A DNA stretch of 64,000 nucleotides from an uncultured Syntrophomonadaceae bacterium (GTDB taxonomy: Bacteria; Bacillota; Dethiobacteria; DTU022), in contig CAYXBB010000003.1 of the NCBI GenBank assembly GCA_964463285.1, positions 1,913 to 65,912 on the forward strand, given 5' to 3'. Below are positions 1 through 64,000 of the stretch, one piece after another. The notes below the pieces were generated by a model, which was not told the origin of the DNA, made no database searches, and was given only the letters and a program-made list of their open reading frames with translations. A program made the position numbers and the translations under genes. How positions within the stretch are numbered: the stretch's first letter is position 1; each line of letters begins with the position of its first letter.

Positions 1-1177
1 CGATTAAAATCGAAAGATGAAGCTCTCCCCGGCCGGATACTTTAAAGGTATCGATAGAACCGGCCGGTTCAACCTGCAACCCCACATTGATCTCCAACTC
101 CTTCTCCAATCGCTCCTTGATATGCCGGGTCGTCACAAATTTACCCTCTTTGCCGGCAAAAGGAGAAGAGTTGACTATAAAGTTCATGCTCATTGTCGGC
201 TCTTCGATTTTGATGGAAGGTAGTCGCAGCGGGTGTGCCTCGTCACAGATGGTATCGCCGATAGTAATATCATCGATTCCCGAAAGCAAACAAATGTCGC
301 CGCAGGCAACTTCCTTCTCCTCCACCCTTTTTAACCCTTTATATACAAAAAGTCGGTTGATTTTTTGCAGCCGGGTCTCCCCGGCAGAGCCGACCAAGGC
401 TATATTCTGACCGCTGCGGATAACCCCTTTCTCAATGCGGCCGATACCTAGGCGGCCGATGTAATCATCATAAGCAAGGGATGATATTTGAAACTGGAGG
501 GGTTCCCCCGAACAGTCCGGGTAACCTTTAACCTGTTCGATAATCGTATCAAAAAGCGGAGCGATGTTAAAACCCTTTTGGCCGGAGGCGCTTTTTTTTA
601 TCTTGGCATTTCCCGACCCGACAATAATATCTTTTATTTCCGCCGGGTCGCGCACCACAATGCCCTGCCGGGCTATACCGTACAAAATCTTAAAATCCAG
701 CTGTTCATCCGTTGCCTCCAGATCCATAAACAGCTCGTAAACCTCATCGACAACTTCCTTCAGCCGGGATTCTCTTTTATCGATCTTATTGATCAGCAAA
801 ATCGGGACCAGCCCCTGCATCAGCGATTTTTGCAAAACAAAGCGGGTCTGGGGCATCGGTCCCTCCGCAGAATCCACCAGGAGGATCACCGTATCAACAG
901 TCTTAATAATACGTTCTACTTCGGAAGAAAAATCGGCGTGGCCGGGGGTATCTACAATATTGATCTTGTAACCTCCGTGCATCACCGAACAGTTTTTAGA
1001 ATAGATGGTGATACCCCGCTCCCTTTCCAGATCGTTTGAATCCATCACACAATCCATCACCTGTTCATTTTCCCGAAAGACACCGCTCTGGGAAAGAAAA
1101 GCATCTACCAGGGTGGATTTACCCGCATCTACATGGGCGATCACCGCGATATTTATAATTTTCTTTCTTTTCATCAT
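1..1177 (-). CDS. typA: GTP-binding translational GTPase TypA/BipA, N-terminal ~390 aa; the gene runs off the left edge of the window
   Basis: Minus-strand translation from the ATG at 1177 gives MMKRKKIINIAVIAHVDAGKSTLVDAFLSQSGVF...MDSNDLERERGITI...NIVDTPGHADF, with G1-G3 motifs characteristic of TypA. No stop codon occurs before position 1. The listed plus-strand ORFs here are antisense artefacts. Confidence 0.8.
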   Translation of the reverse strand, partial: MMKRKKIINIAVIAHVDAGKSTLVDAFLSQSGVFRENEQVMDCVMDSNDLERERGITIYSKNCSVMHGGYKINIVDTPGHADFSSEVERIIKTVDTVILLVDSAEGPMPQTRFVLQKSLMQGLVPILLINKIDKRESRLKEVVDEVYELFMDLEATDEQLDFKILYGIARQGIVVRDPAEIKDIIVGSGNAKIKKSASGQKGFNIAPLFDTIIEQVKGYPDCSGEPLQFQISSLAYDDYIGRLGIGRIEKGVIRSGQNIALVGSAGETRLQKINRLFVYKGLKRVEEKEVACGDICLLSGIDDITIGDTICDEAHPLRLPSIKIEEPTMSMNFIVNSSPFAGKEGKFVTTRHIKERLEKELEINVGLQVEPAGSIDTFKVSGRGELHLSILI

Positions 1178-1345
1178 CTTTTGCCTTCTTCCGTCTTGGA
1201 AACCCTTTCAGTTTATCATAAACTGGGAAACAACACTATCTTCACCGCAAAAAAAACGGGAGTTGGCCCCGAGCCGACTCGACACACCTCTCTTCCAAAG
1301 GGGAGGATAAATTTTACCACTTAAAATTTTCCTCCTTTTACCTTG

Positions 1346-2890
1346 TCAGCCTCCTGGTTTATGCTGTTCATCAGCGCTTTTCAGCGGCTTGAGGGTGGGC
1401 CCCTCTACAATATCACCGTCGTAAGTATAGCGAGAGCCGTGGCAGGGACAGTCCCAGGTAAGTTCCGCCTCGTTCCAGGTCAGTTCACACCCCATATGGG
1501 TACAAGTTATGCCCACCGCATGCGTTTGAGCGTTTTTATCTCGGTACAGGCCTATTTTTCCCTTCTCCCCGTCGACCATCGCCGCCTCGCCGGCCATCAG
1601 ACTCTCCGCCGAAGGTATGCTTTCCAGCTTTTCGTTAGCAGCCTGTTGGGCTACCCCTCTATTTTTAGCCACCGATTTCTGCATCGCCGGATCTACTACA
1701 AAGCGGGCCGGGTCGTAAACCGCTTCCCAGGGGCTTTCCCCGTGCACCATCAGATCTTTTATTAAAAGAGCCGAAGCCACCCCATTGGTTATCCCCCACT
1801 TGCGAAACCCGGTAGCCACATAAACATTTTCATTCCTCTGGGCAATGCGTCCCGCATAAGGAATTTCGTCAACAGTGATATAATCCTGGGCGGACCAGCG
1901 AAAGGGCATCCCGGTAACGGTAAAGGTCTCTTCTGCAAATTGGGCCAGGCGGCGGTAGTGTTCCCCCGTGGGCGGTCCCTGGCCGGTGCGATGGTGCTCC
2001 CCCACAACAATGATCAACTCACCGCCGTCATGAGGCGTACTGCGCAGAGAACGACCGGGCGACCCGGCGGTAATATACATTCCCCCGGGAAATACCTCCT
2101 TTGCCGTAATAGCAAGGGCATAAGACCGATCGGCAAAAGCGCGGGCAAAAAAATGGCCCCCCCCATCATAGACTGGAAAATGGGTGGCGATTATCACCTG
2201 ATCGGCCGCTATCCGATACCCGCCCTCCGTAACTATAGTAAAAGGGTGGCCTTCCAAAAAGTCAACCGCCTTGGTCTGTTCAAAAATTTGGTCGCCCCTA
2301 CCGGTGATCGCGACCGCCAGGGACGAGAGAAATTTACCGGGGTGAAACTGGGCCTGGTTATCAAAACGCTCCGCCGCCATAATATCAAAGGAAAGGGGAA
2401 TCTCTTCCAGGTAATGAGCCCGAATCCCCAGGCTGCCCGCCGCCTCCACCTCATCCTCGATCTGTTTCCTATATTGGTCTTGTTGCGTATAGATATAAGC
2501 AGGTTGCAGCGAAAAATCACAGTCAATTTTATTTTTCTTGACTAAACCATCCAGAAAAGCAATAGCATTTTCATTGGCCTCCGCATATTGACGGGCCTTT
2601 TCCCGGCCGAAATGCCGAATTAATTTGCTGTAAATAAAACTGTGCTGCGAGGTAATTTTGGCCGTAGTGTGACCCGAAGTCACCCCGCCGATGCGATTGG
2701 CCTCGATGAGCGCAACAGTTAGATTTTCCTGCCCTAGTAGGTAGGCTGCGGTTACACCCACCAATCCGCCTCCGACAATGGCCACCTCGACTTTGATATC
2801 CCTTCCCAAAGCCGGGTAGACCATCGGCTTGATGGAATCTATCCAATAGGGCCGAGCCGGTATGCCGGCCGGATCAATTTTTTTTGTCAT
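1346..2890 (-). CDS. FAD-dependent oxidoreductase with a C-terminal Rieske [2Fe-2S] domain (YhfW-like)
   Basis: An N-terminal GxGxxG FAD/NAD fold (VAIVGGGLVGVTAAY) and a C-terminal Rieske CxH...CxCH motif (CTHMGCEL...CPCHGSRY). The likely start is the ATG at 2890, preceded by GGGGAG. Confidence 0.75.
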   Translation of the reverse strand: MTKKIDPAGIPARPYWIDSIKPMVYPALGRDIKVEVAIVGGGLVGVTAAYLLGQENLTVALIEANRIGGVTSGHTTAKITSQHSFIYSKLIRHFGREKARQYAEANENAIAFLDGLVKKNKIDCDFSLQPAYIYTQQDQYRKQIEDEVEAAGSLGIRAHYLEEIPLSFDIMAAERFDNQAQFHPGKFLSSLAVAITGRGDQIFEQTKAVDFLEGHPFTIVTEGGYRIAADQVIIATHFPVYDGGGHFFARAFADRSYALAITAKEVFPGGMYITAGSPGRSLRSTPHDGGELIIVVGEHHRTGQGPPTGEHYRRLAQFAEETFTVTGMPFRWSAQDYITVDEIPYAGRIAQRNENVYVATGFRKWGITNGVASALLIKDLMVHGESPWEAVYDPARFVVDPAMQKSVAKNRGVAQQAANEKLESIPSAESLMAGEAAMVDGEKGKIGLYRDKNAQTHAVGITCTHMGCELTWNEAELTWDCPCHGSRYTYDGDIVEGPTLKPLKSADEQHKPGG

Positions 2891-3325
2891 TTTTAACTCC
2901 CCTGGCAGTGATAGCTCTAGCTTTCCCGCCGGCATTTTGCTTATGCAAAATTTTAGTAGAATTTTAGAAGAAGCAGCGACAGGAAACTAACTCCAGATTT
3001 TGTTTCCCCTTGTTTGGGGAAAATAAAGCTATCAACCCCCGGGAGGTGAAATGTCTTGGGCGAACCCTGTAGTGCAAAATGTCGGAACCAGCGCCACAAC
3101 CGCTGCCAATTGGAAGACGAACAGATTCAACAAAGCCGGGTCGAATTCGGTGATGAATGGGAGCCGGAAAAACATTGTGCCCGCTACCTTCCCAGTGAAA
3201 AGTCGTCTAAGCGCCAACGGAGAAAATAAAGGCATTTGAAGGATAGGATATCGGGAAAGCCGGCAACACCGAACAAAGCCCCCGCCAGGGGGGTGGAAAG
3301 AAAAATGCCCCGACTACCGGCAAGC

Positions 3326-3353
3326 ATCAAAAAATTCCGCCCCCGGGCGGGGT
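3326..3353 (-). terminator. Intrinsic terminator downstream of the TetR gene
   Basis: A GC-rich hairpin (CCCCGCCCGGGGGCGG) followed by a U-tract (AAUUUUUUGAUG) on the minus strand. Confidence 0.5.
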
Positions 3354-3476
3354 TCTGTAATGTCCACAATTTGAGTTTCATGTTTAGTCACCGGGGATAA
3401 TTTTTTTCTGCTTAATAAAGCTGCGTGGGTAGAACGGGGTGAATATCTTCAACAGTTACTCCGGAGGATCCCCCTT

Positions 3477-4073
3477 TCAGCGGAGGTTATCGCTGAGTGT
3501 TTTCTCGTTTAAGCTGCTTATCCCGTAGTAGAGCACCTGTATAATGAATTCGGCCATCTGTGCGGATGATTCATACATACCGCCCTGGGCCCATTTTTGT
3601 AATATGCTGATGGCCCCGTTCAAAGCAAATGTATTTGTATATTCTTGGGTTTTCCTACTAAGGGATTGGCTAATCTGTGATACAACCAGAGACAATTCCA
3701 AGATGTCTTTCTGAAATGCCAGATCACAGTTTTCGCTCAGCAAGGCTTTGAACAGCTCCACATTTTCTTTAAAATAATCCAGGATATTGGTTAAAACTTG
3801 AAGCGAGATGGGGCTATTATGTTTTAAAACCTGTTTTTCCAGGTAGCTTTTCAGGTTGTCCAGGACCTCCTGTTCGACTTTATTTAAAAGATCAAAGTGA
3901 TCGGTATAGTGGGTATAAAAGGTGCTGCGATTTATACCGGCTAGTTCACATAGGGCCCGCACTGAAATCTTGGATATGTGTTGTTTTTGCATTAACTGAA
4001 CCAGCGCATCCTTTAGAAGGCTGCGGGTTAGCCTAACCCGCAGGTCTATTTTTTTCTTCTTTACCTTTCTCAC
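3477..4073 (-). CDS. TetR/AcrR-family transcriptional regulator
   Basis: An N-terminal TetR helix-turn-helix (ISKISVRALCELAGINRSTFYTHYTDHFDLL). It is divergent from the MMPL transporter gene. Confidence 0.8.
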   Translation of the reverse strand: MRKVKKKKIDLRVRLTRSLLKDALVQLMQKQHISKISVRALCELAGINRSTFYTHYTDHFDLLNKVEQEVLDNLKSYLEKQVLKHNSPISLQVLTNILDYFKENVELFKALLSENCDLAFQKDILELSLVVSQISQSLSRKTQEYTNTFALNGAISILQKWAQGGMYESSAQMAEFIIQVLYYGISSLNEKTLSDNLR

Positions 4074-4216
4074 TCCTTTTTTTGGAAATCCAACGCTTCC
4101 GGCACAACTTGTTGGATATCAGGCCATCTTAACCAACATTGATGATTGTAAGCCAACAGCATGTTTATTATAATTCATTAGGGTAAAGTTTTCAATGTAC
4201 AGTTAGGGGGACTAGG

Positions 4217-6277
4217 GTGGAGCGGCTGTTCGAACTTATTATTAAAAAAAGGAAAAACGTTGTTTTTATATTCATTGTGGCCACCTTGTTATCTATTTTC
4301 CTGCTATTTTTTGTAAATATTAATTACAACCTGGTCGATTATCTCCCGGTGAAGGCCCAATCCACGAAAGCGCTTAAACTAATGGAAAGCGAATTCGAAG
4401 AGACGATACCGAACACCACTGTTATGGTCAAAGATGTTTCTCTTATGGAGGCGTTGGAATATAAAGAAAAACTGGCCGCTATTGATGGGGTGAGGCAGGT
4501 TGTTTGGCTGGACGATATGATGGATATCAAAGAACCGCTTGAAATGGGCGATCGGGAGACCATTGAGGGCTTCTACAAGGAGGGCGACGCCTTATTTTCG
4601 GCAACGATTAGCAAGGGGATGGAGAAAGAGGCCTGCAGTAACATATTAGACTTGATCGGCAACAAAGGAGCGCTTACCGGAGAAGCACCGGGGCTGGTGT
4701 TTATCCAGGAGGCGACTACCTCTTCTGTCATCAAGGCCCTGGTGATTCTGCTGCCCGTGGTTATTCTCATTTTGATTTTGTCGACAACTTCCTGGATTGA
4801 ACCGTTAATCTTTTTAGTGGCAATCGGTATTTCTATCGTAATCAATATGGGGACCAATATTCTCTTTGGCAAAATATCCTTTATGACCAATTCGATAAGT
4901 CCTATTTTGCAACTGGCCTGTTCGCTGGATTACGCTGTCTTCTTGTTGCATAGTTTTGCAGATAAAAGAAAACAGTATGCGGATGTGAAAGAAGCCATGT
5001 TGCAGGCCATGAAGGAATCCATGTCAACCGTGGCTGCCAGCGCCATGACCACCCTCTTTGGTTTTTTGGCTCTTTTGTTCATGAATTTCGGCATTGGGGC
5101 CGACCTGGGGATGGCTCTGGCGAAAGGAATTATTTTCAGCTTTATCTCGGTTATGGTTTTCCTGCCGGCTTTAACCCTTTATATTTATAAAATGATCGAT
5201 AGAACAAAACACCGGGCTTTTATGACGGGCTTAAGAAAGATCCACCTGCTGCTTTCAAAAATTGCCGTTCCGGCGGTTATTATTGTTTTGATTTTAATTG
5301 TGCCCTCCTTTTTGGGACAAAGCCGGACCAGCTTTCTTTACGGCAATGATACCCTAGATCCCCATACCCGTTACGGCAAAGATACAATAGCCGTTGAAAA
5401 ACAATTTGGCAAATCTACCGTTATGGCCCTGCTGGTTCCCCGAGGAGAGGTGGCCAAAGAGGAGGCTTTAACCAGTAAACTAAAAGAACATACTCAGGTA
5501 ACCGGTGTCGTTTCCTATGTTACCGAGGTCGGTGCTGCCATACCCCCTGAATATCTTAATGAGGGGATAAGGAAACAATTTTATTCGGAAAACTTCACGC
5601 GTCTCATCCTCTACACGGATACACCGGCAGAAGGCGAGCAGGCATTTAACACTGTGGAGAAGATTAATGAAACAGCAACCTCATATTACGGGGATGGTTT
5701 TTATATCCTGGGGGAAAGCGCCAATCTGTATGATATGAAACATATTGTTCAGAAAGATAACCTGGTTGTCAATTTGATCGCCATAGGGGCTATTTTTATT
5801 GTTTTACTGGCCACATTCAAATCGGCCGTCTTACCGTTTTTGTTGGTACTGACCATAGAGGCCGGCATCTGGATCAATTTAGCTATCCCCTATTTTAACG
5901 GTACCCCGATCAATTTTTTGGGCTATTTAGTTATAAGCACGGTCCAGTTGGGCGCTACGGTAGACTATGCGATTTTATTGACAAACACCTACCTGGCAAA
6001 CCGGAAACGTATGCTCAAAAGAAAAGCGATCAGCGCCTCTGTTAATGGGGCTTTTCAGTCCATCCTGGTCTCGGCCCTTACCCTATCTACGGCCGGGTTT
6101 ACACTTTATGCCACGTCGTCTAACAGTGCCATTGCCGATATAGGCCTTCTGCTGGGAAGAGGCACTTTGCTCTCCCTGGCTCTGGTGCTACTGTTTTTGC
6201 CCACTCTACTGGTGATCTTTGATCGGGCAATTGAAAAGTATACCTATAGAATTAAGTTCTTTAATCATTCTCAATAA
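4217..6277 (+). CDS. MMPL/RND-superfamily membrane transporter (YdfJ-like)
   Basis: Two hydrophobic 6-TM blocks separated by soluble loop domains. GTG start preceded by GGGGGA. A TetR gene lies divergently upstream. Confidence 0.7.
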   Translation: MERLFELIIKKRKNVVFIFIVATLLSIFLLFFVNINYNLVDYLPVKAQSTKALKLMESEFEETIPNTTVMVKDVSLMEALEYKEKLAAIDGVRQVVWLDDMMDIKEPLEMGDRETIEGFYKEGDALFSATISKGMEKEACSNILDLIGNKGALTGEAPGLVFIQEATTSSVIKALVILLPVVILILILSTTSWIEPLIFLVAIGISIVINMGTNILFGKISFMTNSISPILQLACSLDYAVFLLHSFADKRKQYADVKEAMLQAMKESMSTVAASAMTTLFGFLALLFMNFGIGADLGMALAKGIIFSFISVMVFLPALTLYIYKMIDRTKHRAFMTGLRKIHLLLSKIAVPAVIIVLILIVPSFLGQSRTSFLYGNDTLDPHTRYGKDTIAVEKQFGKSTVMALLVPRGEVAKEEALTSKLKEHTQVTGVVSYVTEVGAAIPPEYLNEGIRKQFYSENFTRLILYTDTPAEGEQAFNTVEKINETATSYYGDGFYILGESANLYDMKHIVQKDNLVVNLIAIGAIFIVLLATFKSAVLPFLLVLTIEAGIWINLAIPYFNGTPINFLGYLVISTVQLGATVDYAILLTNTYLANRKRMLKRKAISASVNGAFQSILVSALTLSTAGFTLYATSSNSAIADIGLLLGRGTLLSLALVLLFLPTLLVIFDRAIEKYTYRIKFFNHSQ

Positions 6278-6307
6278 AGCGTTAGAAATTGAAGGAGGAG
6301 TCTTGGA

Positions 6308-8152
6308 ATGAAATCTGGAAAGTTCAAATTAATTTTCGCCCTAAGCCTGGCCATGGCGCTGGCGCTAATGCCGATCAACCAATCGCTTGCGGTCGGTGAA
6401 AGCACTGCCGCCACCCGTGAGCAGGGGGCCGGAATCAGTAGCAAGGAGGAGGTTATCTACGCCACTCTTTCCCCGCAGGGCGATGTTTCAGCCATTTATG
6501 CAGTCAATCATTTTGCACTGGCCGGGGAAGGAAGTATCACCGACTACGGTAACTATGCCTCGGTAACCAATCTAACGGATACAACACCGCTGGTTCTTAA
6601 AGACGATGCCGTTGTCCTGGAGGCTGCCGGGGATAATTTTTATTATAAGGGCGATCTGCTCACAACCGATCTGCCGTGGTTATTTGATATATCCTATTTT
6701 CTGGGGGATGTTCAAAAAGAACCGGGAGAATTGGCCGGTGAATCGGGTGAGTTGTCAATCCAAATCCTGACAAAACAGAATGAATCTGTAAATACTGCTT
6801 TTTTTGATAATTATATGCTGCAAATTTCCCTGACGCTGGCTACTGAAAAATGCAGCAGCATTCAGGCGTCCGGCGCCACCATAGCCAATGCGGGCAAGAA
6901 CAAGGTAATCACCTATACGGTAATGCCGGGCCAGGAGGCAACGCTTTTTTTAAGGGCAACAGTTAAGGACTTTACAATGGGCGGCATTGATATTGCAGCG
7001 CTGCCCTTCTCAGTGGAAATGGCGTTACCGGATACGGGAGCCCTGGCCAATGATTTTACTAAACTTTCGGCAGCGATTGCCGATTTAGATCAGGGGATGG
7101 GCGAACTGGCCGGCGGCCTGGTCGGCTTAAAAGCCGGCGCCGCGGAGCTGGGCAACGGCTCAGCAGATCTAAAAAGTGGTCTTACCCGGTTAAACGAAAG
7201 CTCCGGACCGCTTGTTGAGGGCTCCTCCCAAATTGGTATTGCCCTAACCCGGTTTGCTACCGCCCTTAACGATTCACCCGGAGAGATGAACTTGAATGAT
7301 CTGGCCCGGCTTCCCCAGGGCCTCTCCGAGTTAGCTGCCGGATTGGATGAAATAGCGGGCAGCATGATCGAGCTAAAGAACGGCTTTACACCATCCTACC
7401 AGGCCTTGGACAGAGCCATGGCCGAAATTCCGGAGACGGTGCTCAATGAAGAGCAGCTTGGGGCGCTTTATGCCCAAATTGACCCCAGTCATCACCAAGT
7501 GCTGGATCAATTAGTAGCCTCCTATGAAACAGGTCAAAGAGTAAAGGGCACTTACAGTCAGGTAAAAGGGGCCTTTGATGGGGTGGACTCTGCCCTGAAT
7601 TTGTTGCCTGCCTCCATCAATACTATTTCATCTTCCCTCGAAGATCTATCGGCACAGATCGGCAAAGCCCTTTCCGGTGCAGATTCGCCACAACAACTGG
7701 ACCGGCTTGCGGAAACATTAGGGGAACTAAGCAGGAACTATGAGGCATTTCATAACGGGTTAAGGGAATACACGGAGGGTGTGGCCGTTATTTCTGCCGG
7801 TTACTCCGATTTCCACGATGGTTTTTCTACCATGGAGGAGGGCATCGGCAGGCTGGAGGAAGGTGCAACTGCGCTCTATGGAGGAACCAGTATGTTAAAC
7901 GGTAAAACAGCCAATATGCCGGACAGACTGGAGAGCGAAATCGGTAATATGTTGGAACAGTATACCGGGTTGAAATTTGCACCGATTTCCTTTACATCTT
8001 CCAAAAATAGAGATACAACATTGGTCCAATTTGTGTTGAAATGCGGCGGGATTGAAAAACCGGAAGAAGCAAAAACGTTGGAGGTAAAGACGGATGAAAA
8101 AACATTTTGGAGCAGGCTGGTCGCGCTTTTCACCGACAAGAAAAAAAGATAA
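6308..8152 (+). CDS. Secreted protein with X-X-X-Leu-X-X-Gly heptad repeats (YhgE/Pip-like ectodomain)
   Basis: A signal peptide (MKSGKFKLIFALSLAMALALMPINQSLAV) and repeated LxxG heptads (ELAGGLVGLKAGAAELGNGSADLKSGLTRL...). AAGGAGG ribosome-binding site. No C-terminal transmembrane segment. Confidence 0.6.
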   Translation: MKSGKFKLIFALSLAMALALMPINQSLAVGESTAATREQGAGISSKEEVIYATLSPQGDVSAIYAVNHFALAGEGSITDYGNYASVTNLTDTTPLVLKDDAVVLEAAGDNFYYKGDLLTTDLPWLFDISYFLGDVQKEPGELAGESGELSIQILTKQNESVNTAFFDNYMLQISLTLATEKCSSIQASGATIANAGKNKVITYTVMPGQEATLFLRATVKDFTMGGIDIAALPFSVEMALPDTGALANDFTKLSAAIADLDQGMGELAGGLVGLKAGAAELGNGSADLKSGLTRLNESSGPLVEGSSQIGIALTRFATALNDSPGEMNLNDLARLPQGLSELAAGLDEIAGSMIELKNGFTPSYQALDRAMAEIPETVLNEEQLGALYAQIDPSHHQVLDQLVASYETGQRVKGTYSQVKGAFDGVDSALNLLPASINTISSSLEDLSAQIGKALSGADSPQQLDRLAETLGELSRNYEAFHNGLREYTEGVAVISAGYSDFHDGFSTMEEGIGRLEEGATALYGGTSMLNGKTANMPDRLESEIGNMLEQYTGLKFAPISFTSSKNRDTTLVQFVLKCGGIEKPEEAKTLEVKTDEKTFWSRLVALFTDKKKR

Positions 8153-8250
8153 AATAAAAAACGCAGGTAAAGGGGGCGTCGCTCAGTTTTATGTATAAGC
8201 GGTTGATTTGCATTTTTGTCCCGGGGGTAAGCGGCCTTTGCCAAAGGGGC

Positions 8251-8278
8251 GGCCGGCCCCAATACTTGCCGGCCTTTT
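8251..8278 (+). terminator. Intrinsic terminator between convergent genes
   Basis: GGCCGGC-loop-GCCGGCC hairpin followed by TTTT. Confidence 0.45.
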
Positions 8279-8335
8279 GGCGCTTCCCTCCTGTTTCATT
8301 TTGCTGTTAGGATCTCTCGGAAGGCATGAAAGGGA

Positions 8336-9133
8336 TCACCAATTTTGCCGGGCGCCCGCTTCAACTAATTCCAATTTATTTAAATGCCGCTTTTCAAAGA
8401 CGGCGGTTATCAAAGACGATGGATAGGCGGCACTAAGCTTACTTTCGCCGGTGGCATAATTGATATCGATTCCCGGCTGGACATTATACACGTAGACATG
8501 GAAACAGATGCCGGCCCCATCATCTTCAACCGAATAAGCCTCCATTTGAACCCCACTTGCAAGAAGGTTGTTCCCCTCAAATATTGGCGTAACCCGATAC
8601 ATAACATGATTGCCGGTCTCTTTTATATAATCGGCGACCATATTTTCAAAGGGGAGCATCCCTTGTACATTCAGATAGCGCGTTCCGGTAATTAAGTTTT
8701 TGGTATTGGCGTTCTCACCGGACAACTGATATCCGATTAAATGGCAGCGGTTATACAGGTATTTTCCTTCAACAATCTCATATTTCACCGTATGCCAACC
8801 GGAGGGCTTTACTTGCCCTATATTCCCCCGTTTGGCGGTAGGCATTAGATCCCTACCCACACAGGCCATGGCATATCCACATCTATGTAATGAATCTAAT
8901 TCACTGTAGAATTCGTAAGAAGTGGTAACCAGTTCGGAGTCGGAAAACCTGGGCCTGTTTTCATCTATCACAACATAGGAAGAGTCTGTAAAGGCCGGAA
9001 CTTCGGATAAAGCAATTGGCTCGCTCGGCTCGACCGTACTCGGTCCGGTTAAAATATCGATGCTAATACAACCGGTAAGAAGATTACATATAATTAATAC
9101 TACAAGCAGTACAATCGATAAATGTCTATTCAT
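8336..9133 (-). CDS. Secreted lipoprotein DNA/RNA non-specific endonuclease (beta-beta-alpha-Me, NucA/EndA-like)
   Basis: A lipobox signal (LLTGC) and the catalytic DRGH-type motif (NRCHLIGYQLSGENAN). It overlaps the upstream ORF by 8 nt (ATGAATAG). Confidence 0.8.
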   Translation of the reverse strand: MNRHLSIVLLVVLIICNLLTGCISIDILTGPSTVEPSEPIALSEVPAFTDSSYVVIDENRPRFSDSELVTTSYEFYSELDSLHRCGYAMACVGRDLMPTAKRGNIGQVKPSGWHTVKYEIVEGKYLYNRCHLIGYQLSGENANTKNLITGTRYLNVQGMLPFENMVADYIKETGNHVMYRVTPIFEGNNLLASGVQMEAYSVEDDGAGICFHVYVYNVQPGIDINYATGESKLSAAYPSSLITAVFEKRHLNKLELVEAGARQNW

Positions 9134-9539
9134 TCTTATATGTCTCTTTCGTTATTTTATCGTGAGAAAAGCCGGCAAAATCTTCGCTCGATACCAAGGT
9201 ATATTTACCTGCAGTTAAATCGATATCGAGCAGGAAGTCCGCTGGGTACTCCCTGTTCCAGCGATATACAATAATCATTGTAATTTCATGAATATATGGA
9301 GAAAGAGGGATGTTTTCAACAAAACAGAAATCATCCTCTCCGGCTATCTTCATAAAGTTGTCATCTATGAAGACGGGGCCAACACTGTTTTCAAATAATG
9401 GAGCGGAAAAACTATTAATAAACAATCGGTTCTTTCCTACTGTACAAACAAGATCATCAATAAGAAGCCGGTCCCGGCTTTGACGGCGATTGTTGAACAA
9501 CCTGCCGTTTTTATTATCCAAACACAGAAATACCTTCAT
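9126..9539 (-). CDS. Hypothetical cytoplasmic protein, translationally coupled to the nuclease; candidate nuclease inhibitor or immunity protein
   Basis: 137 aa with no signal peptide. GGGAAGG ribosome-binding site. It is the first gene of a two-gene operon with the nuclease. Confidence 0.5.
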   Translation of the reverse strand: MKVFLCLDNKNGRLFNNRRQSRDRLLIDDLVCTVGKNRLFINSFSAPLFENSVGPVFIDDNFMKIAGEDDFCFVENIPLSPYIHEITMIIVYRWNREYPADFLLDIDLTAGKYTLVSSEDFAGFSHDKITKETYKNE

Positions 9540-9633
9540 TTACATATACCTTCCCAAGATGCTTGCACATCTTTCTTATCGGCGGTTTGAATTAGCTTAT
9601 CATGTATTCCCTAAAATAAACAATTGGTGTTTT

Positions 9634-9658
9634 TTTACATTTTATGATATGCTATACT
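9634..9658 (+). promoter_or_regulatory. Candidate sigma-A promoter for mntA-hepT (TTTACA ... TGcTATACT extended -10)
   Basis: Sequence motifs only. The 13-nt spacer is short, but an extended -10 is present. Confidence 0.3.
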
Positions 9659-9735
9659 ATAGGCAAATAAATAATTTAAGCTCCATGAACACGACCCCTT
9701 TCCAAAAAACTGTTCAATTTGGGAGAAGGCATAAG

Positions 9736-10221
9736 ATGACCCGGTTAAGTAAAAAGAAAAACAAAATCAATATCGAGCCCCACATGGATAAGATAAAACA
9801 ATATTTTTTAGGCAGCACAGACATTGCTGCAGCTTTACTTTTTGGATCCTACGGCACTAAGTACCAAACTCCGCTTAGTGACGTGGATATGGCTATCTTA
9901 TTTCTGCCTGGACAAAAAATATCCCTTGATCGTGAACTAGTAATATTATCAGATTTAAGCATCATTACCGGAGAGGAAGATATTAATCTGGTAATCCTCA
10001 ACAAGGCGCCGCTAACATTGCAATTTGAGGTATTGCTAACCGGAAATGTGCTATTCAAAAAAGATCTCTGCCTGGAGGACTTTCATGAATATGTTTGTAA
10101 GCGCTATGCGGATTACAAAATAGACCTGGATCAATTCAATCGGGACTATGATTCGGCTTTACGGGGGGTGTACCTAAATGATCAACCAAGGAAAAATACG
10201 AGACAAAATCCAGGTTATTAA
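9736..10221 (+). CDS. mntA: MntA-type minimal nucleotidyltransferase, antitoxin of a type VII TA system
   Basis: GSxxxG...DxD nucleotidyltransferase motif (LFGSYGTKYQTPLSDVDMAI). The ATG at 9736 follows GGGAGAAGG. The annotated longer ORF from 9490 has no ribosome-binding site. Confidence 0.8.
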   Translation: MTRLSKKKNKINIEPHMDKIKQYFLGSTDIAAALLFGSYGTKYQTPLSDVDMAILFLPGQKISLDRELVILSDLSIITGEEDINLVILNKAPLTLQFEVLLTGNVLFKKDLCLEDFHEYVCKRYADYKIDLDQFNRDYDSALRGVYLNDQPRKNTRQNPGY

Positions 10222-10600
10222 AAACAACCTAGCCAAACTTGAAATGATCTATTCAAAAGGCTTGGATAATTTTTTAGAAAGCCCCTTTCTGGCCGATGCC
10301 GCTATACGTCTTTTGCAGGTGTCTATTGAAGCTATGCTAGACATTTCACACCATCTAATTTCTAGAAATCATTTAGGAACACCAAAATCCTATCGCGAAA
10401 CAATTGAATTGCTTACGCAAGCAGATATACTGCCTCAAGAAAAGCTGCCGATATTTACCATGATGGTTAAATTCCGAAATCGGGCTGTTCACATCTACGA
10501 TAAAATCGATAATAAAGAGGTTTTTAAAATAATCGAAAACCATCTTTACGACTTTAACGATTTTATAAAAGCAATTATTCGATTTTTTGAAAACACCTGA
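10178..10600 (+). CDS. hepT: HepT (DUF86, HEPN) RNase toxin
   Basis: HEPN Rx4HxY motif (RNRAVHIYD). It overlaps mntA by 44 nt. Confidence 0.8.
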   Translation: MINQGKIRDKIQVIKNNLAKLEMIYSKGLDNFLESPFLADAAIRLLQVSIEAMLDISHHLISRNHLGTPKSYRETIELLTQADILPQEKLPIFTMMVKFRNRAVHIYDKIDNKEVFKIIENHLYDFNDFIKAIIRFFENT

Positions 10601-10622
10601 TTATCATGCAGACCATATGACC

Positions 10623-11603
10623 TTACAGGCTCACCCCGCCACGCAGTTTCTGCCGGATTAGATCTATATATTCCTCCATATCCTGCAGCTTATCGAGAAT
10701 AAGAGATTCGTTTTCTGTTTTTTCTATGACTTTTGAAATCCCGCCGTTTTTCATGACTATCCGTTTATTCCCCAATAGGGAAAGAATGGGATCATGGGTT
10801 GCAATCAATACTATTTTTTCATTCTTTACCAGGAGATTGAGCGCCATATTCCGATTTATTCCGGCATTTTCAATTTCATCAATTAAGACAATGGGGGAAT
10901 GGCTTAAACATGCAATATCAGCTATCATTAAAGCCCTTGACTGCCCGCCGCTTAAAAATGTTACAAACATCTCCTTGGAGATAGCTTCACCCGAAAGCAA
11001 ATTGGCCTGTTCCAACACCTTGCTTACAACTTCAGTTGGATTATCGATCATCCTGCTTTCGGCATGCAGCACTATAAAATCCTGAACAGTTATATCCATG
11101 ACAAAATTCATATGCTGCGAAAGCTGAGCCACAAACTGTTGTGAACAAGAAAATTGCGAACTGGATTTTGGGACATTGTCGTCAATTAAAATTTTTCTTC
11201 TGGTCGGGGTATCTCCCTGCGCCAGCCATTCAATATCTTCCAGTAATCTACTTTTTCCGGAACCGGTAGGGCCAACAATGCAGACAATTTCACCGGACTT
11301 AATTTTTAAAACACAGTCTTCAGGGTTCCCCTGTTTGTCTAAACCGCCCAGTATGGTTAATGAGTCTATTTTTGTTTTTTGGTTTTTGATACCTTGCAAA
11401 TGTTGTAAATAAGTGCTGACAAGATCCAGCAGTTCCAGCCGGCTGAGGCCCACATCTTCTAAAGTCAAATTGTCCAGAGATTGAATGTATTCTTTAACAG
11501 AAATGCTGGAATGACCTGTGGAAAGCCCCATATCGGCCATAAAATTCAGAAACCCGGGGTATTTTTCAGTCAGTACCATCATGGGCATATCTAATAAGTT
11601 CAT
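10623..11603 (-). CDS. Atypical ABC-type ATPase with a ~75-aa N-terminal extension
   Basis: Walker A GPTGSGKS, signature LSGGQSRAL, Walker B VLIDEIE, and H-loop LIATHD. It is the last gene of the minus-strand operon. Confidence 0.7.
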   Translation of the reverse strand: MNLLDMPMMVLTEKYPGFLNFMADMGLSTGHSSISVKEYIQSLDNLTLEDVGLSRLELLDLVSTYLQHLQGIKNQKTKIDSLTILGGLDKQGNPEDCVLKIKSGEIVCIVGPTGSGKSRLLEDIEWLAQGDTPTRRKILIDDNVPKSSSQFSCSQQFVAQLSQHMNFVMDITVQDFIVLHAESRMIDNPTEVVSKVLEQANLLSGEAISKEMFVTFLSGGQSRALMIADIACLSHSPIVLIDEIENAGINRNMALNLLVKNEKIVLIATHDPILSLLGNKRIVMKNGGISKVIEKTENESLILDKLQDMEEYIDLIRQKLRGGVSL

Positions 11604-11618
11604 AATTATTTTCTACCC

Positions 11619-12305
11619 CTAAGCAATATCCATTTTATTTTTACTACCCATTTGATATTTTTCACCGATTTTGATCTCTCCCAGGCAGTAGGAGCAAAGA
11701 GCCGACGGCATAGTATACCGAAGCTCTTTTTCCGCCAAGGTTGATATTTCAGTAGACAAATTGAAAAGATCTGCCAATCGGGATGCTCCCTGCCCGGTTA
11801 TACCGTTTACATGTAATAAAATACATCTAGGGTTGGCCTCTCTTACCTTAAAAGCAAACACCTCCCGCTCTGCTTGAGAAACAATATCACCCTTAGTAAT
11901 AACGATAATATCTGCGAATTTCAACATCGGCCCGATTTTCTTAGGGGTATTGATTCCCATCAAATTATCGATTACGCATACGCCCAAAACCCCCTGGATG
12001 TGAGGCGAACACCGGTTACATAATCCCGCACTTTCACAAACGAACAGATCATATCCCTTATTAAGTGCCCAGGAATGGCAAGCCTCGATGTTGCTCACAA
12101 AAAAGTGGTCGGGACAAAGGCTGCCCGAAAACCCCACCTCCACACCTATCCCCTTATTTTTATATAAAATGTCGTCATGCGTGGAAAGGCAGTCTAATTT
12201 AACCACCCCGATTTTCATGCCCTTTCCCTGTAATATTTCCGCGGCCTTAATTATTACAGAGGTTTTCCCCGAAGAGGGGGGTCCGGATACGGTGAGCATT
12301 TTCAT
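11619..12305 (-). CDS. G3E-family (HypB/UreG-like) P-loop GTPase, putative metallochaperone
   Basis: P-loop GPPSSGKTS. The CESAGLCNRCSP segment resembles the HypB ENVGNLVCP motif, and ITKGD is an NKxD-like motif. There is a C-terminal CxxC. It overlaps the upstream gene by 4 nt. Confidence 0.6.
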   Translation of the reverse strand: MKMLTVSGPPSSGKTSVIIKAAEILQGKGMKIGVVKLDCLSTHDDILYKNKGIGVEVGFSGSLCPDHFFVSNIEACHSWALNKGYDLFVCESAGLCNRCSPHIQGVLGVCVIDNLMGINTPKKIGPMLKFADIIVITKGDIVSQAEREVFAFKVREANPRCILLHVNGITGQGASRLADLFNLSTEISTLAEKELRYTMPSALCSYCLGEIKIGEKYQMGSKNKMDIA

Positions 12306-13195
12306 GATATGGCCGGCCCTTTTCTTAAAATTTTATAATACTGCCCCCAGCTATCCCAAAAAAACGGCATAACTTGATCGCGGTTATCCTTCGGCATCAC
12401 CACATCCGGGCTAGCCGGTATAAATCCCTGCTGTGCAAGCATTTCTTGAACCCGTTTACTAAATAAGATATTTGCAAACTCCAGCAAGTGCGGCCCGGCC
12501 TCCTTTGAGCAAACTAACACAAGGGGGCTGCATAATGCGCCTTCTTCGGGCAATATGGGGACAATATCCCGGGTCATCATTTTAGAAAACCCTAGATTGG
12601 CAATGCCGAGAGCAAACTGCCCTCCCCCTACTGCTTTTAGGGTTTCTACCGGCGAGTGGTCGAAATTTATTAGAGGATAAAATTCTTTGAATTTATCGGG
12701 ATGCCAATTTTTTAAAATAGCTGTTACCACCTGGGTTATAGGCGAATTCGCTTCGGGAAACACTACCTGCCGATGTTTTCCGTAATTCAAGAGATCCTGC
12801 CAGCTAACCGGCATTTCCTCACGATGCAGCAACCCGGTGTTTCCAACTATTACAAAAGGTATTAGGGCAAACGGATGGAAGATTCCCTCCGGATCTTCCA
12901 ATCCTTTGCTTTTTAATTCGTTGCGCAGCGGATACTTTCCAGGTAGAGATAAAAAACTGTTTTTCAAAATTTCCTTGCTAACGGGTACAAAATCAGTAGC
13001 GTGAGCAATTGCCAATTGGGGAAGTGAACCTTGCTCCAAACTTTGAATGAACCAGTTTTCAGCCTCATCATTGCTGGCTGTCTCTATAACGACATCTTCC
13101 CTATACGTCTTATTAAATTCCTTCAAATTTTCCCTGAGTATATCCATTAAGGCTTTTCTTATATTAATGGAAACATGAACCATAACCCGACTCAT
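12302..13195 (-). CDS. Hypothetical cytoplasmic protein with periplasmic-binding-protein-like character and no signal peptide
   Basis: An ORF within the operon. I recognise no motifs, so the fold assignment is tentative. Confidence 0.45.
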   Translation of the reverse strand: MSRVMVHVSINIRKALMDILRENLKEFNKTYREDVVIETASNDEAENWFIQSLEQGSLPQLAIAHATDFVPVSKEILKNSFLSLPGKYPLRNELKSKGLEDPEGIFHPFALIPFVIVGNTGLLHREEMPVSWQDLLNYGKHRQVVFPEANSPITQVVTAILKNWHPDKFKEFYPLINFDHSPVETLKAVGGGQFALGIANLGFSKMMTRDIVPILPEEGALCSPLVLVCSKEAGPHLLEFANILFSKRVQEMLAQQGFIPASPDVVMPKDNRDQVMPFFWDSWGQYYKILRKGPAIS

Positions 13196-13232
13196 AATCC
13201 GGTCACCTTCTTTCAGACATAAATCCTAAGGT

Positions 13233-14009
13233 CTAACAGCTATCAAGACCTTTCCATCTCTCTAACTTTGTTTCAAGTGGTTTAAAAACTATTTTTTCCA
13301 GAAATACTACTATAAATATTAATACCAATGCCCAGGCAAAAAGTTTGTCAGTTTCAAGGTAGAACCTGGTTGTGGCAATGGCCTGGCCGATGCCGTCCTG
13401 TGCTCCAAATAACTCGGCCATTACCACCGACCTGATAGATGAAGCTGCGCTTAAAGCAAATCCCGCCAAAATGCCGTAGGTCAGCCCGGGAAGGTATACC
13501 TTCTTAATCTTAATTTTCAGCGGAACTTTATAAACAGCGGCCATTTGCAGCAAATTGGGGTCAATAGATTCAATTCCTTTCTCACAATTTATATACATTA
13601 TCGGAAATACCAGCAAAGCAACCACAAACACCACCTGGTTTGTGCCCTGACCAAACCATACCATAGCAATTACCACAAAGATCACCCCGGGAACCGCTAA
13701 AATAGCATTGACCAGGGGGGAGATTAAATTATTAATGGGCGCTTTTAAACCTCCTAAAATACCAACGAAAATCCCACAAATAACCCCAAGCGTCAAACCG
13801 GCCAACTGGCGTTTAACTGAAATGAAAAAGTTTCTTAATAACTCACCGCTTGTTAGCATGTCGATTAATGCCCTGAAAGTAGACTGTGGCGAAGGAACTA
13901 TCAGCGGATGAGAAAAAAGCGATATTATCTGCCATATCAACAATAATGCCAGCACACCCAATATATAAAATTTGCTTTTACTACTGAGATACGTAATAGA
14001 AATTTTCAT
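13233..14009 (-). CDS. ABC transporter permease (NitT/TauT family)
   Basis: Polytopic membrane protein with the EAA-like permease region. Confidence 0.75.
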   Translation of the reverse strand: MKISITYLSSKSKFYILGVLALLLIWQIISLFSHPLIVPSPQSTFRALIDMLTSGELLRNFFISVKRQLAGLTLGVICGIFVGILGGLKAPINNLISPLVNAILAVPGVIFVVIAMVWFGQGTNQVVFVVALLVFPIMYINCEKGIESIDPNLLQMAAVYKVPLKIKIKKVYLPGLTYGILAGFALSAASSIRSVVMAELFGAQDGIGQAIATTRFYLETDKLFAWALVLIFIVVFLEKIVFKPLETKLERWKGLDSC

Positions 14010-14997
14010 CGGGCAGCTTGCCGCCTATAATTTTTAAAGAAGCCGTTGTCGTCAGCTCATTAAAAAATGCTTCAATATCTCTTTGGCATTCGCTGACAGG
14101 CATGGGATTCAGTTTTGCATACGGTATAGAGGCCGTCACCCCGTTGGCTTTCATAAAATCAAAATATTTTTCAACCACTGTTCCACTCTCTTCCGGGTGA
14201 TTATTGATCCAATTGCTGCTTTCGGTATACTTGGCCAAAAAACCATCTACCAGGGCTTTGTTTTCAGCATTGTCGCCAACAACCACGAACCCGGCTTGAG
14301 GTATCTTGCCATCCTTATTAGGGGTTACATTTCTCCACTCTTCTTCCAGGCTTAATAGCCTTTTTAATTCATTATTATTGGCTTTTGCCGCGGCAATGGT
14401 GGCGCTTGTCTTCGGCTCGTTGGATACCGCCAACTCAATTTCCCCCATACCCAATCTTGTGGCCGCTTCCGCCAGATCCATGTATACTATGTCTATATCC
14501 TTATCCGGATCAATGTTGTTTTTAATTAAGATATGCCTAAAAATAACGTCGTGCAAGCCTCCCTCATCATTCACAGCTATTGTTTTACCCTTCAAATCTT
14601 TAACAGATGTAACCCCGGTATCGGGGGAACCTAAGACATATAACATCCCCCAGGTGGCAACATTCGCCAGTTTTATGTTTAGGCCCTTGTTGTAAAGCAA
14701 TATTGCAGAGGTGATAGGCGTACAGGCTAAATTGACCTGCTCCGAGGTTATCATGGCCTTCAACTGATCCCCGTCATTCCAATGTATGGTGCTAAATTTT
14801 TCTGCAAAATCCTCCATCAGGTTATTATCCAACATATATGCTAAAGGATAAGTGATAGAGCCCTGGGAGTTGGCAACTATAAATTCTTTCATTTTAGCAG
14901 CCGGCTCTTCTTTTTCTTCCGGCTTGCATCCGGTTATACAGGTGATAAATATTAAACAGATAATCAACGTCGCCAATACTTTATTTTTTTTCATTAC
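13981..14997 (-). CDS. ABC transporter substrate-binding lipoprotein (NMT1/THI5-like, SsuA/TauA family)
   Basis: Lipoprotein signal MKKNKVLATLIICLIFITCITGC. The start at 14997 follows GGAGG, whereas the longer ORF from 15048 lacks a ribosome-binding site. Confidence 0.75.
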   Translation of the reverse strand, partial: VMKKNKVLATLIICLIFITCITGCKPEEKEEPAAKMKEFIVANSQGSITYPLAYMLDNNLMEDFAEKFSTIHWNDGDQLKAMITSEQVNLACTPITSAILLYNKGLNIKLANVATWGMLYVLGSPDTGVTSVKDLKGKTIAVNDEGGLHDVIFRHILIKNNIDPDKDIDIVYMDLAEAATRLGMGEIELAVSNEPKTSATIAAAKANNNELKRLLSLEEEWRNVTPNKDGKIPQAGFVVVGDNAENKALVDGFLAKYTESSNWINNHPEESGTVVEKYFDFMKANGVTASIPYAKLNPMPVSECQRDIEAFFNELTTTASLKIIGGKLPDENFYYVSQ

Positions 14998-15020
14998 AAT
15001 ACCTCCATGCCTAAACTTTA

Positions 15021-15710
15021 TTATATTTTTGCTAGCATTTGCTGGCAATATTCCGGGGTTCTTTCATTGTAAGGTAGCCGGATTTCAAACTTCCTGGCTA
15101 TTCTTACCGGCCTTCCATCAAAAATTAATATCTTCTTTCCCAACAACAAAGCTTCCCTGAGATCGTGAGTAACCAAAATGGTGGTACATGGCTTCCAGTC
15201 AAGCAAATCAAGCAAATACTCCCTTAAAGTAACCTTAAGTTTACTATCAAGCGCACTGAAGGGTTCATCCAACAATAATACGTCAGGTTCAACAGCAAAG
15301 GCCCTGGCCAGCGATACCCTTTGCTTCATCCCTCCGCTTATCTGTGAAGGGTAATAATCTTCAAAGCCTTCCAATCCCAATTTTTGAATAAGATTTTTGG
15401 ATATTTCTTGAATTTTAGTGTTATTTTGTTTGTGGTATGTATAAAGAACCAACTCGATATTTTCCTGAACACTGCACCAGGGCAGCAATCTGGACTCCTG
15501 AAAAACATAGCCAATTCTTGAACTCCCATTTAAACCGATTGACCCTTTATCGGGTTTTAATATTCCGGCCACCATCTGCAATAACGTAGTTTTACCTATT
15601 CCAGAAGCGCCACAAATACAAACAAAATCGCCATTTTCAATAAGGTAGTTGAATTCAGAAAAGATCTCCAGGGATCCAAATTTTTTATGGATGTTTGTAA
15701 TATTAACCAA
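15021..15710 (-). CDS. ABC transporter ATP-binding protein (NitT/TauT family)
   Basis: Walker A GASGIGKTT, signature SGGMKQR, Walker B LLLDEPFS. TTG start with GAGGTG. Confidence 0.8.
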   Translation of the reverse strand: MVNITNIHKKFGSLEIFSEFNYLIENGDFVCICGASGIGKTTLLQMVAGILKPDKGSIGLNGSSRIGYVFQESRLLPWCSVQENIELVLYTYHKQNNTKIQEISKNLIQKLGLEGFEDYYPSQISGGMKQRVSLARAFAVEPDVLLLDEPFSALDSKLKVTLREYLLDLLDWKPCTTILVTHDLREALLLGKKILIFDGRPVRIARKFEIRLPYNERTPEYCQQMLAKI

Positions 15711-15790
15711 ATTCCTAACACCTCAAAAATTGATAAACCTCAGGATTTAACCCCTAACCCCTCTAAAAATATTCAACAGACAGACCGGGG

Positions 15791-16399
15791 TTATTTCTCA
15801 AATTTAATCCACATCCCCACCGGAGAATGGTCCATATCAAACCGGGGAATAACGGTTTGCGATAATACGTTGCGCCACTTATCAGGAGCACCGGGTCCTA
15901 TTCTTTGGTGAACCGCTTCACTCCACTTCGGATCTTTTTCAGCCATTTTTTGAAAGATTTGCTGTTTAATTTCGGGGTTGCCAAAACCCGCACCGATGAC
16001 TGCCTTTCCTCCCGGTGACAATACACGATATACCTCATTGAAAACTTCTACAGGTTCCTCCCAAAAAAAGATAGAGCCCCGGCTTACAGCCAGTTGAACA
16101 GAGTTATCCTCCATAGGCAAATTTGAGACATCCACGGATAATGTTTTTACCCTTGTTTCGAGATTTCTGTCACAAATATTTTGCCGGGCAATCCCAAGCA
16201 TTTCCGGTTTTTTATCCAGCAAGCAAACGTTCAACTCGCTTATTTGAGCCAGGGCCAAACCTAAATATCCCGGACCACAGCCCAAATCGATACATTTCCC
16301 CCGGTTTATCCCGGTACCCGACAGGATCTGCCTGGCGATTTCCGAATATGCCGGGGCATATATTTCTCTTGCCATACGATCAAATTCTTTAGCTTCCAA
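15791..16399 (-). CDS. Class I SAM-dependent methyltransferase
   Basis: Motif I LDLGCGPGYL. The exact start is uncertain (a TTG at 16399 or an internal ATG). Confidence 0.7.
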   Translation of the reverse strand: MEAKEFDRMAREIYAPAYSEIARQILSGTGINRGKCIDLGCGPGYLGLALAQISELNVCLLDKKPEMLGIARQNICDRNLETRVKTLSVDVSNLPMEDNSVQLAVSRGSIFFWEEPVEVFNEVYRVLSPGGKAVIGAGFGNPEIKQQIFQKMAEKDPKWSEAVHQRIGPGAPDKWRNVLSQTVIPRFDMDHSPVGMWIKFEK

Positions 16400-16568
16400 T
16401 TGTCGGTTTAAACCTCCCGCTTCTATGATATTTTAATTTACCTCTCTAACCGGAATATTTTAATTTCCGCCATGTTAAAAATAGTTCCGCCTATCCCACT
16501 ATGGGAGACACAAATTCAGCAATACCCATGTTTCATCAACCTGTAAAAAACATTTGCCGGAAAAACTG

Positions 16569-17396
16569 CTATTTACGGGTCTTTATTGTTACACCGATAT
16601 TAACAGGTTTCCCAAAATACATGGAGGAGGTAGCTATGGCATCTACTCCCGTAGCCGCAAATGTCTCAATATTTTCTTCATTTATCCCCCCCGTAGCAAT
16701 GGTGGTAACCTGTGGAAAATCTTTTTTAATTTTTTTTGCTAAAACAGAAATGGTATTGGGATCCATGTGATCAAACTGTAACCCGTCAACCCCTGCCTTA
16801 CAAAGCAGCATGGCATCTTCCGGGCTTTTAATCTCCACCACTATCTTTTTTTCACTAACCTGCGCCGTTAACTTATTTAGCCTGTTCATAAATTCATCTT
16901 TAGAACTAAAAAAGTTTCGATGCTGTTGAAAAATAAGTATGGTTTCCGATAGGCCAAGCCGGTGGGGAAATCCACCGCCACATAAAACCGCTTTTACAGA
17001 TAACTCCTTTGTGCCGGGGAATACCTTTCTAGTAGAAACCACCGTTATACGATTGTTAATTTTTTTTGCCTTTTGAACTAGTTTGCGGGTTCGGGTAGCA
17101 ATAGCACTGGCATATTCAAGTATATTCTGGCAGGTTCTCCAGAGAGTATGTAGGGCTGTTGCCTTTCCTGTTATAGTAATAACCGCCTGATTTATAGAAA
17201 CCGCTTCGCCGGAGGCAACGTCTTCAACTAGAGCGGCTCCTCTAGATGCACAAAGGTGTGATATTTCCTCGGTGCCGCATATTATCGCATCTTCCCGAGA
17301 AAACATTTGCATCTCCGCATCCCGGCTACCGATCTCCAATAAATAAGTAGTAAGATCAAAGTAGGGAACATCTTCTTTTATCCATCTTTCCAACAT
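16569..17396 (-). CDS. modD: ModD (quinolinate-phosphoribosyltransferase-like, molybdenum-transport-associated)
   Basis: QPRTase fold with a ModD-like N-terminus (MLERWIKEDVPYFDLTT). The GTG at 17432 lacks a ribosome-binding site, so the ATG at 17396 is preferred. Confidence 0.7.
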   Translation of the reverse strand: MLERWIKEDVPYFDLTTYLLEIGSRDAEMQMFSREDAIICGTEEISHLCASRGAALVEDVASGEAVSINQAVITITGKATALHTLWRTCQNILEYASAIATRTRKLVQKAKKINNRITVVSTRKVFPGTKELSVKAVLCGGGFPHRLGLSETILIFQQHRNFFSSKDEFMNRLNKLTAQVSEKKIVVEIKSPEDAMLLCKAGVDGLQFDHMDPNTISVLAKKIKKDFPQVTTIATGGINEENIETFAATGVDAIATSSMYFGKPVNIGVTIKTRK

Positions 17397-17481
17397 ACCA
17401 TTTGTTATATTAAGCACAGGACGCCCCGTCACAATTTATTTGCACTATAGGCACTTTTCTATTTACCCCCATAACGGTCCT

Positions 17482-17640
17482 AAAAAATAAGCTGCCTCGC
17501 GAAAGAGGCAGCAATTATAACCTACCTTATCCACCTTCTTTCCTAAAAGGGAGGCTTAACCGTTTCCAGTTAAACCCTATCGTTCATGGCCCGTCGCAAC
17601 CATCTCAGGAGCCCATGAATCGAAGATGTATAAAATAATA
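17482..17640 (-). promoter_or_regulatory. Candidate Moco riboswitch (aptamer plus terminator) in the modD operon leader
   Basis: Conserved core GGGCCAUGAACGAUAGGGUUUAACUGGAAACGGUUAAGCCUCCCUUUUAGGAAAGAAGG, shared with two other loci. It is followed by the hairpin GCUGCCUCUUUCGCGAGGCAGC and UUAUUUUUU (17482-17512). Confidence 0.6.
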
Positions 17641-17941
17641 TTCAAATTAATTAACGCAAAATTAGTTTACCATAGATACCCACCCGGTGCAACCGGGTAA
17701 AATATGGGGGATCGCCTTTTATTTTATTATCCCGGCGAAACTGATATATTCAGACCTCCGGATCGCCGGGGCCATAACTCCCCTCCGCCGGAGCAAATGA
17801 CCGCAATAGACCGGCCAACTTTAAACCATAACGGTTAATTATAGATAATTTTTGCCAATTCATTTCGCTCACACCAGCCGTTATTATGTTTTACACCGGG
17901 ATGCCGGGGAAATTACGGCGATCTTCGGCCCTTGCATATAG

Positions 17942-18412
17942 CTATTCAACAAGTTTGCAGACATCAACCCATCCTTCGGAATTAGCGTGCCTCTCCAGCT
18001 CGGAAATTGTCAGCTCAATGGCACTATTGGCGCTTCCACACGCCGGAAACACGGTTTCAAATCGTTTCAACGATTCATCCAGGTAAATTTCCACCCCTTC
18101 GTTTACCGCAAACGGGCAAACGCCACCGGCCGAATATCCCACCAACGGTTTGGTCTCATCATGGGACAACATTTTAGCCTTCGTTTTAAATCGGGATTTG
18201 TATTTTTTATTATCTATCTTTGCATCGCCCGCTGATACAACTAAAATAACCCTATTTCCCAGGTGAAAGGACAGAGTTTTAGCTATGCGGCAGGCTTCAC
18301 ACTGTAAGGCCCGGGCGGCAAGCTCCACCGTAGCACTTGAAACATCAAATTCCAGTATCCGGTCTTCTATCCCTTTGCTTCTAAAATATCTTTTAACTTT
18401 TTCAATAGACAT
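17942..18412 (-). CDS. ybaK: YbaK/ProX-family aminoacyl-tRNA deacylase
   Basis: YbaK/EbsC-like sequence. The second ATG (18412) has the better ribosome-binding site, GGAGA. Confidence 0.7.
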   Translation of the reverse strand: MSIEKVKRYFRSKGIEDRILEFDVSSATVELAARALQCEACRIAKTLSFHLGNRVILVVSAGDAKIDNKKYKSRFKTKAKMLSHDETKPLVGYSAGGVCPFAVNEGVEIYLDESLKRFETVFPACGSANSAIELTISELERHANSEGWVDVCKLVE

Positions 18413-18834
18413 ATCCGGTGTCTCCATTATTATGTCCTGTTGTGATTATTAAGCCCCGAGAAAACAACAATCCTAAATTAGGGTGCAAAACCGGAAAAAG
18501 TATAGCCGCCGGCCAACAAAAAAAGTAATATGGTCCATAGCAAACAACCCATGTCATAATCTCCGGAGCAGTATTTAAAAAACAACCATTCCCATAAACA
18601 ATATTCTCCGGGGGCATGGGTTAATCCTGCCCGGGTGTTCGGGTCTGGACTTTCCGGTTCTCCCCTTCAGTTAATAGTTACTTAATCAAAATTTTGTCCA
18701 GCTAGCAGGGATAAAGATTCCAATAAAGAATAGGGTTTGTACACGGTAATTATGTCCTTTATTGGGGATCCGTGGCGAGACCTGGCACCGGAAACAAAAA
18801 ATCGGATCGCTAATTCCACCGGGGAGATGTAGCA

Positions 18835-19734
18835 ATGATTGGAACGGAAATTTCCAAGCCGCATTATCAATTCTTACTGGTTTTGACCTTTGTCTTGATG
18901 GTATTGTCTGCCGGTTTTAATCTGGTAACTTTCTCACAGGCAACAACGGCGTTCAACCAGTTAAAGGAAGAACATTCCACCTACCTGGAACTATGCGGGG
19001 ACCTGGATCACCTGAACAGCAAATATAGTGAACTCCAAAACCAGTATGACCTGCTGCTAAAAGAGAAAGAACAATTGGAAAATAAGCTTAACGATCAAAA
19101 TATATCCCGTGGTGAATACAGCCCCAGGGCTTACCTGACCATAGATGACGGCCCCGACATAAACACGGATCGGGTATTACAAATACTGGCCAAATATAAT
19201 GTGCCGGCCACTTTTTTTGTAATCGGACACAATAGTTCCGGAGACGAGCACATCTACAACCGCATCCTGGCCCAAGGACACGCCCTAGGCAATCACACTT
19301 TTACCCACAATTTAAAAAAAATCTACCGGTCTAAAGATGCCTTCATGGAAGATCTGCTGCGCCTGGAGGATCTGCTGGCAGAAAAGGCAGGAATCAGACC
19401 CGACATAATCCGCTTTCCGGGAGGATCCAGCAATACCGGGGTTTCCTCTGCCGTCCTAAAGGAGATAATTGCTGAACTAAAAGAATATGGTTATGACTAT
19501 TTTGATTGGAATGTTTCCACCGGGGACTGCAGCTCAGGACTAACGGCACCCGAGCTGGTTAAAAATGTAACCACCCAGGCAGATCGCCAGCCCGGTCAGG
19601 ATCTGGTAATCTTGATGCACAGCTTCAACCGGGTAACCGTAGAGGCATTGCCGCAGATTATCGAAGAACTGAGGGCGCGAAGTTATACCTTTGCCGCCCT
19701 TAAAAAAGGCGTGGTCAACGTGAAACATCGTTAA
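18835..19734 (+). CDS. Polysaccharide deacetylase (NodB domain) with an N-terminal membrane anchor and coiled coil
   Basis: NodB motifs TIDDGP ... LGNHTFTH. Confidence 0.75.
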   Translation: MIGTEISKPHYQFLLVLTFVLMVLSAGFNLVTFSQATTAFNQLKEEHSTYLELCGDLDHLNSKYSELQNQYDLLLKEKEQLENKLNDQNISRGEYSPRAYLTIDDGPDINTDRVLQILAKYNVPATFFVIGHNSSGDEHIYNRILAQGHALGNHTFTHNLKKIYRSKDAFMEDLLRLEDLLAEKAGIRPDIIRFPGGSSNTGVSSAVLKEIIAELKEYGYDYFDWNVSTGDCSSGLTAPELVKNVTTQADRQPGQDLVILMHSFNRVTVEALPQIIEELRARSYTFAALKKGVVNVKHR

Positions 19735-19818
19735 ATCGCAGTACTGGGGAACGGTTCCCCGGTATCCAGGTGTGTCAAGAGAACTCAGTCTGATATCCTC
19801 TTGACACACCACTATTGC

Positions 19819-20724
19819 CTATATCAGGGCCGTACTGAAATAACGCTCTGCTCTATCGGCCAATACAGTGGCCACAATTTTATTTTTACCGTGTTTTTCC
19901 GCCATCTGCACTGAAGCCCATACATTAGCTCCGGAGGATGTGCCCACCAGGAACCCCTGTTTCCTGGCCAGATCCCGGGCGGTTTGTATGGCATCCTCAT
20001 CCGTAACCTCCACTACTTCGTCTATGATAGAGGTATCCAGAACCGGTGGGATAAACCCGTCACCAATACCCTGGATCTTGTGCAGCCCGGGCTCATGGCC
20101 CAATAGGGCAGAAAAATTTTTGGGTTCTACCGCCACCACAATAGTGGCGGGGTTTTTTTCTTTCAAAAATCTGCCCACACCGCACAAGGTGCCGCCGCTT
20201 CCCAGCCCTGAAATAAATATATCTACCCGGCCGGCCAACTGTCTCCATATTTCCCCGGCAGTGGCCAGGTAATGGATTTTCGGATTATCGGGATTTTCAA
20301 ATTGCTGGGGCACAAAAATTGAAGGATCCGCCCCGGCTTTTTCCCGCACTTCCTCCACTGTACCCGCAATGCTTTTTTCAGCGGGGGTGAGTACAAGCTC
20401 TGCTCCAAAAGCAGCGATTATTTTTTTTCTTTCCTCGCTCATATTTTCCGGCATAACTATTATAACTTTGTATCCTTTTTGTACTCCAACCAGGGCAAGC
20501 CCTATCCCGGTATTGCCCGATGTGGGTTCCATTATCGTCATCCCCGGTTTTAGTTTGCCCTGCCTTTCAGCCTCTTCGATCATATATCGGGCCACCCGAT
20601 CTTTTATACTGCCGCCAGGGTTTAAAAATTCTGCCTTGGCATATATATTTAAACTCGTCATTTTCTTAAGGCTTACCATGGGTGTATTGCCTATTAAATC
20701 CAGTACTGTTTCCGATGCTTTCAT
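19819..20724 (-). CDS. cysK: Cysteine synthase (O-acetylserine sulfhydrylase)
   Basis: PLP-lysine motif NPGGSIKDR and the TSGNTG loop. Confidence 0.85.
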   Translation of the reverse strand: MKASETVLDLIGNTPMVSLKKMTSLNIYAKAEFLNPGGSIKDRVARYMIEEAERQGKLKPGMTIMEPTSGNTGIGLALVGVQKGYKVIIVMPENMSEERKKIIAAFGAELVLTPAEKSIAGTVEEVREKAGADPSIFVPQQFENPDNPKIHYLATAGEIWRQLAGRVDIFISGLGSGGTLCGVGRFLKEKNPATIVVAVEPKNFSALLGHEPGLHKIQGIGDGFIPPVLDTSIIDEVVEVTDEDAIQTARDLARKQGFLVGTSSGANVWASVQMAEKHGKNKIVATVLADRAERYFSTALI

Positions 20725-20893
20725 AAATTTTATATCCCCCTTACATTAAAATAGCATTTTACTGACCGCGCCGGATATTTCCCTCTAATCCAAATTATAC
20801 TTATTCATGAACCGGGGTGCAATCTTCCGGCATGGTTAAATTAATCCATACCCGGGTTTTAAAAAACAAGCGGCCTGCATGGAATTTGGCAGC

Positions 20894-21541
20894 TTACCGG
20901 CACATATAAACCAACAACCCCGATCGGAAGAAATAAATGGAGAAAGCACATAGAAAAATTCCCAGTCCAAAGACAATCCATCTGTAGATCCGATCGGTGA
21001 GCCATCTTTTTCCCGAAACTAATGCCGCAGCCAGAAAAGAAAACCATAGAAAATCGGCCAGGATATGCCCGCTGAAAAAGGAAAGTATTCCGGGCAAGCC
21101 ACTGTTCCGGGAAAGGGCAACGTAACCTGCACCAACTGTGGCCCACCAGATAAACCAGTACGGATTGCAGGCGGTGGCAACCAGCCCGTTCCAAAAAGTA
21201 GAACCTCTCCGGCCACTCCCTTTCATAGTGGGATTAAATGAAAGGGTGCCCCGGGCCACGCTCCTAATCATACCCCATCCCATCCAGGCCAGCACCAGAC
21301 CGCCGGCCATTCCAATGATACCGGCCAAAAAGGGCAGAGTGAGGTAGCTCCCCAGACCCAGGAGTAACAAAATAACCATCACTGCCTCCAAAAGAGCATG
21401 GCCCAGGGTGACCAGCGGGGCCGCCGGGTAACCCCGGCGGAATGTGTGTTCCACCATTACCGCGGTAAGAGGCCCCGGCATCAGTGCTCCCGAAAAACCA
21501 ACAAGCAAAGCCGTGGTAAAAATCAGGGTTAGTTCAAACAT
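20894..21541 (-). CDS. LysE-family amino-acid exporter
   Basis: About 215 aa with 6 TMs and an N-terminal PGP motif (SGALMPGPL). Confidence 0.6.
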   Translation of the reverse strand: MFELTLIFTTALLVGFSGALMPGPLTAVMVEHTFRRGYPAAPLVTLGHALLEAVMVILLLLGLGSYLTLPFLAGIIGMAGGLVLAWMGWGMIRSVARGTLSFNPTMKGSGRRGSTFWNGLVATACNPYWFIWWATVGAGYVALSRNSGLPGILSFFSGHILADFLWFSFLAAALVSGKRWLTDRIYRWIVFGLGIFLCAFSIYFFRSGLLVYMCR

Positions 21542-21686
21542 AACTGCAGGCGGCCGCCCCCTTTAATGCTTTCTTTAATTCAGTCCCCACGGGATAATCT
21601 ATTTGCTTGCCAACCGCTCACCAAAAGGGCATGTTCAAAAGGGCCCTCAAAATCTCTTCCGGCAGGCGGAGCTGTTTTTATCTACC

Positions 21687-23318
21687 CTACCGGGCCATAA
21701 ATAGTTCAATATCCGAATCAACAGTCCCGATTCCGGCAATACCGAATTTCTCTATCAGGACCTTGGCAACATTGGGAGAAAGGAACCCCGGAAGTGTAGG
21801 ACCAAGGTGAATGTTTTTAATGCCCAAATAAAGCAGTGCAAGAAGTACAATAACGGCTTTCTGTTCATACCAGGCAATATTGTAAGTAATCGGCAACCTG
21901 TTGATATCGTCAAGACCGAATACCTCCTTAAGCTTAAGGGCGATAACCGCCAGTGAATAACAATCGTTGCACTGTCCGGCGTCCAGTACTCTGGGAATGC
22001 CGCCGATATCGCCCAATCTCAGCTTATTGTAACGATATTTCGCGCAGCCCGCGGTTAGAATAACCGTGTCCTTGGGAAGTTTTTCGGCAAATTCAGTGTA
22101 ATACACCCTTGATTTCATACGCCCGTCACAGCCGGCCAGAACAAAGAATTTTTTAATAGTTCCGGATTTAACTGCATCTACAACCTTATCTGCCAGGGTC
22201 ATAACTTGGTTGTGGGCAAAACCTCCAAGAATGCATCCGGTTTCAATTTCATCGGGCGCAGAAAGGGTCCGGGCAAGCGCAATGATTTCAGAGAAATCCT
22301 TTTTGCCCCGTTCATCCGCTACAATATGCTTGCAACCGGGATAACCGGTGGAACCCGTGGTAAAGATTCTACCCCTCACTTCTTCACTTCTGGGAGGAAC
22401 GATGCAGTTAGTGGTAAACAGAATGGGGCCATGGAAGGGCCCAAATTCATCGATTTGTTTCCACCAGGCATTACCATAATTTCCGGCAAAGTTATCGTAT
22501 TTTTTAAATGCCGGATAGTAATGGGCGGGTAACATTTCACCATGGGTATATACATCTACACCGGTGCCCCCGGTCTGCTCCAGCAACTGTTCCAAATCGG
22601 TCAGGTCGTGACCGGAAATAAGTATTGCCGGGTTTTTCCTGACGCCTATATTGACTTCCGTGATCTCGGGATTACCAAATTTCGAGGTGTGGGCCTCATC
22701 TAAAAGCGCCATAACCCTCACACCGTATTCACCGGTTTTTAGGGTCAGCGACACCAGATCATCTGCCGAAAGAGAATCGTCCAAAGTTGTAGCCAGGGCT
22801 TCGTAGATAAATGAGTTTATATCCAGGTTTTCTTTCCCTAGATTCTTGGCATGCTCAGCATAGGCCGCCATACCCTTAAGGCCGTAGACAATCATCTCCC
22901 GCAGAGAACGTATGTCCTCATTTTCAGTGGACAGCACACCTACCAAAGCGGCCTTTTCCAGCATAGATTCCCTCGAACTTATCGAAAAGGTTGCTGCGTC
23001 GTGTAAATCCCCCGCGGAAACAGACAGTCTAAGCCCGTCCCTAAAAGCAATCATTTTCCCAATCTGGTTTTCAATAAAGTCATCATCAAAGTTTGCATTG
23101 GTAATTGTCATGAACAGGCTGCTGAGTACCTCGTAGTTTGTATCACCATACTTGCTGATATCAAGTTTCCCTTTCACAATAATTTCCGAAATGCCTTTAA
23201 GCGTATAAATAAGAAGATCCTGAAGCTTGGCTACTTCTTCGTTTTTTCCACAGACACCCCGTACCGTACAGCCTTTTCCTTTTGCTGTTTCCTGACATTG
23301 ATAACAGAACATGCTCAT
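21687..23318 (-). CDS. hcp: Hybrid cluster protein / hydroxylamine reductase
   Basis: N-terminal [11 protein letters not shown]...C cysteine cluster, with full-length Hcp similarity. Confidence 0.9.
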
Positions 23319-23506
23319 TCTGGTTTCCTCCCCCTTTGAATTTACTTTTGTGAAACAACCTTACCGACAATCGAATTGAATGCCGGCAATATGGAGAAAG
23401 GTTTTAAATAACAGAGCAGGTGCAATGTCCAGGCGGGGTCACCGGGCACAGGCCACCGGATTTATCCCGGTGATGGCTGGCAAGCACTCTATTGTTCTTT
23501 AGTTTA

Positions 23507-23821
23507 TCAAATCTTTGGCGCCGGCGCTTTTACAACAATCAATTCCAGGATTTCCGGATGGAGGTTTTTTACATTCATTTTTGTTTTAAAAGGAATTTTT
23601 AGAAGGGTTCCCGCTTCGTATTGGTGAATTTCCTGCTCATTGAGGCCAATGGAAAGCTTCCCACGAATGACCGTCATATATACATTCGAATTGGAGAAAT
23701 GTTCCGGTAGGCCCTCATTTTGATTGAATATCATGTGAAGATAATGAATGTTTTCATCGAATATTACCTTCTTCACCGTTGTTTTGTTCTCAGCAGATAG
23801 TTTAAACAGCTGTTCAACCAT
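23507..23821 (-). CDS. Cupin-domain protein
   Basis: Small beta-barrel protein (104 aa). Weak assignment. Confidence 0.45.
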   Translation of the reverse strand: MVEQLFKLSAENKTTVKKVIFDENIHYLHMIFNQNEGLPEHFSNSNVYMTVIRGKLSIGLNEQEIHQYEAGTLLKIPFKTKMNVKNLHPEILELIVVKAPAPKI

Positions 23822-24064
23822 AGGATCATGCCTCCTTGATTTTTTATTATATCATACAACCAAAACACCCCACCGCAGCCATCATTAAGTTTACCTGCTT
23901 CCACCAGTTAAAAGCTTATTCCCCATGGGTAAATTAAACCCTCTGGATTTTCAATACCGGGGTGCTAAAAAGAAGAAAAGAACTAAAACCGGGTTTTAAT
24001 AAAAGGGATGAAAAAACTTTTGGATATTATGGGGACAGGCCCGTCTGTCCCCATAATATTAACA

Positions 24065-24430
24065 TTAGCACGTTCGTGGGTTGGGCAAACCGGCAATACG
24101 CCGAGCGCCGTTTTTTATACCTCCCGGGAAAAGGTTTTCAATAGCAAGCATACTCAACCCGGTACCTTTGGTCAGTTGCCGATTCAATGGTGCCCGGCCA
24201 TGGTAACTATAAAAATCGCGCATGAACTGAATTACTTTCCAATGATCTTCACCAAGTTCAAATCCGCTCTCCAGGGCCATAGCTTCCGCAATTTCTTTAT
24301 GCCAGTCTCCGGATCGCCAAAAAAAACCTTCGTCGTCAAAAACTATACTACGCCCGGCAATGATCCGGTAACCGCGGCGGCCGGGTTCACCCGGCCGCCC
24401 GGTATTTTCCACAGGCCCATCGGTGCTCAT
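24065..24430 (-). CDS. TusE/DsrC/DsvC-family sulfur-relay protein
   Basis: Family signature HWKVIQFMRDFYSYHGRAPLNRQLTK and a C-terminal ...AGLPNPRTC. It overlaps the aldehyde oxidoreductase stop by 1 nt. Confidence 0.7.
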   Translation of the reverse strand: MSTDGPVENTGRPGEPGRRGYRIIAGRSIVFDDEGFFWRSGDWHKEIAEAMALESGFELGEDHWKVIQFMRDFYSYHGRAPLNRQLTKGTGLSMLAIENLFPGGIKNGARRIAGLPNPRTC

Positions 24431-27102
24431 CAGGGCCGGGAGCCAGCCAGGGTCGCTTTAATCTTTTCCGGCGTGGCCGGCAGATCGCAAATCCAGACCC
24501 CTGCCGCATTTTTAATTGCGCTGATGATCGCCGGTGCGGTGGGCAGCAGCGTTAATTCGCCGATCCCGGTAGAACCTTTAGTTCCCCGTTCCCTGGGGGT
24601 TTCCCGAATGATCGATTCCATCTCAAAAGAATCGTTAATTGTAGGGAATTTAAATGTAACCCAATCCTTGGTTTTACCGGCAACATACTCTTCGCGCAGA
24701 GCATAGCCGGCGCCCATATCTGCGCCGCCCTCCAGTTGCCCTTCAAAATTATGAGGGTTGATAACCGGACCGGCATCAACTGCAGTGGTCATTTTCAGGA
24801 TTTTAACCGCTCCGGTTTCTGTGTTTACCTCTAGCTCGGCCATTTGTAGAGCCATCACCTGGGATTCGAAAGAAGCTCCCTGCCCGGTTTTGGGATCCAT
24901 TGCATCGTCGGCGGGAACCTCTTGAAGCGTGGCCTTTCTGCCCATAAAGCGGGTGGGGTAACCGGCATCTTTAAGCCCTTGGTGGGTACTTGTACCGGAT
25001 TCGTTCATAGCCTGCTTAAGCTGATCTAGAGCATCTAACAGGGCTCCGCCCGCCATATAGGTCATGCGGCTACCGGCTGCAAACCCGGTAGCCGGGGTTA
25101 GTTCAGTATTCCGGGTTTGAAGGCGAACCTTATCCAAGGGCAGGTTCAGTCCGTCCGCAGCCAGCTGGGTAAGCATGGAATCATTGCCTTCACCGGGATC
25201 AGCCACCCCCGCATACACGGTTACACCACCATCAGGATCTATTTCCAGCGCCACCAGAGCTTCATCTGCCGGATCACCGATGCCAAACGCTCCTGCTGCC
25301 AGGCCTACACCACGCTTAACAATCCCTTTCTGATGCTCACGCGCTTCGCGACAGGCCCGCTCATAGTGCGGCTTCATAGCCTCACACAGCTCGGGGAAGG
25401 GCCACTGGTTCACCTGGATACCGGTTGAGGTAACCTGTCCCGGCTGTAGCGAATTTTGCAGCCGGAACTGCAGGGGGTCTATACCAGCCTTGTCGGCCAA
25501 CATGTTTACCGCACATTCTACCGCAAAGTTTGATTGCGGCGGCCCGGCCCCTCGGGCCGCAGAACCCCAGGGGTTGTTGGTGTAAACCAGCCGGCTATTG
25601 GTCCGGATGTTTGGAATATGGTAGGCGCTGGTCAACATTAACAAAGAGCGCCGGATAATGTCATCTCCAATTGAATGGTATGCGCCGTTATCCACCAGTA
25701 TATCCATTTCAAGAGCGCTCAGTCGGCCTTCTTTGTCTGCACCGAGTTTAACTTGCATCTCGTAGGGATGTCTCTTGGGGGTCATTTGTAAGGTTTCGCT
25801 TAAACTGGGAATATAGCGAACCGGTCGTCTAAAATGTAAGGCTGCCGCCCCGACGAGATCCTCAGAGGTAATCTCCAGCTTGATTCCAAATTGTCCTCCC
25901 GCCTGGGCTTCTTCATAGCGCATATTCTCCCAGCCAAGGGCATCCTGGAGCATTTGTAAGTGGTAGTGTATATCGATACTGCGGCCAATAATCACCAGCT
26001 GGGCATCTTCCCCCTCTCCCTCCAGATAAGCCACACTGGCTTCCGTCTCCAGGGGGGCCTGATGATTAATCTGAGTGGTAAAATGGTTTTCTATCACTGC
26101 CGTTGCTTCGTTGAAACCCTTTTGGGCATCGCCTCTGATCAGTGGCTTGGTATAACAGAGATTTGGCCATTGGTCATGCACCTGAACAGCTCCCTCAACC
26201 AGTGCTTTATGCGTTGAATCCAGAACCGGCAACAGCTCGTAATCCACTTTTACCGCCCGGGCCGCTTCCAATGCCTGCTCCCTGGTCTCTGCCACCACCG
26301 CCGCTACCGGATCACCGATAAAACGCACTTTATCTTCGCAAAGAACAGGCCGATCATCAATAGCCATTAGCAGGCGATTCGTCCCCTTTACATCCTTCGC
26401 AGTTATCACACCAATCACACCCGGCATTTTTTCCGCTTCCGAGTAATCGATATTTTTGATCAGGGCATGAGGATGAGGACTGCGCACGGCGGCCAGTTCC
26501 AGGGAACCGGGAATAACAATATCGGCAGTATATTTGGCCATTCCGCAGGCCATAATCATGGCAGTAGGACGGGGATGTGAAACCCCGATCTTGGGGCCGT
26601 GGGGATCTGGACGCACATCCTCCGGCTTAACCTCACCGCGCAAAAAGCGACCGGCAAGTTTAACGGCTTCAATGATCTTGACGTAACCCGTGCAGCGACA
26701 AAGGTTGTGACGCAGGGCTTTTTTAATTTCTTCGGTTCCGGGGTTATTGTTTTCATCCAACAGGGCCTTTGTGGCCATGATCATCCCGGGGGTGCAAAAA
26801 CCGCACTGGATTGCACCCGCCAACACAAACGCTTCCTGGATCAGATGCGGGTTATCCGGGGTGCCCAATCCCTCCACAGTGAGAACATCGGCACCGTCTA
26901 TTTTGGTTGCCTTAAGCAAACAGGATCTAACTGCTTTGCCGTCAACAATTACTGTGCAGGCACCGCACTGGCCGGCCTTGTCGCATGATTGTTTGGGGCC
27001 GGTTAAATGTAGCTCATCACGAAGCAATTCCAGTAAGGTCAGTTTGGAATCAACCACCGCCTCCTGAAACACACCGTTAACCTTGAATTTAATCTTGTTC
27101 AA
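24430..27102 (-). CDS. mop: Molybdenum-containing aldehyde oxidoreductase (Mop-like, xanthine oxidase family, single polypeptide)
   Basis: Two N-terminal [2Fe-2S] motifs (CDKAGQCGACTV; QCGFCTPGM...CRCTGY) followed by the Moco domain, about 890 aa. The start is assigned to the TTG at 27102 after GGAGGG (NKIKFKVNG...). The upstream in-frame GTG at 27138 lacks a ribosome-binding site. Confidence 0.85.
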   Translation of the reverse strand: MNKIKFKVNGVFQEAVVDSKLTLLELLRDELHLTGPKQSCDKAGQCGACTVIVDGKAVRSCLLKATKIDGADVLTVEGLGTPDNPHLIQEAFVLAGAIQCGFCTPGMIMATKALLDENNNPGTEEIKKALRHNLCRCTGYVKIIEAVKLAGRFLRGEVKPEDVRPDPHGPKIGVSHPRPTAMIMACGMAKYTADIVIPGSLELAAVRSPHPHALIKNIDYSEAEKMPGVIGVITAKDVKGTNRLLMAIDDRPVLCEDKVRFIGDPVAAVVAETREQALEAARAVKVDYELLPVLDSTHKALVEGAVQVHDQWPNLCYTKPLIRGDAQKGFNEATAVIENHFTTQINHQAPLETEASVAYLEGEGEDAQLVIIGRSIDIHYHLQMLQDALGWENMRYEEAQAGGQFGIKLEITSEDLVGAAALHFRRPVRYIPSLSETLQMTPKRHPYEMQVKLGADKEGRLSALEMDILVDNGAYHSIGDDIIRRSLLMLTSAYHIPNIRTNSRLVYTNNPWGSAARGAGPPQSNFAVECAVNMLADKAGIDPLQFRLQNSLQPGQVTSTGIQVNQWPFPELCEAMKPHYERACREAREHQKGIVKRGVGLAAGAFGIGDPADEALVALEIDPDGGVTVYAGVADPGEGNDSMLTQLAADGLNLPLDKVRLQTRNTELTPATGFAAGSRMTYMAGGALLDALDQLKQAMNESGTSTHQGLKDAGYPTRFMGRKATLQEVPADDAMDPKTGQGASFESQVMALQMAELEVNTETGAVKILKMTTAVDAGPVINPHNFEGQLEGGADMGAGYALREEYVAGKTKDWVTFKFPTINDSFEMESIIRETPRERGTKGSTGIGELTLLPTAPAIISAIKNAAGVWICDLPATPEKIKATLAGSRP

Positions 27103-27340
27103 TACATTCCCTCCATTGCAAGTTGAATGTGGAGACACTGCTTTCTAATTGTTAAAGTATTTCACCCCTTTCGGCAATTATTCCCAAGGCGTTTTACCCT
27201 GCCGGAAATATTATCGCAAGGGTTTCCGGCAACCGATTGTTAAGATAACCGCAGCTATAGTCATGCACACAGATGAACTGAAAAAAACTGATCTTTTAAC
27301 GTATTTTAGGTTTCCAGAGTTATATATACTAATTAAATTA

Positions 27341-27520
27341 CAAAATAAAAAATCACTATCGCCAATATGGAATAGTGATTAGCAAGTTACGCATAAAAAA
27401 TAGCCTTCTTTCCACATTGGGAGGTATAACCGTTTCCAGTTATGCCCTACTGCCTATAGTTCATGGCGGGTTATGCCTGTAGATACCATAGGTCGAAGGA
27501 GAGTTGGTATTTATTTGACA
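27341..27520 (-). promoter_or_regulatory. Candidate Moco riboswitch with terminator, in the leader of the aldehyde oxidoreductase gene
   Basis: Core CCGCCAUGAACUAUAGGCAGUAGGGCAUAACUGGAAACGGUUAUACCUCCCAAUGUGGAAAGAAGG. It is followed by the hairpin AAUCACUAUUCCAUAUUGGCGAUAGUGAUU and UUUUUAUUUUG (27341-27380). Confidence 0.6.
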
Positions 27521-27755
27521 GGTCTGACCATTATGATTATACTATACAAGTTTACGCTGATCAAGCTTGGGGAAACAGCCTTGTATTTGTTTTCCAAGTA
27601 CTCTTGCAACCGGGTAGATTACCGCAGCTACATTACTGCTTGATGTTTTAACTTTAACCGGATTTTCCTTTTTTATCTGATTTGACCTCCATTCCAAGAC
27701 AATATCTGCTATAGTATTTCTAAAGAAGCTTGATTAATCGAAAGTTTGGTGATCT

Positions 27756-28703
27756 ATGACTGGCCCCCGATCAAAAAAAATAACTATGTACGCCCTTATG
27801 TCTATACTGGCTGTTGCCTGGGGCCTGGATTATGTAGCCGTAAAAAAATGCCTGGGCGCTTTAGATGTACCCATACTGCTGTTTTTCCGCTACTGCCTGG
27901 CCATGTGCGCCGTATTTATAATTAAAATGTTCATGGACCGTAAGTTTTACCTGCATAAGCAAGATATTATCTGGCTAATATTGAGCGCCATTACCGGAGA
28001 GATTGGCTGTTTATCCTTGGAATATTTCAGCATCGACTATTTGCCCCTATCCATATTAACCCTGATCCTGGCCTGTGTACCCATCGTCTCCATCCTTATT
28101 GAAAAAGTGCTGTACAGCAAACCCATCACCGGATTTATGTTACTGGGTGCAATTGGCTCCCTCCTGGGTGTAGGCATCATCATTGGCGCCGATTTCGGAG
28201 AGCTTTTTCAGGGCAGACTTATCGGTTATCTACTGGCCTTGGGGGCGGTGCTGTGCTGGAACGCCTATAATTTTATAACGGCTAGACTTCAGGATCGCTA
28301 TTCTGATATTTCGCTTTCTTTTTTCCAAATTGCCTGCACCGCCTTGCTACTGGCTCCCTATGCTTTGCGCCACCTTCCGGATTCCGGCCTGATAACCGGA
28401 GAGGTGTTTTCCTGGCTTTTATTTTTAGGGATGTTTAGCTCCGGCATCGGCTTTGTAATTTATGTTCGCTCCCTGGATATCTTGGGAGTAACCCCCACAG
28501 CGCTTTTCTCCAACTTTATGCCGGTAAGCACGGCCTTTTTAAGTTGGGTGTTTTTTAAAGAGATGATTTTACCCATACAGATATTCGGCGGGATAATTGT
28601 GATTGCCTCCGCTTGCCTGGTGATCTATGAAAAGGGAAGATCGGAAAGTGCCGCTTCTTTAAAAATTTCCACCGCCTCCTTATTTAGACTGAAAGAAGAA
28701 TAA
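27756..28703 (+). CDS. DMT-superfamily (EamA-like) transporter
   Basis: Ten predicted TMs with duplicated EamA halves. Confidence 0.75.
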   Translation: MTGPRSKKITMYALMSILAVAWGLDYVAVKKCLGALDVPILLFFRYCLAMCAVFIIKMFMDRKFYLHKQDIIWLILSAITGEIGCLSLEYFSIDYLPLSILTLILACVPIVSILIEKVLYSKPITGFMLLGAIGSLLGVGIIIGADFGELFQGRLIGYLLALGAVLCWNAYNFITARLQDRYSDISLSFFQIACTALLLAPYALRHLPDSGLITGEVFSWLLFLGMFSSGIGFVIYVRSLDILGVTPTALFSNFMPVSTAFLSWVFFKEMILPIQIFGGIIVIASACLVIYEKGRSESAASLKISTASLFRLKEE

Positions 28704-28857
28704 AGATCAATAGGGGGCAATGGAGAAGGCCCAACTACCTGTTAATAGCAGATGGTTGAGCCTTACCTTACGCAATACTTTCTATTTTGCTTTATGTAAG
28801 TTATCCCCTATACCCCGCTCCAATATTTGGGTTGCCCCGGCCGATTTATGCTGCAGG

Positions 28858-29718
28858 TTATAATTTGTGCTGCATTTCACAGGCCATCACGGTGTGCTTA
28901 CAAAGAACAATGGTGGTCACCGAGCCCACTCCCCCGGGAACTGGAGAAATTTTATTCACTACTGGCTCCACGGCATCAAAATTCACATCTCCGCAATATT
29001 TACCGGGATTATCCGGATCCGCATTGATCCCAACGTCTATAACAATTTGCTCCGGTTTGACATAACTGCTGTCGATCATCTTGGCCCGGCCCACCGCGGC
29101 TACCAGGATGTCTGCAGCCGCACATACCTGGTCCAAGTTCTGAGTACGGGAGTGACATATTGTAACTGTAGCATGTTCGCGCAGCAGCAACATCGCCACC
29201 GGTTTTCCCACCACCATAGAGCGCCCGACCACGGCAACCTTTTTCCCTTTCAACGGGATATCATAGAACCTCAACATTTCCATACAGGCAGTAGGGGTGC
29301 ACGGTGGGAAACCGCTCTGATCGTCTGCAAAAACCTTTCCGGCACTGCCCAGGGTCATGCAATCGACATCCTTCTCTACCGGAATCAGGGAGCGGATCTT
29401 TTTTTCATCAAGATGCTTCGGCAACGGGGCAAACATCAAAATGCCGTGAATGGAGCCATCCGCTCCCACTGTAAGTACCGCTTTCTCAAACTGCTCCTGG
29501 GTAACCTCCGCAGGATATTCGAAAATTTCATAGGACAGCCCGATACCTTCACCGGTTTTTTTGATCCCGCCTTCATAAAAAAGATCATCCGGGTTGGCAC
29601 CCACCCGGATGATCCCGATTTTAGGAGTGATCCCCCTTGTTTTAAGGGCTTCCACTCTCCGAATCAGATCCTCCTTCATAGCATCGGCCACGGGCTTACC
29701 TCTCAATCTTTCCGCCAT
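28858..29718 (-). CDS. folD: Bifunctional methylene-THF dehydrogenase / methenyl-THF cyclohydrolase
   Basis: Full-length FolD similarity. Confidence 0.85.
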
Positions 29719-29737
29719 TGTCCCAACCTCCTCGCCT

Positions 29738-30379
29738 CTATTTTTTTATCTTGCCGATAACCAGCTCCAGCGTTTCATCGGCAGTTTTCACACCATTTTT
29801 TAAAAGTTGATCCATCTCCATGTTCACCTGGCTTACAAATTGCCGGTCCTTAATCGCACCCAGGTTGATAATCACATTGAGATAGGCGCTCTGCAGGGCT
29901 GCCTTCAAAAATGCCACACCGCAGCCTACATCCGAGATTGCCAGCATGGAACCGATCTCGCCCATGCGCTCATGAATCTTGATGCCCCGGTAGGCCTGGC
30001 GCATGATTTCCAGGGGGACAGAAAGGGCCACTTTGGAACATTCTTCAAGAGTTTTCTCTTTATGGGCTGCCTCCTCAGAGGTTGCTTTCGGCAAGCTATA
30101 AGCCTTGGCCAGCGGTTTAAAAGCCTCAGCATCTTCATCTACCAGCGCTTTCAAACGTTTTATGATCCCGTTGCCTTCTTTCAGAAGGGCCTTAACTTCA
30201 TCTTCTACCGCAGCATATTTTTTTTTGCCCACAGTAAGGTTGCCCACCATGTTAGATAGAGCCATCCCTATAGCTCCGCCCATAGCGGCCGCCCCGCCGC
30301 CGCCTGGTGTTGGATCCTTGGAGGCCAGTACATCCAAAAAATAATCACAGCTGTTTGACAACATGGCCATAAACAACAT
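29738..30379 (-). CDS. fchA: Methenyl-THF cyclohydrolase / formimino-THF cyclodeaminase family protein
   Basis: [19 protein letters not shown] motif typical of the cyclodeaminase family. It is adjacent to folD. The real start may be an internal Met. Confidence 0.7.
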
Positions 30380-30783
30380 CCTTTCATTAATTGTTGATCC
30401 GGGTCCGCCTCCTTAATGTTTCGTACCCCATACCCCACGGAGGAGGTTTATGGGTATTCACACACCCTGCTTACACTAAGCAGTGGTTCTTTGATGTTCC
30501 TACCCCGCGGGTTTTCTTGGTTTTTTCCGCCTTTTCAGAAAAAACGAGCTCTTCCACTGCAAGACAGTAGAACCGATCCTGTCCTGCAGTTGTTGTAAGA
30601 CCCTAACACTTTCCTGCTGATTACTTCCAGATCCGCACCCAAATTCCTTCCATGATGATCACTTTTTAACAAAGAGAATATCCAAAATAGGGGGAATAAT
30701 TGGGAGGGAAATAAAAAATGGGGGAGAAACTGCCCCCATTGTCGAGAAACATTCAATTAGTTAAAACCCATAATAATCCTTCC

Positions 30784-33375
30784 TTATGTCAATTCCAGGC
30801 CCACAGGGCTGCGGCTTAATGTAACAGTACTTTTATCACTGATCCCGCCGGAGACGATGCGCCGGGATAGCGGGGTTTCCACTGCATTTTGTATGGCCCT
30901 CTTCAGGGGGCGGGCGCCAAAGGCCGGATCGTAGCCCTGTTCAGCCAAATAATCCACCACCGCCTCGTCCCACCTAAGAATAATTCCGGTACCCTTCTCT
31001 ACCCGTTCTGCCAGACGGTGCAGCAACAGATCGGTAATTTTCCCAATTTGTTCTCGTTCCAGCGCCCGAAAGACTATGGTTTCGTCCACCCGATTCAGGA
31101 ACTCAGGACGGAAATATTGACGCAGCAGAGACAGCACTGCCGTTTTTATTTCCTCATAATCGCTCCCCCGTTCCTGAAATTCCAGGATTTCCTTGCCACC
31201 AATGTTGGAGGTCATGATCACGATAGTATTTCGAAAGTCCACCGTGCGACCACGCCCATCGGTAAGCCGGCCGTCGTCTAAAATCTGCAACAGCACGTTG
31301 AAAACATCCTGATGGGCTTTTTCAATTTCATCCAGCAAAAGGACAGTGTACGGTTGGCGCCGTACCGCCTCGGTAAGCTGTCCGCCCTCGTCATAGCCCA
31401 CATAACCCGGGGGCGCCCCAATCAAGCGAGCTACCGTATGCTTCTCCATGTACTCGGACATGTCCAGGCGAACCATGTTTCGCTCATCGTCAAACAGTGC
31501 TTCCGCCAGGGCGCGGCTCAGTTCAGTTTTCCCCACTCCCGTGGGCCCCAAGAAGATAAAGCTCCCCACCGGTCGGTGCGGGTCCTTAATGCCGCTGCGC
31601 GCCCTAAGCACTGCGTCAGCCACGGCCTGGACCGCATCATCCTGACCTACTACCCGTCGATGCAGGATCTCCTCCAGATGGAGCAGCTTTTCCAGCTCTC
31701 CTTCACGCAACCGGCTCACCGGGATCCCGGTCCAGCGACTAACCACCTGGGCAATTTCTTCTTCGCCCACCTCTTCGTGGAGCAACATGGTCTGCTTCTG
31801 CTTGCCGGCCAATAGTTCTTCTTCGGCTTTCAGACGCCGCTCCAACTCGTTTAGACGGCCGTATTTCAGCTCGGCGGCCCTGTTTAAATCGTATTCTCGC
31901 TCGGCCCGTTCGATTTCGGTGCGCACCTCCTCAATTTCCTTTTTGATCATGCGCACCTGTCCGATAGAGTTTTTTTCGTCCTGCCACTGAGCCTGCATAG
32001 CGCCGGCCTCGCCGCGCAGATCGGCCAGTTCCTCCTGCAGCCGGACCAATCGTTCCGCAGAAGCCGGATCCCGTTCTTTTTTCAAAGCAGCTTCTTCGAT
32101 CTCCAGTTGCATCACCCGCCGGTTGATCTCGTCCAGGGCGGCAGGAAGGCTGTCAATCTGTGTACGCAGGCGGGCCGCGGCTTCGTCCATCAGGTCGATG
32201 GCCTTGTCCGGCAGGAAACGATCGCTTATATAGCGATCCGAAAGAACCGCCGCCGCGATTAGCGCCCCGTCCTGGATGCGCACTCCGTGATGCACCTCGT
32301 AGCGTTCCTTCAGCCCCCGCAGGATGGAAACCGTATCCTCCACCGAAGGAGGAAGCACCATAATGGGCTGGAAACGCCTCTCCAGGGCGGCATCCTTTTC
32401 AATGTGCTTGCGGTATTCATCCAGGGTGGTAGCCCCGATAGCACGCAGCTCCCCCCGGGCCAGCATCGGTTTTAGCAGATTGCCGGCATCCATAGCCCCT
32501 TCAGCCGCCCCGGCGCCGATTACCGTGTGCAACTCGTCGATGAATAAAACAATCGCACCTTCAGCGTCCTGCACCTCTTTTAAAACCGCCTTTAGACGTT
32601 CTTCAAATTCTCCCCGGTACTTGGCCCCGGCTACCAGGGAGCCCATATCCAGGGTAATTACACTTTTCTCCTTCAACCCTTCGGGAACATCCCGGGCCAC
32701 AATGCGCCGGGCCAGACCTTCCACAATGGCCGTCTTTCCCACTCCCGGTTCGCCGATCAGCACCGGGTTGTTTTTGGTGCGCCGCGAAAGGATCTCGATT
32801 ACCCGGCGGATCTCCTCGTCCCGCCCAATTACCGGATCCAGTTTCCCCTCCCGCGCCAAAGCAGTGAGATCGCGCCCATAACGTAGCAGCGCCTCGTAGG
32901 TTCCTTCAGGATTATCACTGGTGATGCGCTGGCTTCCGCGTATCCGGCGGAAAGATTGCAGCAAGGACTCCCGGCTAAGCCCTGCCTGGCGAAAAATGTT
33001 TTTGAGCTCTTCCTCGCTTTCCTCCAGCAGAGCCAGCAAAAGGTGCTCCACACTTACATAGTCATCTTTAAATTGCCTGGCCTCATTTTCCGCCCGGGCC
33101 AGGACCCGCGCCAGGGTAGAATCAATCTGCAGGGAACTTTTGTAACCGGTTACCCGGGGGATCTGATCGATCAGATGCTCCAGATCCCGGCGCAGTGATC
33201 CCGTATCCACTCCGGCCTGTTGCAGAAAACGGGTAGTAATTCCCTGCTCCTGATCCAACAGCGCCATTAAAAGGTGCTTCGAACCGACCAGCTGGTGATT
33301 TCGGCCGGCGGCCGCCTGTTGGGCTGCAAACAGCGCTTCCTGTGCTTTCTGGGTAAAACGATTTAGATCCATCAA
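30784..33375 (-). CDS. clpB: ATP-dependent chaperone ClpB
   Basis: Two AAA+ modules ([15 protein letters not shown]; [15 protein letters not shown]) with a coiled-coil middle domain. 863 aa. Confidence 0.9.
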
Positions 33376-33662
33376 TCTTTCACCCGGCCTTTCTGGAGTG
33401 TTCGGATCTCATCTTCAAGGGTTTCAATACGTTCTAAAAGTTCCAGAATTACTGCGGCGCCCATCAAGTTTATCCCCAAAGAACGGCGGAGACGAAGGGC
33501 CTTGCGGATACGCCGCAGATCCTCCACCCGGATCTGATCTCCTTCCAGCTCGATCATTCCCAGTGACTGGAAGTGCTCGATTTGGGCGGGACGTAACTCC
33601 AGAGTGCGAATGCAGATCCTTTCCTCTCCGGTATATTCTTGGCAGACACGAACCAGTTTCAT
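33372..33662 (-). CDS. cbpM: CbpM-like MerR-type chaperone modulator
   Basis: Small MerR_2-like protein, translationally coupled between the dnaJ-like gene and clpB. Confidence 0.55.
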   Translation of the reverse strand: MKLVRVCQEYTGEERICIRTLELRPAQIEHFQSLGMIELEGDQIRVEDLRRIRKALRLRRSLGINLMGAAVILELLERIETLEDEIRTLQKGRVKD

Positions 33663-34660
33663 TTTCGATCACTTCCCTCCCGTAACTTTTTAAGCTCCCG
33701 GTAAAGCTTCTTTTCCTCCCCGGTTAGTGGAGAGGGGATATCGATTACCACTCGCACATACTGGCTTCCGCGGCCACCGTCCGGAAGGGGGAAACCTTTC
33801 CCTTTTAAACGCAACTTCCGGCCGCATCCGCTTCCGGGGGGTACCGTCATCTCTACCGGGCCATCCAGGGTAGGCATGGTAACCCGGCCCCCCAGGGCGG
33901 CCTGATCGGGGCGCAGTCGCACTTCACTTTCAATATCGCGATCCTGCAGGCGAAAATGGGGATGGGGCAACAGTCGTACCTTCAGAAAAAGATCACCCGC
34001 AGGTCCGCCCCCCAATCCCTCACCGCCCTGCCCTTTCAGGCGGATGCGGCCGCCCTCCCGAACACCGGGCGGAATTTTTACCTCCAGGGTTTTTTCCGTG
34101 GCCGCCTCGCCGGTCCCACCACAGCGCGGACAAAATCCTTGCCCGCGTCTGCCGATTCCCCCACATTCAGGGCAGACGACGCTGCCGGCAACTCGCAACA
34201 ATTTCGATACACCCCGATAAGCCTCTTCCAGGGTTAAATCAATTTCGCTTTCCACGTCCCGGCCACGCACACTAACGTTACGAAAACCACTCTCTCCTCC
34301 GGCACCGGGCTTGCCCCTGCCGAAAAGCATTTCAAAAAAGTCGCTGAAGCCATCCCCAAAATCTCCCGAGGTAGTGTAGAAACGGAATCCCTCCATGTCG
34401 GGTGGCGGCTGAAAATCCTGTCCTTGTTGCCAGTTCTGTCCCAGCCGGTCATAGCGGGCCCTTTTTTCCGGATCTTTGAGGACCTCATAGGCTTCGTTTA
34501 CCCGTTTAAAATGCTCCGCCGCTTCTTTTTTTTCATGTTCCGGGCGCAGGTCGGGATGCCATTTCCGGGCCAGGCGGCGATAAGCCGATTTGATCTCCTT
34601 CTCGGTAGCCTCCCGCTTTATTCCCAGCAACTCGTAATAATCTTGGAACTCAACCGCCAT
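33659..34660 (-). CDS. cbpA: DnaJ/CbpA-family co-chaperone
   Basis: J-domain with HPD (YYELLGIKREATEKEIKSAYRRLARKWHPD) and two CxxCxGxG zinc-finger repeats. Confidence 0.8.
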   Translation of the reverse strand: MAVEFQDYYELLGIKREATEKEIKSAYRRLARKWHPDLRPEHEKKEAAEHFKRVNEAYEVLKDPEKRARYDRLGQNWQQGQDFQPPPDMEGFRFYTTSGDFGDGFSDFFEMLFGRGKPGAGGESGFRNVSVRGRDVESEIDLTLEEAYRGVSKLLRVAGSVVCPECGGIGRRGQGFCPRCGGTGEAATEKTLEVKIPPGVREGGRIRLKGQGGEGLGGGPAGDLFLKVRLLPHPHFRLQDRDIESEVRLRPDQAALGGRVTMPTLDGPVEMTVPPGSGCGRKLRLKGKGFPLPDGGRGSQYVRVVIDIPSPLTGEEKKLYRELKKLREGSDRK

Positions 34661-34951
34661 CTTTCTCCACGCTCCCCTGATCTACTGTCCAACAGAATAA
34701 AAATGCCCCTTACTGCAGCTTACGCTGCTTGTGATTATGCAGCGCTTATGATTTGTTTCTTTCTTAAGAAAGTATAGCAATATCCCCTGAAGGATGTCAA
34801 TCAAATGGCGATATTGCTAATCCGGATGAGAGAGAAAAGGGCCTTCGCACCGTTTCCTTTTCTCGCCAAAAGGGTTTGCATATTTCTTCCGCTTCTAGTA
34901 TATTGTATAATAGTTTTGGAAAGTAAAGGCAAAACCGGGAGGTTAAGAGCC

Positions 34952-35281
34952 TTGCGTGTAGTTTTCTTAAAACTTTTGGTAAATACCGGCGGGTTTTACC
35001 TTGCTTCCCTTCTTTTCCCCAGAATTACCTTTGATCGTCCCTGGGTACTGTTCTGGGCCGGGCTGATGTTAGGAGTGGTAAATATCCTGGTCAGGCCGGT
35101 CTTGCTTCTGCTGACCCTGCCCATAAATTTGTTTACATTCGGACTCTTCACGTTAGTGATCAATACCCTGATGGTTTTGCTTGCCGGCTCGCTGACCAGG
35201 GGTCTGTACATTCCGGGATTCTGGCATGCTTTGGCAATCGCAATATTTATATCTGTAATAAACATTTTCCTGTTTGATTGA
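34952..35281 (+). CDS. Holin-4 (YvlD/YqeZ-like) family small membrane protein
   Basis: Conserved LVRPVLLLLTLPINLFTFGLFTLVINTLMVLLA. The inferred start is the TTG at 34952 after GGGAGG. The longer ORF from 34805 has no ribosome-binding site. Confidence 0.5.
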   Translation: MRVVFLKLLVNTGGFYLASLLFPRITFDRPWVLFWAGLMLGVVNILVRPVLLLLTLPINLFTFGLFTLVINTLMVLLAGSLTRGLYIPGFWHALAIAIFISVINIFLFD

Positions 35282-35479
35282 ATTCTGTTTGACTAAATGA
35301 AGGAAAATAACCGAGATATTCGAAATGAATATAGCTGTATAGAATAAAAATTTTTTTCTTCCTCCCGATGGAAACAGACCAGGGAAAAACATGGAAAGAA
35401 GCCTTCCAGCCCGGGCCTTTTCACCAAATAATTTCTGTCTAGACCGGAGAGAGGAAAAAAAATAGTAGGAGGTATAGTG

Positions 35480-37093
35480 ATGAAGAACAAATCCCCGGCT
35501 CAGTATGTGTCCTCGTTTGGTGAACAGTTCACCTGGCGGGCAATTCTGTTTGGCGCTTTAGGCTCAGTGGTAATCAGCACCAGTTCCATGTATGTGGCCC
35601 TCAGAATGGGTGCCCTGCCCTGGCCGACCATTTTTGTAGCCATTCTCTCGTTGACTTTGCTGAAAGCGCTGGGTAAAACCAACCTTAACGAAATAAATGT
35701 AACTCATACCGCCATGTCGGCCGGCGCTATGGTGGCCGGTGGGCTGGCCTTTACCATACCCGGCATCTGGATGCTGGATCAGTCGGCCCGAGTAAGTTTT
35801 TTACCACTATTGGTGGTTACTATTTCCGGGGTCATTTTAGGGGCGATTTTCGTGGCTGTACTCAGGCGACATTTTGTAGAAGTGGAACAACTACCTTTTC
35901 CCATGGGCATAGCCGCCGCAGAAACGGTACTGGCCGGGGATGAGGGGGGCGAAAAAGCCCGCTGGTTGTTCGGCTCCCTGGGGGTGGCGGCTGTTTTTAC
36001 CGCCTTGCGTGATAAATGGGGCCTGATCCCCGCCGCCTGGGCTCCCGCACAGCTATGGATCCGGAATATTCAGTTCGGGGTATGGATGTCGCCCATGGCG
36101 GTAGGTATCGGTTATATAATCGGACCCCTTTTTACCGGTACCTGGTTTTTGGGAGCAGTGCTCAGTTATTTTTTGTTTATTCCGATAGCGGTAAACCGGG
36201 GCTATTTAACAATAGAAGCAGCCACCGCCATTAAAGATAGTTTTGGCATCGGGTTAATTGTGGGATCCGGGGTGGCGGTACTGTTAAAAGGGGTACTACC
36301 AAAGGCAAGGGAAATTTTTAGCCCGCTTTTTTCGGGTGCCGGAGAAATTAACCTTAAAAGGGTCCCGCTTTTGCTGGCCGCCATAGTGCTGGTCTTATCT
36401 ACCCTGGCCGGCCTGGGCTTTATCCCCACCCTGATCACCATGATCGGAGTCTGGGTAACCACCTCCATGGCGGCTACCCTGACCGGTCAGACCGGCATAG
36501 ATCCTATGGAAATCTTCGGCATTTTAGTTCTGTTGGCGGTTAAACTGGTCGCTTCACCGGCTCCCCAGGCCGCATTTTTTGTAGCGGCGGTAGTGGCCGT
36601 AGCCTGCGGCCTGGCCGGTGACAACCTGAACGATTTCAAAGCCGGTCATATCTTGAAAACCATGCCCAAAGCCCAGATCTATGCAGAGCTGATTGGAGGG
36701 ATAGTTGGAGCGGTGGTATCGGTGGTAGTGTTGTTTGTTTTGCACCAGGCTTATGGCGCTATGGGGCCTGGAACGGAGCTGGTGGCGCCCCAGGCCTATG
36801 CCGTGTCCACCATGGTCAGCGGACTTCCCAACCCGCCGGCATTTTTGGTGGGGTTAGTTCTTGGTATAATCCTTTATTTGTTTAATATTCCGGGAATGAC
36901 TATCGGCATCGGTATTTACCTGCCCATGGTTATCTCCGCAGCCGCCGGCCTGGGCGGCTTGTTGAAAGTGATCGTGGATCGAAAATGGCCCAATTTCAAC
37001 CCCAAGGCCCAACTGATATCCTCCGGTTTCCTGGGAGGAGAAGGGGTAGCCGGGGTAGTGATCGCTATTATCCAGGTAATTGTCAGAGCTTGA
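35480..37093 (+). CDS. OPT-family oligopeptide transporter
   Basis: Polytopic membrane protein of about 535 aa. ATG after AGGAGG. Confidence 0.7.
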   Translation: MKNKSPAQYVSSFGEQFTWRAILFGALGSVVISTSSMYVALRMGALPWPTIFVAILSLTLLKALGKTNLNEINVTHTAMSAGAMVAGGLAFTIPGIWMLDQSARVSFLPLLVVTISGVILGAIFVAVLRRHFVEVEQLPFPMGIAAAETVLAGDEGGEKARWLFGSLGVAAVFTALRDKWGLIPAAWAPAQLWIRNIQFGVWMSPMAVGIGYIIGPLFTGTWFLGAVLSYFLFIPIAVNRGYLTIEAATAIKDSFGIGLIVGSGVAVLLKGVLPKAREIFSPLFSGAGEINLKRVPLLLAAIVLVLSTLAGLGFIPTLITMIGVWVTTSMAATLTGQTGIDPMEIFGILVLLAVKLVASPAPQAAFFVAAVVAVACGLAGDNLNDFKAGHILKTMPKAQIYAELIGGIVGAVVSVVVLFVLHQAYGAMGPGTELVAPQAYAVSTMVSGLPNPPAFLVGLVLGIILYLFNIPGMTIGIGIYLPMVISAAAGLGGLLKVIVDRKWPNFNPKAQLISSGFLGGEGVAGVVIAIIQVIVRA

Positions 37094-37170
37094 AAAAGCG
37101 GTGCCCTGCAGGAAAAATAATTTTTTCGAACCCCTTTAGTAAAGGGGAAAGGTAAAAGGAGATCAGTTAA

Positions 37171-38121
37171 ATGTTTAACGCCATCACCGACGTTGATGGG
37201 ATAAAGGTGGGCCAGATCAGTGATCTAAAAGCGCTTACCGGATGCACGGCGGTTATCTGCCCGCAGGGTGCCGTAGCCGGGGTGGATGTACGCGGAAGCG
37301 CCCCGGGCACCCGGGAAACAGATGCTCTTCATCCTTTAAACTTAGTGGACAAGGCCCATGCGGTAGTGCTGACCGGAGGAAGCGCCTTTGGACTGGAGGC
37401 CGCCGGCGGAGTGATGAGGTATCTGGAGGAACGGAATATTGGCTTTGATGTGGGGGTTACCCGAGTACCCATCGTGGCCGCAGCGGTGCTTTTTGATCTG
37501 AGCGTCGGTGATTTTCGGGTGCGGCCGGATGCGACTATGGGCTACCGGGCGGCAGCCGCCGCTGTAAAAGGGCCGGTGGAGGAAGGAAACGCCGGCGCAG
37601 GAACCGGAGCAACTGTGGGAAAAATCCTGGGCCTTCAGGGAGCCATGAAGAGCGGCCTGGGCACGGCCGGCCTTATAGTGGGAGACTTGGTCATGGGGGC
37701 GGTGGTAGCGGTAAATGCTCTGGGGGATGTAGTAGATCCGGCCACCGGGGAAATTGTTGCCGGAGCCCTGACCGGGGACAAAACCTTTATAGATACGGAA
37801 AAATACCTGCGGGAAAATCCCCGCTCCCCCACCGGAAACCTGGGAAATACCACTATCGGCGTGGTAGCCACCAATGCCCGGCTTAACAAAGCCCAGGCCA
37901 CAAAAATTGCTCAGCAATCTCAAGACGGTTATGCCCGGGCTATTCGCCCGGTACACACCATGCTCGATGGCGACACTACCTTCTGCCTGGCCACCGGAGA
38001 GGTATCGGCCGATGTTAACCGGGTAGGCAGCCTGGCCGCCCAGGTAATGGCCCAGGCCATTCTACGGGCTGTTTTGCAGGCCAGGGGGGCGGGAGGACTC
38101 CCGGCAGCCGGCGATCTGTAA
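37171..38121 (+). CDS. Peptidase S58 (DmpA / P1-type aminopeptidase family)
   Basis: DmpA-like N-terminus (VDGIKVGQISDLKALTGCTAVICPQGAVAGVDVRGSAPGTRETD). Confidence 0.75.
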   Translation: MFNAITDVDGIKVGQISDLKALTGCTAVICPQGAVAGVDVRGSAPGTRETDALHPLNLVDKAHAVVLTGGSAFGLEAAGGVMRYLEERNIGFDVGVTRVPIVAAAVLFDLSVGDFRVRPDATMGYRAAAAAVKGPVEEGNAGAGTGATVGKILGLQGAMKSGLGTAGLIVGDLVMGAVVAVNALGDVVDPATGEIVAGALTGDKTFIDTEKYLRENPRSPTGNLGNTTIGVVATNARLNKAQATKIAQQSQDGYARAIRPVHTMLDGDTTFCLATGEVSADVNRVGSLAAQVMAQAILRAVLQARGAGGLPAAGDL

Positions 38122-38194
38122 ACTTTTTGATGGAGGATGAGATGTGGCTCGGTGGGTGTAACAAAAACAGCCCAATTCAGAGGAGGTATGCAAA

Positions 38195-39631
38195 ATGGTT
38201 AAACAATCTGATGAGGAGCTGTGTTATACTCCGGCAATAGAACTGGCGGAGCTGATCCAAAATAAAAAGATATCCCCGGTAGAGTTAACTACTGTATTCC
38301 TGCGGAGAATTGAAAAGATCAACCCGCTGATAAATGCCTATTGCACCGTAGCTCAGGATTATGCTCTCAAAAGCGCCGGTGAAGCTGAGGCACAGCTGAT
38401 GACGGATCGGGATACAGGCCCCCTCCAGGGCATACCGGTATCTATAAAAGACGTTACTTTCACCAAAGGGATACGCACTACTTTTGCTTCCAAGTTGTTT
38501 GAAAACTATGTACCCAAAATCGATTCCGCAGTGGTGGAACGGTTGAAAAACGCAGGCGCGGTAATACTGGGTAAAACCAATACCCCGGAATTTGCCGCCG
38601 GCGGATCCACATATAACCGGCTTTTCGGGGTAACCCGCAACCCCTGGGATCTCACCTGCAACAGTGGAGGCTCCAGCGGAGGAGCGGCAGCGGCAGTGGC
38701 TTCCGGGATAGGGCCGCTGGCCCAGGGTAATGACGTGGGGGGCAGCCTGAGAATCCCGGCCAGTTTTTGCGGGGTGGTTGGGCTAAGGCCTTCCCCGGGG
38801 AGGGTGCCCACCTATCCAAATGAACTTTACTGGGATAGCGTGGCAGTGGAAGGCCCCATGGCTCGGACAGTAAAGGATTTGGCCTTAATGTTAAACGTAA
38901 TCAGCGGAGCTGATCACCGGAGCCCGATCGCCATATATAACAGCCGGGAAGATTTTTTACAGGCCCTGAAAAAGCCCGACCTTAAACGCCTTCGGGTGGC
39001 CTGGAGTGATAATTTGAATTTAATTCCGGTAGATGATGAAATTTTAGAGATATGTCGAACTGCCATAAAAATTTTTGAGGATCTGGGCTGCCAGGTGGAA
39101 GAAGACACCCCTGATCTGACAGGAATTAGAAAGACGGCTTTAACCCTTAGAGGGGTCCGCTACGCCGGATTGTATCAACATCTGCTTAAAGAAGATAAAT
39201 TCCTTAATTCGGTGGACCCCAGTATCATCAATAACACCAGACAAGGAATCAATCTTAGGGGAAGTGAAATATCCGAAGCCGAACGAAACCGTTCAAAACT
39301 CTGGCGAACAGCAGTAAGGTTTTTCAATAGCTACGACCTGCTGCTCACCCCCACCCTGCCCATTCCACCATTCCCGGCAGATACTCTTTATCCTACTGAA
39401 ATCAACGGCAAGGAAATGGAGAACTATATAGATTGGGTAATGCTGACTTACGCTTTCTCCATATTGGGGTTGCCGGCAATCACTATCCCCTGCGGTTGGA
39501 CCAGGAAGGGAATGCCGGTGGGCTTGCAAATTGTCGGCCAAGCCTACGGCGAAACCACTGTTCTGCAGGCTGCCGCCTGCTTTGAAACCGCCAACCCCTG
39601 GGCGGATAAACGACCAAATTTTGACCTTTAG
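38195..39631 (+). CDS. Amidase (amidase-signature family)
   Basis: Amidase-signature GGSSGG and Ser-cisSer-Lys region. Confidence 0.8.
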   Translation: MVKQSDEELCYTPAIELAELIQNKKISPVELTTVFLRRIEKINPLINAYCTVAQDYALKSAGEAEAQLMTDRDTGPLQGIPVSIKDVTFTKGIRTTFASKLFENYVPKIDSAVVERLKNAGAVILGKTNTPEFAAGGSTYNRLFGVTRNPWDLTCNSGGSSGGAAAAVASGIGPLAQGNDVGGSLRIPASFCGVVGLRPSPGRVPTYPNELYWDSVAVEGPMARTVKDLALMLNVISGADHRSPIAIYNSREDFLQALKKPDLKRLRVAWSDNLNLIPVDDEILEICRTAIKIFEDLGCQVEEDTPDLTGIRKTALTLRGVRYAGLYQHLLKEDKFLNSVDPSIINNTRQGINLRGSEISEAERNRSKLWRTAVRFFNSYDLLLTPTLPIPPFPADTLYPTEINGKEMENYIDWVMLTYAFSILGLPAITIPCGWTRKGMPVGLQIVGQAYGETTVLQAAACFETANPWADKRPNFDL

Positions 39632-39793
39632 AAGCCTCCGGATAATATCACAAACGTTTCAAATCTCATATTGTATTTGCCGTCATCGGCATTGTAAGTG
39701 CCGATGAGATCCTTTTTCACCGATCACTATATAAAATAAAGGCAGGGATAAAACCCCGCCCTTATCTTTCGATTCCGGCCCGACAAACCCGGT

Positions 39794-41059
39794 TTAGGGG
39801 AAGATGCCTCTTGCTTTTTGAGCGGAAACCAACCTTTTCATGGCTACAATGTAAGCAGCTTCTCTCATGGAGATACACATTTCTTGAGCAAGATCAAATA
39901 CCTTATTAAAGCTGCAAACCATGATCCGTTCCAGGTTGGAATTTACCGTATCGATATCCCAAGCCATATGCTGCATGTTCTGGACCCATTCGAAATATGA
40001 CACCACTACCCCGCCACAGTTTGTCAATATATCAGGAACAGCAGTAATGCCCCTCTTTATCAGGATTTTGTCTCCTTCATAGGTGGTCGGTCCATTGGCA
40101 CCCTCCACCACTATCCTGGCCTGAATCGCTTTGGCTATACCTTCTGTAATCTGGTTTTCCATGGCTGCCAGTACCAGAAAATCTACCTTGCATGTAAGCA
40201 AACTACGGTTGTCGATTTCAGTTAATCCATCCTGATGGTAGCCTTTGATCAGGTGGCGGGGGCTGGTTTTTACATATTCCAGCAGTCGGGGAATATCTAT
40301 CCCCGATTCGCAGTAAAATGCTCCGGAAATGTCGCTGACCGCTACTATCTTAGCCCCGAACTGATGCAAGAAATCTGCAGCCGCACTGCCTACATTCCCA
40401 AAGCCCTGCACTACCACGGTGGCACCTTTAAGATCGATCCCTGCTTTGCAGGCTATTTCCCGGGTAATAATTGCCACACCGCGCCCCGTGGACTCTTTCC
40501 TGCCCAGCGATCCTCCTGTTTCAACCGGTTTGCCGGTAACCACTCCGGAAGAGGGGCATCCTTTCAGCTTGCTGTATGTATCCACGATCCAGCCCATAAT
40601 CTGGGCATTGGTGTTTACATCCGGCGCCGGTATGTCCAACTCCGGCCCGATAAAATCGGCAATTTCAGCTGTGTATCTCCTGGTTAGCCTTTCAATCTCG
40701 TTTTCAGATAGTTCTGTCGGATCGCAGGTAACCCCGCCCTTGGCTCCCCCATAGGGAATATCGACCACCGCACACTTGAAGGTCATCCAGCCGGCCAAAG
40801 CACGCACCTCATCCATATCGACATCCGGATGGTAACGCAGCCCGCCTTTAAACGGCCCCCTGATACTGCAGTGTTGGACCCGATAACCGGTAAACATCCT
40901 GGTACGACCATCATCCATTTTAACCGGGAAATTTACCGTAACTTCTCTTTCCGGGTAACGGAGAAAAACATAATCATCCAATTTTAAACCAGCAGCTACT
41001 GCCGCCTCATCCAACTGATTCAACAGTGATTGATACGGATTAGGTTTTTGGGTTTCCAC
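39794..41059 (-). CDS. gdhA: Glutamate dehydrogenase (Glu/Leu/Phe/Val dehydrogenase family)
   Basis: Catalytic region GGAKGGV and dinucleotide fold GFGNVG. Confidence 0.85.
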   Translation of the reverse strand: METQKPNPYQSLLNQLDEAAVAAGLKLDDYVFLRYPEREVTVNFPVKMDDGRTRMFTGYRVQHCSIRGPFKGGLRYHPDVDMDEVRALAGWMTFKCAVVDIPYGGAKGGVTCDPTELSENEIERLTRRYTAEIADFIGPELDIPAPDVNTNAQIMGWIVDTYSKLKGCPSSGVVTGKPVETGGSLGRKESTGRGVAIITREIACKAGIDLKGATVVVQGFGNVGSAAADFLHQFGAKIVAVSDISGAFYCESGIDIPRLLEYVKTSPRHLIKGYHQDGLTEIDNRSLLTCKVDFLVLAAMENQITEGIAKAIQARIVVEGANGPTTYEGDKILIKRGITAVPDILTNCGGVVVSYFEWVQNMQHMAWDIDTVNSNLERIMVCSFNKVFDLAQEMCISMREAAYIVAMKRLVSAQKARGIFP

Positions 41060-41178
41060 ATTATCACCCCTGCATAATATTTTATTAATTAGTTACAAGA
41101 CCTGTCACCTTTCCCGGTTCTACTATACCCTCTATTTAAAAAATGGTCAATCATCATAGGAATTACAAGAGTTGGAAA

Positions 41179-42264
41179 TTAATGGCCGATAATAAACATT
41201 CGCTCGGGAGGCAGCTGAACAGAACAAGTTTTCCCGACCGTAATATGGGGGGCCGCTATTTTTGAGGCTTCGGCTTCCAAATGAAACCCTTTCTCCCAAC
41301 CGTTTTCCACCTTTACCCGGTAGGTGTAAGAAGCAACTCCATCCACCGCCTCTACCACTTTAACCTGTAAACAGTTATCAGCAGAAAAATCCTGTAACCG
41401 GATATATTCCGGTCTGATTCCTACCGTAACTTTTTGATTTTGGTAATAGCTTCCCGGGTAAGTTAAGTTTATCTTAAGTCTCTGGTTCCACTCCGCCACA
41501 AACACCGTAGCTACAGAACCCTTTTTGTTCTCTATAATCCCTTCTACCAAATTTCTGGCACCGATTAATTTGGCCACAGTTTTATTGGCCGGGGCATTGA
41601 TCAGCTCGTTTTTAGGGCCCAGCTGTAGAATTTCTCCCGAATCATACACTGCGATCTGGGAACTTAGCCGGTAGGCCTCATCCAGGTTGTGGGAGACAAA
41701 AATGATATTCCCCTGATAAAACTGATGTATAGCCAGTAGTTCTCTTTCCAGTCGGCCCCGGACCTGGGTATCTAGCGCTGAAAAAGGTTCGTCCAGTAAC
41801 AATATATCCGGCTCCGGCGCCAGAGCCCGGGCCAGAGCTACCCGCTGTTGCTGTCCTCCTGAAAGATTGCGGGGAGAGCGATGTTTAAAATCACTTAAGC
41901 GCATTTTTTCCAGCAGATAACCAACCCGGGAGTCAATCTCTTTCCGGTTTTGCGCGGAGATGCCAAAAGCAACATTTTCATAAACCGTAAGGTGGGGAAA
42001 AAGGGCATAGTTTTGAAACACGTAGCCTATTTTACGCTTTTGCGGAGAGGTATTAATGCCGGCCTGTGAATCGAATAGCACTCGCCCATTGACATTGATA
42101 TAGCCTTCATCAGGGTTCACCAACCCCGAGATGCACTGCAAGGTCAAGCTCTTTCCGCTACCGGAGGGGCCCACCAGCGATAAAATTTCCTGGTTTATGG
42201 AAAAGGAGGCCTGTAGATTGAATCCCGGGAGCACTTTGTTAACTCTTACCTCGAACAAGGCCAT
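41179..42264 (-). CDS. modC: Molybdate ABC transporter ATP-binding protein with a C-terminal TOBE domain
   Basis: Walker A GPSGSGKS and signature LSGGQQQR, with a TOBE extension. Confidence 0.85.
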   Translation of the reverse strand: MALFEVRVNKVLPGFNLQASFSINQEILSLVGPSGSGKSLTLQCISGLVNPDEGYINVNGRVLFDSQAGINTSPQKRKIGYVFQNYALFPHLTVYENVAFGISAQNRKEIDSRVGYLLEKMRLSDFKHRSPRNLSGGQQQRVALARALAPEPDILLLDEPFSALDTQVRGRLERELLAIHQFYQGNIIFVSHNLDEAYRLSSQIAVYDSGEILQLGPKNELINAPANKTVAKLIGARNLVEGIIENKKGSVATVFVAEWNQRLKINLTYPGSYYQNQKVTVGIRPEYIRLQDFSADNCLQVKVVEAVDGVASYTYRVKVENGWEKGFHLEAEASKIAAPHITVGKTCSVQLPPERMFIIGH

Positions 42265-42956
42265 TACCTCCTGGAGCCAATGTTTTGTTCAAAACCACAA
42301 CTGTTTCGTTTCCAATAGTTAAGTGAAAAAATAGATGCCATAGATATAACCAGTATTACAACTACCCACACCAGGGCCTTGGTGTTATTCCCTGCAGCCA
42401 CCGCAAAATATATCGCCAAGGGGATGGTTTGGGTTTTGCCGGGGATATTGCCGGCCAACATCAGGGTAGCTCCAAATTCCCCCAGGGAACGGGCAAATGA
42501 AAGGATAATCCCGGCCATTATCCCCGGCCAGGCCAAGGGGACAGTAATCCGCCAGAAAATGTTCCATTCCGAGGTGCCTAGGGTGCGGGCCGCATTTTCT
42601 ATATTGGGCTCAATTTGTTCAAATGCTCCCCGGGCAGTCTGATACATCAGCGGAAAAGCTACCACCGTGGAGGCTATAACTGTAGCCCACCATGAAAATA
42701 TTACGGTAGTGTCCAACTTTAACAGCAGTTTGCCTAAAGGGCCATGTTTCCCAAACAGCAACAGCAGCCCAAATCCCAGTACCGTAGGGGGAAGCACCAG
42801 GGGTAGAGTAAACAGTCCGTCAATCAGCCCCCCGGCTTTTCCCCGGTAACTTGCAAGCCAGCGGGCGGCAGCACATCCAAGAAAAAAAGTTATTACTGTA
42901 GATAAAGAAGCGGTTTTTAATGAAATCCATACCGGTACAAAATCTAGATCAGGCAT
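42264..42956 (-). CDS. modB: Molybdate ABC transporter permease
   Basis: Permease with the EAA region (FARSLGEFGATLMLAGN). The start at 42956 (MPDLDF...) follows GGCGGAG. Confidence 0.85.
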   Translation of the reverse strand: MPDLDFVPVWISLKTASLSTVITFFLGCAAARWLASYRGKAGGLIDGLFTLPLVLPPTVLGFGLLLLFGKHGPLGKLLLKLDTTVIFSWWATVIASTVVAFPLMYQTARGAFEQIEPNIENAARTLGTSEWNIFWRITVPLAWPGIMAGIILSFARSLGEFGATLMLAGNIPGKTQTIPLAIYFAVAAGNNTKALVWVVVILVISMASIFSLNYWKRNSCGFEQNIGSRR

Positions 42957-43125
42957 ATATCTGCTCCGCCTTCTTAAATTAGTGAAAATATTTGACGAGG
43001 GGGGGGAATTGCCCTCATCACCTTTCCTTTCAGCAGGTAACAGGCAAGTTCCCCCCCAATACGGACCTTTCACAAGGGAGAGTCATATGAAACAATATCC
43101 CCACCTCTCCCCTTGTATGCCCGGG

Positions 43126-43923
43126 CTAATTTAGAACCTTAAATCCATATTTCTCAAATACTGCTCCGGCTTGCTCTCCGGTTAAAAATTCAATTAAATC
43201 GGTTGATTCTTCGGGATACTCACTATCTTTGATCACGGCAACCGGATAAATTACCGGCGAATGGGAACCGTCGGGAGCCGCAGCTACTACCTCTACCTTA
43301 TCGGAAATCTGGGCATCAGTGCGGTATACCGCCCCTACATCCACCGCCTCTTGTTCCACGTAGGCCAGCACCTCGCGAACGTCTTTGGCCAGCATTAACT
43401 TAGACTGAACCTTTTCCCAGATACCCAGAGTTTCAAATGCTTCCTGGGCATACTTGCCGGCCGGCACAGATTCCGGATCGCCGATAGTAATAAACGTGAT
43501 ATCGTCTTTGGCCAGATCGGCAAATTCAGCAACCCCGGAAAAACCCTTAGGAACCACCAGCACTAGTTCATTTTGTAATAGATCAACCCTTGTGTCATCC
43601 AGCAACAAACCTTTTTCCTCAAGTTCGTTCATCTGCTTGGAAGCTGCTGACATGAAAATATCAACCGGGGCCCCCTGTTCGATCTGCTGCTGCAAGGCAC
43701 CGGAAGAGCCAAAGTTGAACTCAAAACTTATATGGGGATGTTCCTCGGTATAAAGCTGTTCGATTTCCTGCATGGCATCGGTAAGGCTGGCCGCCACCGA
43801 CAGGCTCAGGGTAACCGGTTCCGCCTCTTCTGTTTCTTCGGGAGTGCAACCAACCAGGGTAAATAACATAGCCACGGTTAGGCCTATAATGGCCAATAGT
43901 CTGATAATCTGTTTTCTGCTCAA
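43126..43923 (-). CDS. modA: Molybdate ABC transporter substrate-binding lipoprotein
   Basis: Lipobox LVGC and ModA-like body. TTG start after AAGGAGAAAG. Confidence 0.85.
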   Translation of the reverse strand: MSRKQIIRLLAIIGLTVAMLFTLVGCTPEETEEAEPVTLSLSVAASLTDAMQEIEQLYTEEHPHISFEFNFGSSGALQQQIEQGAPVDIFMSAASKQMNELEEKGLLLDDTRVDLLQNELVLVVPKGFSGVAEFADLAKDDITFITIGDPESVPAGKYAQEAFETLGIWEKVQSKLMLAKDVREVLAYVEQEAVDVGAVYRTDAQISDKVEVVAAAPDGSHSPVIYPVAVIKDSEYPEESTDLIEFLTGEQAGAVFEKYGFKVLN

Positions 43924-43964
43924 TTGTCTTTCTCCTTCATAATTTTTGGCGCCCCTTCTTTAAG

Positions 43965-44180
43965 TAACAAAAATAAAATGTTTCAATAAATGGTATTTTT
44001 ATTGAAACACCGGAATAAATATTTTTTCGATTACCTCCTTTCCAATATCACGGGGGGGAAAACTGTTTCCAGTTTGCCCCTGCATCATTAGATGGCGGCC
44101 AGTATCCCATAAACATTTTTCCCGGCCGGGGCATGTCTTCCGAGAAATGTTCACAGGGAGAATGGCTCGGAGATAAATAA
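43965..44180 (-). promoter_or_regulatory. Candidate Moco riboswitch with terminator, in the modABC leader
   Basis: Core GGCCGCCAUCUAAUGAUGCAGGGGCAAACUGGAAACAGUUUUCCCCCCCGUGAUAUUGGAAAGGAGG. It is followed by the AT-rich hairpin GUUUCAAUAAAAAUACCAUUUAUUGAAAC and AUUUUAUUUUUG (43965-44008). Confidence 0.55.
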
Positions 44181-44327
44181 CAATTTTATGGTCTGAAACA
44201 ATTATAATATATTGTTTATGTACAGGCAAACAACGCTCCGTTTTTTTAGGCTTCTACATTGTTAAAGCTTTTCTGCCGGAAACCGGATCGGTTCTCAACC
44301 CCTCCCAGGTGGCGTAATCACACTATC

Positions 44328-45244
44328 TTAAAATTTATAACCAGATTCGCGGGTTAAAAACCGCCCGTAACCTTCCGGCCCCACGTATAATCCCTGATCA
44401 ACAATCAGTTGCCCGCGACAAAATACGCTTTCGGGAAGTCCCCGTCCTTCGAAACCTTCAAAGGGATTATAGTCAACATTTTGATATTGTAATTCCTTGG
44501 TAATGGTAAAAGTTGATTCGGGATCGAAGATCACCAGATCGGCATCGCTACCCGGAGCAATTGTCCCTTTGCAAGGGAACAGCCCAAACAGCCTGGCCGG
44601 GTTCGTGCTAACCAGCTCCACCATCCGGTTGGGGCTTATCAGCCCCTTATCAACCCCGCCGGCATAAAGCAGTTTAACCCTGGTTTCCACTCCCGGTGCC
44701 CCGTTGGGAATCCTGGTAAAATCCTCGCGTCCCAGCTCCTTCTGGCCCCTGAAATTGAAGGAGCAGTGATCAGAGGCCACTACCTGCAATGTGCCACCCC
44801 TTAATCCTCGCCAGAGATAGCTCTCATTCCCTTTTTGCCGCAGCGGCGGGGACATAACATATTTGGCCCCTTCAAAATTAGGTTCTTCGTAACGATCTAT
44901 GGAGAGAAACAGGTACTGAGGGCAGGTTTCGGCAAATACCGGGCGGCCCTCGGCCCGGGCTTCCGCCACCCGGGCCAGTGCTCCGGAAGTACTTAAATGA
45001 ACCACATACGCCGGAGCCCCGGCAATCCGGGCCAGGGTTAAAAAGCGGTTTACGGCCTCTTCTTCGGCCAAGGGTGGGCGGCTCAAAGCGTGATAAAGCG
45101 GCTCAATTTGACCTCGCGCTAAAAATTCTTCGGAAAGCTCCTGGATGATATCCCCGTTTTCAGCATGAGCCAGCACCATGCCTCCGTAGCGGTTAGTCTG
45201 GCGTAAAATTTTTAACAGGGAAAGATCATCGATCTGGAATACCC
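44328..45244 (-). pseudogene. 5'-truncated dihydropyrimidinase/D-hydantoinase (cyclic amidohydrolase) remnant
   Basis: The C-terminal ~60% of a hydantoinase (VLAHAENGD...GSDADLVIFDP). The reading frame stays open upstream of the first ATG (...FQIDDLSLLKILRQTNRYGG) as far as the stop codon of the upstream gene. The HxH metal-binding N-terminal third is absent. Confidence 0.6.
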
Positions 45245-45246
45245 CT

Positions 45247-46587
45247 CTACTTTACCTTCAAAAAGCTGAAAGGCCACTCCTGCTCTTCTAAAATATCAGT
45301 CAAGGTTGGAGAACCGATTTCCTGAAGTTCATAACCTACCCGGAGACAGGGTTTGTTAAGGTTGATAATCCGACGCAGATCGATCGGAGTGGCACTTATC
45401 ACCAGGTCAGCCGGCGTGCGATTTATAGTCTCTTCCAGATCCCGGACCTGTTTTTCTCCGTAGCCCATTGCCGGCAGCAGCGCTCCTATGTGGGGATATT
45501 TTTCATAGGTAGCTTTTATGGTACCCGTAGCATAAGGCCGGGCATCTATCAATTCCGCCGCACCATGTTTCCGAGCAGCGATTACCCCCGCCCCGTAAAT
45601 CATCTCCCCATGGGTTAAGGTCGGACCGTCCTCAATTACCAGTACTCTTTTGCCGGTTATTTTTTCGTCCCCTTCAACAAAAATAGGAGAAGCAGCCTCT
45701 ATTATCCTAGCCCGGGGATTTACCCCGACCACATTTTCCCGCACCCGGGCTATTCCCTCCGGGCCGGCAGTATCGATCTTATTGATGATCACCACATCGG
45801 CCAGCCGGAGATTGGTTTCCCCGGGATGATAGTTTAATTCATGCCCCGGGCGGTGGGGATCAACCAGGGTAATATAAAGATCCCCCCGGAAAAACGAAAA
45901 ATCGTTGTTGCCGCCGTCCCAGATGATAAGGTCCGCTTCCCTTTCCGCCGCCCTTAAAATCTGCTCGTAATCCACCCCGGCATACACCACGATCCCCCGG
46001 TCGATATGAGGTTCGTATTCCTCCCGCTCCTCAATAGTACATTTATACAGATCCAGATCGCGGTAATCGGCAAATCTCTGGCAAGCCTGTTCGGCCAGAT
46101 CCCCGTAGGGCATGGGATGGCGAACTACCACTACTTTCAGCCCTTTCTGGGATAAAATATCACATACCCGGCGGGTGGCCTGGCTTTTCCCTACTCCGGT
46201 GCGGACAGCGGTTACCGCGATTACCGGTTTATTGGAATCCAACATGGTATGCTTAAGCCCCATAAGTTTAAAATCGGCCCCGGCAGCCATCACCTGTGAT
46301 GCTTTAGACATAACATAACGGTAAGGCGTGTCGCTGTAGGCAAACACCACCTGATCGGCGTTCAACTCCCTGATCAACTGCCCCAGATTTTCTTCGGCAA
46401 AGATCGGAATCCCCCGGGGATACAGCTTCCCGGCCAGTTGCCCGGGATAAACCCTCCCCTCAATATCCGGTATCTGGGTGGCGGTAAATGCAACCACCTG
46501 ATAGGCATCGTTGTCCCGGAAATAAACATTAAAATTGTGGAAATCCCGGCCCGCCGCCCCCATAATGATTACCTTAGTTTTGGCCAT
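45247..46587 (-). CDS. P-loop NTPase, DUF1611 / cyclic-2,3-diphosphoglycerate-synthetase-like
   Basis: N-terminal Rossmann-like region (KVIIMGAAGRDFHNFNV) and a mid-protein P-loop (TGVGKSQATRRV). Tentative family call from memory. Confidence 0.45.
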   Translation of the reverse strand: MAKTKVIIMGAAGRDFHNFNVYFRDNDAYQVVAFTATQIPDIEGRVYPGQLAGKLYPRGIPIFAEENLGQLIRELNADQVVFAYSDTPYRYVMSKASQVMAAGADFKLMGLKHTMLDSNKPVIAVTAVRTGVGKSQATRRVCDILSQKGLKVVVVRHPMPYGDLAEQACQRFADYRDLDLYKCTIEEREEYEPHIDRGIVVYAGVDYEQILRAAEREADLIIWDGGNNDFSFFRGDLYITLVDPHRPGHELNYHPGETNLRLADVVIINKIDTAGPEGIARVRENVVGVNPRARIIEAASPIFVEGDEKITGKRVLVIEDGPTLTHGEMIYGAGVIAARKHGAAELIDARPYATGTIKATYEKYPHIGALLPAMGYGEKQVRDLEETINRTPADLVISATPIDLRRIINLNKPCLRVGYELQEIGSPTLTDILEEQEWPFSFLKVK

Positions 46588-46746
46588 CCTAAAACCCTCC
46601 CAGGTTTAATTTAAAAAACCAGGGGGACGGTTCTTTTGTGCAAAGTGTTTAGATTTGTTTCTTACAAACAATCGAAACAACCGGAAGGAAACTAATAAAT
46701 GTTTTTGGCAAAATGCACAAAAGAACCGTCCCCCTGGTCATGGTTC

Positions 46747-47676
46747 CTACATCAGCAGTGATAACAGCGCTTTTTGAAGATGAAGACGATTTTCGGCCTG
46801 ATCAAACACGATCGACTGAGGCCCGTCGATCACTTCATCGGTAATCTCTTCACCCCGATGGGCCGGCAAACAGTGCATTACCAGCACCTCCGGGGGAGCC
46901 TTGGCCAAAAGATCCCGGTTGACCTGGTAGCGTCTAAATATTTTTCTGTTCGGGGACTGTTCCTCCTGACCCATGCTGGTCCAGGCATCGGTATAGATCA
47001 ATTGGACCTTTTCTATTACTGATTCGGGATCGGCACATAGGTTAATCTTTGCCCCGGTTTCCATCGCGTCTTCTCTGGCCAGGCGAGTAATTTCAGGATC
47101 CGGTTCCCGACCTACCGGAGTACATATCGTAATATTTAAACCGGTCTTGGCTCCTCCGAACATCAAGGAATGAGCTACGTTATTCCCGTCACCCAAATAA
47201 AGCAGAGTAAGCCCGGCCAGGTTTTCCAATCTTTCTTGGATCGTTAACAGATCGGAGAGCACCTGGCAGGGATGAAGCAGATCGGTAAGCCCGTTAATCA
47301 CCGGGATGGAAGCATGGCAGGCCAGTTCCGCCACCTCCTGTTGGGAATAAGTCCGGATCACCACTCCGTCTACAAACCGGCTTAAAATCCGGGCAGTATC
47401 GGCAATGGTTTCCCCCCGCTTTAACTGCAGGTCGTTAGCATTCAGATATAGGGCATATCCCCCCAACTGCCACATGGCTACCTCAAATGATATCCTGGTG
47501 CGGGTAGAACTTTTCTGAAAGATCATGCCCAGCGTTTTGCCTTGCAGGGGTTGCAGTCTTTCTCCGGCCAGATGTCTTTTCTTGATTGATCCCGCTGTAT
47601 CCAAAATATAACGGACCTCTTCTCGGGAAAGATCATGGATCGACAGGATGTGTTTGCCTTTTAGTGGTAATTCCAT
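46747..47676 (-). CDS. argF: Ornithine carbamoyltransferase
   Basis: STRTRISFE, HCLPAHRGEE and TDAWTSMGQE motifs. The start at 47676 (MELPLKGKH...) follows AGGAGGG. Confidence 0.85.
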   Translation of the reverse strand: MELPLKGKHILSIHDLSREEVRYILDTAGSIKKRHLAGERLQPLQGKTLGMIFQKSSTRTRISFEVAMWQLGGYALYLNANDLQLKRGETIADTARILSRFVDGVVIRTYSQQEVAELACHASIPVINGLTDLLHPCQVLSDLLTIQERLENLAGLTLLYLGDGNNVAHSLMFGGAKTGLNITICTPVGREPDPEITRLAREDAMETGAKINLCADPESVIEKVQLIYTDAWTSMGQEEQSPNRKIFRRYQVNRDLLAKAPPEVLVMHCLPAHRGEEITDEVIDGPQSIVFDQAENRLHLQKALLSLLM

Positions 47677-47817
47677 ATCTTCATACCCTCCTGTAATATT
47701 AACGGTAACCAACCATAAGCCATAGGTCCACAAAATAATAACCCGATCTATCACAAACTGTCAGGTTAAATTTTAGACATAAACCCTGCTATCCCTTTTC
47801 TTCCCGGGATATTTCGT

Positions 47818-48936
47818 CTAGTCCAACTCCTTAAGGACCTCCACCAGGGTCTCCAGAAAACGCTGGTTTTGCGGTTCGGTACCGATGGTTACCCGGATGA
47901 AAGTCGGATAACCAAATATATCTCCACTGCGGATAATTATTCCCCGCTGCAGTAACCGTTCAAATACTCTTCGAGAATCAACCCCGACATCTACAAAATA
48001 AAAGTTGGCCTGGGAGGGAACAGGTGTTAAACCCAGTTTTCCCAGCCCCCGGGCCAGCTGCCGCTTGCCTTCCTCTACCAGGCACAGACTGTTCTCTAAA
48101 TGTTTCTTATCAGACAGCGCCGCCAGCGCCGCCGCCTGAGCCGGGGAATTTACGTTAAACGGTTCCCGGATCCGGTTCAGGTCAGAGGCAATTTTTTCCG
48201 GCGCGATAGCATAGCCGATCCGCAGGCCGGCCAGTCCATATATTTTAGAAAAAGTGCGCAAGGAGATTACCGGTCGGTGCTGATGTACAAAAGCTGGGCC
48301 AAAACTGCATTCCGGATCAGTAACATATTCCCGATAGGCTTCATCCATTACTACCAACAATCGGGGCGGCAGGCAATCCAAAAACCGCTCCATCCTCCGT
48401 TGGTCTACAATAGTACCGGTGGGGTTGTTGGGGCTACAGATAAAAATCAAGCGGGTCCGCTCCGTCAACCGATCAAAAGCCGCCTCCAAATTATAATCAA
48501 AATTTTTACCTTTCAGGGGAATATAGTTCAGGGTTCCCCCGGCTTTACGCACGGCATACTCATATTCGGAAAAGGTAGGATAAACCGCTATCGCTTCTTC
48601 CCCCGGATTAAGAAAAGCCTGAGTTAACAGGCCTAGCAGCTCATCTGAGCCATTGCCAAGAACAAGCTGCTCAACTTTAACTTTCCACTTTTCAGCCAGA
48701 GCCTGTTTTAAATAATAACCATTGCCGTCGGGGTAGTAGTTAACGTTTTGAATATGGCGCTGTATAGATTTAAGAGCCAGGGGGGATGGTCCCAGGGGGT
48801 TTTCATTGGAAGCCAACTTTATCGCTCCGGTTATCCCCAGTTCCCGTTCCACCTCTTCCACCGGTTTGCCCGGAATATAGGGCTTGATTAGCTGTAAATT
48901 TGAACGAAGCTCCGGATACCGGCAGCTGTCAGGCAA
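47818..48936 (-). CDS. hisC: Histidinol-phosphate aminotransferase (class II aminotransferase)
   Basis: LASNENPLGPSP motif, PLP-lysine region, TTG start. Confidence 0.75.
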   Translation of the reverse strand: MPDSCRYPELRSNLQLIKPYIPGKPVEEVERELGITGAIKLASNENPLGPSPLALKSIQRHIQNVNYYPDGNGYYLKQALAEKWKVKVEQLVLGNGSDELLGLLTQAFLNPGEEAIAVYPTFSEYEYAVRKAGGTLNYIPLKGKNFDYNLEAAFDRLTERTRLIFICSPNNPTGTIVDQRRMERFLDCLPPRLLVVMDEAYREYVTDPECSFGPAFVHQHRPVISLRTFSKIYGLAGLRIGYAIAPEKIASDLNRIREPFNVNSPAQAAALAALSDKKHLENSLCLVEEGKRQLARGLGKLGLTPVPSQANFYFVDVGVDSRRVFERLLQRGIIIRSGDIFGYPTFIRVTIGTEPQNQRFLETLVEVLKELD

Positions 48937-49037
48937 TTCAAAGAGCCCCCTTTGATATCAAGTTACGCTCATTATTATACCTTAAGTTGAATATATGTTA
49001 AACAGGGTGTTAACTTTAACCAAAGGGGGAAAACCGG

Positions 49038-49832
49038 TTGTTTGTTGCGCTAATTGTTAACCGGCGGAGGTTTATTTACCTGCTTTTACTGGCGCTGGCC
49101 TTGCTAATATTGAATCCCCTGCTCAAACTGCCGGAAAAACTTGGTGAGGTAATAGCCCAATCCAAGCGTTTGGTCCCGATATACTATGTAGATACACCCG
49201 AAAAAAAAGTGGCGTTTTCTTTTGATGCCAGCTGGGGCGCAGAACGAACTGAGCGCATACTGGATATACTGGATGAGTATTCACTAAAAACCACCTTCTT
49301 TTTAACAGGTTTTTGGGTGGAAGAGTACCCGCAATACGTAAAGCTCATTGCCGACCGAGGTCATGAAATCGGCAACCATACCTCCACCCACCCCCACTTG
49401 AGTAACGCCACGGAGGAACAGATCAAAGAAGAGTTGCTTAAAATTGAGCAGATGATTGAAGAAATTACCGGCAGGCGCCCCACCTTGTTCCGGGCTCCAT
49501 TCGGGGAATACAACAACCGGGTAATTACCGTGGCCGAGCAGTTGGGCTATAGCACTATCCAGTGGAGCATCGATTCTCTGGACTGGCAGAACCTAACCCG
49601 GGAGGAAATAGTACAGAGGGTAAGTCACCGGGCCCACAAGGGCGCCATAATTTTGTTTCACAATAATGGCTTGTATACCGCTGATGCCCTGCCGGAGATT
49701 ATTGAGTATTATCAGCATCACGGTTATTCGATACTTCCTATCTCCGAATTAATCTATCATCAAAACTTTACCATCGACCCGCATAGCGGGGCCCAGGTTC
49801 CAAATCCCAAACCCAAACACCGGCCTGAGTAA
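49038..49832 (+). CDS. Polysaccharide deacetylase (NodB domain)
   Basis: FDASWG ... HEIGNHTSTHPH motifs with an N-terminal membrane anchor. Confidence 0.75.
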   Translation: MFVALIVNRRRFIYLLLLALALLILNPLLKLPEKLGEVIAQSKRLVPIYYVDTPEKKVAFSFDASWGAERTERILDILDEYSLKTTFFLTGFWVEEYPQYVKLIADRGHEIGNHTSTHPHLSNATEEQIKEELLKIEQMIEEITGRRPTLFRAPFGEYNNRVITVAEQLGYSTIQWSIDSLDWQNLTREEIVQRVSHRAHKGAIILFHNNGLYTADALPEIIEYYQHHGYSILPISELIYHQNFTIDPHSGAQVPNPKPKHRPE

Positions 49833-50108
49833 TAGCTTACAATAATATAAGATTATCGCCTGGATTGCCGGGAAACCTTGAATGCGTTGCCACGGAAAAA
49901 TCGGCCCGTCTTTTTATAGGGGCGAGCTTTTCCAGCCGGCCGGATATAAGCACCCGCTATAAGCTAGCTGCTTTCGGAAAACTACAAACAACCAAATACC
50001 GGATCGGCAGCGGCTAAACGCAGAATTTCGATCCTCGACTAAACTTGCACCGGCGTTAAAATTCTGCTAAGATCAGTTCAGAAATTACCCTTAAGTGAGT
50101 AAATTTTT

Positions 50109-50882
50109 ATGTCCTATAAAAGAATCATCCCCTGCCTGGATTTGAAAGATGGCCGGCTGGTAAAAGGTGTAAAGTTTCTTAACCTTAAGAACGCGGGAAA
50201 CGCCATCGAAAAAGCAATTCAGTATACCGGTGACGGCGCCGACGAGCTGGTGATGCTGAATATTTCTAATTCCCCGGAAGGATATCTGGCCACACAAAAG
50301 GTTATTCTGGACGCCGTAAAGAAGGTGGTTGTACCGGTAATGGCCGGCGGAGGTATCCGTTCAATTGATTCTATGCACGATCTTTTCCAATACGGGGTTG
50401 ACAAAATAGCTATTAACACCGCTGCCCTGGAAAATCCTCAGTTGATCGACACTGCTGCCAAACGTTTTGGAAGCCGGCGAATAGTGGTGGCAGTAGATGC
50501 CCTGCGATCTCGATCTTCCTCAAGTTCAACCCCCTCCTGGGAGGTCTACAGTGGAAGCGGGCATAGATCCACCCGACGGGAGGCTGTGTTATGGTGTGTC
50601 GAAGCCGCACAAAGAGGGGCAGGCGAGATTTTATTGACCTCCATAGATTCCGATGGAACCCAAAATGGTTATGATCTGGAGCTGCTGGCAGCAGTGGCGG
50701 AAGCGGTTCCTATTCCCGTAATTGCCTCCGGCGGAGCAGGTTCTCCGAAACATCTGGTAGAAGCTCTAACCTCTGGTAAGGCCCAGGCAGTGCTGATCGC
50801 TTCTCTGCTTCATTACGGAAATTATACCGTGACTAATCTTAAGCAATATCTGGCAGAACAGGGTTTGCCGGTACGCCTGTAA
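50109..50882 (+). CDS. hisF: Imidazole glycerol phosphate synthase cyclase subunit
   Basis: RIIPCLDLKDGRLVKGVKF ... GAGEILLTSIDSDGT ... PVIASGGAG. Confidence 0.85.
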   Translation: MSYKRIIPCLDLKDGRLVKGVKFLNLKNAGNAIEKAIQYTGDGADELVMLNISNSPEGYLATQKVILDAVKKVVVPVMAGGGIRSIDSMHDLFQYGVDKIAINTAALENPQLIDTAAKRFGSRRIVVAVDALRSRSSSSSTPSWEVYSGSGHRSTRREAVLWCVEAAQRGAGEILLTSIDSDGTQNGYDLELLAAVAEAVPIPVIASGGAGSPKHLVEALTSGKAQAVLIASLLHYGNYTVTNLKQYLAEQGLPVRL

Positions 50883-50949
50883 AGAATTAAGTTAATTATT
50901 TGTTTAATCTGTGTGATCAGTAACATCCTGTAAGGAGGCGGGATTGTCA

Positions 50950-51834
50950 ATGAATGAAAAAACTTCTTTTTTAGGTAAATCAGAACTGGCCTGGCTGTCT
51001 AAAGGCGGCGTAATTATGGATGTAACCTCTCCGGATCAGGCTAAAATTGCCGAACAAGCCGGAGCAGTGGCAGTGATGGCCCTGGAGAGAGTGCCGGCCG
51101 ATATCCGAGCCGCCGGGGGAGTAGCCCGGATGGCTGATCCTGAAATTGTCCTGAAAATTATCGGGTCTGTATCTATCCCGGTAATGGCCAAAGTGCGGAT
51201 CGGCCACTTTGTGGAAGCCCAGATTATTCAAGAGCTGGGAGTGGACTATCTCGATGAGAGCGAGGTCCTGACCCCTGCGGATGAACAGTATCACATTAAC
51301 AAACACCTGTTTACAGTACCCTTTGTATGTGGGGCCAGAGACCTGGGAGAAGCCTTGCGTCGGATAGCGGAGGGAGCGGCCATGATCCGCACCAAGGGCG
51401 AACCCGGTACCGGCAATGTGGTGGAGGCGGTACGCCACATGCGCCGGGTTATGGAACAAATTCGAGAAACCGCAAATACGCCCGATGAAGAGTTGTCAGT
51501 GCTGGCCAGAAATTTAAGAGCACCGCTGGATCTGTTAAAGCAGGTTAAAGCGGAGGGCCGGCTGCCGGTGCCCAATCTGGCGGCGGGAGGAATCGCCACC
51601 CCGGCCGATGCGGCGCTGATGATGCAATTGGGCTCTGACGGAATTTTCGTGGGTTCGGGTATTTTCAAATCTGAAGATCCCGGGCTCCGGGCGGAGGCAA
51701 TTGTAAAGGCCGCCCGTCATTACAACGATCCAAAAATTTTGGCAGAAGTATCCCGAGGATTGGGCGAGGCCATGAAAGGCCTGGAAATATCCTCCCTGGC
51801 CGAAGAAGAGCGGATGCAGGAAAGGGGTATTTAG
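50950..51834 (+). CDS. pdxS: Pyridoxal 5'-phosphate synthase lyase subunit
   Basis: GGVIMDV...[10 protein letters not shown]...[14 protein letters not shown] after AAGGAGG. Confidence 0.9.
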
Positions 51835-51905
51835 CAAAAACCTAGACTAAAATTTATATTCGGCTCCGCGAACACAAATCTCCATTCCTTTTGCCCGGCA
51901 GTTTA

Positions 51906-51931
51906 GTAGCGCACCCTTAAGGGTGCGCTAC
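51906..51931. terminator. Perfect palindromic hairpin GTAGCGCACCC-TTAA-GGGTGCGCTAC between convergent pdxS and ypsA-like genes
   Basis: 11-bp stem with a 4-nt loop. The flanking U-tracts are weak. Confidence 0.4.
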
Positions 51932-52040
51932 CTCGGTAATTTACAGATAAAAGCGCCAATAAATGGTTCGGGTGGTCTCCCGGCTCGGCCGGCCCACTCA
52001 AATGGATTTGTTTGTTGTGGTAACGTATAACCCACGCGCT

Positions 52041-52517
52041 TTACCTGGCAGCCACATTGATAATCTTTAGCCCTTTTTCCCTGGCATATCTAATGGTTTG
52101 TAGGATGTCGCCGCCGGGATAAATTAAGGCACAGATACAATAAGCTGAATGATCAACCATAAAGCGATCTCGTTTTTCTACACAGCCGCTATAATATTCC
52201 TCCGACACACAGATCACTTCGTCTGCTTCCCCCAGCAAATTAGTATAAAGCCCTTTTTGCTCCGTATTCCAAAACTCATCTTGATTCTTACAGGCCAAAG
52301 CAAATACCAGGCGAATTTTTTTACCCATCTCTTTTTTCGCAACAATTAAAGACGCTGCTAACTGATCAAATCCCGGCATCCCAGCGGAAATAAATGTAGT
52401 TACGCCTTGTTTAATAAGGTTTTCCACCTCATAATCAAAGCGTGTTAATATCTGCTCAATCTTTTCTTTAGGCAATTTTTGGAGTCCGGTAAAACAGCAG
52501 GTTGATATTTTTACCAT
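52041..52517 (-). CDS. ypsA: SLOG-family YpsA-like protein (DUF1273)
   Basis: Rossmann-like SLOG pattern (TTFISAGMPGFDQLAASL ... GGDILQTIRYAREKG). Confidence 0.55.
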   Translation of the reverse strand: MVKISTCCFTGLQKLPKEKIEQILTRFDYEVENLIKQGVTTFISAGMPGFDQLAASLIVAKKEMGKKIRLVFALACKNQDEFWNTEQKGLYTNLLGEADEVICVSEEYYSGCVEKRDRFMVDHSAYCICALIYPGGDILQTIRYAREKGLKIINVAAR

Positions 52518-52640
52518 TCAAATCGCTCCTTCACCAGGTATTATGCACTGATACTTAGTGCATAAATAAAATTGTATCACAGATTGCACTTAAAATGGAT
52601 TTAATAAAAGTGTGTTTTAAATAACTGGAAGGAGATCGGG

Positions 52641-52823
52641 TTGAAGAAAAACAAGCATATCAGCATTCGAATTGATGGGGAGTTATTACAGAAATTCCAT
52701 TATGTGGCAAAATATGAAGATCGATCCGCCAGTGGCCAAATCATGTTTCTTATCAATAGCTGTGTGCGAGAATTTGAGGAAAAGTACGGCAAAGTTGATC
52801 TGACCAAGAAAGATAAAAAATAG
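52641..52823 (+). CDS. Ribbon-helix-helix (CopG/Arc-like) small DNA-binding protein
   Basis: 60 aa, with ISIRIDGELLQKF as the beta-strand. TTG start after GGAAGGAG. Confidence 0.45.
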   Translation: MKKNKHISIRIDGELLQKFHYVAKYEDRSASGQIMFLINSCVREFEEKYGKVDLTKKDKK

Positions 52824-52924
52824 GTGTGCGGCTAGCCATCCCCCTTTAACAAGGGGACTTTGGAAGATGCCGAGGCGGATCCCCCCTGTGAAAGGGGCTG
52901 TCTGCATAGGCAGACCGGGGGATT

Positions 52925-53932
52925 TTACTCCCACTCTATAGTAGCCGGAGGCTTGGATGTGATATCGTATACCACCCGGGTTACCGGGGGGATTTCAGCA
53001 GTAAGGCGGTCGGAGATCCGTTCCAGCAACTCATAGGGTAAATGGGCCCATTTAGCGATCATTCCATCAGTGGATATTACTGCCCTAACTGCTACCACCG
53101 GCCCGTAAACCCGTCGACCTGATTTTGCTCCCACCGAATCTATTCCCGGCAGCAGTGCAAAATATTGCCATACCCGGGGGTTATCCCCAAACTGCTCGAT
53201 CTCCCGGCAGACGATAGCATCGGATTCCTTAAGAATGTCTAATTTCTCCCGGGTCACTTCACCCATAATCCGCACCGCCAGTCCCGGACCGGGGAAAGGC
53301 TGGCGATCTATGATCGTTGATGAGAGGCCCAGCTCTTTGCCTACCCGGCGCACCTGGTCTTTATATAATTCCCTTAAGGGTTCTATAAGCTTGAAGCCCA
53401 GTTCTTCCGGTAGGCCCCCTACGTTATGATGAGATTTAATTACCGCCCCCCCCTTCCGGCCACTTTCTACAACATCGGAGCAGATTGTTCCCTGAGCCAA
53501 AAAACCGATACTCTTCTCGGTCAGGGCCTGCTCCTTGAAAACGGTGATAAATTCATTCCCGATGACTCGCCGTTTCTGTTCCGGATCGGTAATCCCCTGC
53601 AGGCACTGCAAAAACCTATCCCGGGCATCCACAGCAATAAATTTTCCGTGTAGATAAGTTTTAAAAACCTTAATGACCTGCTCCGTTTCCCCCTGACGCA
53701 GCAAACCATGATCCACAAATATTGATACCAACCGATTCCCAATAGCTTTGTCCAGCAAAACAGCAACTACCGAAGAATCAACCCCGCCGCTTACTGCACA
53801 AACTACTTTTTCATCTTTATTCACCTGCTGTCTTATTTGTTTAACAGCTCTTTGAATAAATTTTGAAGGGTCAAATGTTTTTTGAACCCGGTTCTTTGAA
53901 CTCTCGGTAGAATCCAAGATCATATCCCCCAA
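52925..53932 (-). CDS. guaA: GMP synthase ATP-pyrophosphatase subunit (GuaA subunit-B-like), with no glutamine amidotransferase domain
   Basis: PP-loop SGGVDSS and the C-terminal dimerisation domain ending ...PPATIEWE. No GATase domain is fused or adjacent. Confidence 0.8.
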
Positions 53933-54017
53933 CGCATAAAAGATTGGTTTACGTAAAGTTTACCATATTTTTAGGTTTAACAGCCAAGATTATTTTAACA
54001 CGGGGAAGGAGGGCAGG

Positions 54018-54113
54018 ATGTCTGACAAACAGCTTGCGTTTGAAAAACCTCCTTCCTTATCGGAGGGGCTTGTCTTTCAGGGGGTGGAAAAACCGGTAAC
54101 CGATATATTTTAA
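54018..54113 (+). CDS. Candidate 31-aa leader or small ORF upstream of the P-loop protein gene
   Basis: GGAAGGAGGG ribosome-binding site, 4-6 nt from the ATG. An internal CCUCCUUCC can pair with its own SD. Speculative. Confidence 0.25.
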   Translation: MSDKQLAFEKPPSLSEGLVFQGVEKPVTDIF

Positions 54114-54190
54114 TCCTATTCCCGACCATTAAGTCTCCGCTGACATATTATAAATCAAAGGTTTTACACTATTGCTTAGGAGGTACAAAA

Positions 54191-55300
54191 TTGCCCAGGG
54201 GAAAGTTGAAAAAAGTTTTTCCAGGATCCAATTCCGCCTACGGATTTTATTCATTTTATGACCAGATTATTGAGGATGACGCCGCCAGGATCTTTGTGAT
54301 CAAGGGTGGGCCGGGGGTTGGAAAATCCACCTTGATGTTCAGCATCGGCGATGAGGTGCTAAAAAGGGGGTTTGACGTAGAACATCACTGTTGTTCGGCG
54401 GATAGTGAGTCCCTGGATGGAATGGTAATCCCTGAATTAAATATCGCCTGTATTGATGGCAATGCCCCGCATGTGGTTGATCCTAAAAACCCCGGAGCGG
54501 TGGATGAAATTCTCCACCTGGGTGAATTCTGTAACTTTGATGATGTGATGGCTTTTCGTGAAGAAATTTTGAAGGCAAACCGGGAAAATGCCCGCCTTTA
54601 CCGCCGGGCTTATCGCTACCTGGCGGCAGCCAAGCTGTTTCTTGATGAGGTGGAAGACTATTACCTGGAAAACAGCTGTCTGGATCATGTCGGTCTGGAT
54701 CAGAAGGCCCTGGAACTGATAAACGATATTTTCGGCGACAGCGTAAATGACTATCGCCGCAAAAAAAGAGAAAGACATCTGTTTGCCACAGCCATTACCC
54801 CTGAAGGGCCGGTTAGCCACCTGGATACAATAATTGCCGGTGTATCCAAACTATTTATAATTTCGGGCGACGACGGTACCGGGAAAAATGAGCTGATTGC
54901 CCGCATAAAAGACGCCGCAGTAATGCGGGGATATCTGGTGGAGGTTTACCACTGTGCCCTAGATCCCTGTAAAATTGATCATGTTATTATTCCGGAACTT
55001 AAAACCGCCGTCTTGAACAGCGTCCCTCCCCACCTGTTGGAGCCCTACGGAAGCGATAGGGTAATAGAGACAGACTCTTTTGTGCAAGATCCGGGTCCGG
55101 AATTTAAACAGGAACGCAATATTGCCCGTCGCTACTACCAGCAATCATTCGATACCGCTATTTGCTATTTGCGCCGGGCCAGAGATGTGCACAAAAAATT
55201 GGAGGCCTACTACATCCCCCACATGCGGTTTAGCGAAATCAATGATCTCAGCCGATCCATCCTGGAAAAAATACTTGCTTACCAGGGCAGGCGCCATTAG
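54191..55300 (+). CDS. P-loop NTPase of unknown function with a tandem (second degenerate) P-loop
   Basis: GGPGVGKSTLM and a second SGDDGTGKNELI. TTG start after GGAGG. Confidence 0.55.
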   Translation: MPRGKLKKVFPGSNSAYGFYSFYDQIIEDDAARIFVIKGGPGVGKSTLMFSIGDEVLKRGFDVEHHCCSADSESLDGMVIPELNIACIDGNAPHVVDPKNPGAVDEILHLGEFCNFDDVMAFREEILKANRENARLYRRAYRYLAAAKLFLDEVEDYYLENSCLDHVGLDQKALELINDIFGDSVNDYRRKKRERHLFATAITPEGPVSHLDTIIAGVSKLFIISGDDGTGKNELIARIKDAAVMRGYLVEVYHCALDPCKIDHVIIPELKTAVLNSVPPHLLEPYGSDRVIETDSFVQDPGPEFKQERNIARRYYQQSFDTAICYLRRARDVHKKLEAYYIPHMRFSEINDLSRSILEKILAYQGRRH

Positions 55301-55404
55301 CCCGGCTTCACCTTTGCAAAAGAACATTATGCCCATATCTGTAAATTAGCAAAATAAAAAGGTGCCGTTTTGCGCACACGCTTACAGCCCACTAATCCGG
55401 TCTT

Positions 55405-57033
55405 TTATTTGTTTTGGTCGGAAAATCGACCGCGATAGCGCAGCGCAGCGGCAATAAACTCCTTGAACAGGGGATGAGGCCGGTGAAACCTGGATTTGAA
55501 TTCCGGATGAAACTGCACCGCTACAAACCAAGGATGATCCGAAATTTCAATAACTTCCACCAAGTTGTCTTCCTGTTCGTTAATCCCGCTAAATATCATT
55601 CCCTGCTCCTCAAATTGGCGGCGATAGAAATTGTTGAATTTATAACTATGCCGATGTCTTTCCGTAACCCGATCGGTCCGGTAAGCCTGACCGGCAAAGG
55701 TATTCTTTCTAACAGTAAAGGGCTTTGCACCCAGCCGCCTGTTTACAAGGGTTCCTTCTTTTCGGGAAGCAGTTAACAGGTTAATCACCGGTTGGGCCGT
55801 ATCCGGATTAAATTCGGTACTGTGGGCTTCGGTCAGCCCGGCAACATTGCGAGCAAATTCAATCACCGCACATTGCATCCCCAGGCAGACCCCCAAAAAA
55901 GGGATTTTCTCCTGACGGGCTACTTTAATTGCATTTATCTTGCCCTCTATGCCCCGCTCTCCAAACCCTCCGGGGACCAGGATGGCATCCACCCCTTTTA
56001 ACAGGTCCTCTGCTCGATTGGACTCCAGATCCTCGGCGGGAATTAACTTCACTTTTACTTCCGTGTCCCAATAAAGGCCGCTATGATAAAGAGATTCAAT
56101 TATGCTCAGGTAGGCATCCCTCAAGGCCATATATTTGCCTACAAGGGCTATCACCACCTGTCGGGAAAGATTCCGACCCCTTTCCACTGCCTCTTCCCAG
56201 GCAGACATATCCCCCCGCCGGCAGTTAAGGCCCAGTTTTTCCACCACCAGATCATCAAACCCCTGTTTTTGCATCAGCAACGGTACCTCATAAATACTTT
56301 CCGCGCTGAGGCTTTCTATTACCTCTTCGGGCTTTATATCGCAAAACAGGGCAATTTTATCCTTAAGATATCCGGGCAAAGGATGTTCGGTTCGGCAAAC
56401 AATGATATCGGGTTGAATTCCTATGCTGCGGAGTTCTTTCACACTATGCTGGGTGGGCTTGGTCTTAAGCTCACCGGACATGGGAAGGTAGGGCACCAGG
56501 GTAACATGAATATAAATTACATTCCCCCGCCCTAAGTCTGCTCGCATCTGGCGGATTGCTTCCAGAAAAGGCAGGCTTTCAATATCACCCACCGTGCCTC
56601 CTATTTCTGTGATCACCACATCCATATCTCCGGTTTTACGGTCAATTAACTGTACCCTGGATTTTATTTCGTCTGTAATGTGAGGAATAACCTGCACCGT
56701 TTTTCCTCCAAAAGCCCCCTTTCGTTCACCCCGGATAACCGACCAGTAAACCTTGCCGGTAGTAACGTTGTTGTCTCCGGTCAGATCTTGATCAATAAAC
56801 CTTTCATAATGGCCCAGATCCAGATCTGCCTCCGTTCCATCCTCGGTAACGAAAATTTCTCCGTGTTGATTGGGGCTCATCGTTCCCGGATCATAATTAA
56901 TGTACGGATCGAATTTCTGAATAGTTAGCTTTAGTCCGCTATGTTTTAGCAAACAACCCAAAGAAGCGGCAGTAATCCCTTTGCCCAACGAAGAGACCAC
57001 CCCGCCCGTGACGAAAACATATTTGGTCATCAT
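55405..57033 (-). CDS. pyrG: CTP synthase
   Basis: [19 protein letters not shown] and a C-terminal GATase with GVCLGMQ. Confidence 0.9.
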
Positions 57034-57331
57034 TACCCTCCGTTTCGGACTGGTAGTGCGGCTAATTGAATGTTGATAAGTTCAAGTACTGATTCTACAT
57101 CTGAAGACCATTCCCTGCAAGGGTATGGCGAAGGCGAACATGATCTTCCGAGTAATAAGATATTCCATATTTATAGCTACGCATACCTGTATACCGGAAT
57201 TTTCTTAAAAAATAATTAAGATCTTTTTAGATCAATTGCAGTGTTTAGGGCCGCTACCTTTGATGGTCCGCCCCAAAAATTAAGGAGGAAACTACTAAAT
57301 TAAGTGAGTCAAAGTGACCGTCTCCGCCGAC

Positions 57332-58771
57332 TCACCTGCGCTGAAACCGGGACCATGCCCTTTGAAGCGTATCGACAGTGAGTTTTCCCTGCCGCCGAAA
57401 ATCTTCCCAGGACTCATTCCAGTTGGCTCTAAGAACCCCCAGGTATTTAGGCCACTGTTTGGCAGCCCCGGAAAGGGTGAGCATCTTTTCCCGGGCAAAC
57501 TCTCTTAGCCGCCGGCTTTCTTCCGGAAGGCGCTGCCAAAAATATTTCAGGTTTCCAGGATACTCTCTGAGCCCCCGGGAAGACAGTTCCGGAAGATCCT
57601 GAAGCCACTGCTTAGTGCGATTGAACCACCTGTTTACTCTATCCGGCAGGCTTTTCCAGTAACCCGCAGCCTTGGGAAGCGCATTTGGCTCATTGACTAC
57701 ATAAAATCCAAATGCTATCCCCAAGCTGGCTATCAACAAACCCAGCACCGTTCCGGAAACCGCTTTGTTGATCCCCCCGGCATCGCGGTAAAGTGCCGGA
57801 GGTTTCGGAGATACCTCTTCTGCGGAAGGCGTGCCGGGAAAATAGGCGGGCCCATAAAAATAATAAGCCACAATATCGCTAAAATGAACAACCCCATTTT
57901 CTGCTGCCTCTTTGGTGTTGGTGTGGGCTCCCACTTCCAGAAGCAGGCTTAAAGGTGAGAGATCCTGGTTAAAATCACCAAAGGTAATCAACACCCCTTT
58001 TATCAATCCGGGATAGATCCAGTCGCTGTAGCCCTTCAGATCAAAAGCAAAGCCCTGATTTACCTCTGCATGGGGATTGTCCTGTCCCACTACTATTTGA
58101 ATTTTTGTCAGCCATTCGCCATCCATTTGCAAACTATAAGTTTCCGGTGGGGCAGCATCACGGTGAAGATCAAATATAGCATCGGGGCGTTTGCGTAAAA
58201 GGTGGACAGCAGTAACCCGGGAGCGCCGGTAAGCACCCCGGTCGTGGGGAAGATGCATATGATCCGAATATAGCACCTCGATGCCTTTGGCGGTTAAAGC
58301 ATCCCTGAAAGCCCTTCCTACGGCATGGATCCCCCCATGCCCGTAAATACTGTCCGTGCCGTCGCTGGGAACATAGCATTCCGCATTGTGACTATGGTAT
58401 ATGGCGATTTTGCGTGAAGGCCGGCTTTGGGTCGAAAGAACCGGGGGGAGCAGCACTGATGTGGAAGCAGGAGATTTTAATTTAACCTGCTCCCTGAAAC
58501 AGGCCTGGGCAATGTAGCGCTCCACTGAAATTACCTCATACAACCGGTTGTCGGAGGCTAAATAGCGGTCTCCAATTCTTAACCGGCGTCCGGTAACTGT
58601 AATCAGTTTGCCTTGTTCATCTACCAGTTGGAAATAATTTTCTCCGGTAATCTCCTGCGGGGTTAACTCCTCAAAAACATCGCGGCTTAAAACTATCTTC
58701 GGGGCAGTGCTCCATACCACCAGGGCTATCAGCCACAATAGTAAGTTATACCGCCAGTTGTCGCCCACCAT
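57332..58771 (-). CDS. spoIIP: Stage II sporulation protein P with an extra C-terminal TM and basic W-rich tail
   Basis: SpoIIP amidase-like core (IAIYHSHNAECY...FDLHRDA), an N-terminal signal anchor and a ~130-aa C-terminal extension. Confidence 0.7.
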   Translation of the reverse strand: MVGDNWRYNLLLWLIALVVWSTAPKIVLSRDVFEELTPQEITGENYFQLVDEQGKLITVTGRRLRIGDRYLASDNRLYEVISVERYIAQACFREQVKLKSPASTSVLLPPVLSTQSRPSRKIAIYHSHNAECYVPSDGTDSIYGHGGIHAVGRAFRDALTAKGIEVLYSDHMHLPHDRGAYRRSRVTAVHLLRKRPDAIFDLHRDAAPPETYSLQMDGEWLTKIQIVVGQDNPHAEVNQGFAFDLKGYSDWIYPGLIKGVLITFGDFNQDLSPLSLLLEVGAHTNTKEAAENGVVHFSDIVAYYFYGPAYFPGTPSAEEVSPKPPALYRDAGGINKAVSGTVLGLLIASLGIAFGFYVVNEPNALPKAAGYWKSLPDRVNRWFNRTKQWLQDLPELSSRGLREYPGNLKYFWQRLPEESRRLREFAREKMLTLSGAAKQWPKYLGVLRANWNESWEDFRRQGKLTVDTLQRAWSRFQRR

Positions 58772-58793
58772 TACACCTCCCCTGACTACATGT

Positions 58794-59426
58794 CTAGCTT
58801 TCGCCCGAGCCTCGCTCTAAACGCTCTCGAACTTCCCCGATCACCTCGGCCAGCATTACTGCAATTACTCCGGCCACCAGGGTGGCATCAAAAGCCCCCG
58901 CTCCCCCCAAAACAATGGGATTATGCCGGACGGCCCTGATAATATTTTCTCCCCAGGCCGCAAGATCCAAAACTATTATGGTCAGAACACCGCCAATAAA
59001 AGAAGATCTGCGAGAACGACCCAGCAGGTAGGCAATCAATCCGGCTATTGCTGCCGGCAGGTAAAGGGGATCAAACAGGTAACCCCAGGATCCGGGGGTA
59101 AGGGGCAAGGTGCGATCGATAATCCAGATTGCCCCTGCCGAGATAACCGCAGTGATCAGTCCCCGAAATTTCTCTTCCCGGGTATCGGCGATCAATATCA
59201 GATAGGCACAGATGGCCACCGGGATGATCCCCCCACCGATATTTGCATACAGATCACCCCCCAGGAAAAGTGCCGGTAGCCGCCCTCCGATGAGCATGGC
59301 CACTACAAGCAGCAGGGCGTGAATTTTCCCCATCCGCAGCCGGTCCAGGGCTCGGTGCATGACAAACAGGTAGATCAGCACCACTAAGGTGGTTACTAAC
59401 AGCACGGCAGGGGATCTGCCAAACAT
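58794..59426 (-). CDS. Hypothetical integral membrane protein
   Basis: Hydrophobic throughout with about 6 TMs. No family recognised. Confidence 0.45.
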   Translation of the reverse strand: MFGRSPAVLLVTTLVVLIYLFVMHRALDRLRMGKIHALLLVVAMLIGGRLPALFLGGDLYANIGGGIIPVAICAYLILIADTREEKFRGLITAVISAGAIWIIDRTLPLTPGSWGYLFDPLYLPAAIAGLIAYLLGRSRRSSFIGGVLTIIVLDLAAWGENIIRAVRHNPIVLGGAGAFDATLVAGVIAVMLAEVIGEVRERLERGSGES

Positions 59427-59590
59427 CGGGGGTTCACCTCCTGGAAAAACATATCAAGGCGAATTTATTTTCTCCCAAGCCCCCTGTTATATGCAAAAAC
59501 CTTCCGGCCGTTTGAATCCGAAAGGTTTTTGCATTTAGAAAAACGAATATCCCGGCAAGCCTGTCAGCAACTGCTGCAGTTACGGATGCT

Positions 59591-59776
59591 TCACCCGCCA
59601 CAGCTGCCGGAGGAAGCCGGGCTACCGCCTGAGCTGCTGCGGGTGGAGCGAAAAGTGGAAAACACCCGTTTGGCTTTCGCTCCGCAAGAGGGGCAGCTTA
59701 AACTATCCACCTCGCTGCGGCAAAGGTTTTCAAACTTCTCCCGGCAATTGGTGCAGACAAATTCATAAAGCGGCAA
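59591..59776 (-). CDS. FmdB-family zinc-ribbon protein
   Basis: MPLYEFVCTNCREKFE...CPSCG, with a low-complexity Ser/Gly C-terminus. Confidence 0.6.
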   Translation of the reverse strand: MPLYEFVCTNCREKFENLCRSEVDSLSCPSCGAKAKRVFSTFRSTRSSSGGSPASSGSCGG

Positions 59777-59801
59777 GGCGCTGGCCTCCTTTCTTATTAA
59801 C

Positions 59802-61406
59802 CTATACCCGAGCTGAAATATCCCGATTTCGCAGTTGAACCTGGCGGATCGTTTCTACACCCTCCAACTGCTCTATTTGCTGCAGGATGCCGGGGGTGGC
59901 CGGCTCATCAATCTGAAGAACCATCACTGCTTCTCCGCCCACCGACTGTCGGCCCACCTGCATTCCTGCAATATTGATCCCATTGTTGCCCAGTTCGGTT
60001 CCCACCCGTCCGATCACTCCCGGCCGATCCACATAAATACAGACCAGCATATACGGAGAAGGCATTACCTCGATCCGATAGTCATCAATCTGGGTTATAC
60101 GGATATCAGTGCGGTTAAAAACCGTTCCTGCCAAAGAATGGGTGGTTACACCGGATTTAACCTTTAACACCACCAGGTTGGCAAAATTCTCTATATCCTT
60201 GCTGGTAACTTCCCGTACCCGGATCCCCCGCTGGCGGGTAATAAGCGGCGCATTTATAAAATTAACCTGCTCATCGCCCAGTATATATGAGAGTATCCCA
60301 ATCAAACAGGAAGTAGTCAGAGGCACAGTGGGAAAACCTGCAACCCCCCCCCGGTAACAAAGCTCTATCTCTTCAATCTGCCCACCAAAATTTTGAATGT
60401 AAAAGCTCCCCATCATCCTCATCAGCGGCAAATAAGGAGTTACTTCCGCCATTACTTCAGGCAGCATTGTCGGCACATTCACTGCCGAGATCACCGCCTC
60501 CCCCTTCAAAGCGCGTATAACCTGATCTGCCACCTGCACGGCCACATTAACCTGGGCCTCCCTGGTGGAAGCACCCAGGTGGGGAGTAACGACTACATTA
60601 GGCAAAGTCAAAAGCGGGCTTTTGAAAGGAGGTTCGCATTCAAACACATCCAGTGCCGCACCGGCTATTTTTCCCTCCACCAATGCCTGATAAAGCGCAT
60701 CTTCATCCACCAGCCCTCCCCGGGCACAGTTAATCAAACGAGCCCCGTTTTTCATCAAGGTCAACTGGGGAGCAGCGATAAGGTGGTAACTTGATTCGCT
60801 ACGAGGCAGGTGCAAGGTAATAAAATCAGAGCTTTTTAGCACCTCTTCCAGGGAAATTAGCTGCACTCCCATTTTTTCAGCCCGTTCGGAAGAAATATAA
60901 GGGTCACAGGCCACTATGGACATCCCCATAGCCCGGGCCCTTCTGGCCACTTCACTGCCAATACGGCCCAGGCCGATTATCCCCAGCACCTTATGATTTA
61001 ACTCCACCCCCATAAAATTAACCCGTTCCCAGCGCCCGGCTTTTAAAGAGTGATGGGCCTGAGGAATATTTCGAGCCAGGGAGGTCAGCATGGCTATAGC
61101 ATGCTCGGCGGTGGAAATAGTATTGCCTTCCGGAGCATTAATCACCATGATCCCGCTCTCTGTAGCCTGTTCCACATCGATATTATCTACTCCTACTCCT
61201 GCCCGACCGATCACCTTTAGTTTTTTACCGGCCTTAATAACCGGGGCGGTAACCCTGGTGCCGCTGCGAACTACCAGTGCTTCATAGTTTTTTATAATTT
61301 CTATTAGTTGCTGTTCATTTAACCCGGTTTTCTGATCCACCCGGGCAAATTTTTCTAACCTGGATACCCCTTCTTCAGAAAGGGAATCGCTAACCAAAAT
61401 CCTCAT
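59802..61406 (-). CDS. serA: D-3-phosphoglycerate dehydrogenase (long form with ASB and ACT domains)
   Basis: NAD fold GIIGLGRIGSEVA and the catalytic His/Glu region. 534 aa. Confidence 0.9.
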   Translation of the reverse strand: MRILVSDSLSEEGVSRLEKFARVDQKTGLNEQQLIEIIKNYEALVVRSGTRVTAPVIKAGKKLKVIGRAGVGVDNIDVEQATESGIMVINAPEGNTISTAEHAIAMLTSLARNIPQAHHSLKAGRWERVNFMGVELNHKVLGIIGLGRIGSEVARRARAMGMSIVACDPYISSERAEKMGVQLISLEEVLKSSDFITLHLPRSESSYHLIAAPQLTLMKNGARLINCARGGLVDEDALYQALVEGKIAGAALDVFECEPPFKSPLLTLPNVVVTPHLGASTREAQVNVAVQVADQVIRALKGEAVISAVNVPTMLPEVMAEVTPYLPLMRMMGSFYIQNFGGQIEEIELCYRGGVAGFPTVPLTTSCLIGILSYILGDEQVNFINAPLITRQRGIRVREVTSKDIENFANLVVLKVKSGVTTHSLAGTVFNRTDIRITQIDDYRIEVMPSPYMLVCIYVDRPGVIGRVGTELGNNGINIAGMQVGRQSVGGEAVMVLQIDEPATPGILQQIEQLEGVETIRQVQLRNRDISARV

Positions 61407-61497
61407 TTGTTCACCTCCTACAACTTACAACCATACAGCGGCTAAAATTAGATCGGGTTAACACTGAATGTAACATAAATTGAGAGCCTAAATCAAC

Positions 61498-61533
61498 CTG
61501 GAAAAAGGCAAACCGTAACCTTAAAGGTTACGG
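61498..61533 (-). terminator. Intrinsic terminator or attenuator hairpin in the serA 5' leader
   Basis: CCGUAACC-UUUAA-GGUUACGG followed by UUUGCCUUUUUCC on the minus strand, about 100 nt upstream of the serA start. Confidence 0.5.
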
Positions 61534-62030
61534 ATAATCACCTTTTTTAGCAGATCTTCTTAGAAATTGGCTTCCTACCAACAGAATAATATTACCTGTC
61601 GTCTCCACCCGGCAAGTTCAATAATTTACGTAAGTTCTACCTCAGGTTCTACCTTTCAACCGTTTCCTTTTCTTGGCCCGTCTTCTTTTTTTTCTCCGTC
61701 TTTTAAGCTGTTTACGGGTTAACTCTTTTTTGGACAGGTTTGTCGCCTCCTTTATAGCTACCTCTATCTATACCGTTCAAGTATAATTAAACTGGGAGCA
61801 ATTCAAAGTAATCCCGGGCTTTATTATATCACCGGTCCCGTTACAAAAAAAGAGGCATACCTTGATTTTTGTAAATTTGCCCCCTCGATTATTTTTTTTT
61901 GCATAAAATTACTAACATGTAACAAGGGAATAAAAAATTAAGGTAGAATATGAAAGGTATTATGGTAATTTCCAGATAAAGGTCGAATATATTTACACCC
62001 TCCCCTAGCTAATTACAGATACATAAGGAG

Positions 62031-62687
62031 ATGAAAATAATTACCGAAACCGGCGGACCTGAAAGGGATTTGGAACAGCTTATCAACCAAGTTCAGGGGG
62101 TAATTTCCTCCCGGGTACTTCTTCAGGGAGAAGAAATTGTAGAAATTCACGTTCTTACCGACACCACCCGGGGACCCAAGCAACAGGTACGAGATATAGA
62201 ATCAGCCATTCTGGTCAAGACCGGAAGACAGATCGATTATAAGCGGATCAGCATTGCCCAATTGGGTAAAGAACAAAAACAGCTCCTGGAAGGCCCACGA
62301 CTAAAATTGTTGGAAATTAGGAGCACCTCCAGCCGGACGAAAATGGCGATCACGGTCACTATCGGCCTGGGTAACAGGAAATTTTTAGCTTCCGAATCCG
62401 GACCCAATATCACCAAAAACCGCCTGTACCTGGCTTCAAAAGCCACTATATCGGCAGTAGAAAAATGTTACGACATATCTTCCAGGCTGGAAATCTATCA
62501 AATTGAAAAAGTGCTGGTATCAGGACATGAAGCAATACTGGCGGCAGTATCGCTGGCTCTGGAATCAAGGGAGGAAATTCTTTTGGGAACCGCCCTGATA
62601 AAGGAAAATGCCCAGGAGGCAGCCGCCAAGGCGGCCCTGGATGCCATAAATCGGAGATTGCTGGTAATAGATCAGGTGAAAGATTGA
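62031..62687 (+). CDS. Hypothetical protein
   Basis: 218-aa ORF after AAGGAG. No family recognised. Confidence 0.5.
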   Translation: MKIITETGGPERDLEQLINQVQGVISSRVLLQGEEIVEIHVLTDTTRGPKQQVRDIESAILVKTGRQIDYKRISIAQLGKEQKQLLEGPRLKLLEIRSTSSRTKMAITVTIGLGNRKFLASESGPNITKNRLYLASKATISAVEKCYDISSRLEIYQIEKVLVSGHEAILAAVSLALESREEILLGTALIKENAQEAAAKAALDAINRRLLVIDQVKD

Positions 62688-62907
62688 AGCCTGCCTGCAA
62701 AACCGGGCAATACCTGCCAAGAGCGAATATCCACGAGCGGAGCTTCCACCAGCGGCAATAGCGGAAAACTGCTGAGAACCAATTAAGGAGGTTTTTATTC
62801 CAATGAAAGCCACCCTCATTAAGGTTCTCACGGCCCTGGCCTGCCTGATTTTGGCCGGTGGGGCAATGTTCAAATGGTAAGCTAGACTCTACTGCAGGCA
62901 GGCTTCA
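62685..62907 (+). repeat. Perfect 15-bp inverted repeat (tgaagcctgcctgca / tgcaggcaggcttca) bracketing a 193-nt segment
   Basis: The arms lie at 62685-62699 and 62893-62907. They enclose the small ORF at 62803-62880. Confidence 0.6.
62803..62880 (+). CDS. Candidate 25-aa hydrophobic small protein (MKATLIKVLTALACLILAGGAMFKW)
   Basis: Strong AAGGAGG ribosome-binding site 8 nt upstream of the ATG. Single predicted TM. Below the ORF-track size cutoff. Confidence 0.35.
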   Translation: MKATLIKVLTALACLILAGGAMFKW

Positions 62908-62938
62908 ATATATTTTTAATCACCTCGGGAGACCTATT

Positions 62939-64000
62939 ATGGAAACACAAGCGCTTCCTTTTAAAGCCAGGGTCTATATTGCTTTGCTGGCACTGACCGC
63001 GCTGGCTTTTATATTCTATCTGTATATAACTATGGATTGGCAAAGCTTTCACTGGCCTTCATTTCTAATTTTTTTGTTTCTTACTTTGATTTCCGATTCA
63101 TTCCCGGTAAATATGCCCCGTGGTGGGGTGGTATCAGTAGGCTTTGCCTCGCTCTTTGCCTCCATTTTGCTGTTTAACCCGTTAACCGTGGTAGCCATTG
63201 CCGTGCTGAGCGATCTGTTTGCCCCACGCAAAGGAAGGACCCTGCCCAAGTATATATTTAATGCCTCCCAGCTAACACTGTCCGTGGGTTGCTCATCCCT
63301 GACCTACAGGCTGTTAAATCCGGCCGGACAAGGTATAACCGCCGTTTTTTTTGGATCCTGCCTGGCAGTGCTCCTCATCTGTTTTTTCTTAAATAGTGCC
63401 TTTGTAACCTTAATCCTGTCCCTTATCCAGGGCAAAAGCCCATATTCGTTATGGTTAACCAATGTAAAATGGGCTACCCCCAATTTTTTAAGCATGGCTC
63501 CCCTGGGAATATTAATAACCCTAATCTATGCCAATATCGGATTCTGGGGACTGGTGCTGTTCCTGGTTCCTTTAGCCCTGGCCAGGCATTCCTTTCAATC
63601 ATACATTGATATGCGCCTGGCCTTTCTGAATACAATAAAAAGTTTATCTACCGCTATCGAAGCAAAGGATCCTTACACCAGGGGACATTCTCAGAGGGTA
63701 TCCGAATATGCAGTGGCCTTGGCCCGGGAGCTGAAATGGCCCGAAGATAAAATTGAGCTGCTTCAATATGTAGCCGTTATCCATGACGTGGGGAAGATCG
63801 CTATTCCGGAAAATATTCTTCAAAAAAAAGGCAGGCTGACCGACGAGGAACTCAAAGTGATGAAAAGGCATACCACTACCGGCTGCGATATCATAAAAAA
63901 TATCAAGTCTTTCGAAGAAGGAGATTTAATCGTTAACCATCACCATGAACGCTGGGACGGAACCGGTTATCCCTCCGGCCTGAAAGGAGAACAGATTCCC
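62939..64000 (+). CDS. 7TM-receptor HD-GYP phosphohydrolase (c-di-GMP phosphodiesterase family), 3'-truncated by the window edge
   Basis: Hydrophobic N-terminal 7TM domain, then an HD-GYP domain (HSQRVSEYA...IHDVGKIAIP...HHERWDGTGYP). There is no stop before position 64000. Confidence 0.75.
   Translation, partial: METQALPFKARVYIALLALTALAFIFYLYITMDWQSFHWPSFLIFLFLTLISDSFPVNMPRGGVVSVGFASLFASILLFNPLTVVAIAVLSDLFAPRKGRTLPKYIFNASQLTLSVGCSSLTYRLLNPAGQGITAVFFGSCLAVLLICFFLNSAFVTLILSLIQGKSPYSLWLTNVKWATPNFLSMAPLGILITLIYANIGFWGLVLFLVPLALARHSFQSYIDMRLAFLNTIKSLSTAIEAKDPYTRGHSQRVSEYAVALARELKWPEDKIELLQYVAVIHDVGKIAIPENILQKKGRLTDEELKVMKRHTTTGCDIIKNIKSFEEGDLIVNHHHERWDGTGYPSGLKGEQIP

What the first reader, a model, noticed from the sequence alone, without database searches (positions are those of the whole stretch)
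8336..9539. Lipoprotein non-specific nuclease preceded by a translationally coupled cytoplasmic ORF: candidate nuclease-immunity pair
The NucA/EndA-like beta-beta-alpha-Me nuclease carries a lipobox and an NRCHL active-site motif. It is the second gene of a two-gene operon. The first gene (137 aa) has no signal peptide, and its stop overlaps the nuclease start by 8 nt. This arrangement resembles inhibitor/immunity partners of secreted nucleases such as NuiA for NucA, yet the 137-aa sequence matches no inhibitor family I recognise. The pair lies in an AT-rich island next to a toxin-antitoxin module, hinting at a defence, competition or DNA-scavenging role.
Basis: inference. Interest (0 to 1): 0.55.

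Follow-up and report, generated by a model that had tools for sequence, protein, structure and literature searches.

The report
Exported nuclease with DHFR-fold partner
A surface-anchored DNA/RNA-cutting enzyme is made together with a small, unannotated cytoplasmic protein shaped like dihydrofolate reductase; this pairing recurs in hundreds of gut Clostridia and some of their phages, and the partner is most likely a built-in safety inhibitor of a new structural type, though this is unproven.

Summary
On the minus strand, a 137-aa ORF (9126-9539) overlaps by 8 nt a 265-aa lipoprotein nuclease (8336-9133). The nuclease is an Endonuclea_NS_2 (EndA/Spd1-like) enzyme with its catalytic His/Asn/Glu intact.

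The 137-aa protein matches nothing in Pfam, NCBIfam, PADLOC, PHROGs or PDB sequences. It belongs to a large family (2,355 clusters at 50% identity; at least 587 species genomes). A confident AlphaFold model (pLDDT 93) has a shortened DHFR fold without the NADPH-binding motifs.

Starting from the small protein, 84 of 85 loci have the nuclease next door, usually with an ATGA overlap. Starting from the nuclease, 79 of 80 metagenome loci carry the small gene upstream. No other neighbour recurs. Natural fusions exist, some without a signal peptide but with catalytic residues intact.

Best reading (about 0.5): a cytoplasmic antidote that holds the nuclease inactive before export, as NuiA or barstar do, but with a new fold.

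Caveats:
- 56 of 80 phage-borne nuclease copies lack the partner.
- The partner's invariant polar residues look enzyme-like.
- Both proteins are acidic.
- The only co-fold I could run was uninformative.

The adjacent MntA/HepT module is real but incidental.

The parts
9126..9539 (-). ORF-A: a 137-aa cytoplasmic protein, member of an unannotated family with a shortened DHFR-like fold. Signature motifs are FNNRRQSRD (15-23), CFVEN (72-76), WNRxYPxD (94-101) and GxSHDKIT (123-130).
   Evidence: ORF and translation. No Pfam, NCBIfam, PADLOC, PHROGs or PDB-sequence hit. Homologues: 253 and 2,355 representative clusters. AF2 pLDDT 93.3 and pTM 0.88. Foldseek hits are DHFRs only, TM 0.58-0.76. Invariant residues.
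8336..9133 (-). 265-aa exported non-specific nuclease, a beta-beta-alpha-Me enzyme of the Endonuclea_NS_2 family (EndA/Spd1/Sda type).
   Evidence: PF13930 E=4e-25. PDB hits 5fgw, 2xgr and 3owv. phrog_36807 E=4e-47. Catalytic H131, N155 and E163 are invariant.
9068..9133 (-). Lipoprotein signal peptide of the nuclease (residues 1-22; lipobox L-T-G-C, with Cys22 encoded at 9068-9070).
   Evidence: Read directly from the translation. All 82 distinct partner nucleases have an N-terminal hydrophobic segment, and 60 of the 82 are followed by a lipobox-like Cys.
8741..8752 (-). Codons for N128-R129-C130-H131, the active-site motif; H131 is the general base.
   Evidence: The reverse complement of 8741-8752 is AAC CGC TGC CAT. 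It aligns with Spd1 NRGH/His121, whose role was shown by mutagenesis (PMC3258162).
9126..9133 (-). 8-nt overlap (ATGAATAG) of the ORF-A stop with the nuclease start; a translational-coupling junction.
   Evidence: In other genomes the modal junction is a 4-nt ATGA overlap (56 of 83 loci).
9549..9555 (-). Shine-Dalgarno-like GGGAAGG, 9 nt upstream of the ORF-A ATG.
   Evidence: Read from the sequence. It supports the 137-aa start rather than the 99-aa variant held from NCBI (P0389).
9639..9666 (-). Weak candidate sigma-70-type promoter (TTGCCT-16-TAAAAT) in the 196-nt divergent intergenic region shared with mntA.
   Evidence: Consensus scan only, 9/12 matches. The number of sites found equals the shuffle expectation, so this is a suggestion, not evidence.

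Best explanation
A self-contained two-gene module. The downstream gene encodes an EndA/Spd1-type non-specific nuclease that is exported by the Sec/lipoprotein pathway and anchored on the cell surface, where it degrades extracellular DNA/RNA. Whether that serves scavenging, biofilm or NET-like matrix clearance, or DNA entry is not resolved.

The upstream, translationally coupled gene encodes a cytoplasmic protein of about 135 aa built on a cut-down DHFR scaffold that has lost cofactor binding.

Inferred mechanism: the partner is made first, in step with the nuclease. It binds any nuclease that folds in the cytoplasm before or instead of export, and blocks its active site with the conserved loop surface (R18/R19/S21/D23, E75, W94-D101, S125/H126). 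It is left behind when the nuclease is translocated. Functionally this makes it an antidote like NuiA for NucA or barstar for barnase.

Shown: gene anatomy, nuclease identity, export signals, partner fold, conservation of the pairing, and the fusions. Inferred: binding and inhibition.
For: 1. Pairing from the partner's side. In 84 of 85 loci from different species or assemblies, a nuclease homologue (E 1e-31 to 1e-105) sits adjacent on the same strand. The one exception ends 552 bp after ORF-A. In 56 of 83 loci the junction is a 4-nt ATGA overlap. One locus (L071) has the reverse order and is still overlapping.

2. Pairing from the nuclease's side. 79 of the 80 closest nuclease loci in metagenomes have ORF-A just upstream; the exception is truncated.

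3. Nothing else recurs. Among 80 genome loci only these two genes are shared, and the next family occurs in 10 loci. The pair therefore moves as a unit, including into a complete Blautia phage genome.

4. Compartments. All 82 distinct partner nucleases carry an N-terminal signal or anchor (60 lipobox-like). ORF-A has none.

5. Rosetta-stone fusions. P0189 (394 aa, seen on 14 contigs in a housekeeping context) and P0269/P0270 fuse ORF-A to the nuclease without any signal peptide, yet keep NRCH, the metal-binding Asn and the Glu. A catalytically intact non-specific nuclease that stays in the cytoplasm is easiest to explain if the fused domain neutralises it.

6. ORF-A is not a working DHFR. Only the fold matches. 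There is no sequence relation (hhalign probability 0.1-0.3%; no DHFR_1 or RibD_C hit in 49 members). The glycine-rich NADPH loop position reads V-E-N, and about 20 residues of the adenosine-binding subdomain are missing (the mapping is inference).

7. Jumbo phages. Where ORF-A is not adjacent to a nuclease, the nuclease lies about 25 kb away on the same contig in 3 of 5 cases.

8. Precedent. Exported or secreted nucleases with dedicated cytoplasmic inhibitors are known (NucA/NuiA, barnase/barstar, NucA/Nin, EsaD/EsaG). EndA could not be cloned in active form, and no inhibitory protein was known for it as of 2010 (PMC3025545; PMC13522737).
Against: 1. The dependence is one-sided. In IMG/VR, only 24 of 80 nuclease loci have ORF-A within 2.5 kb. 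The 56 'solo' nucleases are exported, catalytically intact, up to 83% identical to partnered ones, and have no shared alternative partner. The nuclease is therefore tolerated without a partner in cis, unless the host supplies one in trans, which I could not test.

2. ORF-A has ten absolutely invariant residues in 153 sequences (G12, R19, S21, D23, E75, W94, Y98, P99, G123, H126). They sit at the C-terminal ends of the strands and in the loops equivalent to the DHFR active-site region. That pattern is more typical of a catalytic or ligand-binding site than of most protein inhibitors.

3. There is no global charge complementarity. ORF-A has median pI 5.15, and the nuclease core is also acidic at 4.5.

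4. The nuclease clade has a near-invariant Cys pair (C85, and C130 next to the catalytic His). This could be an alternative safety device if it forms a disulfide only outside the cell, as in Serratia nuclease.

5. The only co-fold possible here was the natural fusion P0189 with an unpaired alignment. It gave pTM 0.50 and a poorly modelled nuclease core, so it offers no support.

6. In jumbo phages the unlinked ORF-A lies beside NrdD and HD phosphohydrolases, a nucleotide-metabolism setting.
Confidence: 0.5

Rival explanations
1. ORF-A is a small-molecule-binding or catalytic protein. It would be a DHFR-derived pocket that binds a nucleotide or nucleobase-like ligand, or hydrolyses a phosphoester. 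Its function is tied to the nuclease, for example by processing or sensing nuclease products or by gating nuclease activity, rather than acting as a simple stoichiometric plug.
For: - The DHFR fold is a nucleotide/pterin-binding fold.
- Ten absolutely invariant residues (G12, R19, S21, D23, E75, W94, Y98, P99, G123, H126), mostly polar or aromatic, plus near-invariant R18, R96, D101 and S125 lie where DHFR has its active-site cleft and its M20, FG and GH loops (the mapping is inference).
- S/T45 occupies the position of DHFR Thr46, a phosphate ligand (inference from secondary-structure register).
- The unlinked copies in jumbo phages sit next to NrdD and HD phosphohydrolases.
- Solo nucleases show that the nuclease does not need ORF-A.
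Against: - ORF-A is cytoplasmic while the nuclease acts outside, so they share no compartment after export.
- No transporter or salvage gene is conserved with the pair.
- The NADPH motifs and the adenosine-binding subdomain are missing.
- There is no similarity to any enzyme family by sequence.
- Strict ATGA coupling, co-transfer as a pair and fusion to the nuclease are more typical of physical partners.
Confidence: 0.22
2. ORF-A is a dedicated pre-export chaperone or maturation factor. It would keep the nuclease export-competent or help it fold or insert, without inhibiting catalysis as such.
For: A cytoplasmic partner is co-translated with an exported protein. The dependence is one-sided: the partner always comes with the nuclease, while the nuclease is sometimes alone. 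That fits an accessory, non-essential helper.
Against: - Sec/lipoprotein substrates do not normally need private chaperones (established knowledge of the Sec pathway).
- The signal-less fusions (P0189, P0269, P0270) cannot be export intermediates.
- A rigid, highly conserved DHFR-like domain with invariant charged residues is unlike known holdases.
Confidence: 0.1
3. The pairing has no protein-level meaning. ORF-A would be an unrelated conserved gene, or merely a leader ORF whose translation drives nuclease expression.
For: The overlapping stop/start means the nuclease's translation may depend on upstream translation.
Against: - A mere leader would not keep a 135-aa fold at pLDDT 93 with ten invariant residues across 153 pairs.
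- It would not be fused in frame to the nuclease in several lineages.
- It would not stay in the same phage genome when unlinked.
Confidence: 0.05

Closest known systems
NucA-NuiA of Anabaena sp. PCC 7120 (secreted beta-beta-alpha-Me nuclease plus cytoplasmic inhibitor)
   Same: A non-specific, exported beta-beta-alpha-Me nuclease of the same superfamily is accompanied by a small cytoplasmic protein of about 135 aa. That protein is thought to protect the producer before export. Experiments show that expressing the inhibitor first, upstream, matters (PMC13522737).
   Different: NucA belongs to the Endonuclease_NS (PF01223) branch. NuiA is a different family (PF07924) that no ORF-A member matches, and ORF-A's fold is DHFR-like. 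Inhibition is proven for NuiA and not for ORF-A.
Barnase-barstar (Bacillus amyloliquefaciens)
   Same: A secreted nuclease with an intracellular stoichiometric inhibitor, needed for safe expression.
   Different: It is an RNase of an unrelated fold. Barstar is an 89-aa acidic protein that complements a basic enzyme. Here both proteins are acidic and the partner has a DHFR fold.
EsaD-EsaG (S. aureus), YeeF-YezG (B. subtilis) and RhsA-RhsI (Dickeya): Endonuclea_NS_2 toxins with immunity proteins
   Same: The same nuclease Pfam family, PF13930, with a cognate neutralising protein encoded next to it (PMC9990079; PMC3482391).
   Different: - Those nucleases are C-terminal toxin domains delivered by T7SS, LXG or Rhs into competitors.
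- Their immunity genes (DUF600/Imm36, SUKH, NTF2) lie downstream and often occur in orphan arrays.
- Here the nuclease has only a lipoprotein or Sec signal, the partner is upstream and single-copy, and it belongs to none of those families.
EndA (S. pneumoniae), Spd1 and Sda (S. pyogenes)
   Same: They are the closest solved relatives of the nuclease. They share the catalytic His/Asn/Glu and are membrane-anchored or secreted.
   Different: The EndA paper stated in 2010 that no inhibitory protein was known for it (PMC3025545). They have DRGH/NRGH rather than NRCH, and lack the C85/C130 pair.
Dihydrofolate reductase / RibD_C fold superfamily
   Same: The three-dimensional fold and strand order are the same (Foldseek TM 0.58-0.76, probability 1.00, more than 300 DHFR hits).
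   Different: Identity is 5-13% and there is no profile-level similarity. ORF-A is about 22 residues shorter. The glycine-rich cofactor loop is replaced by V-E-N, and the GR(H/K)T phosphate loop by N-S-F-S (the mapping is inference).

Membership tests
Endonuclea_NS_2 (EndA/Spd1-type beta-beta-alpha-Me non-specific nuclease): the 265-aa protein | Pfam PF13930 match above the gathering score | tested here: met
   88.9 bits against a cut-off of 27, E=4e-25, covering residues 74-200.
Endonuclea_NS_2 (EndA/Spd1-type beta-beta-alpha-Me non-specific nuclease): the 265-aa protein | Catalytic general-base His in the (D/N)R(G/C)H motif, a metal-ligand Asn and a water-positioning Glu | tested here: met
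   H131, N155 and E163 align with Spd1 H121, N145 and E164 (roles from PMC3258162). Each is invariant in 153/153 sequences.
Bacterial lipoprotein: the 265-aa protein | Signal peptide ending in a lipobox [LVI][ASTVI][GAS]C | tested here: met
   MNRHLSIVLLVVLIICNLL-TG-C22. 60 of 82 homologues have a lipobox-like Cys. Actual lipidation cannot be tested here.
Dihydrofolate reductase (DHFR_1) / RibD_C: the 137-aa protein | DHFR three-dimensional fold | tested here: met
   The AF2 model has pLDDT 93.3. All 50 listed PDB matches (of 313 at E<=0.001) and nearly all named BFVD matches are DHFRs, TM 0.58-0.76 in the PDB list.
Dihydrofolate reductase (DHFR_1) / RibD_C: the 137-aa protein | Sequence-profile membership (PF00186 or PF01872) | tested here: not met
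   None of 49 family members hits either model, even at E<=10. hhalign probability is 0.09-0.29%. The family profile finds nothing among PDB sequences.
Dihydrofolate reductase (DHFR_1) / RibD_C: the 137-aa protein | NADPH-binding elements: the glycine-rich loop after strand E (GGG in E. coli), the G-R-x-T loop before helix C, and the strand C / adenosine-binding loop | tested here: not met
   The family consensus has C-F-V-E-N after strand E and N-S-F-S before helix C. One strand and about 20 residues are missing between helix C and the next strand. The residue mapping rests on secondary-structure order and a non-significant global hhalign, so it is inference.
Ribonuclease Z (the name given to three homologues in NCBI MAG records) | Metallo-beta-lactamase fold with an HxHxDH motif, about 300 aa | tested here: not met
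   ORF-A is 137 aa, has no HxHxDH, has a DHFR fold, and hits no Pfam or NCBIfam RNase Z or Lactamase_B model. The name is unsupported.
Known nuclease inhibitor or immunity families (NuiA, Barstar, DUF600/Imm36/EsaG, ComJ/Nin, colicin Im, SUKH, Imm-NTF2) | Sequence membership in the family model | tested here: not met
   A whole-Pfam scan of 49 members at E<=10 returns none of them. PADLOC and PHROGs also return nothing.
Exported nuclease plus cytoplasmic inhibitor pair (functional class) | The partner gene is conserved next to the nuclease gene and is cytoplasmic, while the nuclease is exported | tested here: met
   84/85 and 79/80 loci. Signal peptides occur on the nucleases only.
Exported nuclease plus cytoplasmic inhibitor pair (functional class) | The partner binds the nuclease and blocks its activity | tested here: inconclusive
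   Co-folding the natural fusion gave pTM 0.50 with a poorly modelled nuclease core. Coevolution analysis was uninformative. A multimer prediction or biochemistry is needed.
Exported nuclease plus cytoplasmic inhibitor pair (functional class) | The nuclease is not maintained without the partner | tested here: not met
   56 of 80 nuclease loci on IMG/VR contigs have no ORF-A within 2.5 kb, although their catalytic residues are intact. Supply in trans from the host was not testable.
Polymorphic toxin / immunity system | Toxin domain at the C-terminus of a delivery protein (LXG, Rhs, CdiA and similar); immunity gene downstream, often in arrays | tested here: not met
   The nuclease has only a signal peptide or anchor before the catalytic domain. 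The partner is upstream and single, and no arrays are seen in 80 loci.
Type VII toxin-antitoxin MntA/HepT (neighbouring genes 9736-10600) | NCBIfam equivalog models above their cut-offs, and adjacent overlapping genes | tested here: met
   MntA scores 75.2 bits (cut-off 60) and HepT 122.9 bits (cut-off 60). The genes overlap by 44 nt. It is not linked to the nuclease pair elsewhere: 0 of 80 loci.

The most novel reading that the evidence does not exclude
ORF-A is not a passive plug. It is a DHFR-derived ligand sensor, with a pocket lined by D8/D23/E75, W94/Y98/F15 and R18/R19/R96 that is suited to a guanine- or pterin-like nucleotide. It holds the nuclease inactive until the ligand binds or disappears. 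In the signal-less fusions (the P0189 and P0269 lineages) this would make a cytoplasmic, ligand-gated non-specific nuclease, that is, a new kind of suicide or defence effector. Phages would carry unlinked copies beside their nucleotide-metabolism genes to control or counter it.
Probability: 0.1. Interest if true: 0.8.

Novelty: new variant of a known kind. Interest (0 to 1): 0.58.

Why it matters
Secreted EndA/Spd1-type nucleases matter for DNA uptake, biofilm turnover and escape from neutrophil traps. They are notoriously hard to clone because they kill the host, and the EndA paper stated in 2010 that no protein inhibitor was known for it (PMC3025545).

If the DHFR-fold partner is an inhibitor, it would:
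- be a new structural class of nuclease inhibitor, showing an enzyme scaffold recruited as an antidote;
- give an immediate tool for expressing these nucleases and a template for inhibitor design;
- assign a function to a family of more than 2,000 sequence clusters that is abundant in human and animal gut Clostridia and their phages. This family currently has no Pfam or NCBIfam model and is mislabelled 'ribonuclease Z' in some records.

If it is instead a ligand-binding regulator, it would be more unusual still. Either way the pair is a clean, cheap experimental target: two small genes, with a toxicity-rescue assay in E. coli.

Tried and rejected
- **Co-fold.** Concatenated sequences are not accepted by the predictor, so I used the natural fusion P0189 with an unpaired alignment of fusions, partners and nucleases (A2). 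The result was pTM 0.50 with the nuclease core below pLDDT 50, which is uninformative.
- **Inter-protein coevolution.** MI with APC on 153 unique pairs (Neff 97) put the top pairs in gappy linker columns. I rejected these as artefacts.
- **Defence and phage libraries.** PADLOC had no hit for either protein. PHROGs had none for ORF-A and only function-unknown families for the nuclease.
- **Literature.** Searches for a DHFR-like nuclease inhibitor or immunity protein and for Clostridial lipoprotein nucleases found nothing relevant.
- **Island or TA linkage.** Rejected, because MntA/HepT is never next to the pair elsewhere.
- **The 'ribonuclease Z' name.** Rejected.
- **A second, non-homologous partner family upstream of solo phage nucleases.** None is shared beyond near-identical phages.
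- **Charge complementarity.** Absent.
Full report
**1. What is in the window**

Two minus-strand ORFs occupy the stated coordinates. ORF-A is 9126-9539 (137 aa) and the second ORF is 8336-9133 (265 aa). They share eight bases, ATGAATAG, which hold the start of the second gene and the stop of the first. A GGGAAGG Shine-Dalgarno sequence lies 9 nt before the ORF-A ATG.

The 265-aa protein is an Endonuclea_NS_2 nuclease (PF13930, E=4e-25, 88.9 bits against a cut-off of 27). Its nearest solved relatives are streptodornase D, Spd1 and EndA. Residues H131, N155 and E163 align with Spd1 H121, N145 and E164, which mutagenesis showed to be essential (PMC3258162).

Its N-terminus (MNRHLSIVLLVVLIICNLL-TG-C22) is a lipoprotein signal peptide. 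ORF-A has no hydrophobic N-terminal segment.

The divergent neighbours at 9736-10221 and 10178-10600 are an MntA/HepT type VII toxin-antitoxin pair, both above NCBIfam cut-offs. The four-gene block is 39.6% GC against 47.9% for the window, in the lowest 2% of equal-sized windows. The flanking genes are ordinary: TetR, MMPL, an ABC ATPase, a CobW-type GTPase and a solute-binding protein. The window contains no tRNA genes.

**2. What ORF-A is**

It matches no model in Pfam, NCBIfam, PADLOC or PHROGs and no PDB sequence, either alone or as a family profile. It is nevertheless a member of a large family:
- 253 close homologues of 131-141 aa;
- 2,355 representative clusters at E<=1e-3 among 1.84 billion representatives;
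- relatives in at least 587 species genomes. The 80 best loci fetched are nearly all named as Clostridia, including Oscillibacter valericigenes, Emergencia timonensis, Clostridium hominis and Sporofaciens musculi; two are labelled only 'uncultured bacterium'.

A few NCBI MAG records call it 'ribonuclease Z'. No NCBIfam model backs that name, and the protein has none of the defining features.

With a 49-sequence alignment, AlphaFold2 gives a confident model (pLDDT 93.3, pTM 0.88). Foldseek finds essentially only dihydrofolate reductases, both in the PDB (313 hits at E<=0.001; the 50 listed are all DHFRs, TM 0.58-0.76, 5-13% identity) and among viral models.

At the sequence level there is no relation to DHFR:
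- hhalign probability is 0.09-0.29%;
- none of 49 members hits DHFR_1 or RibD_C.

By the order of secondary-structure elements, ORF-A lacks one strand and about 20 residues of the adenosine-binding subdomain. It reads C-F-V-E-N where DHFR has its glycine-rich NADPH loop, and N-S-F-S where DHFR has G-R-x-T (the mapping is inference). It is therefore a DHFR-fold protein that is very unlikely to be a reductase.

Ten residues are absolutely invariant in 153 sequences: G12, R19, S21, D23, E75, W94, Y98, P99, G123 and H126. Several more are nearly so: R18, F15, C72, R96, D101 and S125. They lie at the C-terminal ends of the strands and in the loops that correspond to the DHFR active-site region (inference).

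**3. Is the pairing real?**

Starting from ORF-A:
- Three look-ups in unrelated contigs all showed an Endonuclea_NS_2 gene immediately downstream, with different flanks.
- In 85 loci, 84 have a nuclease homologue (E 1e-31 to 1e-105) adjacent on the same strand. The one exception ends 552 bp after ORF-A.
- The modal junction is a 4-nt ATGA overlap, in 56 of 83 loci.
- One locus (L071) has the reverse order and still overlaps.

Starting from the nuclease, 79 of the 80 closest loci in metagenomes have ORF-A just upstream, and the exception is truncated.

Clustering all flanking ORFs in 80 genome loci shows that only these two genes recur. MntA/HepT occurs in none of them.

All 82 distinct partner nucleases have an N-terminal signal peptide or anchor, 60 of them with a lipobox-like Cys.

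The pair also occurs, with an 8-nt overlap and a lipoprotein signal, inside the early region of a complete Blautia phage genome.

**4. Fusions**

Several natural proteins join ORF-A to the nuclease.
- P0271, P0324 and P0338 are read-through fusions. They keep the signal peptide as an internal hydrophobic segment.
- P0189, P0269 and P0270 have no signal peptide at all, yet they keep the NRCH motif, the metal-binding Asn and the Glu, as well as all ORF-A signature motifs.
- P0189 was seen on 14 contigs in a housekeeping context (dnaG-rpoD-trmK), so it is a real gene.

A catalytically intact non-specific nuclease confined to the cytoplasm is easiest to understand if the fused domain keeps it silent.

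**5. The complication**

Scanning IMG/VR with a nuclease alignment gave 80 loci, of which only 24 have ORF-A within 2.5 kb. The 56 solo nucleases:
- are exported;
- have all catalytic residues and the clade-specific Cys pair;
- are up to 83% identical to partnered nucleases;
- share no alternative upstream partner.

Conversely, five large phage contigs (92-346 kb) carry an ORF-A with no nuclease within 5 kb. There it lies beside an anaerobic ribonucleotide reductase and HD phosphohydrolases. In three of those five contigs the nuclease is about 25 kb away.

The dependence is therefore one-sided. In the loci sampled, every ORF-A with sequence available downstream has a nuclease next to it, or, in at least three of the five jumbo-phage contigs, elsewhere on the same contig. 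The nuclease, by contrast, can be maintained without ORF-A in cis, at least on (pro)phage DNA. Whether the host supplies ORF-A in trans could not be tested.

**6. Other tests**

- ORF-A evolves faster than the nuclease overall (mean pairwise identity 46% against 63%) but keeps its invariant core.
- Both proteins are acidic (median pI 5.15 and 4.5), so there is no barstar-like global charge complementarity.
- Mutual-information analysis of 153 pairs gave only alignment artefacts.
- The single co-fold I could run (P0189 with an unpaired alignment) gave pTM 0.50 and a badly modelled nuclease core, so it says nothing.
- No paper in the library describes a DHFR-like nuclease inhibitor or this gene pair.
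- The EndA paper states that no inhibitory protein was known for it as of 2010 (PMC3025545).
- The catalogued immunity partners of NucA-type toxins are Imm36/DUF600, SUKH and NTF2 (PMC3482391).

**7. Interpretation**

The best-supported reading (about 0.5) is a cytoplasmic antidote. ORF-A is made first and in step with the nuclease, and it binds and silences any nuclease that folds before export. This is the logic of NuiA and barstar, carried out by a DHFR scaffold that has lost its cofactor site.

For it:
- the near-absolute dependence of ORF-A on the nuclease;
- the ATGA coupling and the upstream position;
- the cytoplasm-versus-export split;
- mobility of the two genes as a unit;
- the signal-less fusions.

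Against it:
- the solo phage nucleases;
- the enzyme-like invariant residues;
- the lack of charge complementarity;
- the possible disulfide safety device (C85/C130);
- the absence of any direct evidence of binding.

The main rival (about 0.22) is that ORF-A binds a small ligand or is catalytic, with a function tied to the nuclease. A private export chaperone (about 0.1) and a meaningless association (about 0.05) are less likely.

A competition, immunity or defence-island reading is not supported. There is no delivery domain, there are no immunity arrays, and the TA neighbour is incidental.

**8. Verdict**

The kind of system (an exported nuclease with a dedicated cytoplasmic partner) is known. 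The partner family and its fold are new and unannotated, and its function is unproven. I therefore rate it a new variant of a known kind, of moderate to good interest (0.58).

Noticed in passing
window 9736-10221 (+) and 10178-10600 (+): A complete MntA (nucleotidyltransferase antitoxin) / HepT (HEPN RNase toxin) type VII toxin-antitoxin pair. The genes overlap by 44 nt and are divergent from the nuclease operon. It is never adjacent to the pair in 80 other genomes.
   Followed up: yes
window 8336-9133 (-), residues C85 and C130: The nuclease clade has a near-invariant cysteine pair (151/153 and 147/153). One of the two replaces the Gly of the usual DRGH/NRGH motif, right next to the catalytic His. 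It could be a disulfide or metal site that makes activity depend on export; EndA and Spd1 lack it.
   Followed up: partly
P0189, P0269, P0270 (loci L086-L089); P0271, P0324, P0338: Natural single-chain fusions of the DHFR-fold partner with the nuclease. One set has no signal peptide and is predicted to be cytoplasmic. The other set has the signal peptide retained as an internal segment. The gene downstream of P0269 has a weak HEPN_Apea hit.
   Followed up: partly
L189, L190, L193 (IMGVR_UViG_3300029615_000411, _3300029428_000172, _3300023499_000220), ORF-A at about 4983-5423 of L189: Contigs of 143-346 kb labelled viral carry the partner gene unlinked from the nuclease (about 25 kb apart). It sits beside an anaerobic ribonucleotide reductase (NrdD), an HD_4 phosphohydrolase and a 459-aa protein with a C-terminal HD domain, whose N-terminal half has an ADP-ribosyltransferase-like look (from my reading of the sequence only).
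   Followed up: partly
L205-L275 (IMG/VR contigs): 56 of 80 (pro)phage-borne nucleases of the same clade have no partner gene within 2.5 kb. Several lie near what look, from their sequences, like serine-recombinase or integrase genes (not tested), as if they were prophage cargo. Whether the host chromosome supplies the partner is unknown.
   Followed up: partly
P0008, P0030, P0042 (NCBI MAG records); P0389: Some public records name the 134-aa partner 'ribonuclease Z', which nothing supports. A 99-aa sequence from NCBI (P0389, longest contig 73,233 bp) falls in the same 90% cluster as the window's ORF-A. It looks like a truncated start call, whereas the alignment and the Shine-Dalgarno sequence support 137 aa.
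   Followed up: yes
C-termini of many partner nucleases (e.g. P0269 residues 389-433; L170 5413-6402): Many homologous nucleases end in a 'sunset' domain of about 42 aa (NF051437; listed as PF27542 'ArfC' in precomputed hits). The window's nuclease lacks it and instead has an unrelated 30-aa tail.
   Followed up: partly
L071 948-2392: One genome (Candidatus Ornithomonoglobus MAG) has the gene order reversed (nuclease first, then the partner), still with a 4-nt overlap.
   Followed up: no
window 6308-8152 (+): A 614-aa protein downstream of an MMPL transporter and a TetR regulator has no significant Pfam hit. It has a signal-peptide-like start and long coiled, Ala/Gly/Leu-rich repeats. It was not examined further.
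   Followed up: no
L006 5908-6264 (-) and equivalents in 51 of 80 loci: A 'conserved' antisense ORF overlapping the partner gene appears in clustering. It is a shadow of the conserved coding sequence, not a gene.
   Followed up: yes

Follow-up and report, generated by a model that had tools for sequence, protein, structure and literature searches.

The preliminary description of a 64,000-nucleotide stretch of DNA from an uncultured Syntrophomonadaceae bacterium (contig CAYXBB010000003.1; hereafter, the window) had proposed that a riboswitch-led operon unites an ABC importer, a G3E GTPase, and a second ABC ATPase in a single system for molybdenum or tungsten (Mo/W). This raises the question of whether these genes belong together and whether they are dedicated to Mo/W. 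While the preliminary description was largely right about the operon, it missed that the last three genes form an independent and widespread module that is not exclusively Mo/W-linked. This conserved, uncharacterised triad, previously seen only as part of the operon, is the main new result of our study.

A Mo/W-cofactor riboswitch heads an operon of eight genes

Eight co-directional ORFs follow the riboswitch exactly where the preliminary description had placed them, and profile matches supported the proposed gene identities (Table 1). In 5' to 3' order, the aptamer and its own terminator are followed by ModD, a SAM-dependent methyltransferase, a NitT/TauT-type importer (ATPase ABC1, lipoprotein, and permease), a signal-less binding protein of the FbpA fold (SBP6), a HypB/UreG-like G3E GTPase, and a second ABC ATPase (ABC2). 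Of the translational coupling claimed for the last six genes, short gaps (ABC1 to lipoprotein, about 26 nt, given a lipoprotein start at M19; permease to SBP6, 37 nt; GTPase to ABC2, 15 nt) and overlapping lipoprotein and permease ORFs were present, whereas a 4-nt overlap was found at the SBP6/GTPase junction only. The modD-methyltransferase and methyltransferase-ABC1 gaps are longer (169 and 80 nt), and no terminator was found in either. The region is indeed an AT-richer island, with a GC content of 0.40-0.43 at 8-18 kb compared to about 0.44-0.57 (mostly 0.46-0.53) in the remaining window.

Table 1. Features of the riboswitch-controlled operon, with positions in the window.
Feature	Position	Strand	Basis
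Moco/Tuco riboswitch aptamer, P3-less variant	17519..17637	-	RF01055, cmscan
Intrinsic terminator (expression platform)	17482..17512	-	terminator search and folds
modD (quinolinate-phosphoribosyltransferase-like)	16569..17432	-	TIGR01334; QRPTase_N and QRPTase_C
Class I SAM-dependent methyltransferase, 202 aa	15791..16399	-	Methyltransf_11/25/31
ABC importer ATPase (ABC1), NitT/TauT-like	15021..15710	-	ABC_tran, 101 bits
NMT1/SsuA-like substrate-binding lipoprotein, 337 aa from M19	13981..14994	-	PF09084 (NMT1)
ABC importer permease	13233..14009	-	PF00528 (BPD_transp_1)
Cytoplasmic FbpA-fold binding protein (SBP6, class 3)	12302..13195	-	PF13343 (SBP_bac_6)
G3E-family GTPase, uncharacterised subfamily	11619..12305	-	PF02492, 39 bits
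Soluble ABC ATPase (ABC2), DUF1858-resembling N-terminal extension of ~90 aa	10623..11603	-	ABC_tran

The aptamer, proposed earlier as a Moco motif, matched RF01055 with 56 bits and E = 1e-10 (cmscan against Rfam; gathering score, 36) over all of the model (positions 1-135) apart from the deleted P3 columns, and its P1, P2, P4, and P5 stems were recovered by RNAfold (z = -3.4). The adjacent terminator, GCUGCCUC-UUUCGC-GAGGCAGC followed by UUAUUUUUU, is a GC-rich hairpin of 8 pairs (6 G-C) with a U-tract; it was the top match of the search, with no other strong minus-strand terminator in the region, and was present in every fold computed. Judged by inspection, the aptamer segment GGAAAGAAGG could instead pair with CCUCUUUC of the terminator 5' arm and loop. 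Since MFE folding of the riboswitch region revealed no antiterminator, the presumed direction of the switch (cofactor-bound = OFF) rests on analogy. A second P3-less RF01055, at 27 kb of the window, leads an XDH-family (Mo) enzyme, which makes it unsafe here to equate P3-less aptamers with tungsten. Furthermore, a canonical modABC, already noted in the preliminary description, lies at 41179-44184 behind a P3-containing RF01055.

The assignment of ModD is supported by 208 bits to TIGR01334 (equivalog cutoff, 178.85), and the gene adjoins the triad in three further loci (L030, L033, and L088). The protein is homologous to QPRTase (PMC2700814), and the true start of modD may be the ATG at codon 13. 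The methyltransferase reached the threshold of no NCBIfam equivalog (CpaM, 46 vs 180 bits; ArsM and UbiE also below); its protein cluster occurs in 17 of 92 triad loci, including 10 of the 13 class-3 loci, and it is thus a conserved companion of class-3 triads.

None of the importer components reached the NCBIfam threshold of a characterised sulfonate, taurine, nitrate, or HMP equivalog, in line with the earlier description of the ABC system as non-canonical. The best matches of ABC1 (sulfate, NtrCD, SaoA, TauB) were all under cutoff, as were those of the permease (SaoP, 111 vs 295 bits; SsuC, 86 vs 347) and the lipoprotein match to SsuA_fam (66.8 bits; cutoff, 163.5). A start at M19 provides the lipoprotein with a lipobox (...CITG|C), a separate gene call likewise gave 337 aa, and its nearest solved homologue is 3hn0, annotated as 'nitrate transport protein' (E = 2e-8). 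We know of no Mo/W substrate for NitT/TauT-family importers. Such an importer is a rare partner of the triad (5 of 92 loci), and the closest relatives of the window locus carry a MolA-like (molybdate/tungstate-type) FecCD importer in its place. The importer of the triad is interchangeable, and that of the window thus represents a lineage-specific swap.

The last three genes form an autonomous conserved triad

The SBP6-GTPase-ABC2 triad is an autonomous module, which anaerobic bacteria and Methanomicrobiales carry in at least several hundred species. Homologues of the GTPase comprise 6286 clusters, with 594 confirmed matches in species-representative genomes and an identity across phyla of about 65%. 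Therefore, the earlier grouping of ABC system, GTPase, and second ATPase stands as an operon, but not as a single system. ABC2 is a member of the triad and not of the transporter; the GTPase gene always precedes ABC2, even where the locus has no permease.

Conservation of Walker A, Q-loop, LSGGQ, Walker B (IDE), and H-loop across 75 orthologues indicates that ABC2 is catalytically intact. Its ABC domain begins near residue 95 (ABC_tran, residues 98-243), so that the N-terminal extension is about 90 aa long rather than about 75 aa, and this extension aligned with the DUF1858 region of SBP6 proteins with 94% probability (E = 1e-7, hhalign).

SBP6 had been described as a cytoplasmic protein, and both the lack of a signal peptide and a first beta-strand that starts at residue 2 of the AF2 model (pLDDT 90.8) agree with this. 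NCBIfam and PDB sequence searches returned no match for SBP6. Foldseek placed the model nearest to ferric-binding proteins (TM 0.65-0.77, about 14% identity) and not to ModA, TupA, or WtpA, which counts against a Mo/W ligand. The class-3 protein of the window lacks DUF1858 and Cys10/His181, and its conserved pocket-like residues (H7-x-S-I-N-I-R13, H65, S181, and N200) fit either a cation or an anion.

The GTPase carries the motifs GPPSSGKT, ESAG, and TKGD as well as C64-P-D-H67, C76, C96xxC99-P-H102, C110, and the C-terminal C204xxC207 that had been pointed out previously. Scores against HypB (34.6 vs 121 bits), UreG (23 vs 204), and MobB (21 vs 76) were under threshold, with the fold nearest to HypB/UreG (TM 0.6-0.7); it is a G3E protein closest to these families and a member of neither. 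Invariant features include the hallmarks of G3E proteins and the two metal-site elements of the HypB type, namely a CH-type motif and a Cys after the G3 loop (PMC11672702). Our searches for this GTPase turned up neither a solved structure nor a curated family, and no description of its function in the literature. In its AF2 model, low confidence is confined to the three Cys/His loops, as one would anticipate of a site that depends on a metal or a partner. Thiolate-rich sites of this kind are found more typically with soft cations or Fe-S clusters than with oxyanions, and the invariance of the site across Mo-linked and NO-linked classes argues for one common ligand.

The neighbourhood of the triad follows the class of its binding protein

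The Mo/W assignment held for the riboswitch, ModD, and the Mo/W-related neighbours in relatives, but not for class 1, the majority form of the triad, which lies in nitrosative-stress settings devoid of Mo markers. A Moco riboswitch, ModABC/ModD/Mop, or a MolA-like/FecCD importer was found in 28 of 34 class-2/3 loci (the window is class 3), whereas a Mo marker or MolA/FecCD importer was found in 1 of 43 class-1 loci (Fisher p = 4e-14, which overstates the significance, as the loci are not phylogenetically independent). Nitrosative-stress genes (Hcp/NrfA/Rrf2, also YgbA) lie beside 26 of the 43 class-1 triads; a small Cys-rich zinc-ribbon-like partner (c3) also occurs in class 1. Over its whole range, the triad is thus not Mo/W-specific, and its neighbourhood depends on the binding-protein class.

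Within classes 2 and 3, ModABC, ModD, Mop, or MolA-like importers beside the triad reinforce the Mo/W link independently. Class-2 triads are flanked by ModA/ModB, Mop (TOBE), and an HTH_17-PBP_like regulator. Directly downstream of the triad in L089 lie ModA, with 95 bits against a cutoff of 62.5, and a Mo permease, with 249 bits against 210. Triad-associated Peripla_BP_2 proteins scored 161 bits (E = 3e-46) with MolA (HI_1472), a component of the molybdate importer MolBC-A (PMC4031551), compared to at most about 72 bits with characterised siderophore, heme, and B12 binders.

RF01055 precedes the triad in just 4 of 92 loci: besides the window, these are two further Syntrophomonadaceae (L006 and L086; P3-less, 49 and 82 bits) and a Desulfosporosinus (L033; P3-containing, 73 bits, some 150 nt before the GTPase), representing two lineages, while the close relatives L087, L089, and L092 are devoid of it. 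In the 33 loci scanned, triad operons are not headed by any other cofactor riboswitch; matches to TPP, SAM, and c-di-GMP riboswitches lie elsewhere in their loci.

A proposed cofactor-repressed operon for Mo/W handling and alternative readings

The operon is controlled by a Mo/W-cofactor riboswitch, and the triad probably handles Mo/W intracellularly here. We give a probability of about 0.5 to the reading that the block is a cofactor-repressed operon for Mo/W acquisition and intracellular handling, in which the triad performs an NTP-driven hand-off in the cytoplasm; the ligand, the metal, and the hand-off mechanism are what we infer. With plentiful cofactor, the P3-less aptamer would bind the pterin cofactor and the adjacent terminator would halt transcription, whereas scarcity would allow read-through into the eight genes from modD to the end of the triad. 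A precedent has been published for Eubacterium limosum, in which 'Fe ABC-type' operons stand under terminator-bearing P3-less riboswitches and W limitation induces fetABC1 (PMC11725836). Lipoprotein, permease, and ABC1 would then bring in a metal oxyanion, free or as a complex, with the NitT/TauT importer filling the operon slot held in sister genomes by a MolA-like type II importer or ModABC. SBP6 may capture the imported species in the cytoplasm, and the GTPase may dimerise around its Cys/His site as HypB and UreG do. ABC2, never paired with a permease of its own, would serve as a nucleotide-driven clamp, and both NTPases would spend GTP and ATP to free the species from SBP6 for the cofactor-synthesis machinery or apo-enzymes. 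The triad would thus be a widespread general engine with specificity set by its binding protein, wired to Mo/W in classes 2 and 3 and to nitrosative-stress genes in class 1.

A different ligand, iron or another soft cation, appears unlikely but deserves serious consideration. Here, the triad would be a cytoplasmic Fe(II) or Fe-S trafficking or repair module, switched on with W/Mo metabolism (Fe-S-rich tungsto- and molybdo-enzymes, MoaA) and under stress by NO, which destroys Fe-S clusters. The resemblance of SBP6 to FbpA, FutA, and HitA, the JGI annotation of its relatives as Fe3+ binding proteins, and the conservation in classes 1 and 2 of Cys10, Asp60, and His181, roughly at the FbpA metal/anion ligand positions, would fit; however, the class-3 protein of the window has lost Cys10 and His181, and the FbpA Tyr-Tyr pair is absent. 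The Cys-rich GTPase, with an invariant site that would suit a single ligand for all classes, DUF1858 on SBP6 and, remotely, ABC2, and the class-1 neighbours Hcp, NrfA, Rrf2, YgbA_NO, and PepSY_TM likewise point to iron, as do TonB-dependent receptors adjoining some loci. Nevertheless, no recurrent Fur-type or iron-related neighbour gene was noticed, ModABC, ModD, Mop, and a ModE-like regulator are Mo/W-specific neighbours, and the associated Peripla_BP_2 proteins are much nearer to MolA than to any characterised iron-chelate binder. The authors of the study on E. limosum read the ABC operons under Tuco riboswitches as iron uptake (PMC11725836). An OFF riboswitch, though, would place peak expression at scarce cofactor, the wrong sign for feeding Fe to abundant W/Mo enzymes.

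It is improbable that the triad delivers nothing and acts as a sensor or regulator, with SBP6 sensing the imported species and GTPase and ABC2 gating the importer by trans-inhibition or activation. In classes 2 and 3, triad and importer genes are interleaved in variable order, the triad is constant while the importer type changes, and an intact ABC2 could heterodimerise with importer ATPases. However, each importer comes with an ATPase of its own, the 43 class-1 loci without a nearby importer require a triad capable of acting by itself, and characterised G3E proteins are metallochaperones or cofactor-loading gates rather than transporter regulators (PMC11672702).

Slightly less probable still is a detoxification system, in which a toxic oxyanion of the arsenite, selenite, tellurite, or chromate class would be bound and methylated by the products of the importer-like genes together with methyltransferase and triad. 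Five class-3 loci and one class-2 locus are indeed headed by a regulator of the ArsR family whose tail is Cys-rich, and ArsP_2 and chromate-transporter genes are occasional neighbours, but ars, chr, and teh core genes do not recur. Furthermore, the similarity of the methyltransferase to ArsM and TehB is weak and all its matches are far under threshold, the lipoprotein and periplasmic binding proteins indicate an importer rather than efflux, and a Moco riboswitch with ModD/ModABC neighbours would be unexpected.

Cofactor riboswitches commonly control a salvage importer of the same cofactor, and organic heterocycles are typical ligands of NMT1/THI5-like and Peripla_BP_2 binding proteins. Uptake of a pterin or cofactor fragment that ModD and the methyltransferase modify and the triad re-metallates, modelled on TPP riboswitch-ThiXYZ (with its NMT1-type binding protein) and B12 riboswitch-BtuFCD, would give ModD, the QPRTase homologue without known function (PMC2700814), a role, but is very improbable given that the Peripla_BP_2 proteins are nearest to the oxyanion binder MolA, the nearest solved lipoprotein homologue is annotated as a nitrate binder, many triad loci lack ModD and the methyltransferase, and no pterin-metabolism gene recurs nearby.

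Comparison with known systems

The importer of the window shares domains and gene order with SsuABC, TauABC, NrtABCD, and ThiXYZ, but neither its riboswitch nor its neighbours agree with a sulfonate, nitrate, or HMP regulon. Relatives carry the triad in one operon with a FecCD-type importer and a MolA-like binding protein (161 bits), reminiscent of MolBC-A (HI1470/71/72), or have it beside ModABC; the window likewise has a canonical riboswitch-controlled modABC, at another position, but differs in that the importer of the operon is NitT/TauT-type. To our knowledge, neither MolBC-A nor ModABC requires a cytoplasmic binding protein, a GTPase, or a second ATPase. In the fetABC operons of E. limosum, as in the window, a P3-less RF01055 and a terminator precede an ABC import operon; the fetABC operons carry an iron-type annotation and were read as iron uptake, and a GTPase or second ATPase was not reported (PMC11725836). 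As a functional analogy for ABC2, SufC of SufBCD is a permease-less ABC ATPase that drives a cytoplasmic metallocofactor machine; there is no sequence kinship beyond the ABC fold, and ABC2 has a DUF1858-like N-domain and no SufB/SufD-like partners.

Close parallels also exist with the G3E metallochaperones of nickel insertion, HypB with HypA and UreG with UreE-F-H. The triad GTPase shares with them the P-loop, the G3E-typical ExxG, and the guanine-specificity motif, as well as a Cys-(Pro)-His motif and the Cys right after the G3 loop, both at positions that build the metal site of the dimer interface, while c3 of class 1 weakly recalls HypA. However, identity to HypB/UreG is only 20-22%, far under equivalog thresholds, and C76, C99, H102, C110, and CxxC are additional invariant residues. 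Furthermore, unlike HypB and UreG, which act with HypA or UreEFH, the triad GTPase is accompanied by an FbpA-fold SBP6 and an ABC ATPase, and in place of nearby hydrogenase or urease genes, its context is Mo/W or nitrosative stress.

Organization of the operon and its leader

Searches with Pfam and NCBIfam assigned identities to the eight minus-strand ORFs at 10623-17432, a putative operon led by a Moco/Tuco aptamer that was found by an Rfam covariance search. The preliminary description had read this arrangement, including the Moco riboswitch with its terminator and a canonical modABC elsewhere in the window, from the sequence alone, and our analysis agrees with it apart from small details.

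Features of the operon and of other loci in the window, with position, strand, and supporting evidence. SBP6, GTPase, and ABC2 are the last three operon genes; ABC1 is the ATPase of the NitT/TauT-type importer.
Feature	Position	Strand	Evidence or remark
HepT-like RNase and Polbeta nucleotidyltransferase	9490-10600	+	convergent with the operon end
ABC2 ATPase	10623-11603	-	326 aa, ABC domain from about residue 95; Pfam/NCBIfam
cobW/HypB-type GTPase	11619-12305	-	228 aa; Pfam/NCBIfam
SBP6 (SBP_bac_6 protein)	12302-13195	-	297 aa; Pfam/NCBIfam
BPD_transp_1 permease	13233-14009	-	Pfam/NCBIfam
NMT1/SsuA-like binding protein	13981-15048	-	Pfam/NCBIfam; start most likely M19
ABC1 ATPase	15021-15710	-	Pfam/NCBIfam
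Class I SAM methyltransferase (MT)	15791-16399	-	all equivalog scores far under threshold
ModD	16569-17432	-	TIGR01334 208.1 bits (cutoff 178.85); QRPTase N PF02749 and C PF01729
Intrinsic terminator	17512-17482	-	3' of the aptamer; 8-bp GC-rich hairpin and U-tract
Moco/Tuco aptamer RF01055 of the operon	17519-17637	-	56 bits (gathering threshold 36), E = 1e-10, model 1-135
Hcp	21687-23318	-	Prismane, 571 bits
XDH/MOP-family aldehyde oxidoreductase	24430-27138	-	902 aa; Fer2, Fer2_2, Ald_Xan_dh_C, MoCoBD_1/2
Second P3-less RF01055	27389-27510	-	56 bits; leads the XDH/MOP-family gene
Canonical modABC	41179-44184	-	ModA TIGR01256 210 bits; behind P3-containing RF01055 (74 bits)

All gaps between the last six genes are at most 37 nt long, and the ORFs of SBP6 and the GTPase share 4 nt. 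Neither the spacer between modD and MT (169 nt) nor that between MT and ABC1 (80 nt) contains a terminator, promoter-like matches in both are no commoner than in shuffled sequence, and the hairpin 3' of the aptamer is the sole strong minus-strand terminator of the region. Starting at M19, the NMT1/SsuA-like binding protein would be a lipoprotein of 337 aa with the lipobox CITG↓C, and an independent gene call agrees with this start.

The GC content at 8-18 kb is 40-43%, compared to roughly 44-57% (mostly 46-53%) in the remaining window. The Polbeta nucleotidyltransferase and HepT-like RNase genes, a probable MNT/HepT toxin-antitoxin pair, also lie in this AT-richer block. The Hcp gene is found about 4 kb from the operon; as Hcp is the commonest neighbor of one class of related loci in other phyla (class 1, see below), this closeness could be either significant or fortuitous.

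Riboswitches ahead of the operon and its relatives

The columns of the P3 hairpin are deleted in the RF01055 alignment of the operon's aptamer, which is therefore a P3-less variant. According to a published correlation, aptamers with P3 are of the Moco type and those lacking it of the proposed Tuco type (Regulski 2008, PMC2408646). In the window, a second P3-less copy precedes the gene for the XDH/MOP-family aldehyde oxidoreductase, a molybdopterin enzyme that scores 790 bits against NF045668 (cutoff 1100). The XDH enzyme family is known as molybdenum-dependent, and this copy is thus an apparent exception to the rule that P3-less aptamers respond to a tungsten cofactor, so that W and Mo are indistinguishable for the operon. 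The riboswitch leading modABC carries a 29-nt insertion in its P2 loop.

By inspection, the conserved aptamer segment GGAAAGAAGG could, in the ligand-free state, pair with CCUCUUUC of the 5' arm and loop of the terminator, but minimum free energy folding of the operon leader revealed no antiterminator. We infer that the riboswitch would act as an OFF switch. Terminator-type P3-less riboswitches govern ABC operons in Eubacterium limosum as well, where W limitation induces fetABC1 (PMC11725836).

In three further genomes, RF01055 precedes homologs of the last three operon genes (SBP6, GTPase, and ABC2, hereafter the triad). Two of them belong to Syntrophomonadaceae, with a P3-less aptamer directly upstream of SBP6 in one (L006, 49 bits) and upstream of the gene order Peripla_BP_2-FecCD-ABC-SBP6-GTPase-ABC2 in the other (L086, 82 bits). 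The third is from Desulfosporosinus sp. OT (L033), where a P3-containing aptamer (73 bits) lies about 150 nt upstream of GTPase-ABC2-SBP6, with ModD just before the riboswitch. This locus contains two P3-containing RF01055 elements (5899-6031 and 9725-9855), 3.7 kb apart within a single gene string of mod-type transporter genes, ModD, GTPase-ABC2-SBP6, a FecCD-type importer, and three Peripla_BP_2 genes. Neither a strict regular expression nor an nhmmer profile revealed a Moco motif outside these four genomes among the 92 triad loci that were fetched; the riboswitch link is thus real yet a minority feature. TPP, SAM, and c-di-GMP riboswitches were present in the 33 loci scanned with Rfam, none of them leading a triad operon. 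Within 10 kb of the triad, c-di-GMP-I riboswitches were seen in two Firmicute loci (L024, 5790-6165; L011, 15298-15384) and are probably unrelated neighbors.

The triad is a widespread unit

The GTPase is represented by 6286 homolog clusters in the protein collection, and scanning a single genome from each species yielded at least 594 confirmed matches. Its carriers include Clostridia, Negativicutes, Desulfuromonadota, Deferribacterota, Bacteroidota, Chlorobiota, Cloacimonadota, Spirochaetota, some Proteobacteria, and Methanomicrobiales, and members from these groups found in the homolog search are 60-68% identical, all being annotated merely as "GTP-binding protein" or hypothetical. For neighborhood counts, ORFs were called and clustered in the 92 fetched loci. 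An SBP_bac_6 protein and an ABC ATPase of about 335 aa are the flanking neighbors of the GTPase in nearly all of them; 82 loci have a recognized SBP6, and many of the remainder are truncated contigs. The NitT/TauT importer (5 of 92 loci), ModD (4 of 92), and the methyltransferase (17 of 92) are far less frequent. The triad is the unit, and the other genes of the window operon are accessory. Searches of NCBIfam, the PDB, and the literature uncovered neither a curated family nor a solved structure for the triad, nor any paper that describes it, and it is not mentioned in Rodionov 2005.

Components of the triad

SBP6 showed no signal peptide, NCBIfam match, or PDB sequence match, and is predicted to be cytoplasmic. 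Its structural model (pLDDT 90.8) adopts a class D binding-protein fold, for which Foldseek returned FbpA, FutA, HitA, and cFbpA at TM 0.65-0.77 and about 14% identity, and ModA was not among the 50 best fold matches. An assignment to ModA, TupA, or WtpA was not supported, given the FbpA-like fold, the missing NCBIfam match, and an SBP_bac_11 score of 21.7 bits, below the threshold of 25. At the positions of the FbpA iron ligands, for which the correspondence is only approximate, SBP6 contains S9/I10, Q60, and A199/N200, and no Tyr-Tyr pair. A relationship to Tub (tungbindin) was dismissed, as Tub is a Mop homolog and unrelated.

The GTPase matches PF02492 with 39 bits (threshold 20.7), and 12 diverse members share the invariant motifs GPPSSGKT, ESAG (the G3E Walker B), and TKGD, corresponding to the Walker A, ExxG, and NKxD-type G4 elements of G3E P-loop GTPases. 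Equally invariant are the Cys and His residues C64-P-D-H67, C76, C96-x-x-C99-P-H102, C110, and C204-x-x-C207. None of the established families fits: scores remained below cutoff for HypB (TIGR00073, 34.6 vs 121.2 bits), UreG (TIGR00101, 23.1 vs 204.2; PDB UreG at E = 1e-3), MobB (TIGR00176, 21.4 vs 76.2, matching the P-loop region alone), and MeaB, while COG0523/CobW was rejected since CobW_C and the CxCC motif (GCxCC) are missing and the cysteines occur instead as CPDH, CNRC, and CSYC. Furthermore, no hyp or hydrogenase genes were found among the recurrent triad neighbors. The AF2 model of the GTPase (pLDDT 73.5) is nearest to HypB and UreG (TM 0.6-0.7, 20-22% identity), followed by MeaB/MMAA, and its low-confidence parts are exactly the three Cys/His loops.

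In ABC2, the Walker A, Q-loop, LSGGQ, Walker B with catalytic Glu, and H-loop are all present and at least 80% conserved across 75 orthologs, and the protein is thus predicted to be catalytically intact. It is kept whether a permease is nearby or absent, and each adjoining importer has its own ATPase, which argues for ABC2 being a soluble ABC protein. Its N-terminal extension of about 90 aa aligned to the DUF1858 region found in two classes of SBP6 (classes 1 and 2, see below) by hhalign (probability 94%, E = 1e-7 in local mode; 69% in global mode), a remote profile-profile resemblance for which hmmscan gave no DUF1858 (PF08984) match in ABC2 even at E = 10.

Three SBP6 classes with different gene neighborhoods

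As word-based searches with SBP6 reached only 21 relatives, class comparisons were made with ORFs called in the fetched loci. An alignment of 78 SBP6 proteins revealed three classes. Class 1 (43 loci, about 410 aa) is characterized by LLPCPVR, D60, H181, and an N-terminal DUF1858; class 2 (21 loci) by LLPCPLK together with the Cys, Asp, and His residues of class 1; and class 3 (13 loci, about 300 aa), which includes the window, by H-x-P/S-V/I-N-x-R, H65, S181, and N200, lacking DUF1858, Cys10, and His181.

A Mo marker or a MolA/FecCD importer accompanies 1 of 43 class-1 loci, 15 of 21 class-2 loci, and all 13 class-3 loci; for nitrosative-stress markers, the corresponding fractions are 26/43, 0/21, and 1/13, the last being the window itself. 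Fisher tests of these two associations gave p = 4e-14 and p = 4e-8, respectively, although both values exaggerate the significance because the loci are phylogenetically non-independent. The neighbors of class 1 comprise Hcp, NrfH/NrfA, an Rrf2 regulator, and YgbA_NO. Within class 2, 10 loci contain a Mo marker (ModA/B, ModD, Mop/TOBE, an HTH_17-PBP_like regulator, or a riboswitch) and 8 a FecCD importer, and the methyltransferase is found in 10 of the 13 class-3 loci.

We also observed a cluster of 80-aa Cys-rich proteins (CHGC...CPVCG...PCH; e.g., 11714-11953 in locus L005) that belong to no Pfam family and are weakly similar to the HypA zinc ribbon (E = 0.04). They follow ABC2 in 32 loci, 30 of which are class 1 (30/43) and none class 2 or 3, and may represent a fourth component of the nitrosative-stress version of the triad.

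Importers associated with the triad

The importer of the window could not be assigned to any known substrate, as all equivalog thresholds for NitT/TauT systems were missed. Sulfonate, taurine, nitrate, HMP, and "Sao" transport were rejected accordingly, with scores of 66.8 vs 163.5 bits for SsuA_fam (binding protein); 111.6 vs 295 for SaoP, 86.5 vs 347 for SsuC, 63.5 vs 342 for TauC, and 47.6 vs 209 for NtrB (permease); and 156 vs 360 for SaoA and 156 vs 357 for TauB (ABC1). The lipoprotein is nearest to 3hn0, deposited as a nitrate transport protein (E = 2e-8).

Loci whose GTPase most resembles that of the window (74-82% identity) have the gene order MT-SBP6-GTPase-ABC2 together with a FecCD/Peripla_BP_2 importer. 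These genes are followed by ModD in one locus (L088) and, in another (L089), by ModA and a Mo permease, which score 95 and 249 bits against cutoffs of 62.5 and 210, and by a WtpC-like ATPase. A profile built from eight triad-linked Peripla_BP_2 proteins of Clostridia and Methanomicrobiales, all from relatives' loci rather than the window, matched the MolA protein HI_1472 (3psa/3psh) with 161 bits (E = 3e-46), compared to at most about 72 bits for characterized siderophore, heme, and B12 binders; only two uncharacterized structural-genomics proteins scored above MolA. Molybdate is the substrate of MolBC-A, an importer of type II (PMC4031551). Because relatives hold importers of the Mo/W type in the same slot, the NitT/TauT importer of the window is thus a lineage-specific replacement, and the lower GC content of the 8-18 kb block is consistent with this. 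Since triad-linked binding proteins of this kind are MolA-like, the "Fe ABC-type" transporters fetABC1 and fetABC2 of E. limosum, which lie behind Tuco riboswitches and were read as iron uptake systems (PMC11725836), may really be W/Mo systems. Import of corrinoids, which the FecCD importers, the CobW-type domain, and a weak CpaM-like match of MT had brought up, is unlikely because the binding proteins are MolA-like and none of the 33 Rfam-scanned loci contains a cobalamin riboswitch.

Several individual loci deserve mention. In Clostridium aceticum (L002, 2146-12128), importers of the NMT1 and MolA/FecCD types are co-directional with the triad and followed by an ArsR-family regulator. Methanospirillum stamsii (L004, 8728-19268) encodes two oppositely oriented triad copies separated by about 1.6 kb, one with a MolA-like Peripla_BP_2 protein and the other with an NMT1-type importer in the gene order of the window; ABC2 of the latter copy comprises only 252 aa and lacks the N-terminal extension. 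TonB-dependent outer-membrane receptors adjoin the MolA-like importer and triad in Sporomusa (L021, L029) and Chlorobi (L061, L064, L078), which hints at receptor-mediated uptake of the system's substrate in diderm carriers. Moreover, in two Syntrophomonadaceae-type loci (L089, 14348-16424; L090, 6500-8632), the system is followed by an AmmeMemoRadiSam-like radical SAM protein (181 bits, cutoff 220) and a protein of 376-390 aa without family assignment.

Proposed function and comparison with known systems

The riboswitch, the unusual transporter, and the G3E GTPase of the preliminary description all stand, and its link to Mo/W is strengthened by RF01055 elements before the triad in further genomes and by ModD, ModABC, and MolA-like neighbors. 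What it had missed is that the triad is autonomous and widespread, that its importers are interchangeable, and that the system is not exclusive to Mo/W. We propose, with a probability of about 0.5, that the operon imports tungstate or molybdate under cofactor scarcity and that the triad hands the oxyanion off at the expense of GTP and ATP. When the cofactor is scarce, the importer would bring in tungstate or molybdate, SBP6 would capture it in the cytoplasm, and the GTPase and ABC2, cycling on GTP and ATP, would release it to cofactor synthesis or apo-enzymes. The main weaknesses of this reading are that SBP6 has an FbpA-like fold, that class 1 lacks Mo markers, that only a minority of loci show the riboswitch link, and that the P3-less copy ahead of the XDH-family gene leaves W and Mo indistinguishable. 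A further main weakness is the thiolate-rich site of the GTPase, whose invariance in Mo-linked and NO-linked classes points to a single shared ligand, perhaps a soft cation or an Fe-S species.

Taken further, and only tentatively, the triad could be viewed as a soluble ABC importer turned inward and as a fifth, hitherto overlooked G3E-GTPase system. An ATP-driven ABC2 clamp and a GTP-gated Cys/His chaperone would then pull tungstate or molybdate out of a very tightly binding SBP6 and deliver it to pterin-cofactor synthesis, possibly selecting W against Mo, while the class-1 sister version would act in N-oxide respiration or under nitrosative stress across hundreds of anaerobes.

Supply and repair of iron or Fe-S clusters would account for class 1 and for the fold of SBP6, but we consider it rather unlikely, as it is hard to reconcile with an OFF switch, with MolA-like importers, and with Mod neighbors. 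That the triad acts as a regulatory gate on importers is improbable, being contradicted by class-1 loci devoid of an importer. The ArsR regulator and the methyltransferase could hint at metalloid detoxification, yet importer architecture and Mo context offset these hints and leave little room for it, and salvage of pterin precursors is the most improbable of these explanations.

If this tentative extended reading is true, the triad would constitute the first cytoplasmic metallochaperone machine dedicated to Mo/W. How molybdate and tungstate are routed from importer to pterin cofactor is a long-standing gap, as is the way in which organisms using both metals keep them apart. With a GTPase of about 65% identity from Clostridia to Methanomicrobiales, accompanied by SBP6 and ABC2 and recurrently linked with Moco/Tuco riboswitches, ModABC, ModD, and MolA-like importers, the triad provides a concrete and genetically testable candidate. 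Furthermore, the class-1 triad points to an unstudied part of the Hcp/NrfA/NsrR nitrosative-stress neighborhood in Bacteroidota, Desulfuromonadota, Deferribacterota, and others.

Current reviews recognize four G3E families, UreG, HypB, MeaB, and COG0523, and the metallochaperones among them serve Ni, Co/B12, and Zn/Fe, with none assigned to Mo or W (PMC11672702). The CPDH motif and the Cys following ExxG match two elements that build the metal site at the HypB/UreG dimer interface (PMC11672702); the GTPase is a G3E protein with a predicted HypB-like metal site and would represent a fifth family. FbpA and FutA are periplasmic and bind iron through His, Glu, and Tyr-Tyr ligands, whereas SBP6 of the window, lacking a signal peptide, does not share their location. 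ABC2 is functionally comparable to SufC, a soluble ABC protein. We classify the triad as an NTPase-dependent metal-trafficking system. Each of its parts (a chaperone GTPase of the G3E type, an ABC ATPase, and a binding-protein fold) is of a known kind, while their architecture and their wiring to Mo/W are new.

Follow-up and report, generated by a model that had tools for sequence, protein, structure and literature searches.

Three RF01055-family leader RNAs precede three molybdenum-related units in an uncultured Syntrophomonadaceae-like genome

The window analyzed here, a stretch of 64,000 nucleotides from an uncultured Syntrophomonadaceae-like genome, was found to carry three leader RNAs. 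We regard these, with a probability of about 0.85, as separate representatives of the Moco/Tuco riboswitch family (RF01055), each being the 5' leader of its own unit and a predicted OFF switch. A first-pass annotation had placed three copies on the minus strand at these locations and had proposed the Rfam Moco covariance model as a check. The search with RF01055 returned three minus-strand matches: copy 1 at 17519..17637 (56.0 bits, E-value 1e-10), copy 2 at 27389..27510 (56.2 bits, 9e-11) and copy 3 at 44019..44184 (74 bits, 5e-16). These E-values are far beyond chance, all scores lie 20-38 bits over the gathering score of 36 bits, and each match spans model positions 1-135 of 135 and is not truncated. 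The cores of about 60 nt originally described (17538-17600, 27405-27475, and 44035-44100) are real, but comprise only the aptamer 3' halves (P4, P5, and the P1 3' strand).

The MFE fold of copy 1 gave P1, P2, P4, and P5, with the outer pairs of P1 formed between 17637-17631 and 17529-17523, and the copy 2 match also agreed with the folds. Both copies are P3-less. Only 5 nt separate P2 from P4 in copy 1 (CGAUA), which leaves no room for P3, and the corresponding linker of copy 2 is equally just 5 nt (CAGUA). P3 was found only in copy 3 (44096-44082, minus strand; fold GC-C-AUC/UAAU/GAU-GC), which also has a 29-nt P2 extension. All three copies carry a GAAA tetraloop on P4. The tetraloop receptor in P2 (CCUAAG...UAUGG in the family), as read from the sequence only, is near-canonical in copy 3 (CCUGUG...UAUGG) and degenerate in copy 1 (CCUGAG...GACGG) and copy 2 (UCUACAG...CAUGA). 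Among the common blocks listed in the first-pass annotation, GGG..AACUGGAAAC.GUU and GGAAAGRAGG are right for all copies. CCUCCC holds for copies 1 and 2, but copy 3 has CCCCCC. CGCCAU was dismissed as a common block: it is not homologous, as copy 1 has GGCCAU and the motif lies in the P2 3' strand in copy 2 and in the P3 5' strand in copy 3.

The downstream genes are as first claimed, i.e., those encoding ModD, a molybdopterin-dependent aldehyde oxidoreductase, and ModA/ModB/ModC. Copy 1 precedes an eight-gene unit (10623..17432) encoded on a single strand (minus) with short gaps. It comprises modD (16569-17432; TIGR01334, 208 bits) and genes for a SAM methyltransferase (15791-16399), an ABC ATPase (15021-15710), a lipoprotein NMT1/SsuA-type binding protein (13981-14994), a permease (13233-14009), a signal-less FbpA-like binding protein (12302-13195), a CobW/HypB-like GTPase (11619-12305), and an ABC-ATPase-like protein (10623-11603). 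Apart from the leader, minus-strand terminator-like matches within 10623-17432 were weak only (3 G-C pairs, poor T tracts) and intracoding. No promoter-like site was found upstream of copy 1. For the transporter module, PDB sequence searches found at most a distant nitrate-binding protein. The signal-less binding protein, as modelled by AlphaFold (pLDDT 74), gave generic ferric-binding protein matches (TM 0.5-0.6), and such model-based matches are uninformative with respect to Mo or W. A metagenome scan with the binding-protein profile found only distant NMT1-family relatives (20-33% identity), none with a Moco RNA.

Copy 3 precedes modABC, with modA (43126-43923; TIGR01256, 210 bits) and modB (42264-43073; TIGR02141, 263 bits) both scoring above cut-off, and modC (41179-42264), all on the minus strand. 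A minus-strand promoter-like site (44201..44229; TTGCCT-17-TATAAT, 10/12 matches) ends about 16 nt 5' of the aptamer. The gdh gene downstream of modABC has its own promoter-like sites. Copy 2 precedes the gene for a Mop-type molybdopterin aldehyde oxidoreductase (24430..27102, minus) with 2Fe-2S and MoCo-binding domains, which matches NF045668 with 790 bits and thus falls below the equivalog cut-off of 1100. Its likely start is the TTG at 27102, with a GGAGGG ribosome-binding site upstream; orthologues align from residue 1, and the closest relative was found in a Syntrophomonadaceae genome. A minus-strand promoter-like site (27536..27564; TTGATC-17-TATAAT, 10/12 matches) ends about 25 nt 5' of the copy 2 aptamer.

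A terminator hairpin and U-tract had been claimed behind every copy, and were found behind all three aptamers, with z-scores of -3.3 to -5.1 computed against shuffles. All three lie on the minus strand. The copy 1 terminator (17481..17512, hairpin 17512-17491) reads GCUGCCUC-UUUCGC-GAGGCAGC followed by UUAUUUUUU (-16.0 kcal/mol, z -5.1). That of copy 2 (27340..27380, hairpin 27380-27351) reads AAUCACUAUUCCA-UAU-UGG-C-GAUAGUGAUU followed by UUUUUUAUUUU (-11.7 kcal/mol, z -4.3); a simple terminator scan missed this hairpin because its stem is AU-rich. The copy 3 terminator (43967..44011, hairpin 44011-43977) reads GUGUUUCAAUAAAA-AUACCAU-UUUAUUGAAACAU followed by UUUUAUUUUU (-12.0 kcal/mol, z -3.3), with a stem of 14 bp and a loop of 7 nt. 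P1 and the terminator hairpin are separated by 10, 23, and 19 nt in copies 1, 2, and 3, respectively. MFE folds of the full leaders contained aptamer and terminator together, reproducing the layout of the terminator-type OFF architecture proposed initially. An ON-switch reading of copy 2 was rejected, as aptamer and terminator occupy separate segments there and co-form in the MFE fold.

The aptamer (P1, P2, P4, and P5, with or without P3) would either bind a metal-pterin cofactor or not during transcription of the leader. Ligand binding would lock P1 and the P5/GGAAAG core, the terminator hairpin and U-tract would form, and transcription would stop before the genes (OFF). With ligand absent, the segment comprising P5, GGAAAG, and the P1 3' strand would be available to base-pair with the terminator 5' arm, resulting in polymerase read-through. 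Since the MFE fold always includes the terminator, switching would have to be kinetic. A candidate antiterminator of copy 1 consists of the core and P1 3' strand CCCUUUUAGGAAAGAAGGUGG, for which base pairing to both the loop and the 5' arm of the terminator is predicted (-14.8 kcal/mol). In copy 2, CCAAUGUGGAA (27420-27410, P5 and junction) could pair with UUCCAUAUUGG (27372-27362) over 11 bp (-15.0 kcal/mol). Both pairings are plausible; about 5% of shuffled arms pair equally well. For copy 3 no convincing antiterminator was found, as even the strongest pairing available to its aptamer 3' half did not exceed that of shuffles. We infer that each copy probably shuts off its Mo-related operon when the cofactor is plentiful, and the outcome would be feedback repression of three units: modABC (molybdate uptake), the eight genes headed by modD, and the Mop-type aldehyde oxidoreductase. 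Should the ligand be the very cofactor that the controlled enzyme uses, an OFF switch would be counter-intuitive, and this counts against such a reading. The same terminator platforms, gene classes, and P3 dichotomy are described for the family in the literature (PMC2408646, PMC11725836). For the family as a whole, the instability of Moco has prevented a direct demonstration of cofactor binding (PMC2408646).

Alignment of the copies, also proposed in the first-pass annotation, revealed compensatory changes in P1, P2, P4, and P5. RNAalifold applied to the P3-less copies recovered these four stems with 8 pairs altered on both sides, and 9 compensatory pairs were found among the three window copies alone. 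In an alignment of 10 sequences (the window copies and seven relatives; alignment A2, which was fitted to the model), 92% of cells were paired and 21 of 34 pairs had both-sided changes, compared to only 5-7 pairs when the partners were slid. None of 500 shuffles of this alignment matched the observed pairing and covariation values.

That the copies represent a chance or non-functional dispersed repeat rather than a structured RNA is therefore refuted by the RF01055 matches and the compensatory changes, and we assign it practically no weight. Only the shortness of the blocks first listed spoke for it, whereas the E-values were obtained against a curated covariance model, the copies are marked by compensatory substitutions and not by sequence identity, and all three consistently follow a promoter region and precede a terminator, 5' of Mo-related genes. 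A narrower doubt concerns the 240-nt gap that separates the TTG start (27102) from the copy 2 terminator (27340). Copy 2 could be an orphan or decaying leader, or a short terminated RNA, with the oxidoreductase using its own promoter in the gap. At L001, the closest of the orthologous loci (87% amino-acid identity), the intergenic region spans 474 nt, does not align, and yielded nothing with RF01055 at thresholds up to E<=10, so that the idea of copy 2 being conserved there was rejected. A Moco RNA lies upstream of the matched oxidoreductase in just 4 of 80 orthologous loci (L076, L022, L061, and L069). In a fifth (L011) it lies downstream of the gene. However, the gap holds no minus-strand promoter-like site, no gene intervenes between riboswitch and enzyme, the intact aptamer (56 bits, all stems paired) argues against decay, and independent lineages place Moco RNAs directly 5' of orthologous oxidoreductases. 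We consider an orphan copy 2 quite improbable. The leader had been called unusually long, but a second element within it was rejected, as no structure or signal was detectable in the 240-nt gap: Rfam gave no match even at E<=10, folding was no better than shuffles (z +0.39), and a 17-codon ORF lacks a ribosome-binding site as judged by eye. A further CUGGAAAC reported at 27308-27320 is present at 27310-27317, but at chance level, the 8-mer occurring six times in the window against 1.9 expected, with three of the six in the aptamers.

The question of which ligand the three copies sense turns on P3. Moco sensing had been claimed for all of them, and the RF01055 matches support this. The P3 comparison proposed at the same time divided them into copy 3 (modABC) with P3 and copies 1 and 2 (modD and the oxidoreductase) without it, so one label for all three may be too simple. 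The P3-bearing modABC copy most likely senses Moco. Copies 1 and 2 belong to the structural class proposed to sense the tungsten cofactor ("Tuco type," Regulski et al., 2008). Loss of P3 correlates near-perfectly with tungsten metabolism (17 of 19 organisms), although exceptions exist and deletion of P3 failed to convert specificity (PMC2408646). A ligand common to all three copies, either Moco or a metal-independent pterin form, with the missing P3 being neutral structural variation, is possible, although we are inclined to doubt it. The exceptions and the unconverted specificity agree with this, as does the nominal relation of the window genes (modD and the xanthine-oxidase-family enzyme) to Mo and not to W. 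Furthermore, both P3-less (L076 and, in tandem, L022) and P3-bearing RNAs (L061 and L069) precede orthologous Mop-type oxidoreductases, and P3 status therefore does not track the enzyme family. Against a shared ligand stand the 17 organisms and the five RF01055 riboswitches of E. limosum, all without P3, where W limitation increased expression of the fetABC1 and focA operons and left transcription of WOR1 and tupABC unaffected (PMC11725836). The coexistence of both architectures in the window, with the bona fide molybdate transporter under the P3 type, is likewise what distinct specificities predict.

It seems rather unlikely that copies 1 and 2 truly sense the tungsten cofactor while a Moco sensor operates in the same genome, with the consequences that follow. 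In that case, tungsten-cofactor sufficiency would shut off the Mo-dependent Mop-type aldehyde oxidoreductase in a Mo to W isoenzyme switch, and the conserved module formed by ModD, the SAM methyltransferase, the NitT/TauT-type ABC importer, the cytoplasmic FbpA-like protein, the CobW-like GTPase, and the ABC-like ATPase would be a hitherto uncharacterized W or Mo acquisition or trafficking system. Neither tupABC, wtpABC, a W-type AOR nor other W-specific genes were found within the 64-kb window, and the P3-less copies precede a Mo-hydroxylase-family enzyme and the ModD/ABC module. Their apparent control of such an enzyme is a modest side lead. A second one is the conserved ModD/ABC/CobW module, which recurs under P3-less riboswitch control and is thereby a testable candidate for Mo/W handling.

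The copies are ordinary members of a known family and add little to what has been known of it since 2008. What is gained is the annotation of three regulatory RNAs and the fixing of operon boundaries in this genome, the coexistence of Moco-type and P3-less architectures within 27 kb and, as a modest addition, the independence of P3 status from enzyme family. Copy 3 resembles the P3-bearing Moco riboswitch of E. coli moaA (RF01055; PMC2408646) in its five stems, its P4 GAAA tetraloop, and the conserved junction blocks CCGAG, CCYCCC, and GGAAAGGAGG, and like members of that type it lies 5' of modABC as a predicted OFF switch. It differs by the P2 extension and by its intrinsic terminator, whereas in moaA the ribosome-binding site is sequestered within P1. 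Copies 1 and 2 share with the P3-less variant (Regulski et al., 2008; PMC11725836) the core and the 5 nt at the P3 site, and have terminator-type platforms like the leaders of fetABC1 and focA in E. limosum. The "Fe ABC-type" operons of E. limosum are echoed by the eight-gene unit, whose ABC transporter has a "Fe3+-type" binding protein. However, the genes here are not recognized tungsten genes. They comprise the gene for a xanthine-oxidase-family (Mo-hydroxylase) aldehyde oxidoreductase and the operon headed by modD, which includes a NitT/TauT-type importer. Syntrophomonas wolfei has at least 15 Moco RNA copies, some of them in tandem triple arrangements (PMC2408646). As in the window, it is typical of this lineage that a genome carries several copies, that P3 is present in some and absent from others, and that the platforms are terminators. 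The three copies of the window, in contrast, serve three separate units and are not in tandem.

Rfam 15, applied to the entire window with its gathering thresholds, yielded exactly three matches, each to RF01055 (the Moco RNA motif, or Molybdenum/Tungsten riboswitch aptamer; threshold 36 bits), and none to any other family. All three are located on the minus strand and cover the full model (1-135). Copy 1 (17637-17519, 56.0 bits) precedes a modD-led unit, copy 2 (27510-27389, 56.2 bits) a Mop-type aldehyde oxidoreductase gene and copy 3 (44184-44019, 74.0 bits) modABC. Membership of RF01055 is essentially certain for the three copies. The first-pass annotation, which had interpreted three minus-strand leader repeats as Moco RNAs and suggested comparison with the Rfam model, was correct, and the finding is real. 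The cores of about 60 nt described there lie inside the RF01055 matches but cover only stems P4 and P5 together with the P1 3' strand, the 3' half of the aptamer that is best conserved. Among the blocks listed as shared, GGG..AACUGGAAAC.GUU and GGAAAGRAGG were found in all three copies in the model alignments and sequences, while CCUCCC is present in copies 1 and 2 and replaced by CCCCCC in copy 3. CGCCAU is not homologous between copies: copy 1 lacks it, copy 2 has it in the 3' strand of P2, and copy 3 has it in the 5' strand of P3. RF01055 is annotated automatically by standard pipelines, and the residual novelty is the gene content under P3-less control. The family was described in 2008, and the lineage of the window is known for many copies; S. 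wolfei, also a member of the Syntrophomonadaceae, has at least 15 Moco RNAs (Regulski et al., 2008, PMC2408646).

Copies 1 and 2 were aligned with a related copy located ahead of an orthologous oxidoreductase gene (locus L076). RNAalifold rebuilt P1, P2, P4 and P5 from this alignment unguided, with changes on both sides in eight pairs. A covariance model built from the same alignment, R1, matched the window at the three known sites only, and an alignment of ten family members, taken from the window and related loci, was then made with it. Standard pairs made up 92.3% of the cells, and 21 of 34 pairs were changed on both sides. Sliding the 3' partners by 1-3 columns left 36-44% of the cells paired and 5-7 pairs changed on both sides, and none of 500 shuffles reached the observed values of pairing and both-side change; fitting the alignment to the model favors the structure, but the margin is large nonetheless. 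Compensatory changes, which the first-pass annotation had proposed looking for, were present at nine pairs among the three window copies alone. The three copies thus share a conserved fold and are more than repeats at the sequence level.

A hairpin followed by a U-tract was found on the minus strand after every aptamer, in line with the terminator-type OFF architecture proposed earlier. For copy 1 the hairpin (17512-17491, U-tract 17490-17481) starts 10 nt after P1 and folds at -16.0 kcal/mol (z -5.1 relative to shuffles). The corresponding values are 23 nt, -11.7 kcal/mol and z -4.3 for copy 2 (27380-27351, U-tract 27350-27340), and 19 nt, -12.0 kcal/mol and z -3.3 for copy 3 (44011-43977, U-tract 43976-43967). 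A simple terminator scan found the copy 1 hairpin only, because those of copies 2 and 3 are AU-rich. Every terminator lies clear of its aptamer, which is an OFF-switch arrangement, and both elements coexist in the minimum-free-energy structure of all three complete leaders. A ligand-stabilized aptamer would leave the terminator free to form, and without ligand the P5/GGAAAG/P1-3' segment, which is conserved, could pair with the 5' arm of the terminator. Candidate antiterminators are formed by CCCUUUUAGGAAAGAAGGUGG with GCUGCCUCUUUCGCGAGG in copy 1 (17541-17521 with 17512-17495, -14.8 kcal/mol) and by CCAAUGUGGAA with UUCCAUAUUGG in copy 2 (27420-27410 with 27372-27362, 11 contiguous pairs, -15.0 kcal/mol). 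As about 5% of shuffled arms do equally well against the 3' half of the aptamer, both pairings should be regarded as plausible rather than proven. In copy 3 no pairing between the terminator arm and the aptamer 3' half exceeded chance as judged by shuffles; the sole stronger pairing uses the P2 3' strand (-13.9 kcal/mol). By leader anatomy, termination-type OFF control has good support in copies 1 and 2; for copy 3 the support is somewhat weaker.

Promoter-like sites with 10 of 12 matches were found ahead of copies 2 and 3, with 3' ends about 25 and 16 nt upstream of the aptamer, respectively; no such site was found upstream of the copy 1 aptamer. The site assigned to the copy 2 leader (27564-27536, minus strand, 10/12) overlaps back to back with a plus-strand site (27515-27543, 11/12) assigned to a divergent EamA-family transporter gene (27756-28703, plus strand), so a regulatory region may be common to the transporter gene and the copy 2 unit. 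The modABC riboswitch promoter is directly preceded by the minus-strand ORF 44328-45179, whose product corresponds to no more than the C-terminal ~277 residues of a dihydropyrimidinase/D-hydantoinase (positions 178-454 of TIGR02033). This ORF looks like a 5'-truncated gene fragment; the reading frame upstream is full of stops, and the ORF before it (45247-46587, minus strand, 446 aa) is unrelated and only weakly matches a cyclic-2,3-diphosphoglycerate-synthetase-like P-loop protein.

Model alignment and folding of copy 3 revealed a short P3 (44096-44082, GC-C-AUC/UAAU/GAU-GC) and a P2 extended by 29 nt. Only 5 nt separate P2 from P4 in copy 1 (CGAUA) and copy 2 (CAGUA), and both are therefore P3-less; the P3 that the first-pass annotation had advised looking for was thus found in copy 3, but not in copies 1 and 2. 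P3 is absent in 58 of 176 representatives, and the P3-less class, which correlates with tungsten metabolism, was proposed to sense the tungsten cofactor (Regulski et al., 2008, PMC2408646). We infer the ligands of the three copies: for copy 3 Moco fits the literature, and the P3-less copies 1 and 2 could sense the tungsten cofactor. With such a ligand an OFF switch of copy 2 ahead of a molybdenum-dependent enzyme would make sense, as repression would occur when the tungsten cofactor is abundant; the same idea was put forward for similar exceptions (Regulski et al., 2008, PMC2408646). Alternatively, the P3-less copies could share their ligand with copy 3. Orthologous loci have both P3-less and P3-containing RNAs ahead of the same oxidoreductase family, which makes it harder to take P3 strictly as a marker for the enzyme's metal.

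These loci were drawn from 80 carrying orthologues of the copy 2 oxidoreductase in species-representative genomes. A Moco RNA was located upstream of the matched gene in four: P3-less in L076 and, as a tandem pair about 100 nt apart (2336-2459 and 2554-2678), in L022 from an Anaerolineales MAG, and P3-containing in L061 and L069. The tandem pair resembles arrangements reported for S. wolfei and G. metallireducens. A further locus, L011, has a P3-containing copy on the downstream side of the matched gene; its contig also encodes a second oxidoreductase, and the copy lies about 3.5 kb upstream of that one. The closest orthologue, from a Syntrophomonadaceae MAG (L001, 87% amino-acid identity), shares flanking genes with the window, and no Moco RNA was found in its 474-nt intergenic region. 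The association with the oxidoreductase is thus sporadic.

Profile matches recovered the downstream genes named in the first-pass annotation, and no further molybdenum or tungsten gene was found within the 64-kb window. Copy 3 heads modA, modB and modC (TIGR01256 and TIGR02141 both above cut-off). Copy 2 heads a single gene whose 890-aa product combines two 2Fe-2S domains with xanthine-oxidase-family MoCo-binding domains; this protein matches NF045668 (molybdopterin-dependent aldehyde oxidoreductase) best, although the 790 bits fall short of the equivalog cut-off, 1100. Translation likely starts at a TTG at 27102 preceded by a GGAGGG site. The 240 nt between terminator and start codon gave no Rfam hit, not even at E<=10, and folded no better than shuffled sequence (z +0.39). 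The additional CUGGAAAC repeat noted there earlier (27310-27317) is at chance level, the 8-mer being seen six times against 1.9 expected, with three of the six in the aptamers. About 30 nt past the stop codon lies a perfect 10-bp all-GC palindromic hairpin (24376-24399, GGCGGCCGGG TTCA CCCGGCCGCC). It probably marks the end of the monocistronic unit, and may work in both directions because of a convergent plus-strand ORF (24008-24706).

Copy 1 heads eight co-directional genes, encoding ModD (TIGR01334, 208 bits, cut-off 179), a SAM methyltransferase, an ABC ATPase, a lipoprotein-type binding protein of the NMT1/SsuA kind (13981-14994, lipobox ITGC), a permease, a signal-less, FbpA-like binding protein of the SBP_bac_6 family (12302-13195), a CobW/HypB-like GTPase and an ABC-ATPase-like protein. 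Without modD, this conserved seven-gene module (10623-16399, minus strand) recurs in several Bacillota contigs in two gene orders. The cobW-first versions (L088 4884-10401, L090 4619-10394 and L092 1433-7205) had no Moco RNA, nor did distant NMT1-family loci from metagenomes. Sequence searches of the PDB were uninformative on the substrate, and the cytoplasmic binding protein gave a moderate-confidence model (pLDDT 74) with only a generic likeness to ferric-binding proteins. At two other, distinct loci a P3-less Moco RNA precedes close homologues of the lipoprotein binding protein, within an importer-containing part of the module: it stands ahead of methyltransferase-binding protein-permease genes in L083-85 and of ATPase-binding protein-permease genes followed by two FmdE genes in L086. 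FmdE (PF02663) occurs as an accessory domain in operons for Mo/W formylmethanofuran dehydrogenase. Such genes adjoin the riboswitch-controlled NMT1-type importer at L086 9839-11258 and L084 3738-4331, which hints at a link between the importer and Mo/W enzyme maturation. Besides its P3-less Moco RNA, the L086 contig carries a NiCo riboswitch (RF02683, 1759-1844, minus strand, 63.7 bits) upstream of a cation-efflux gene.
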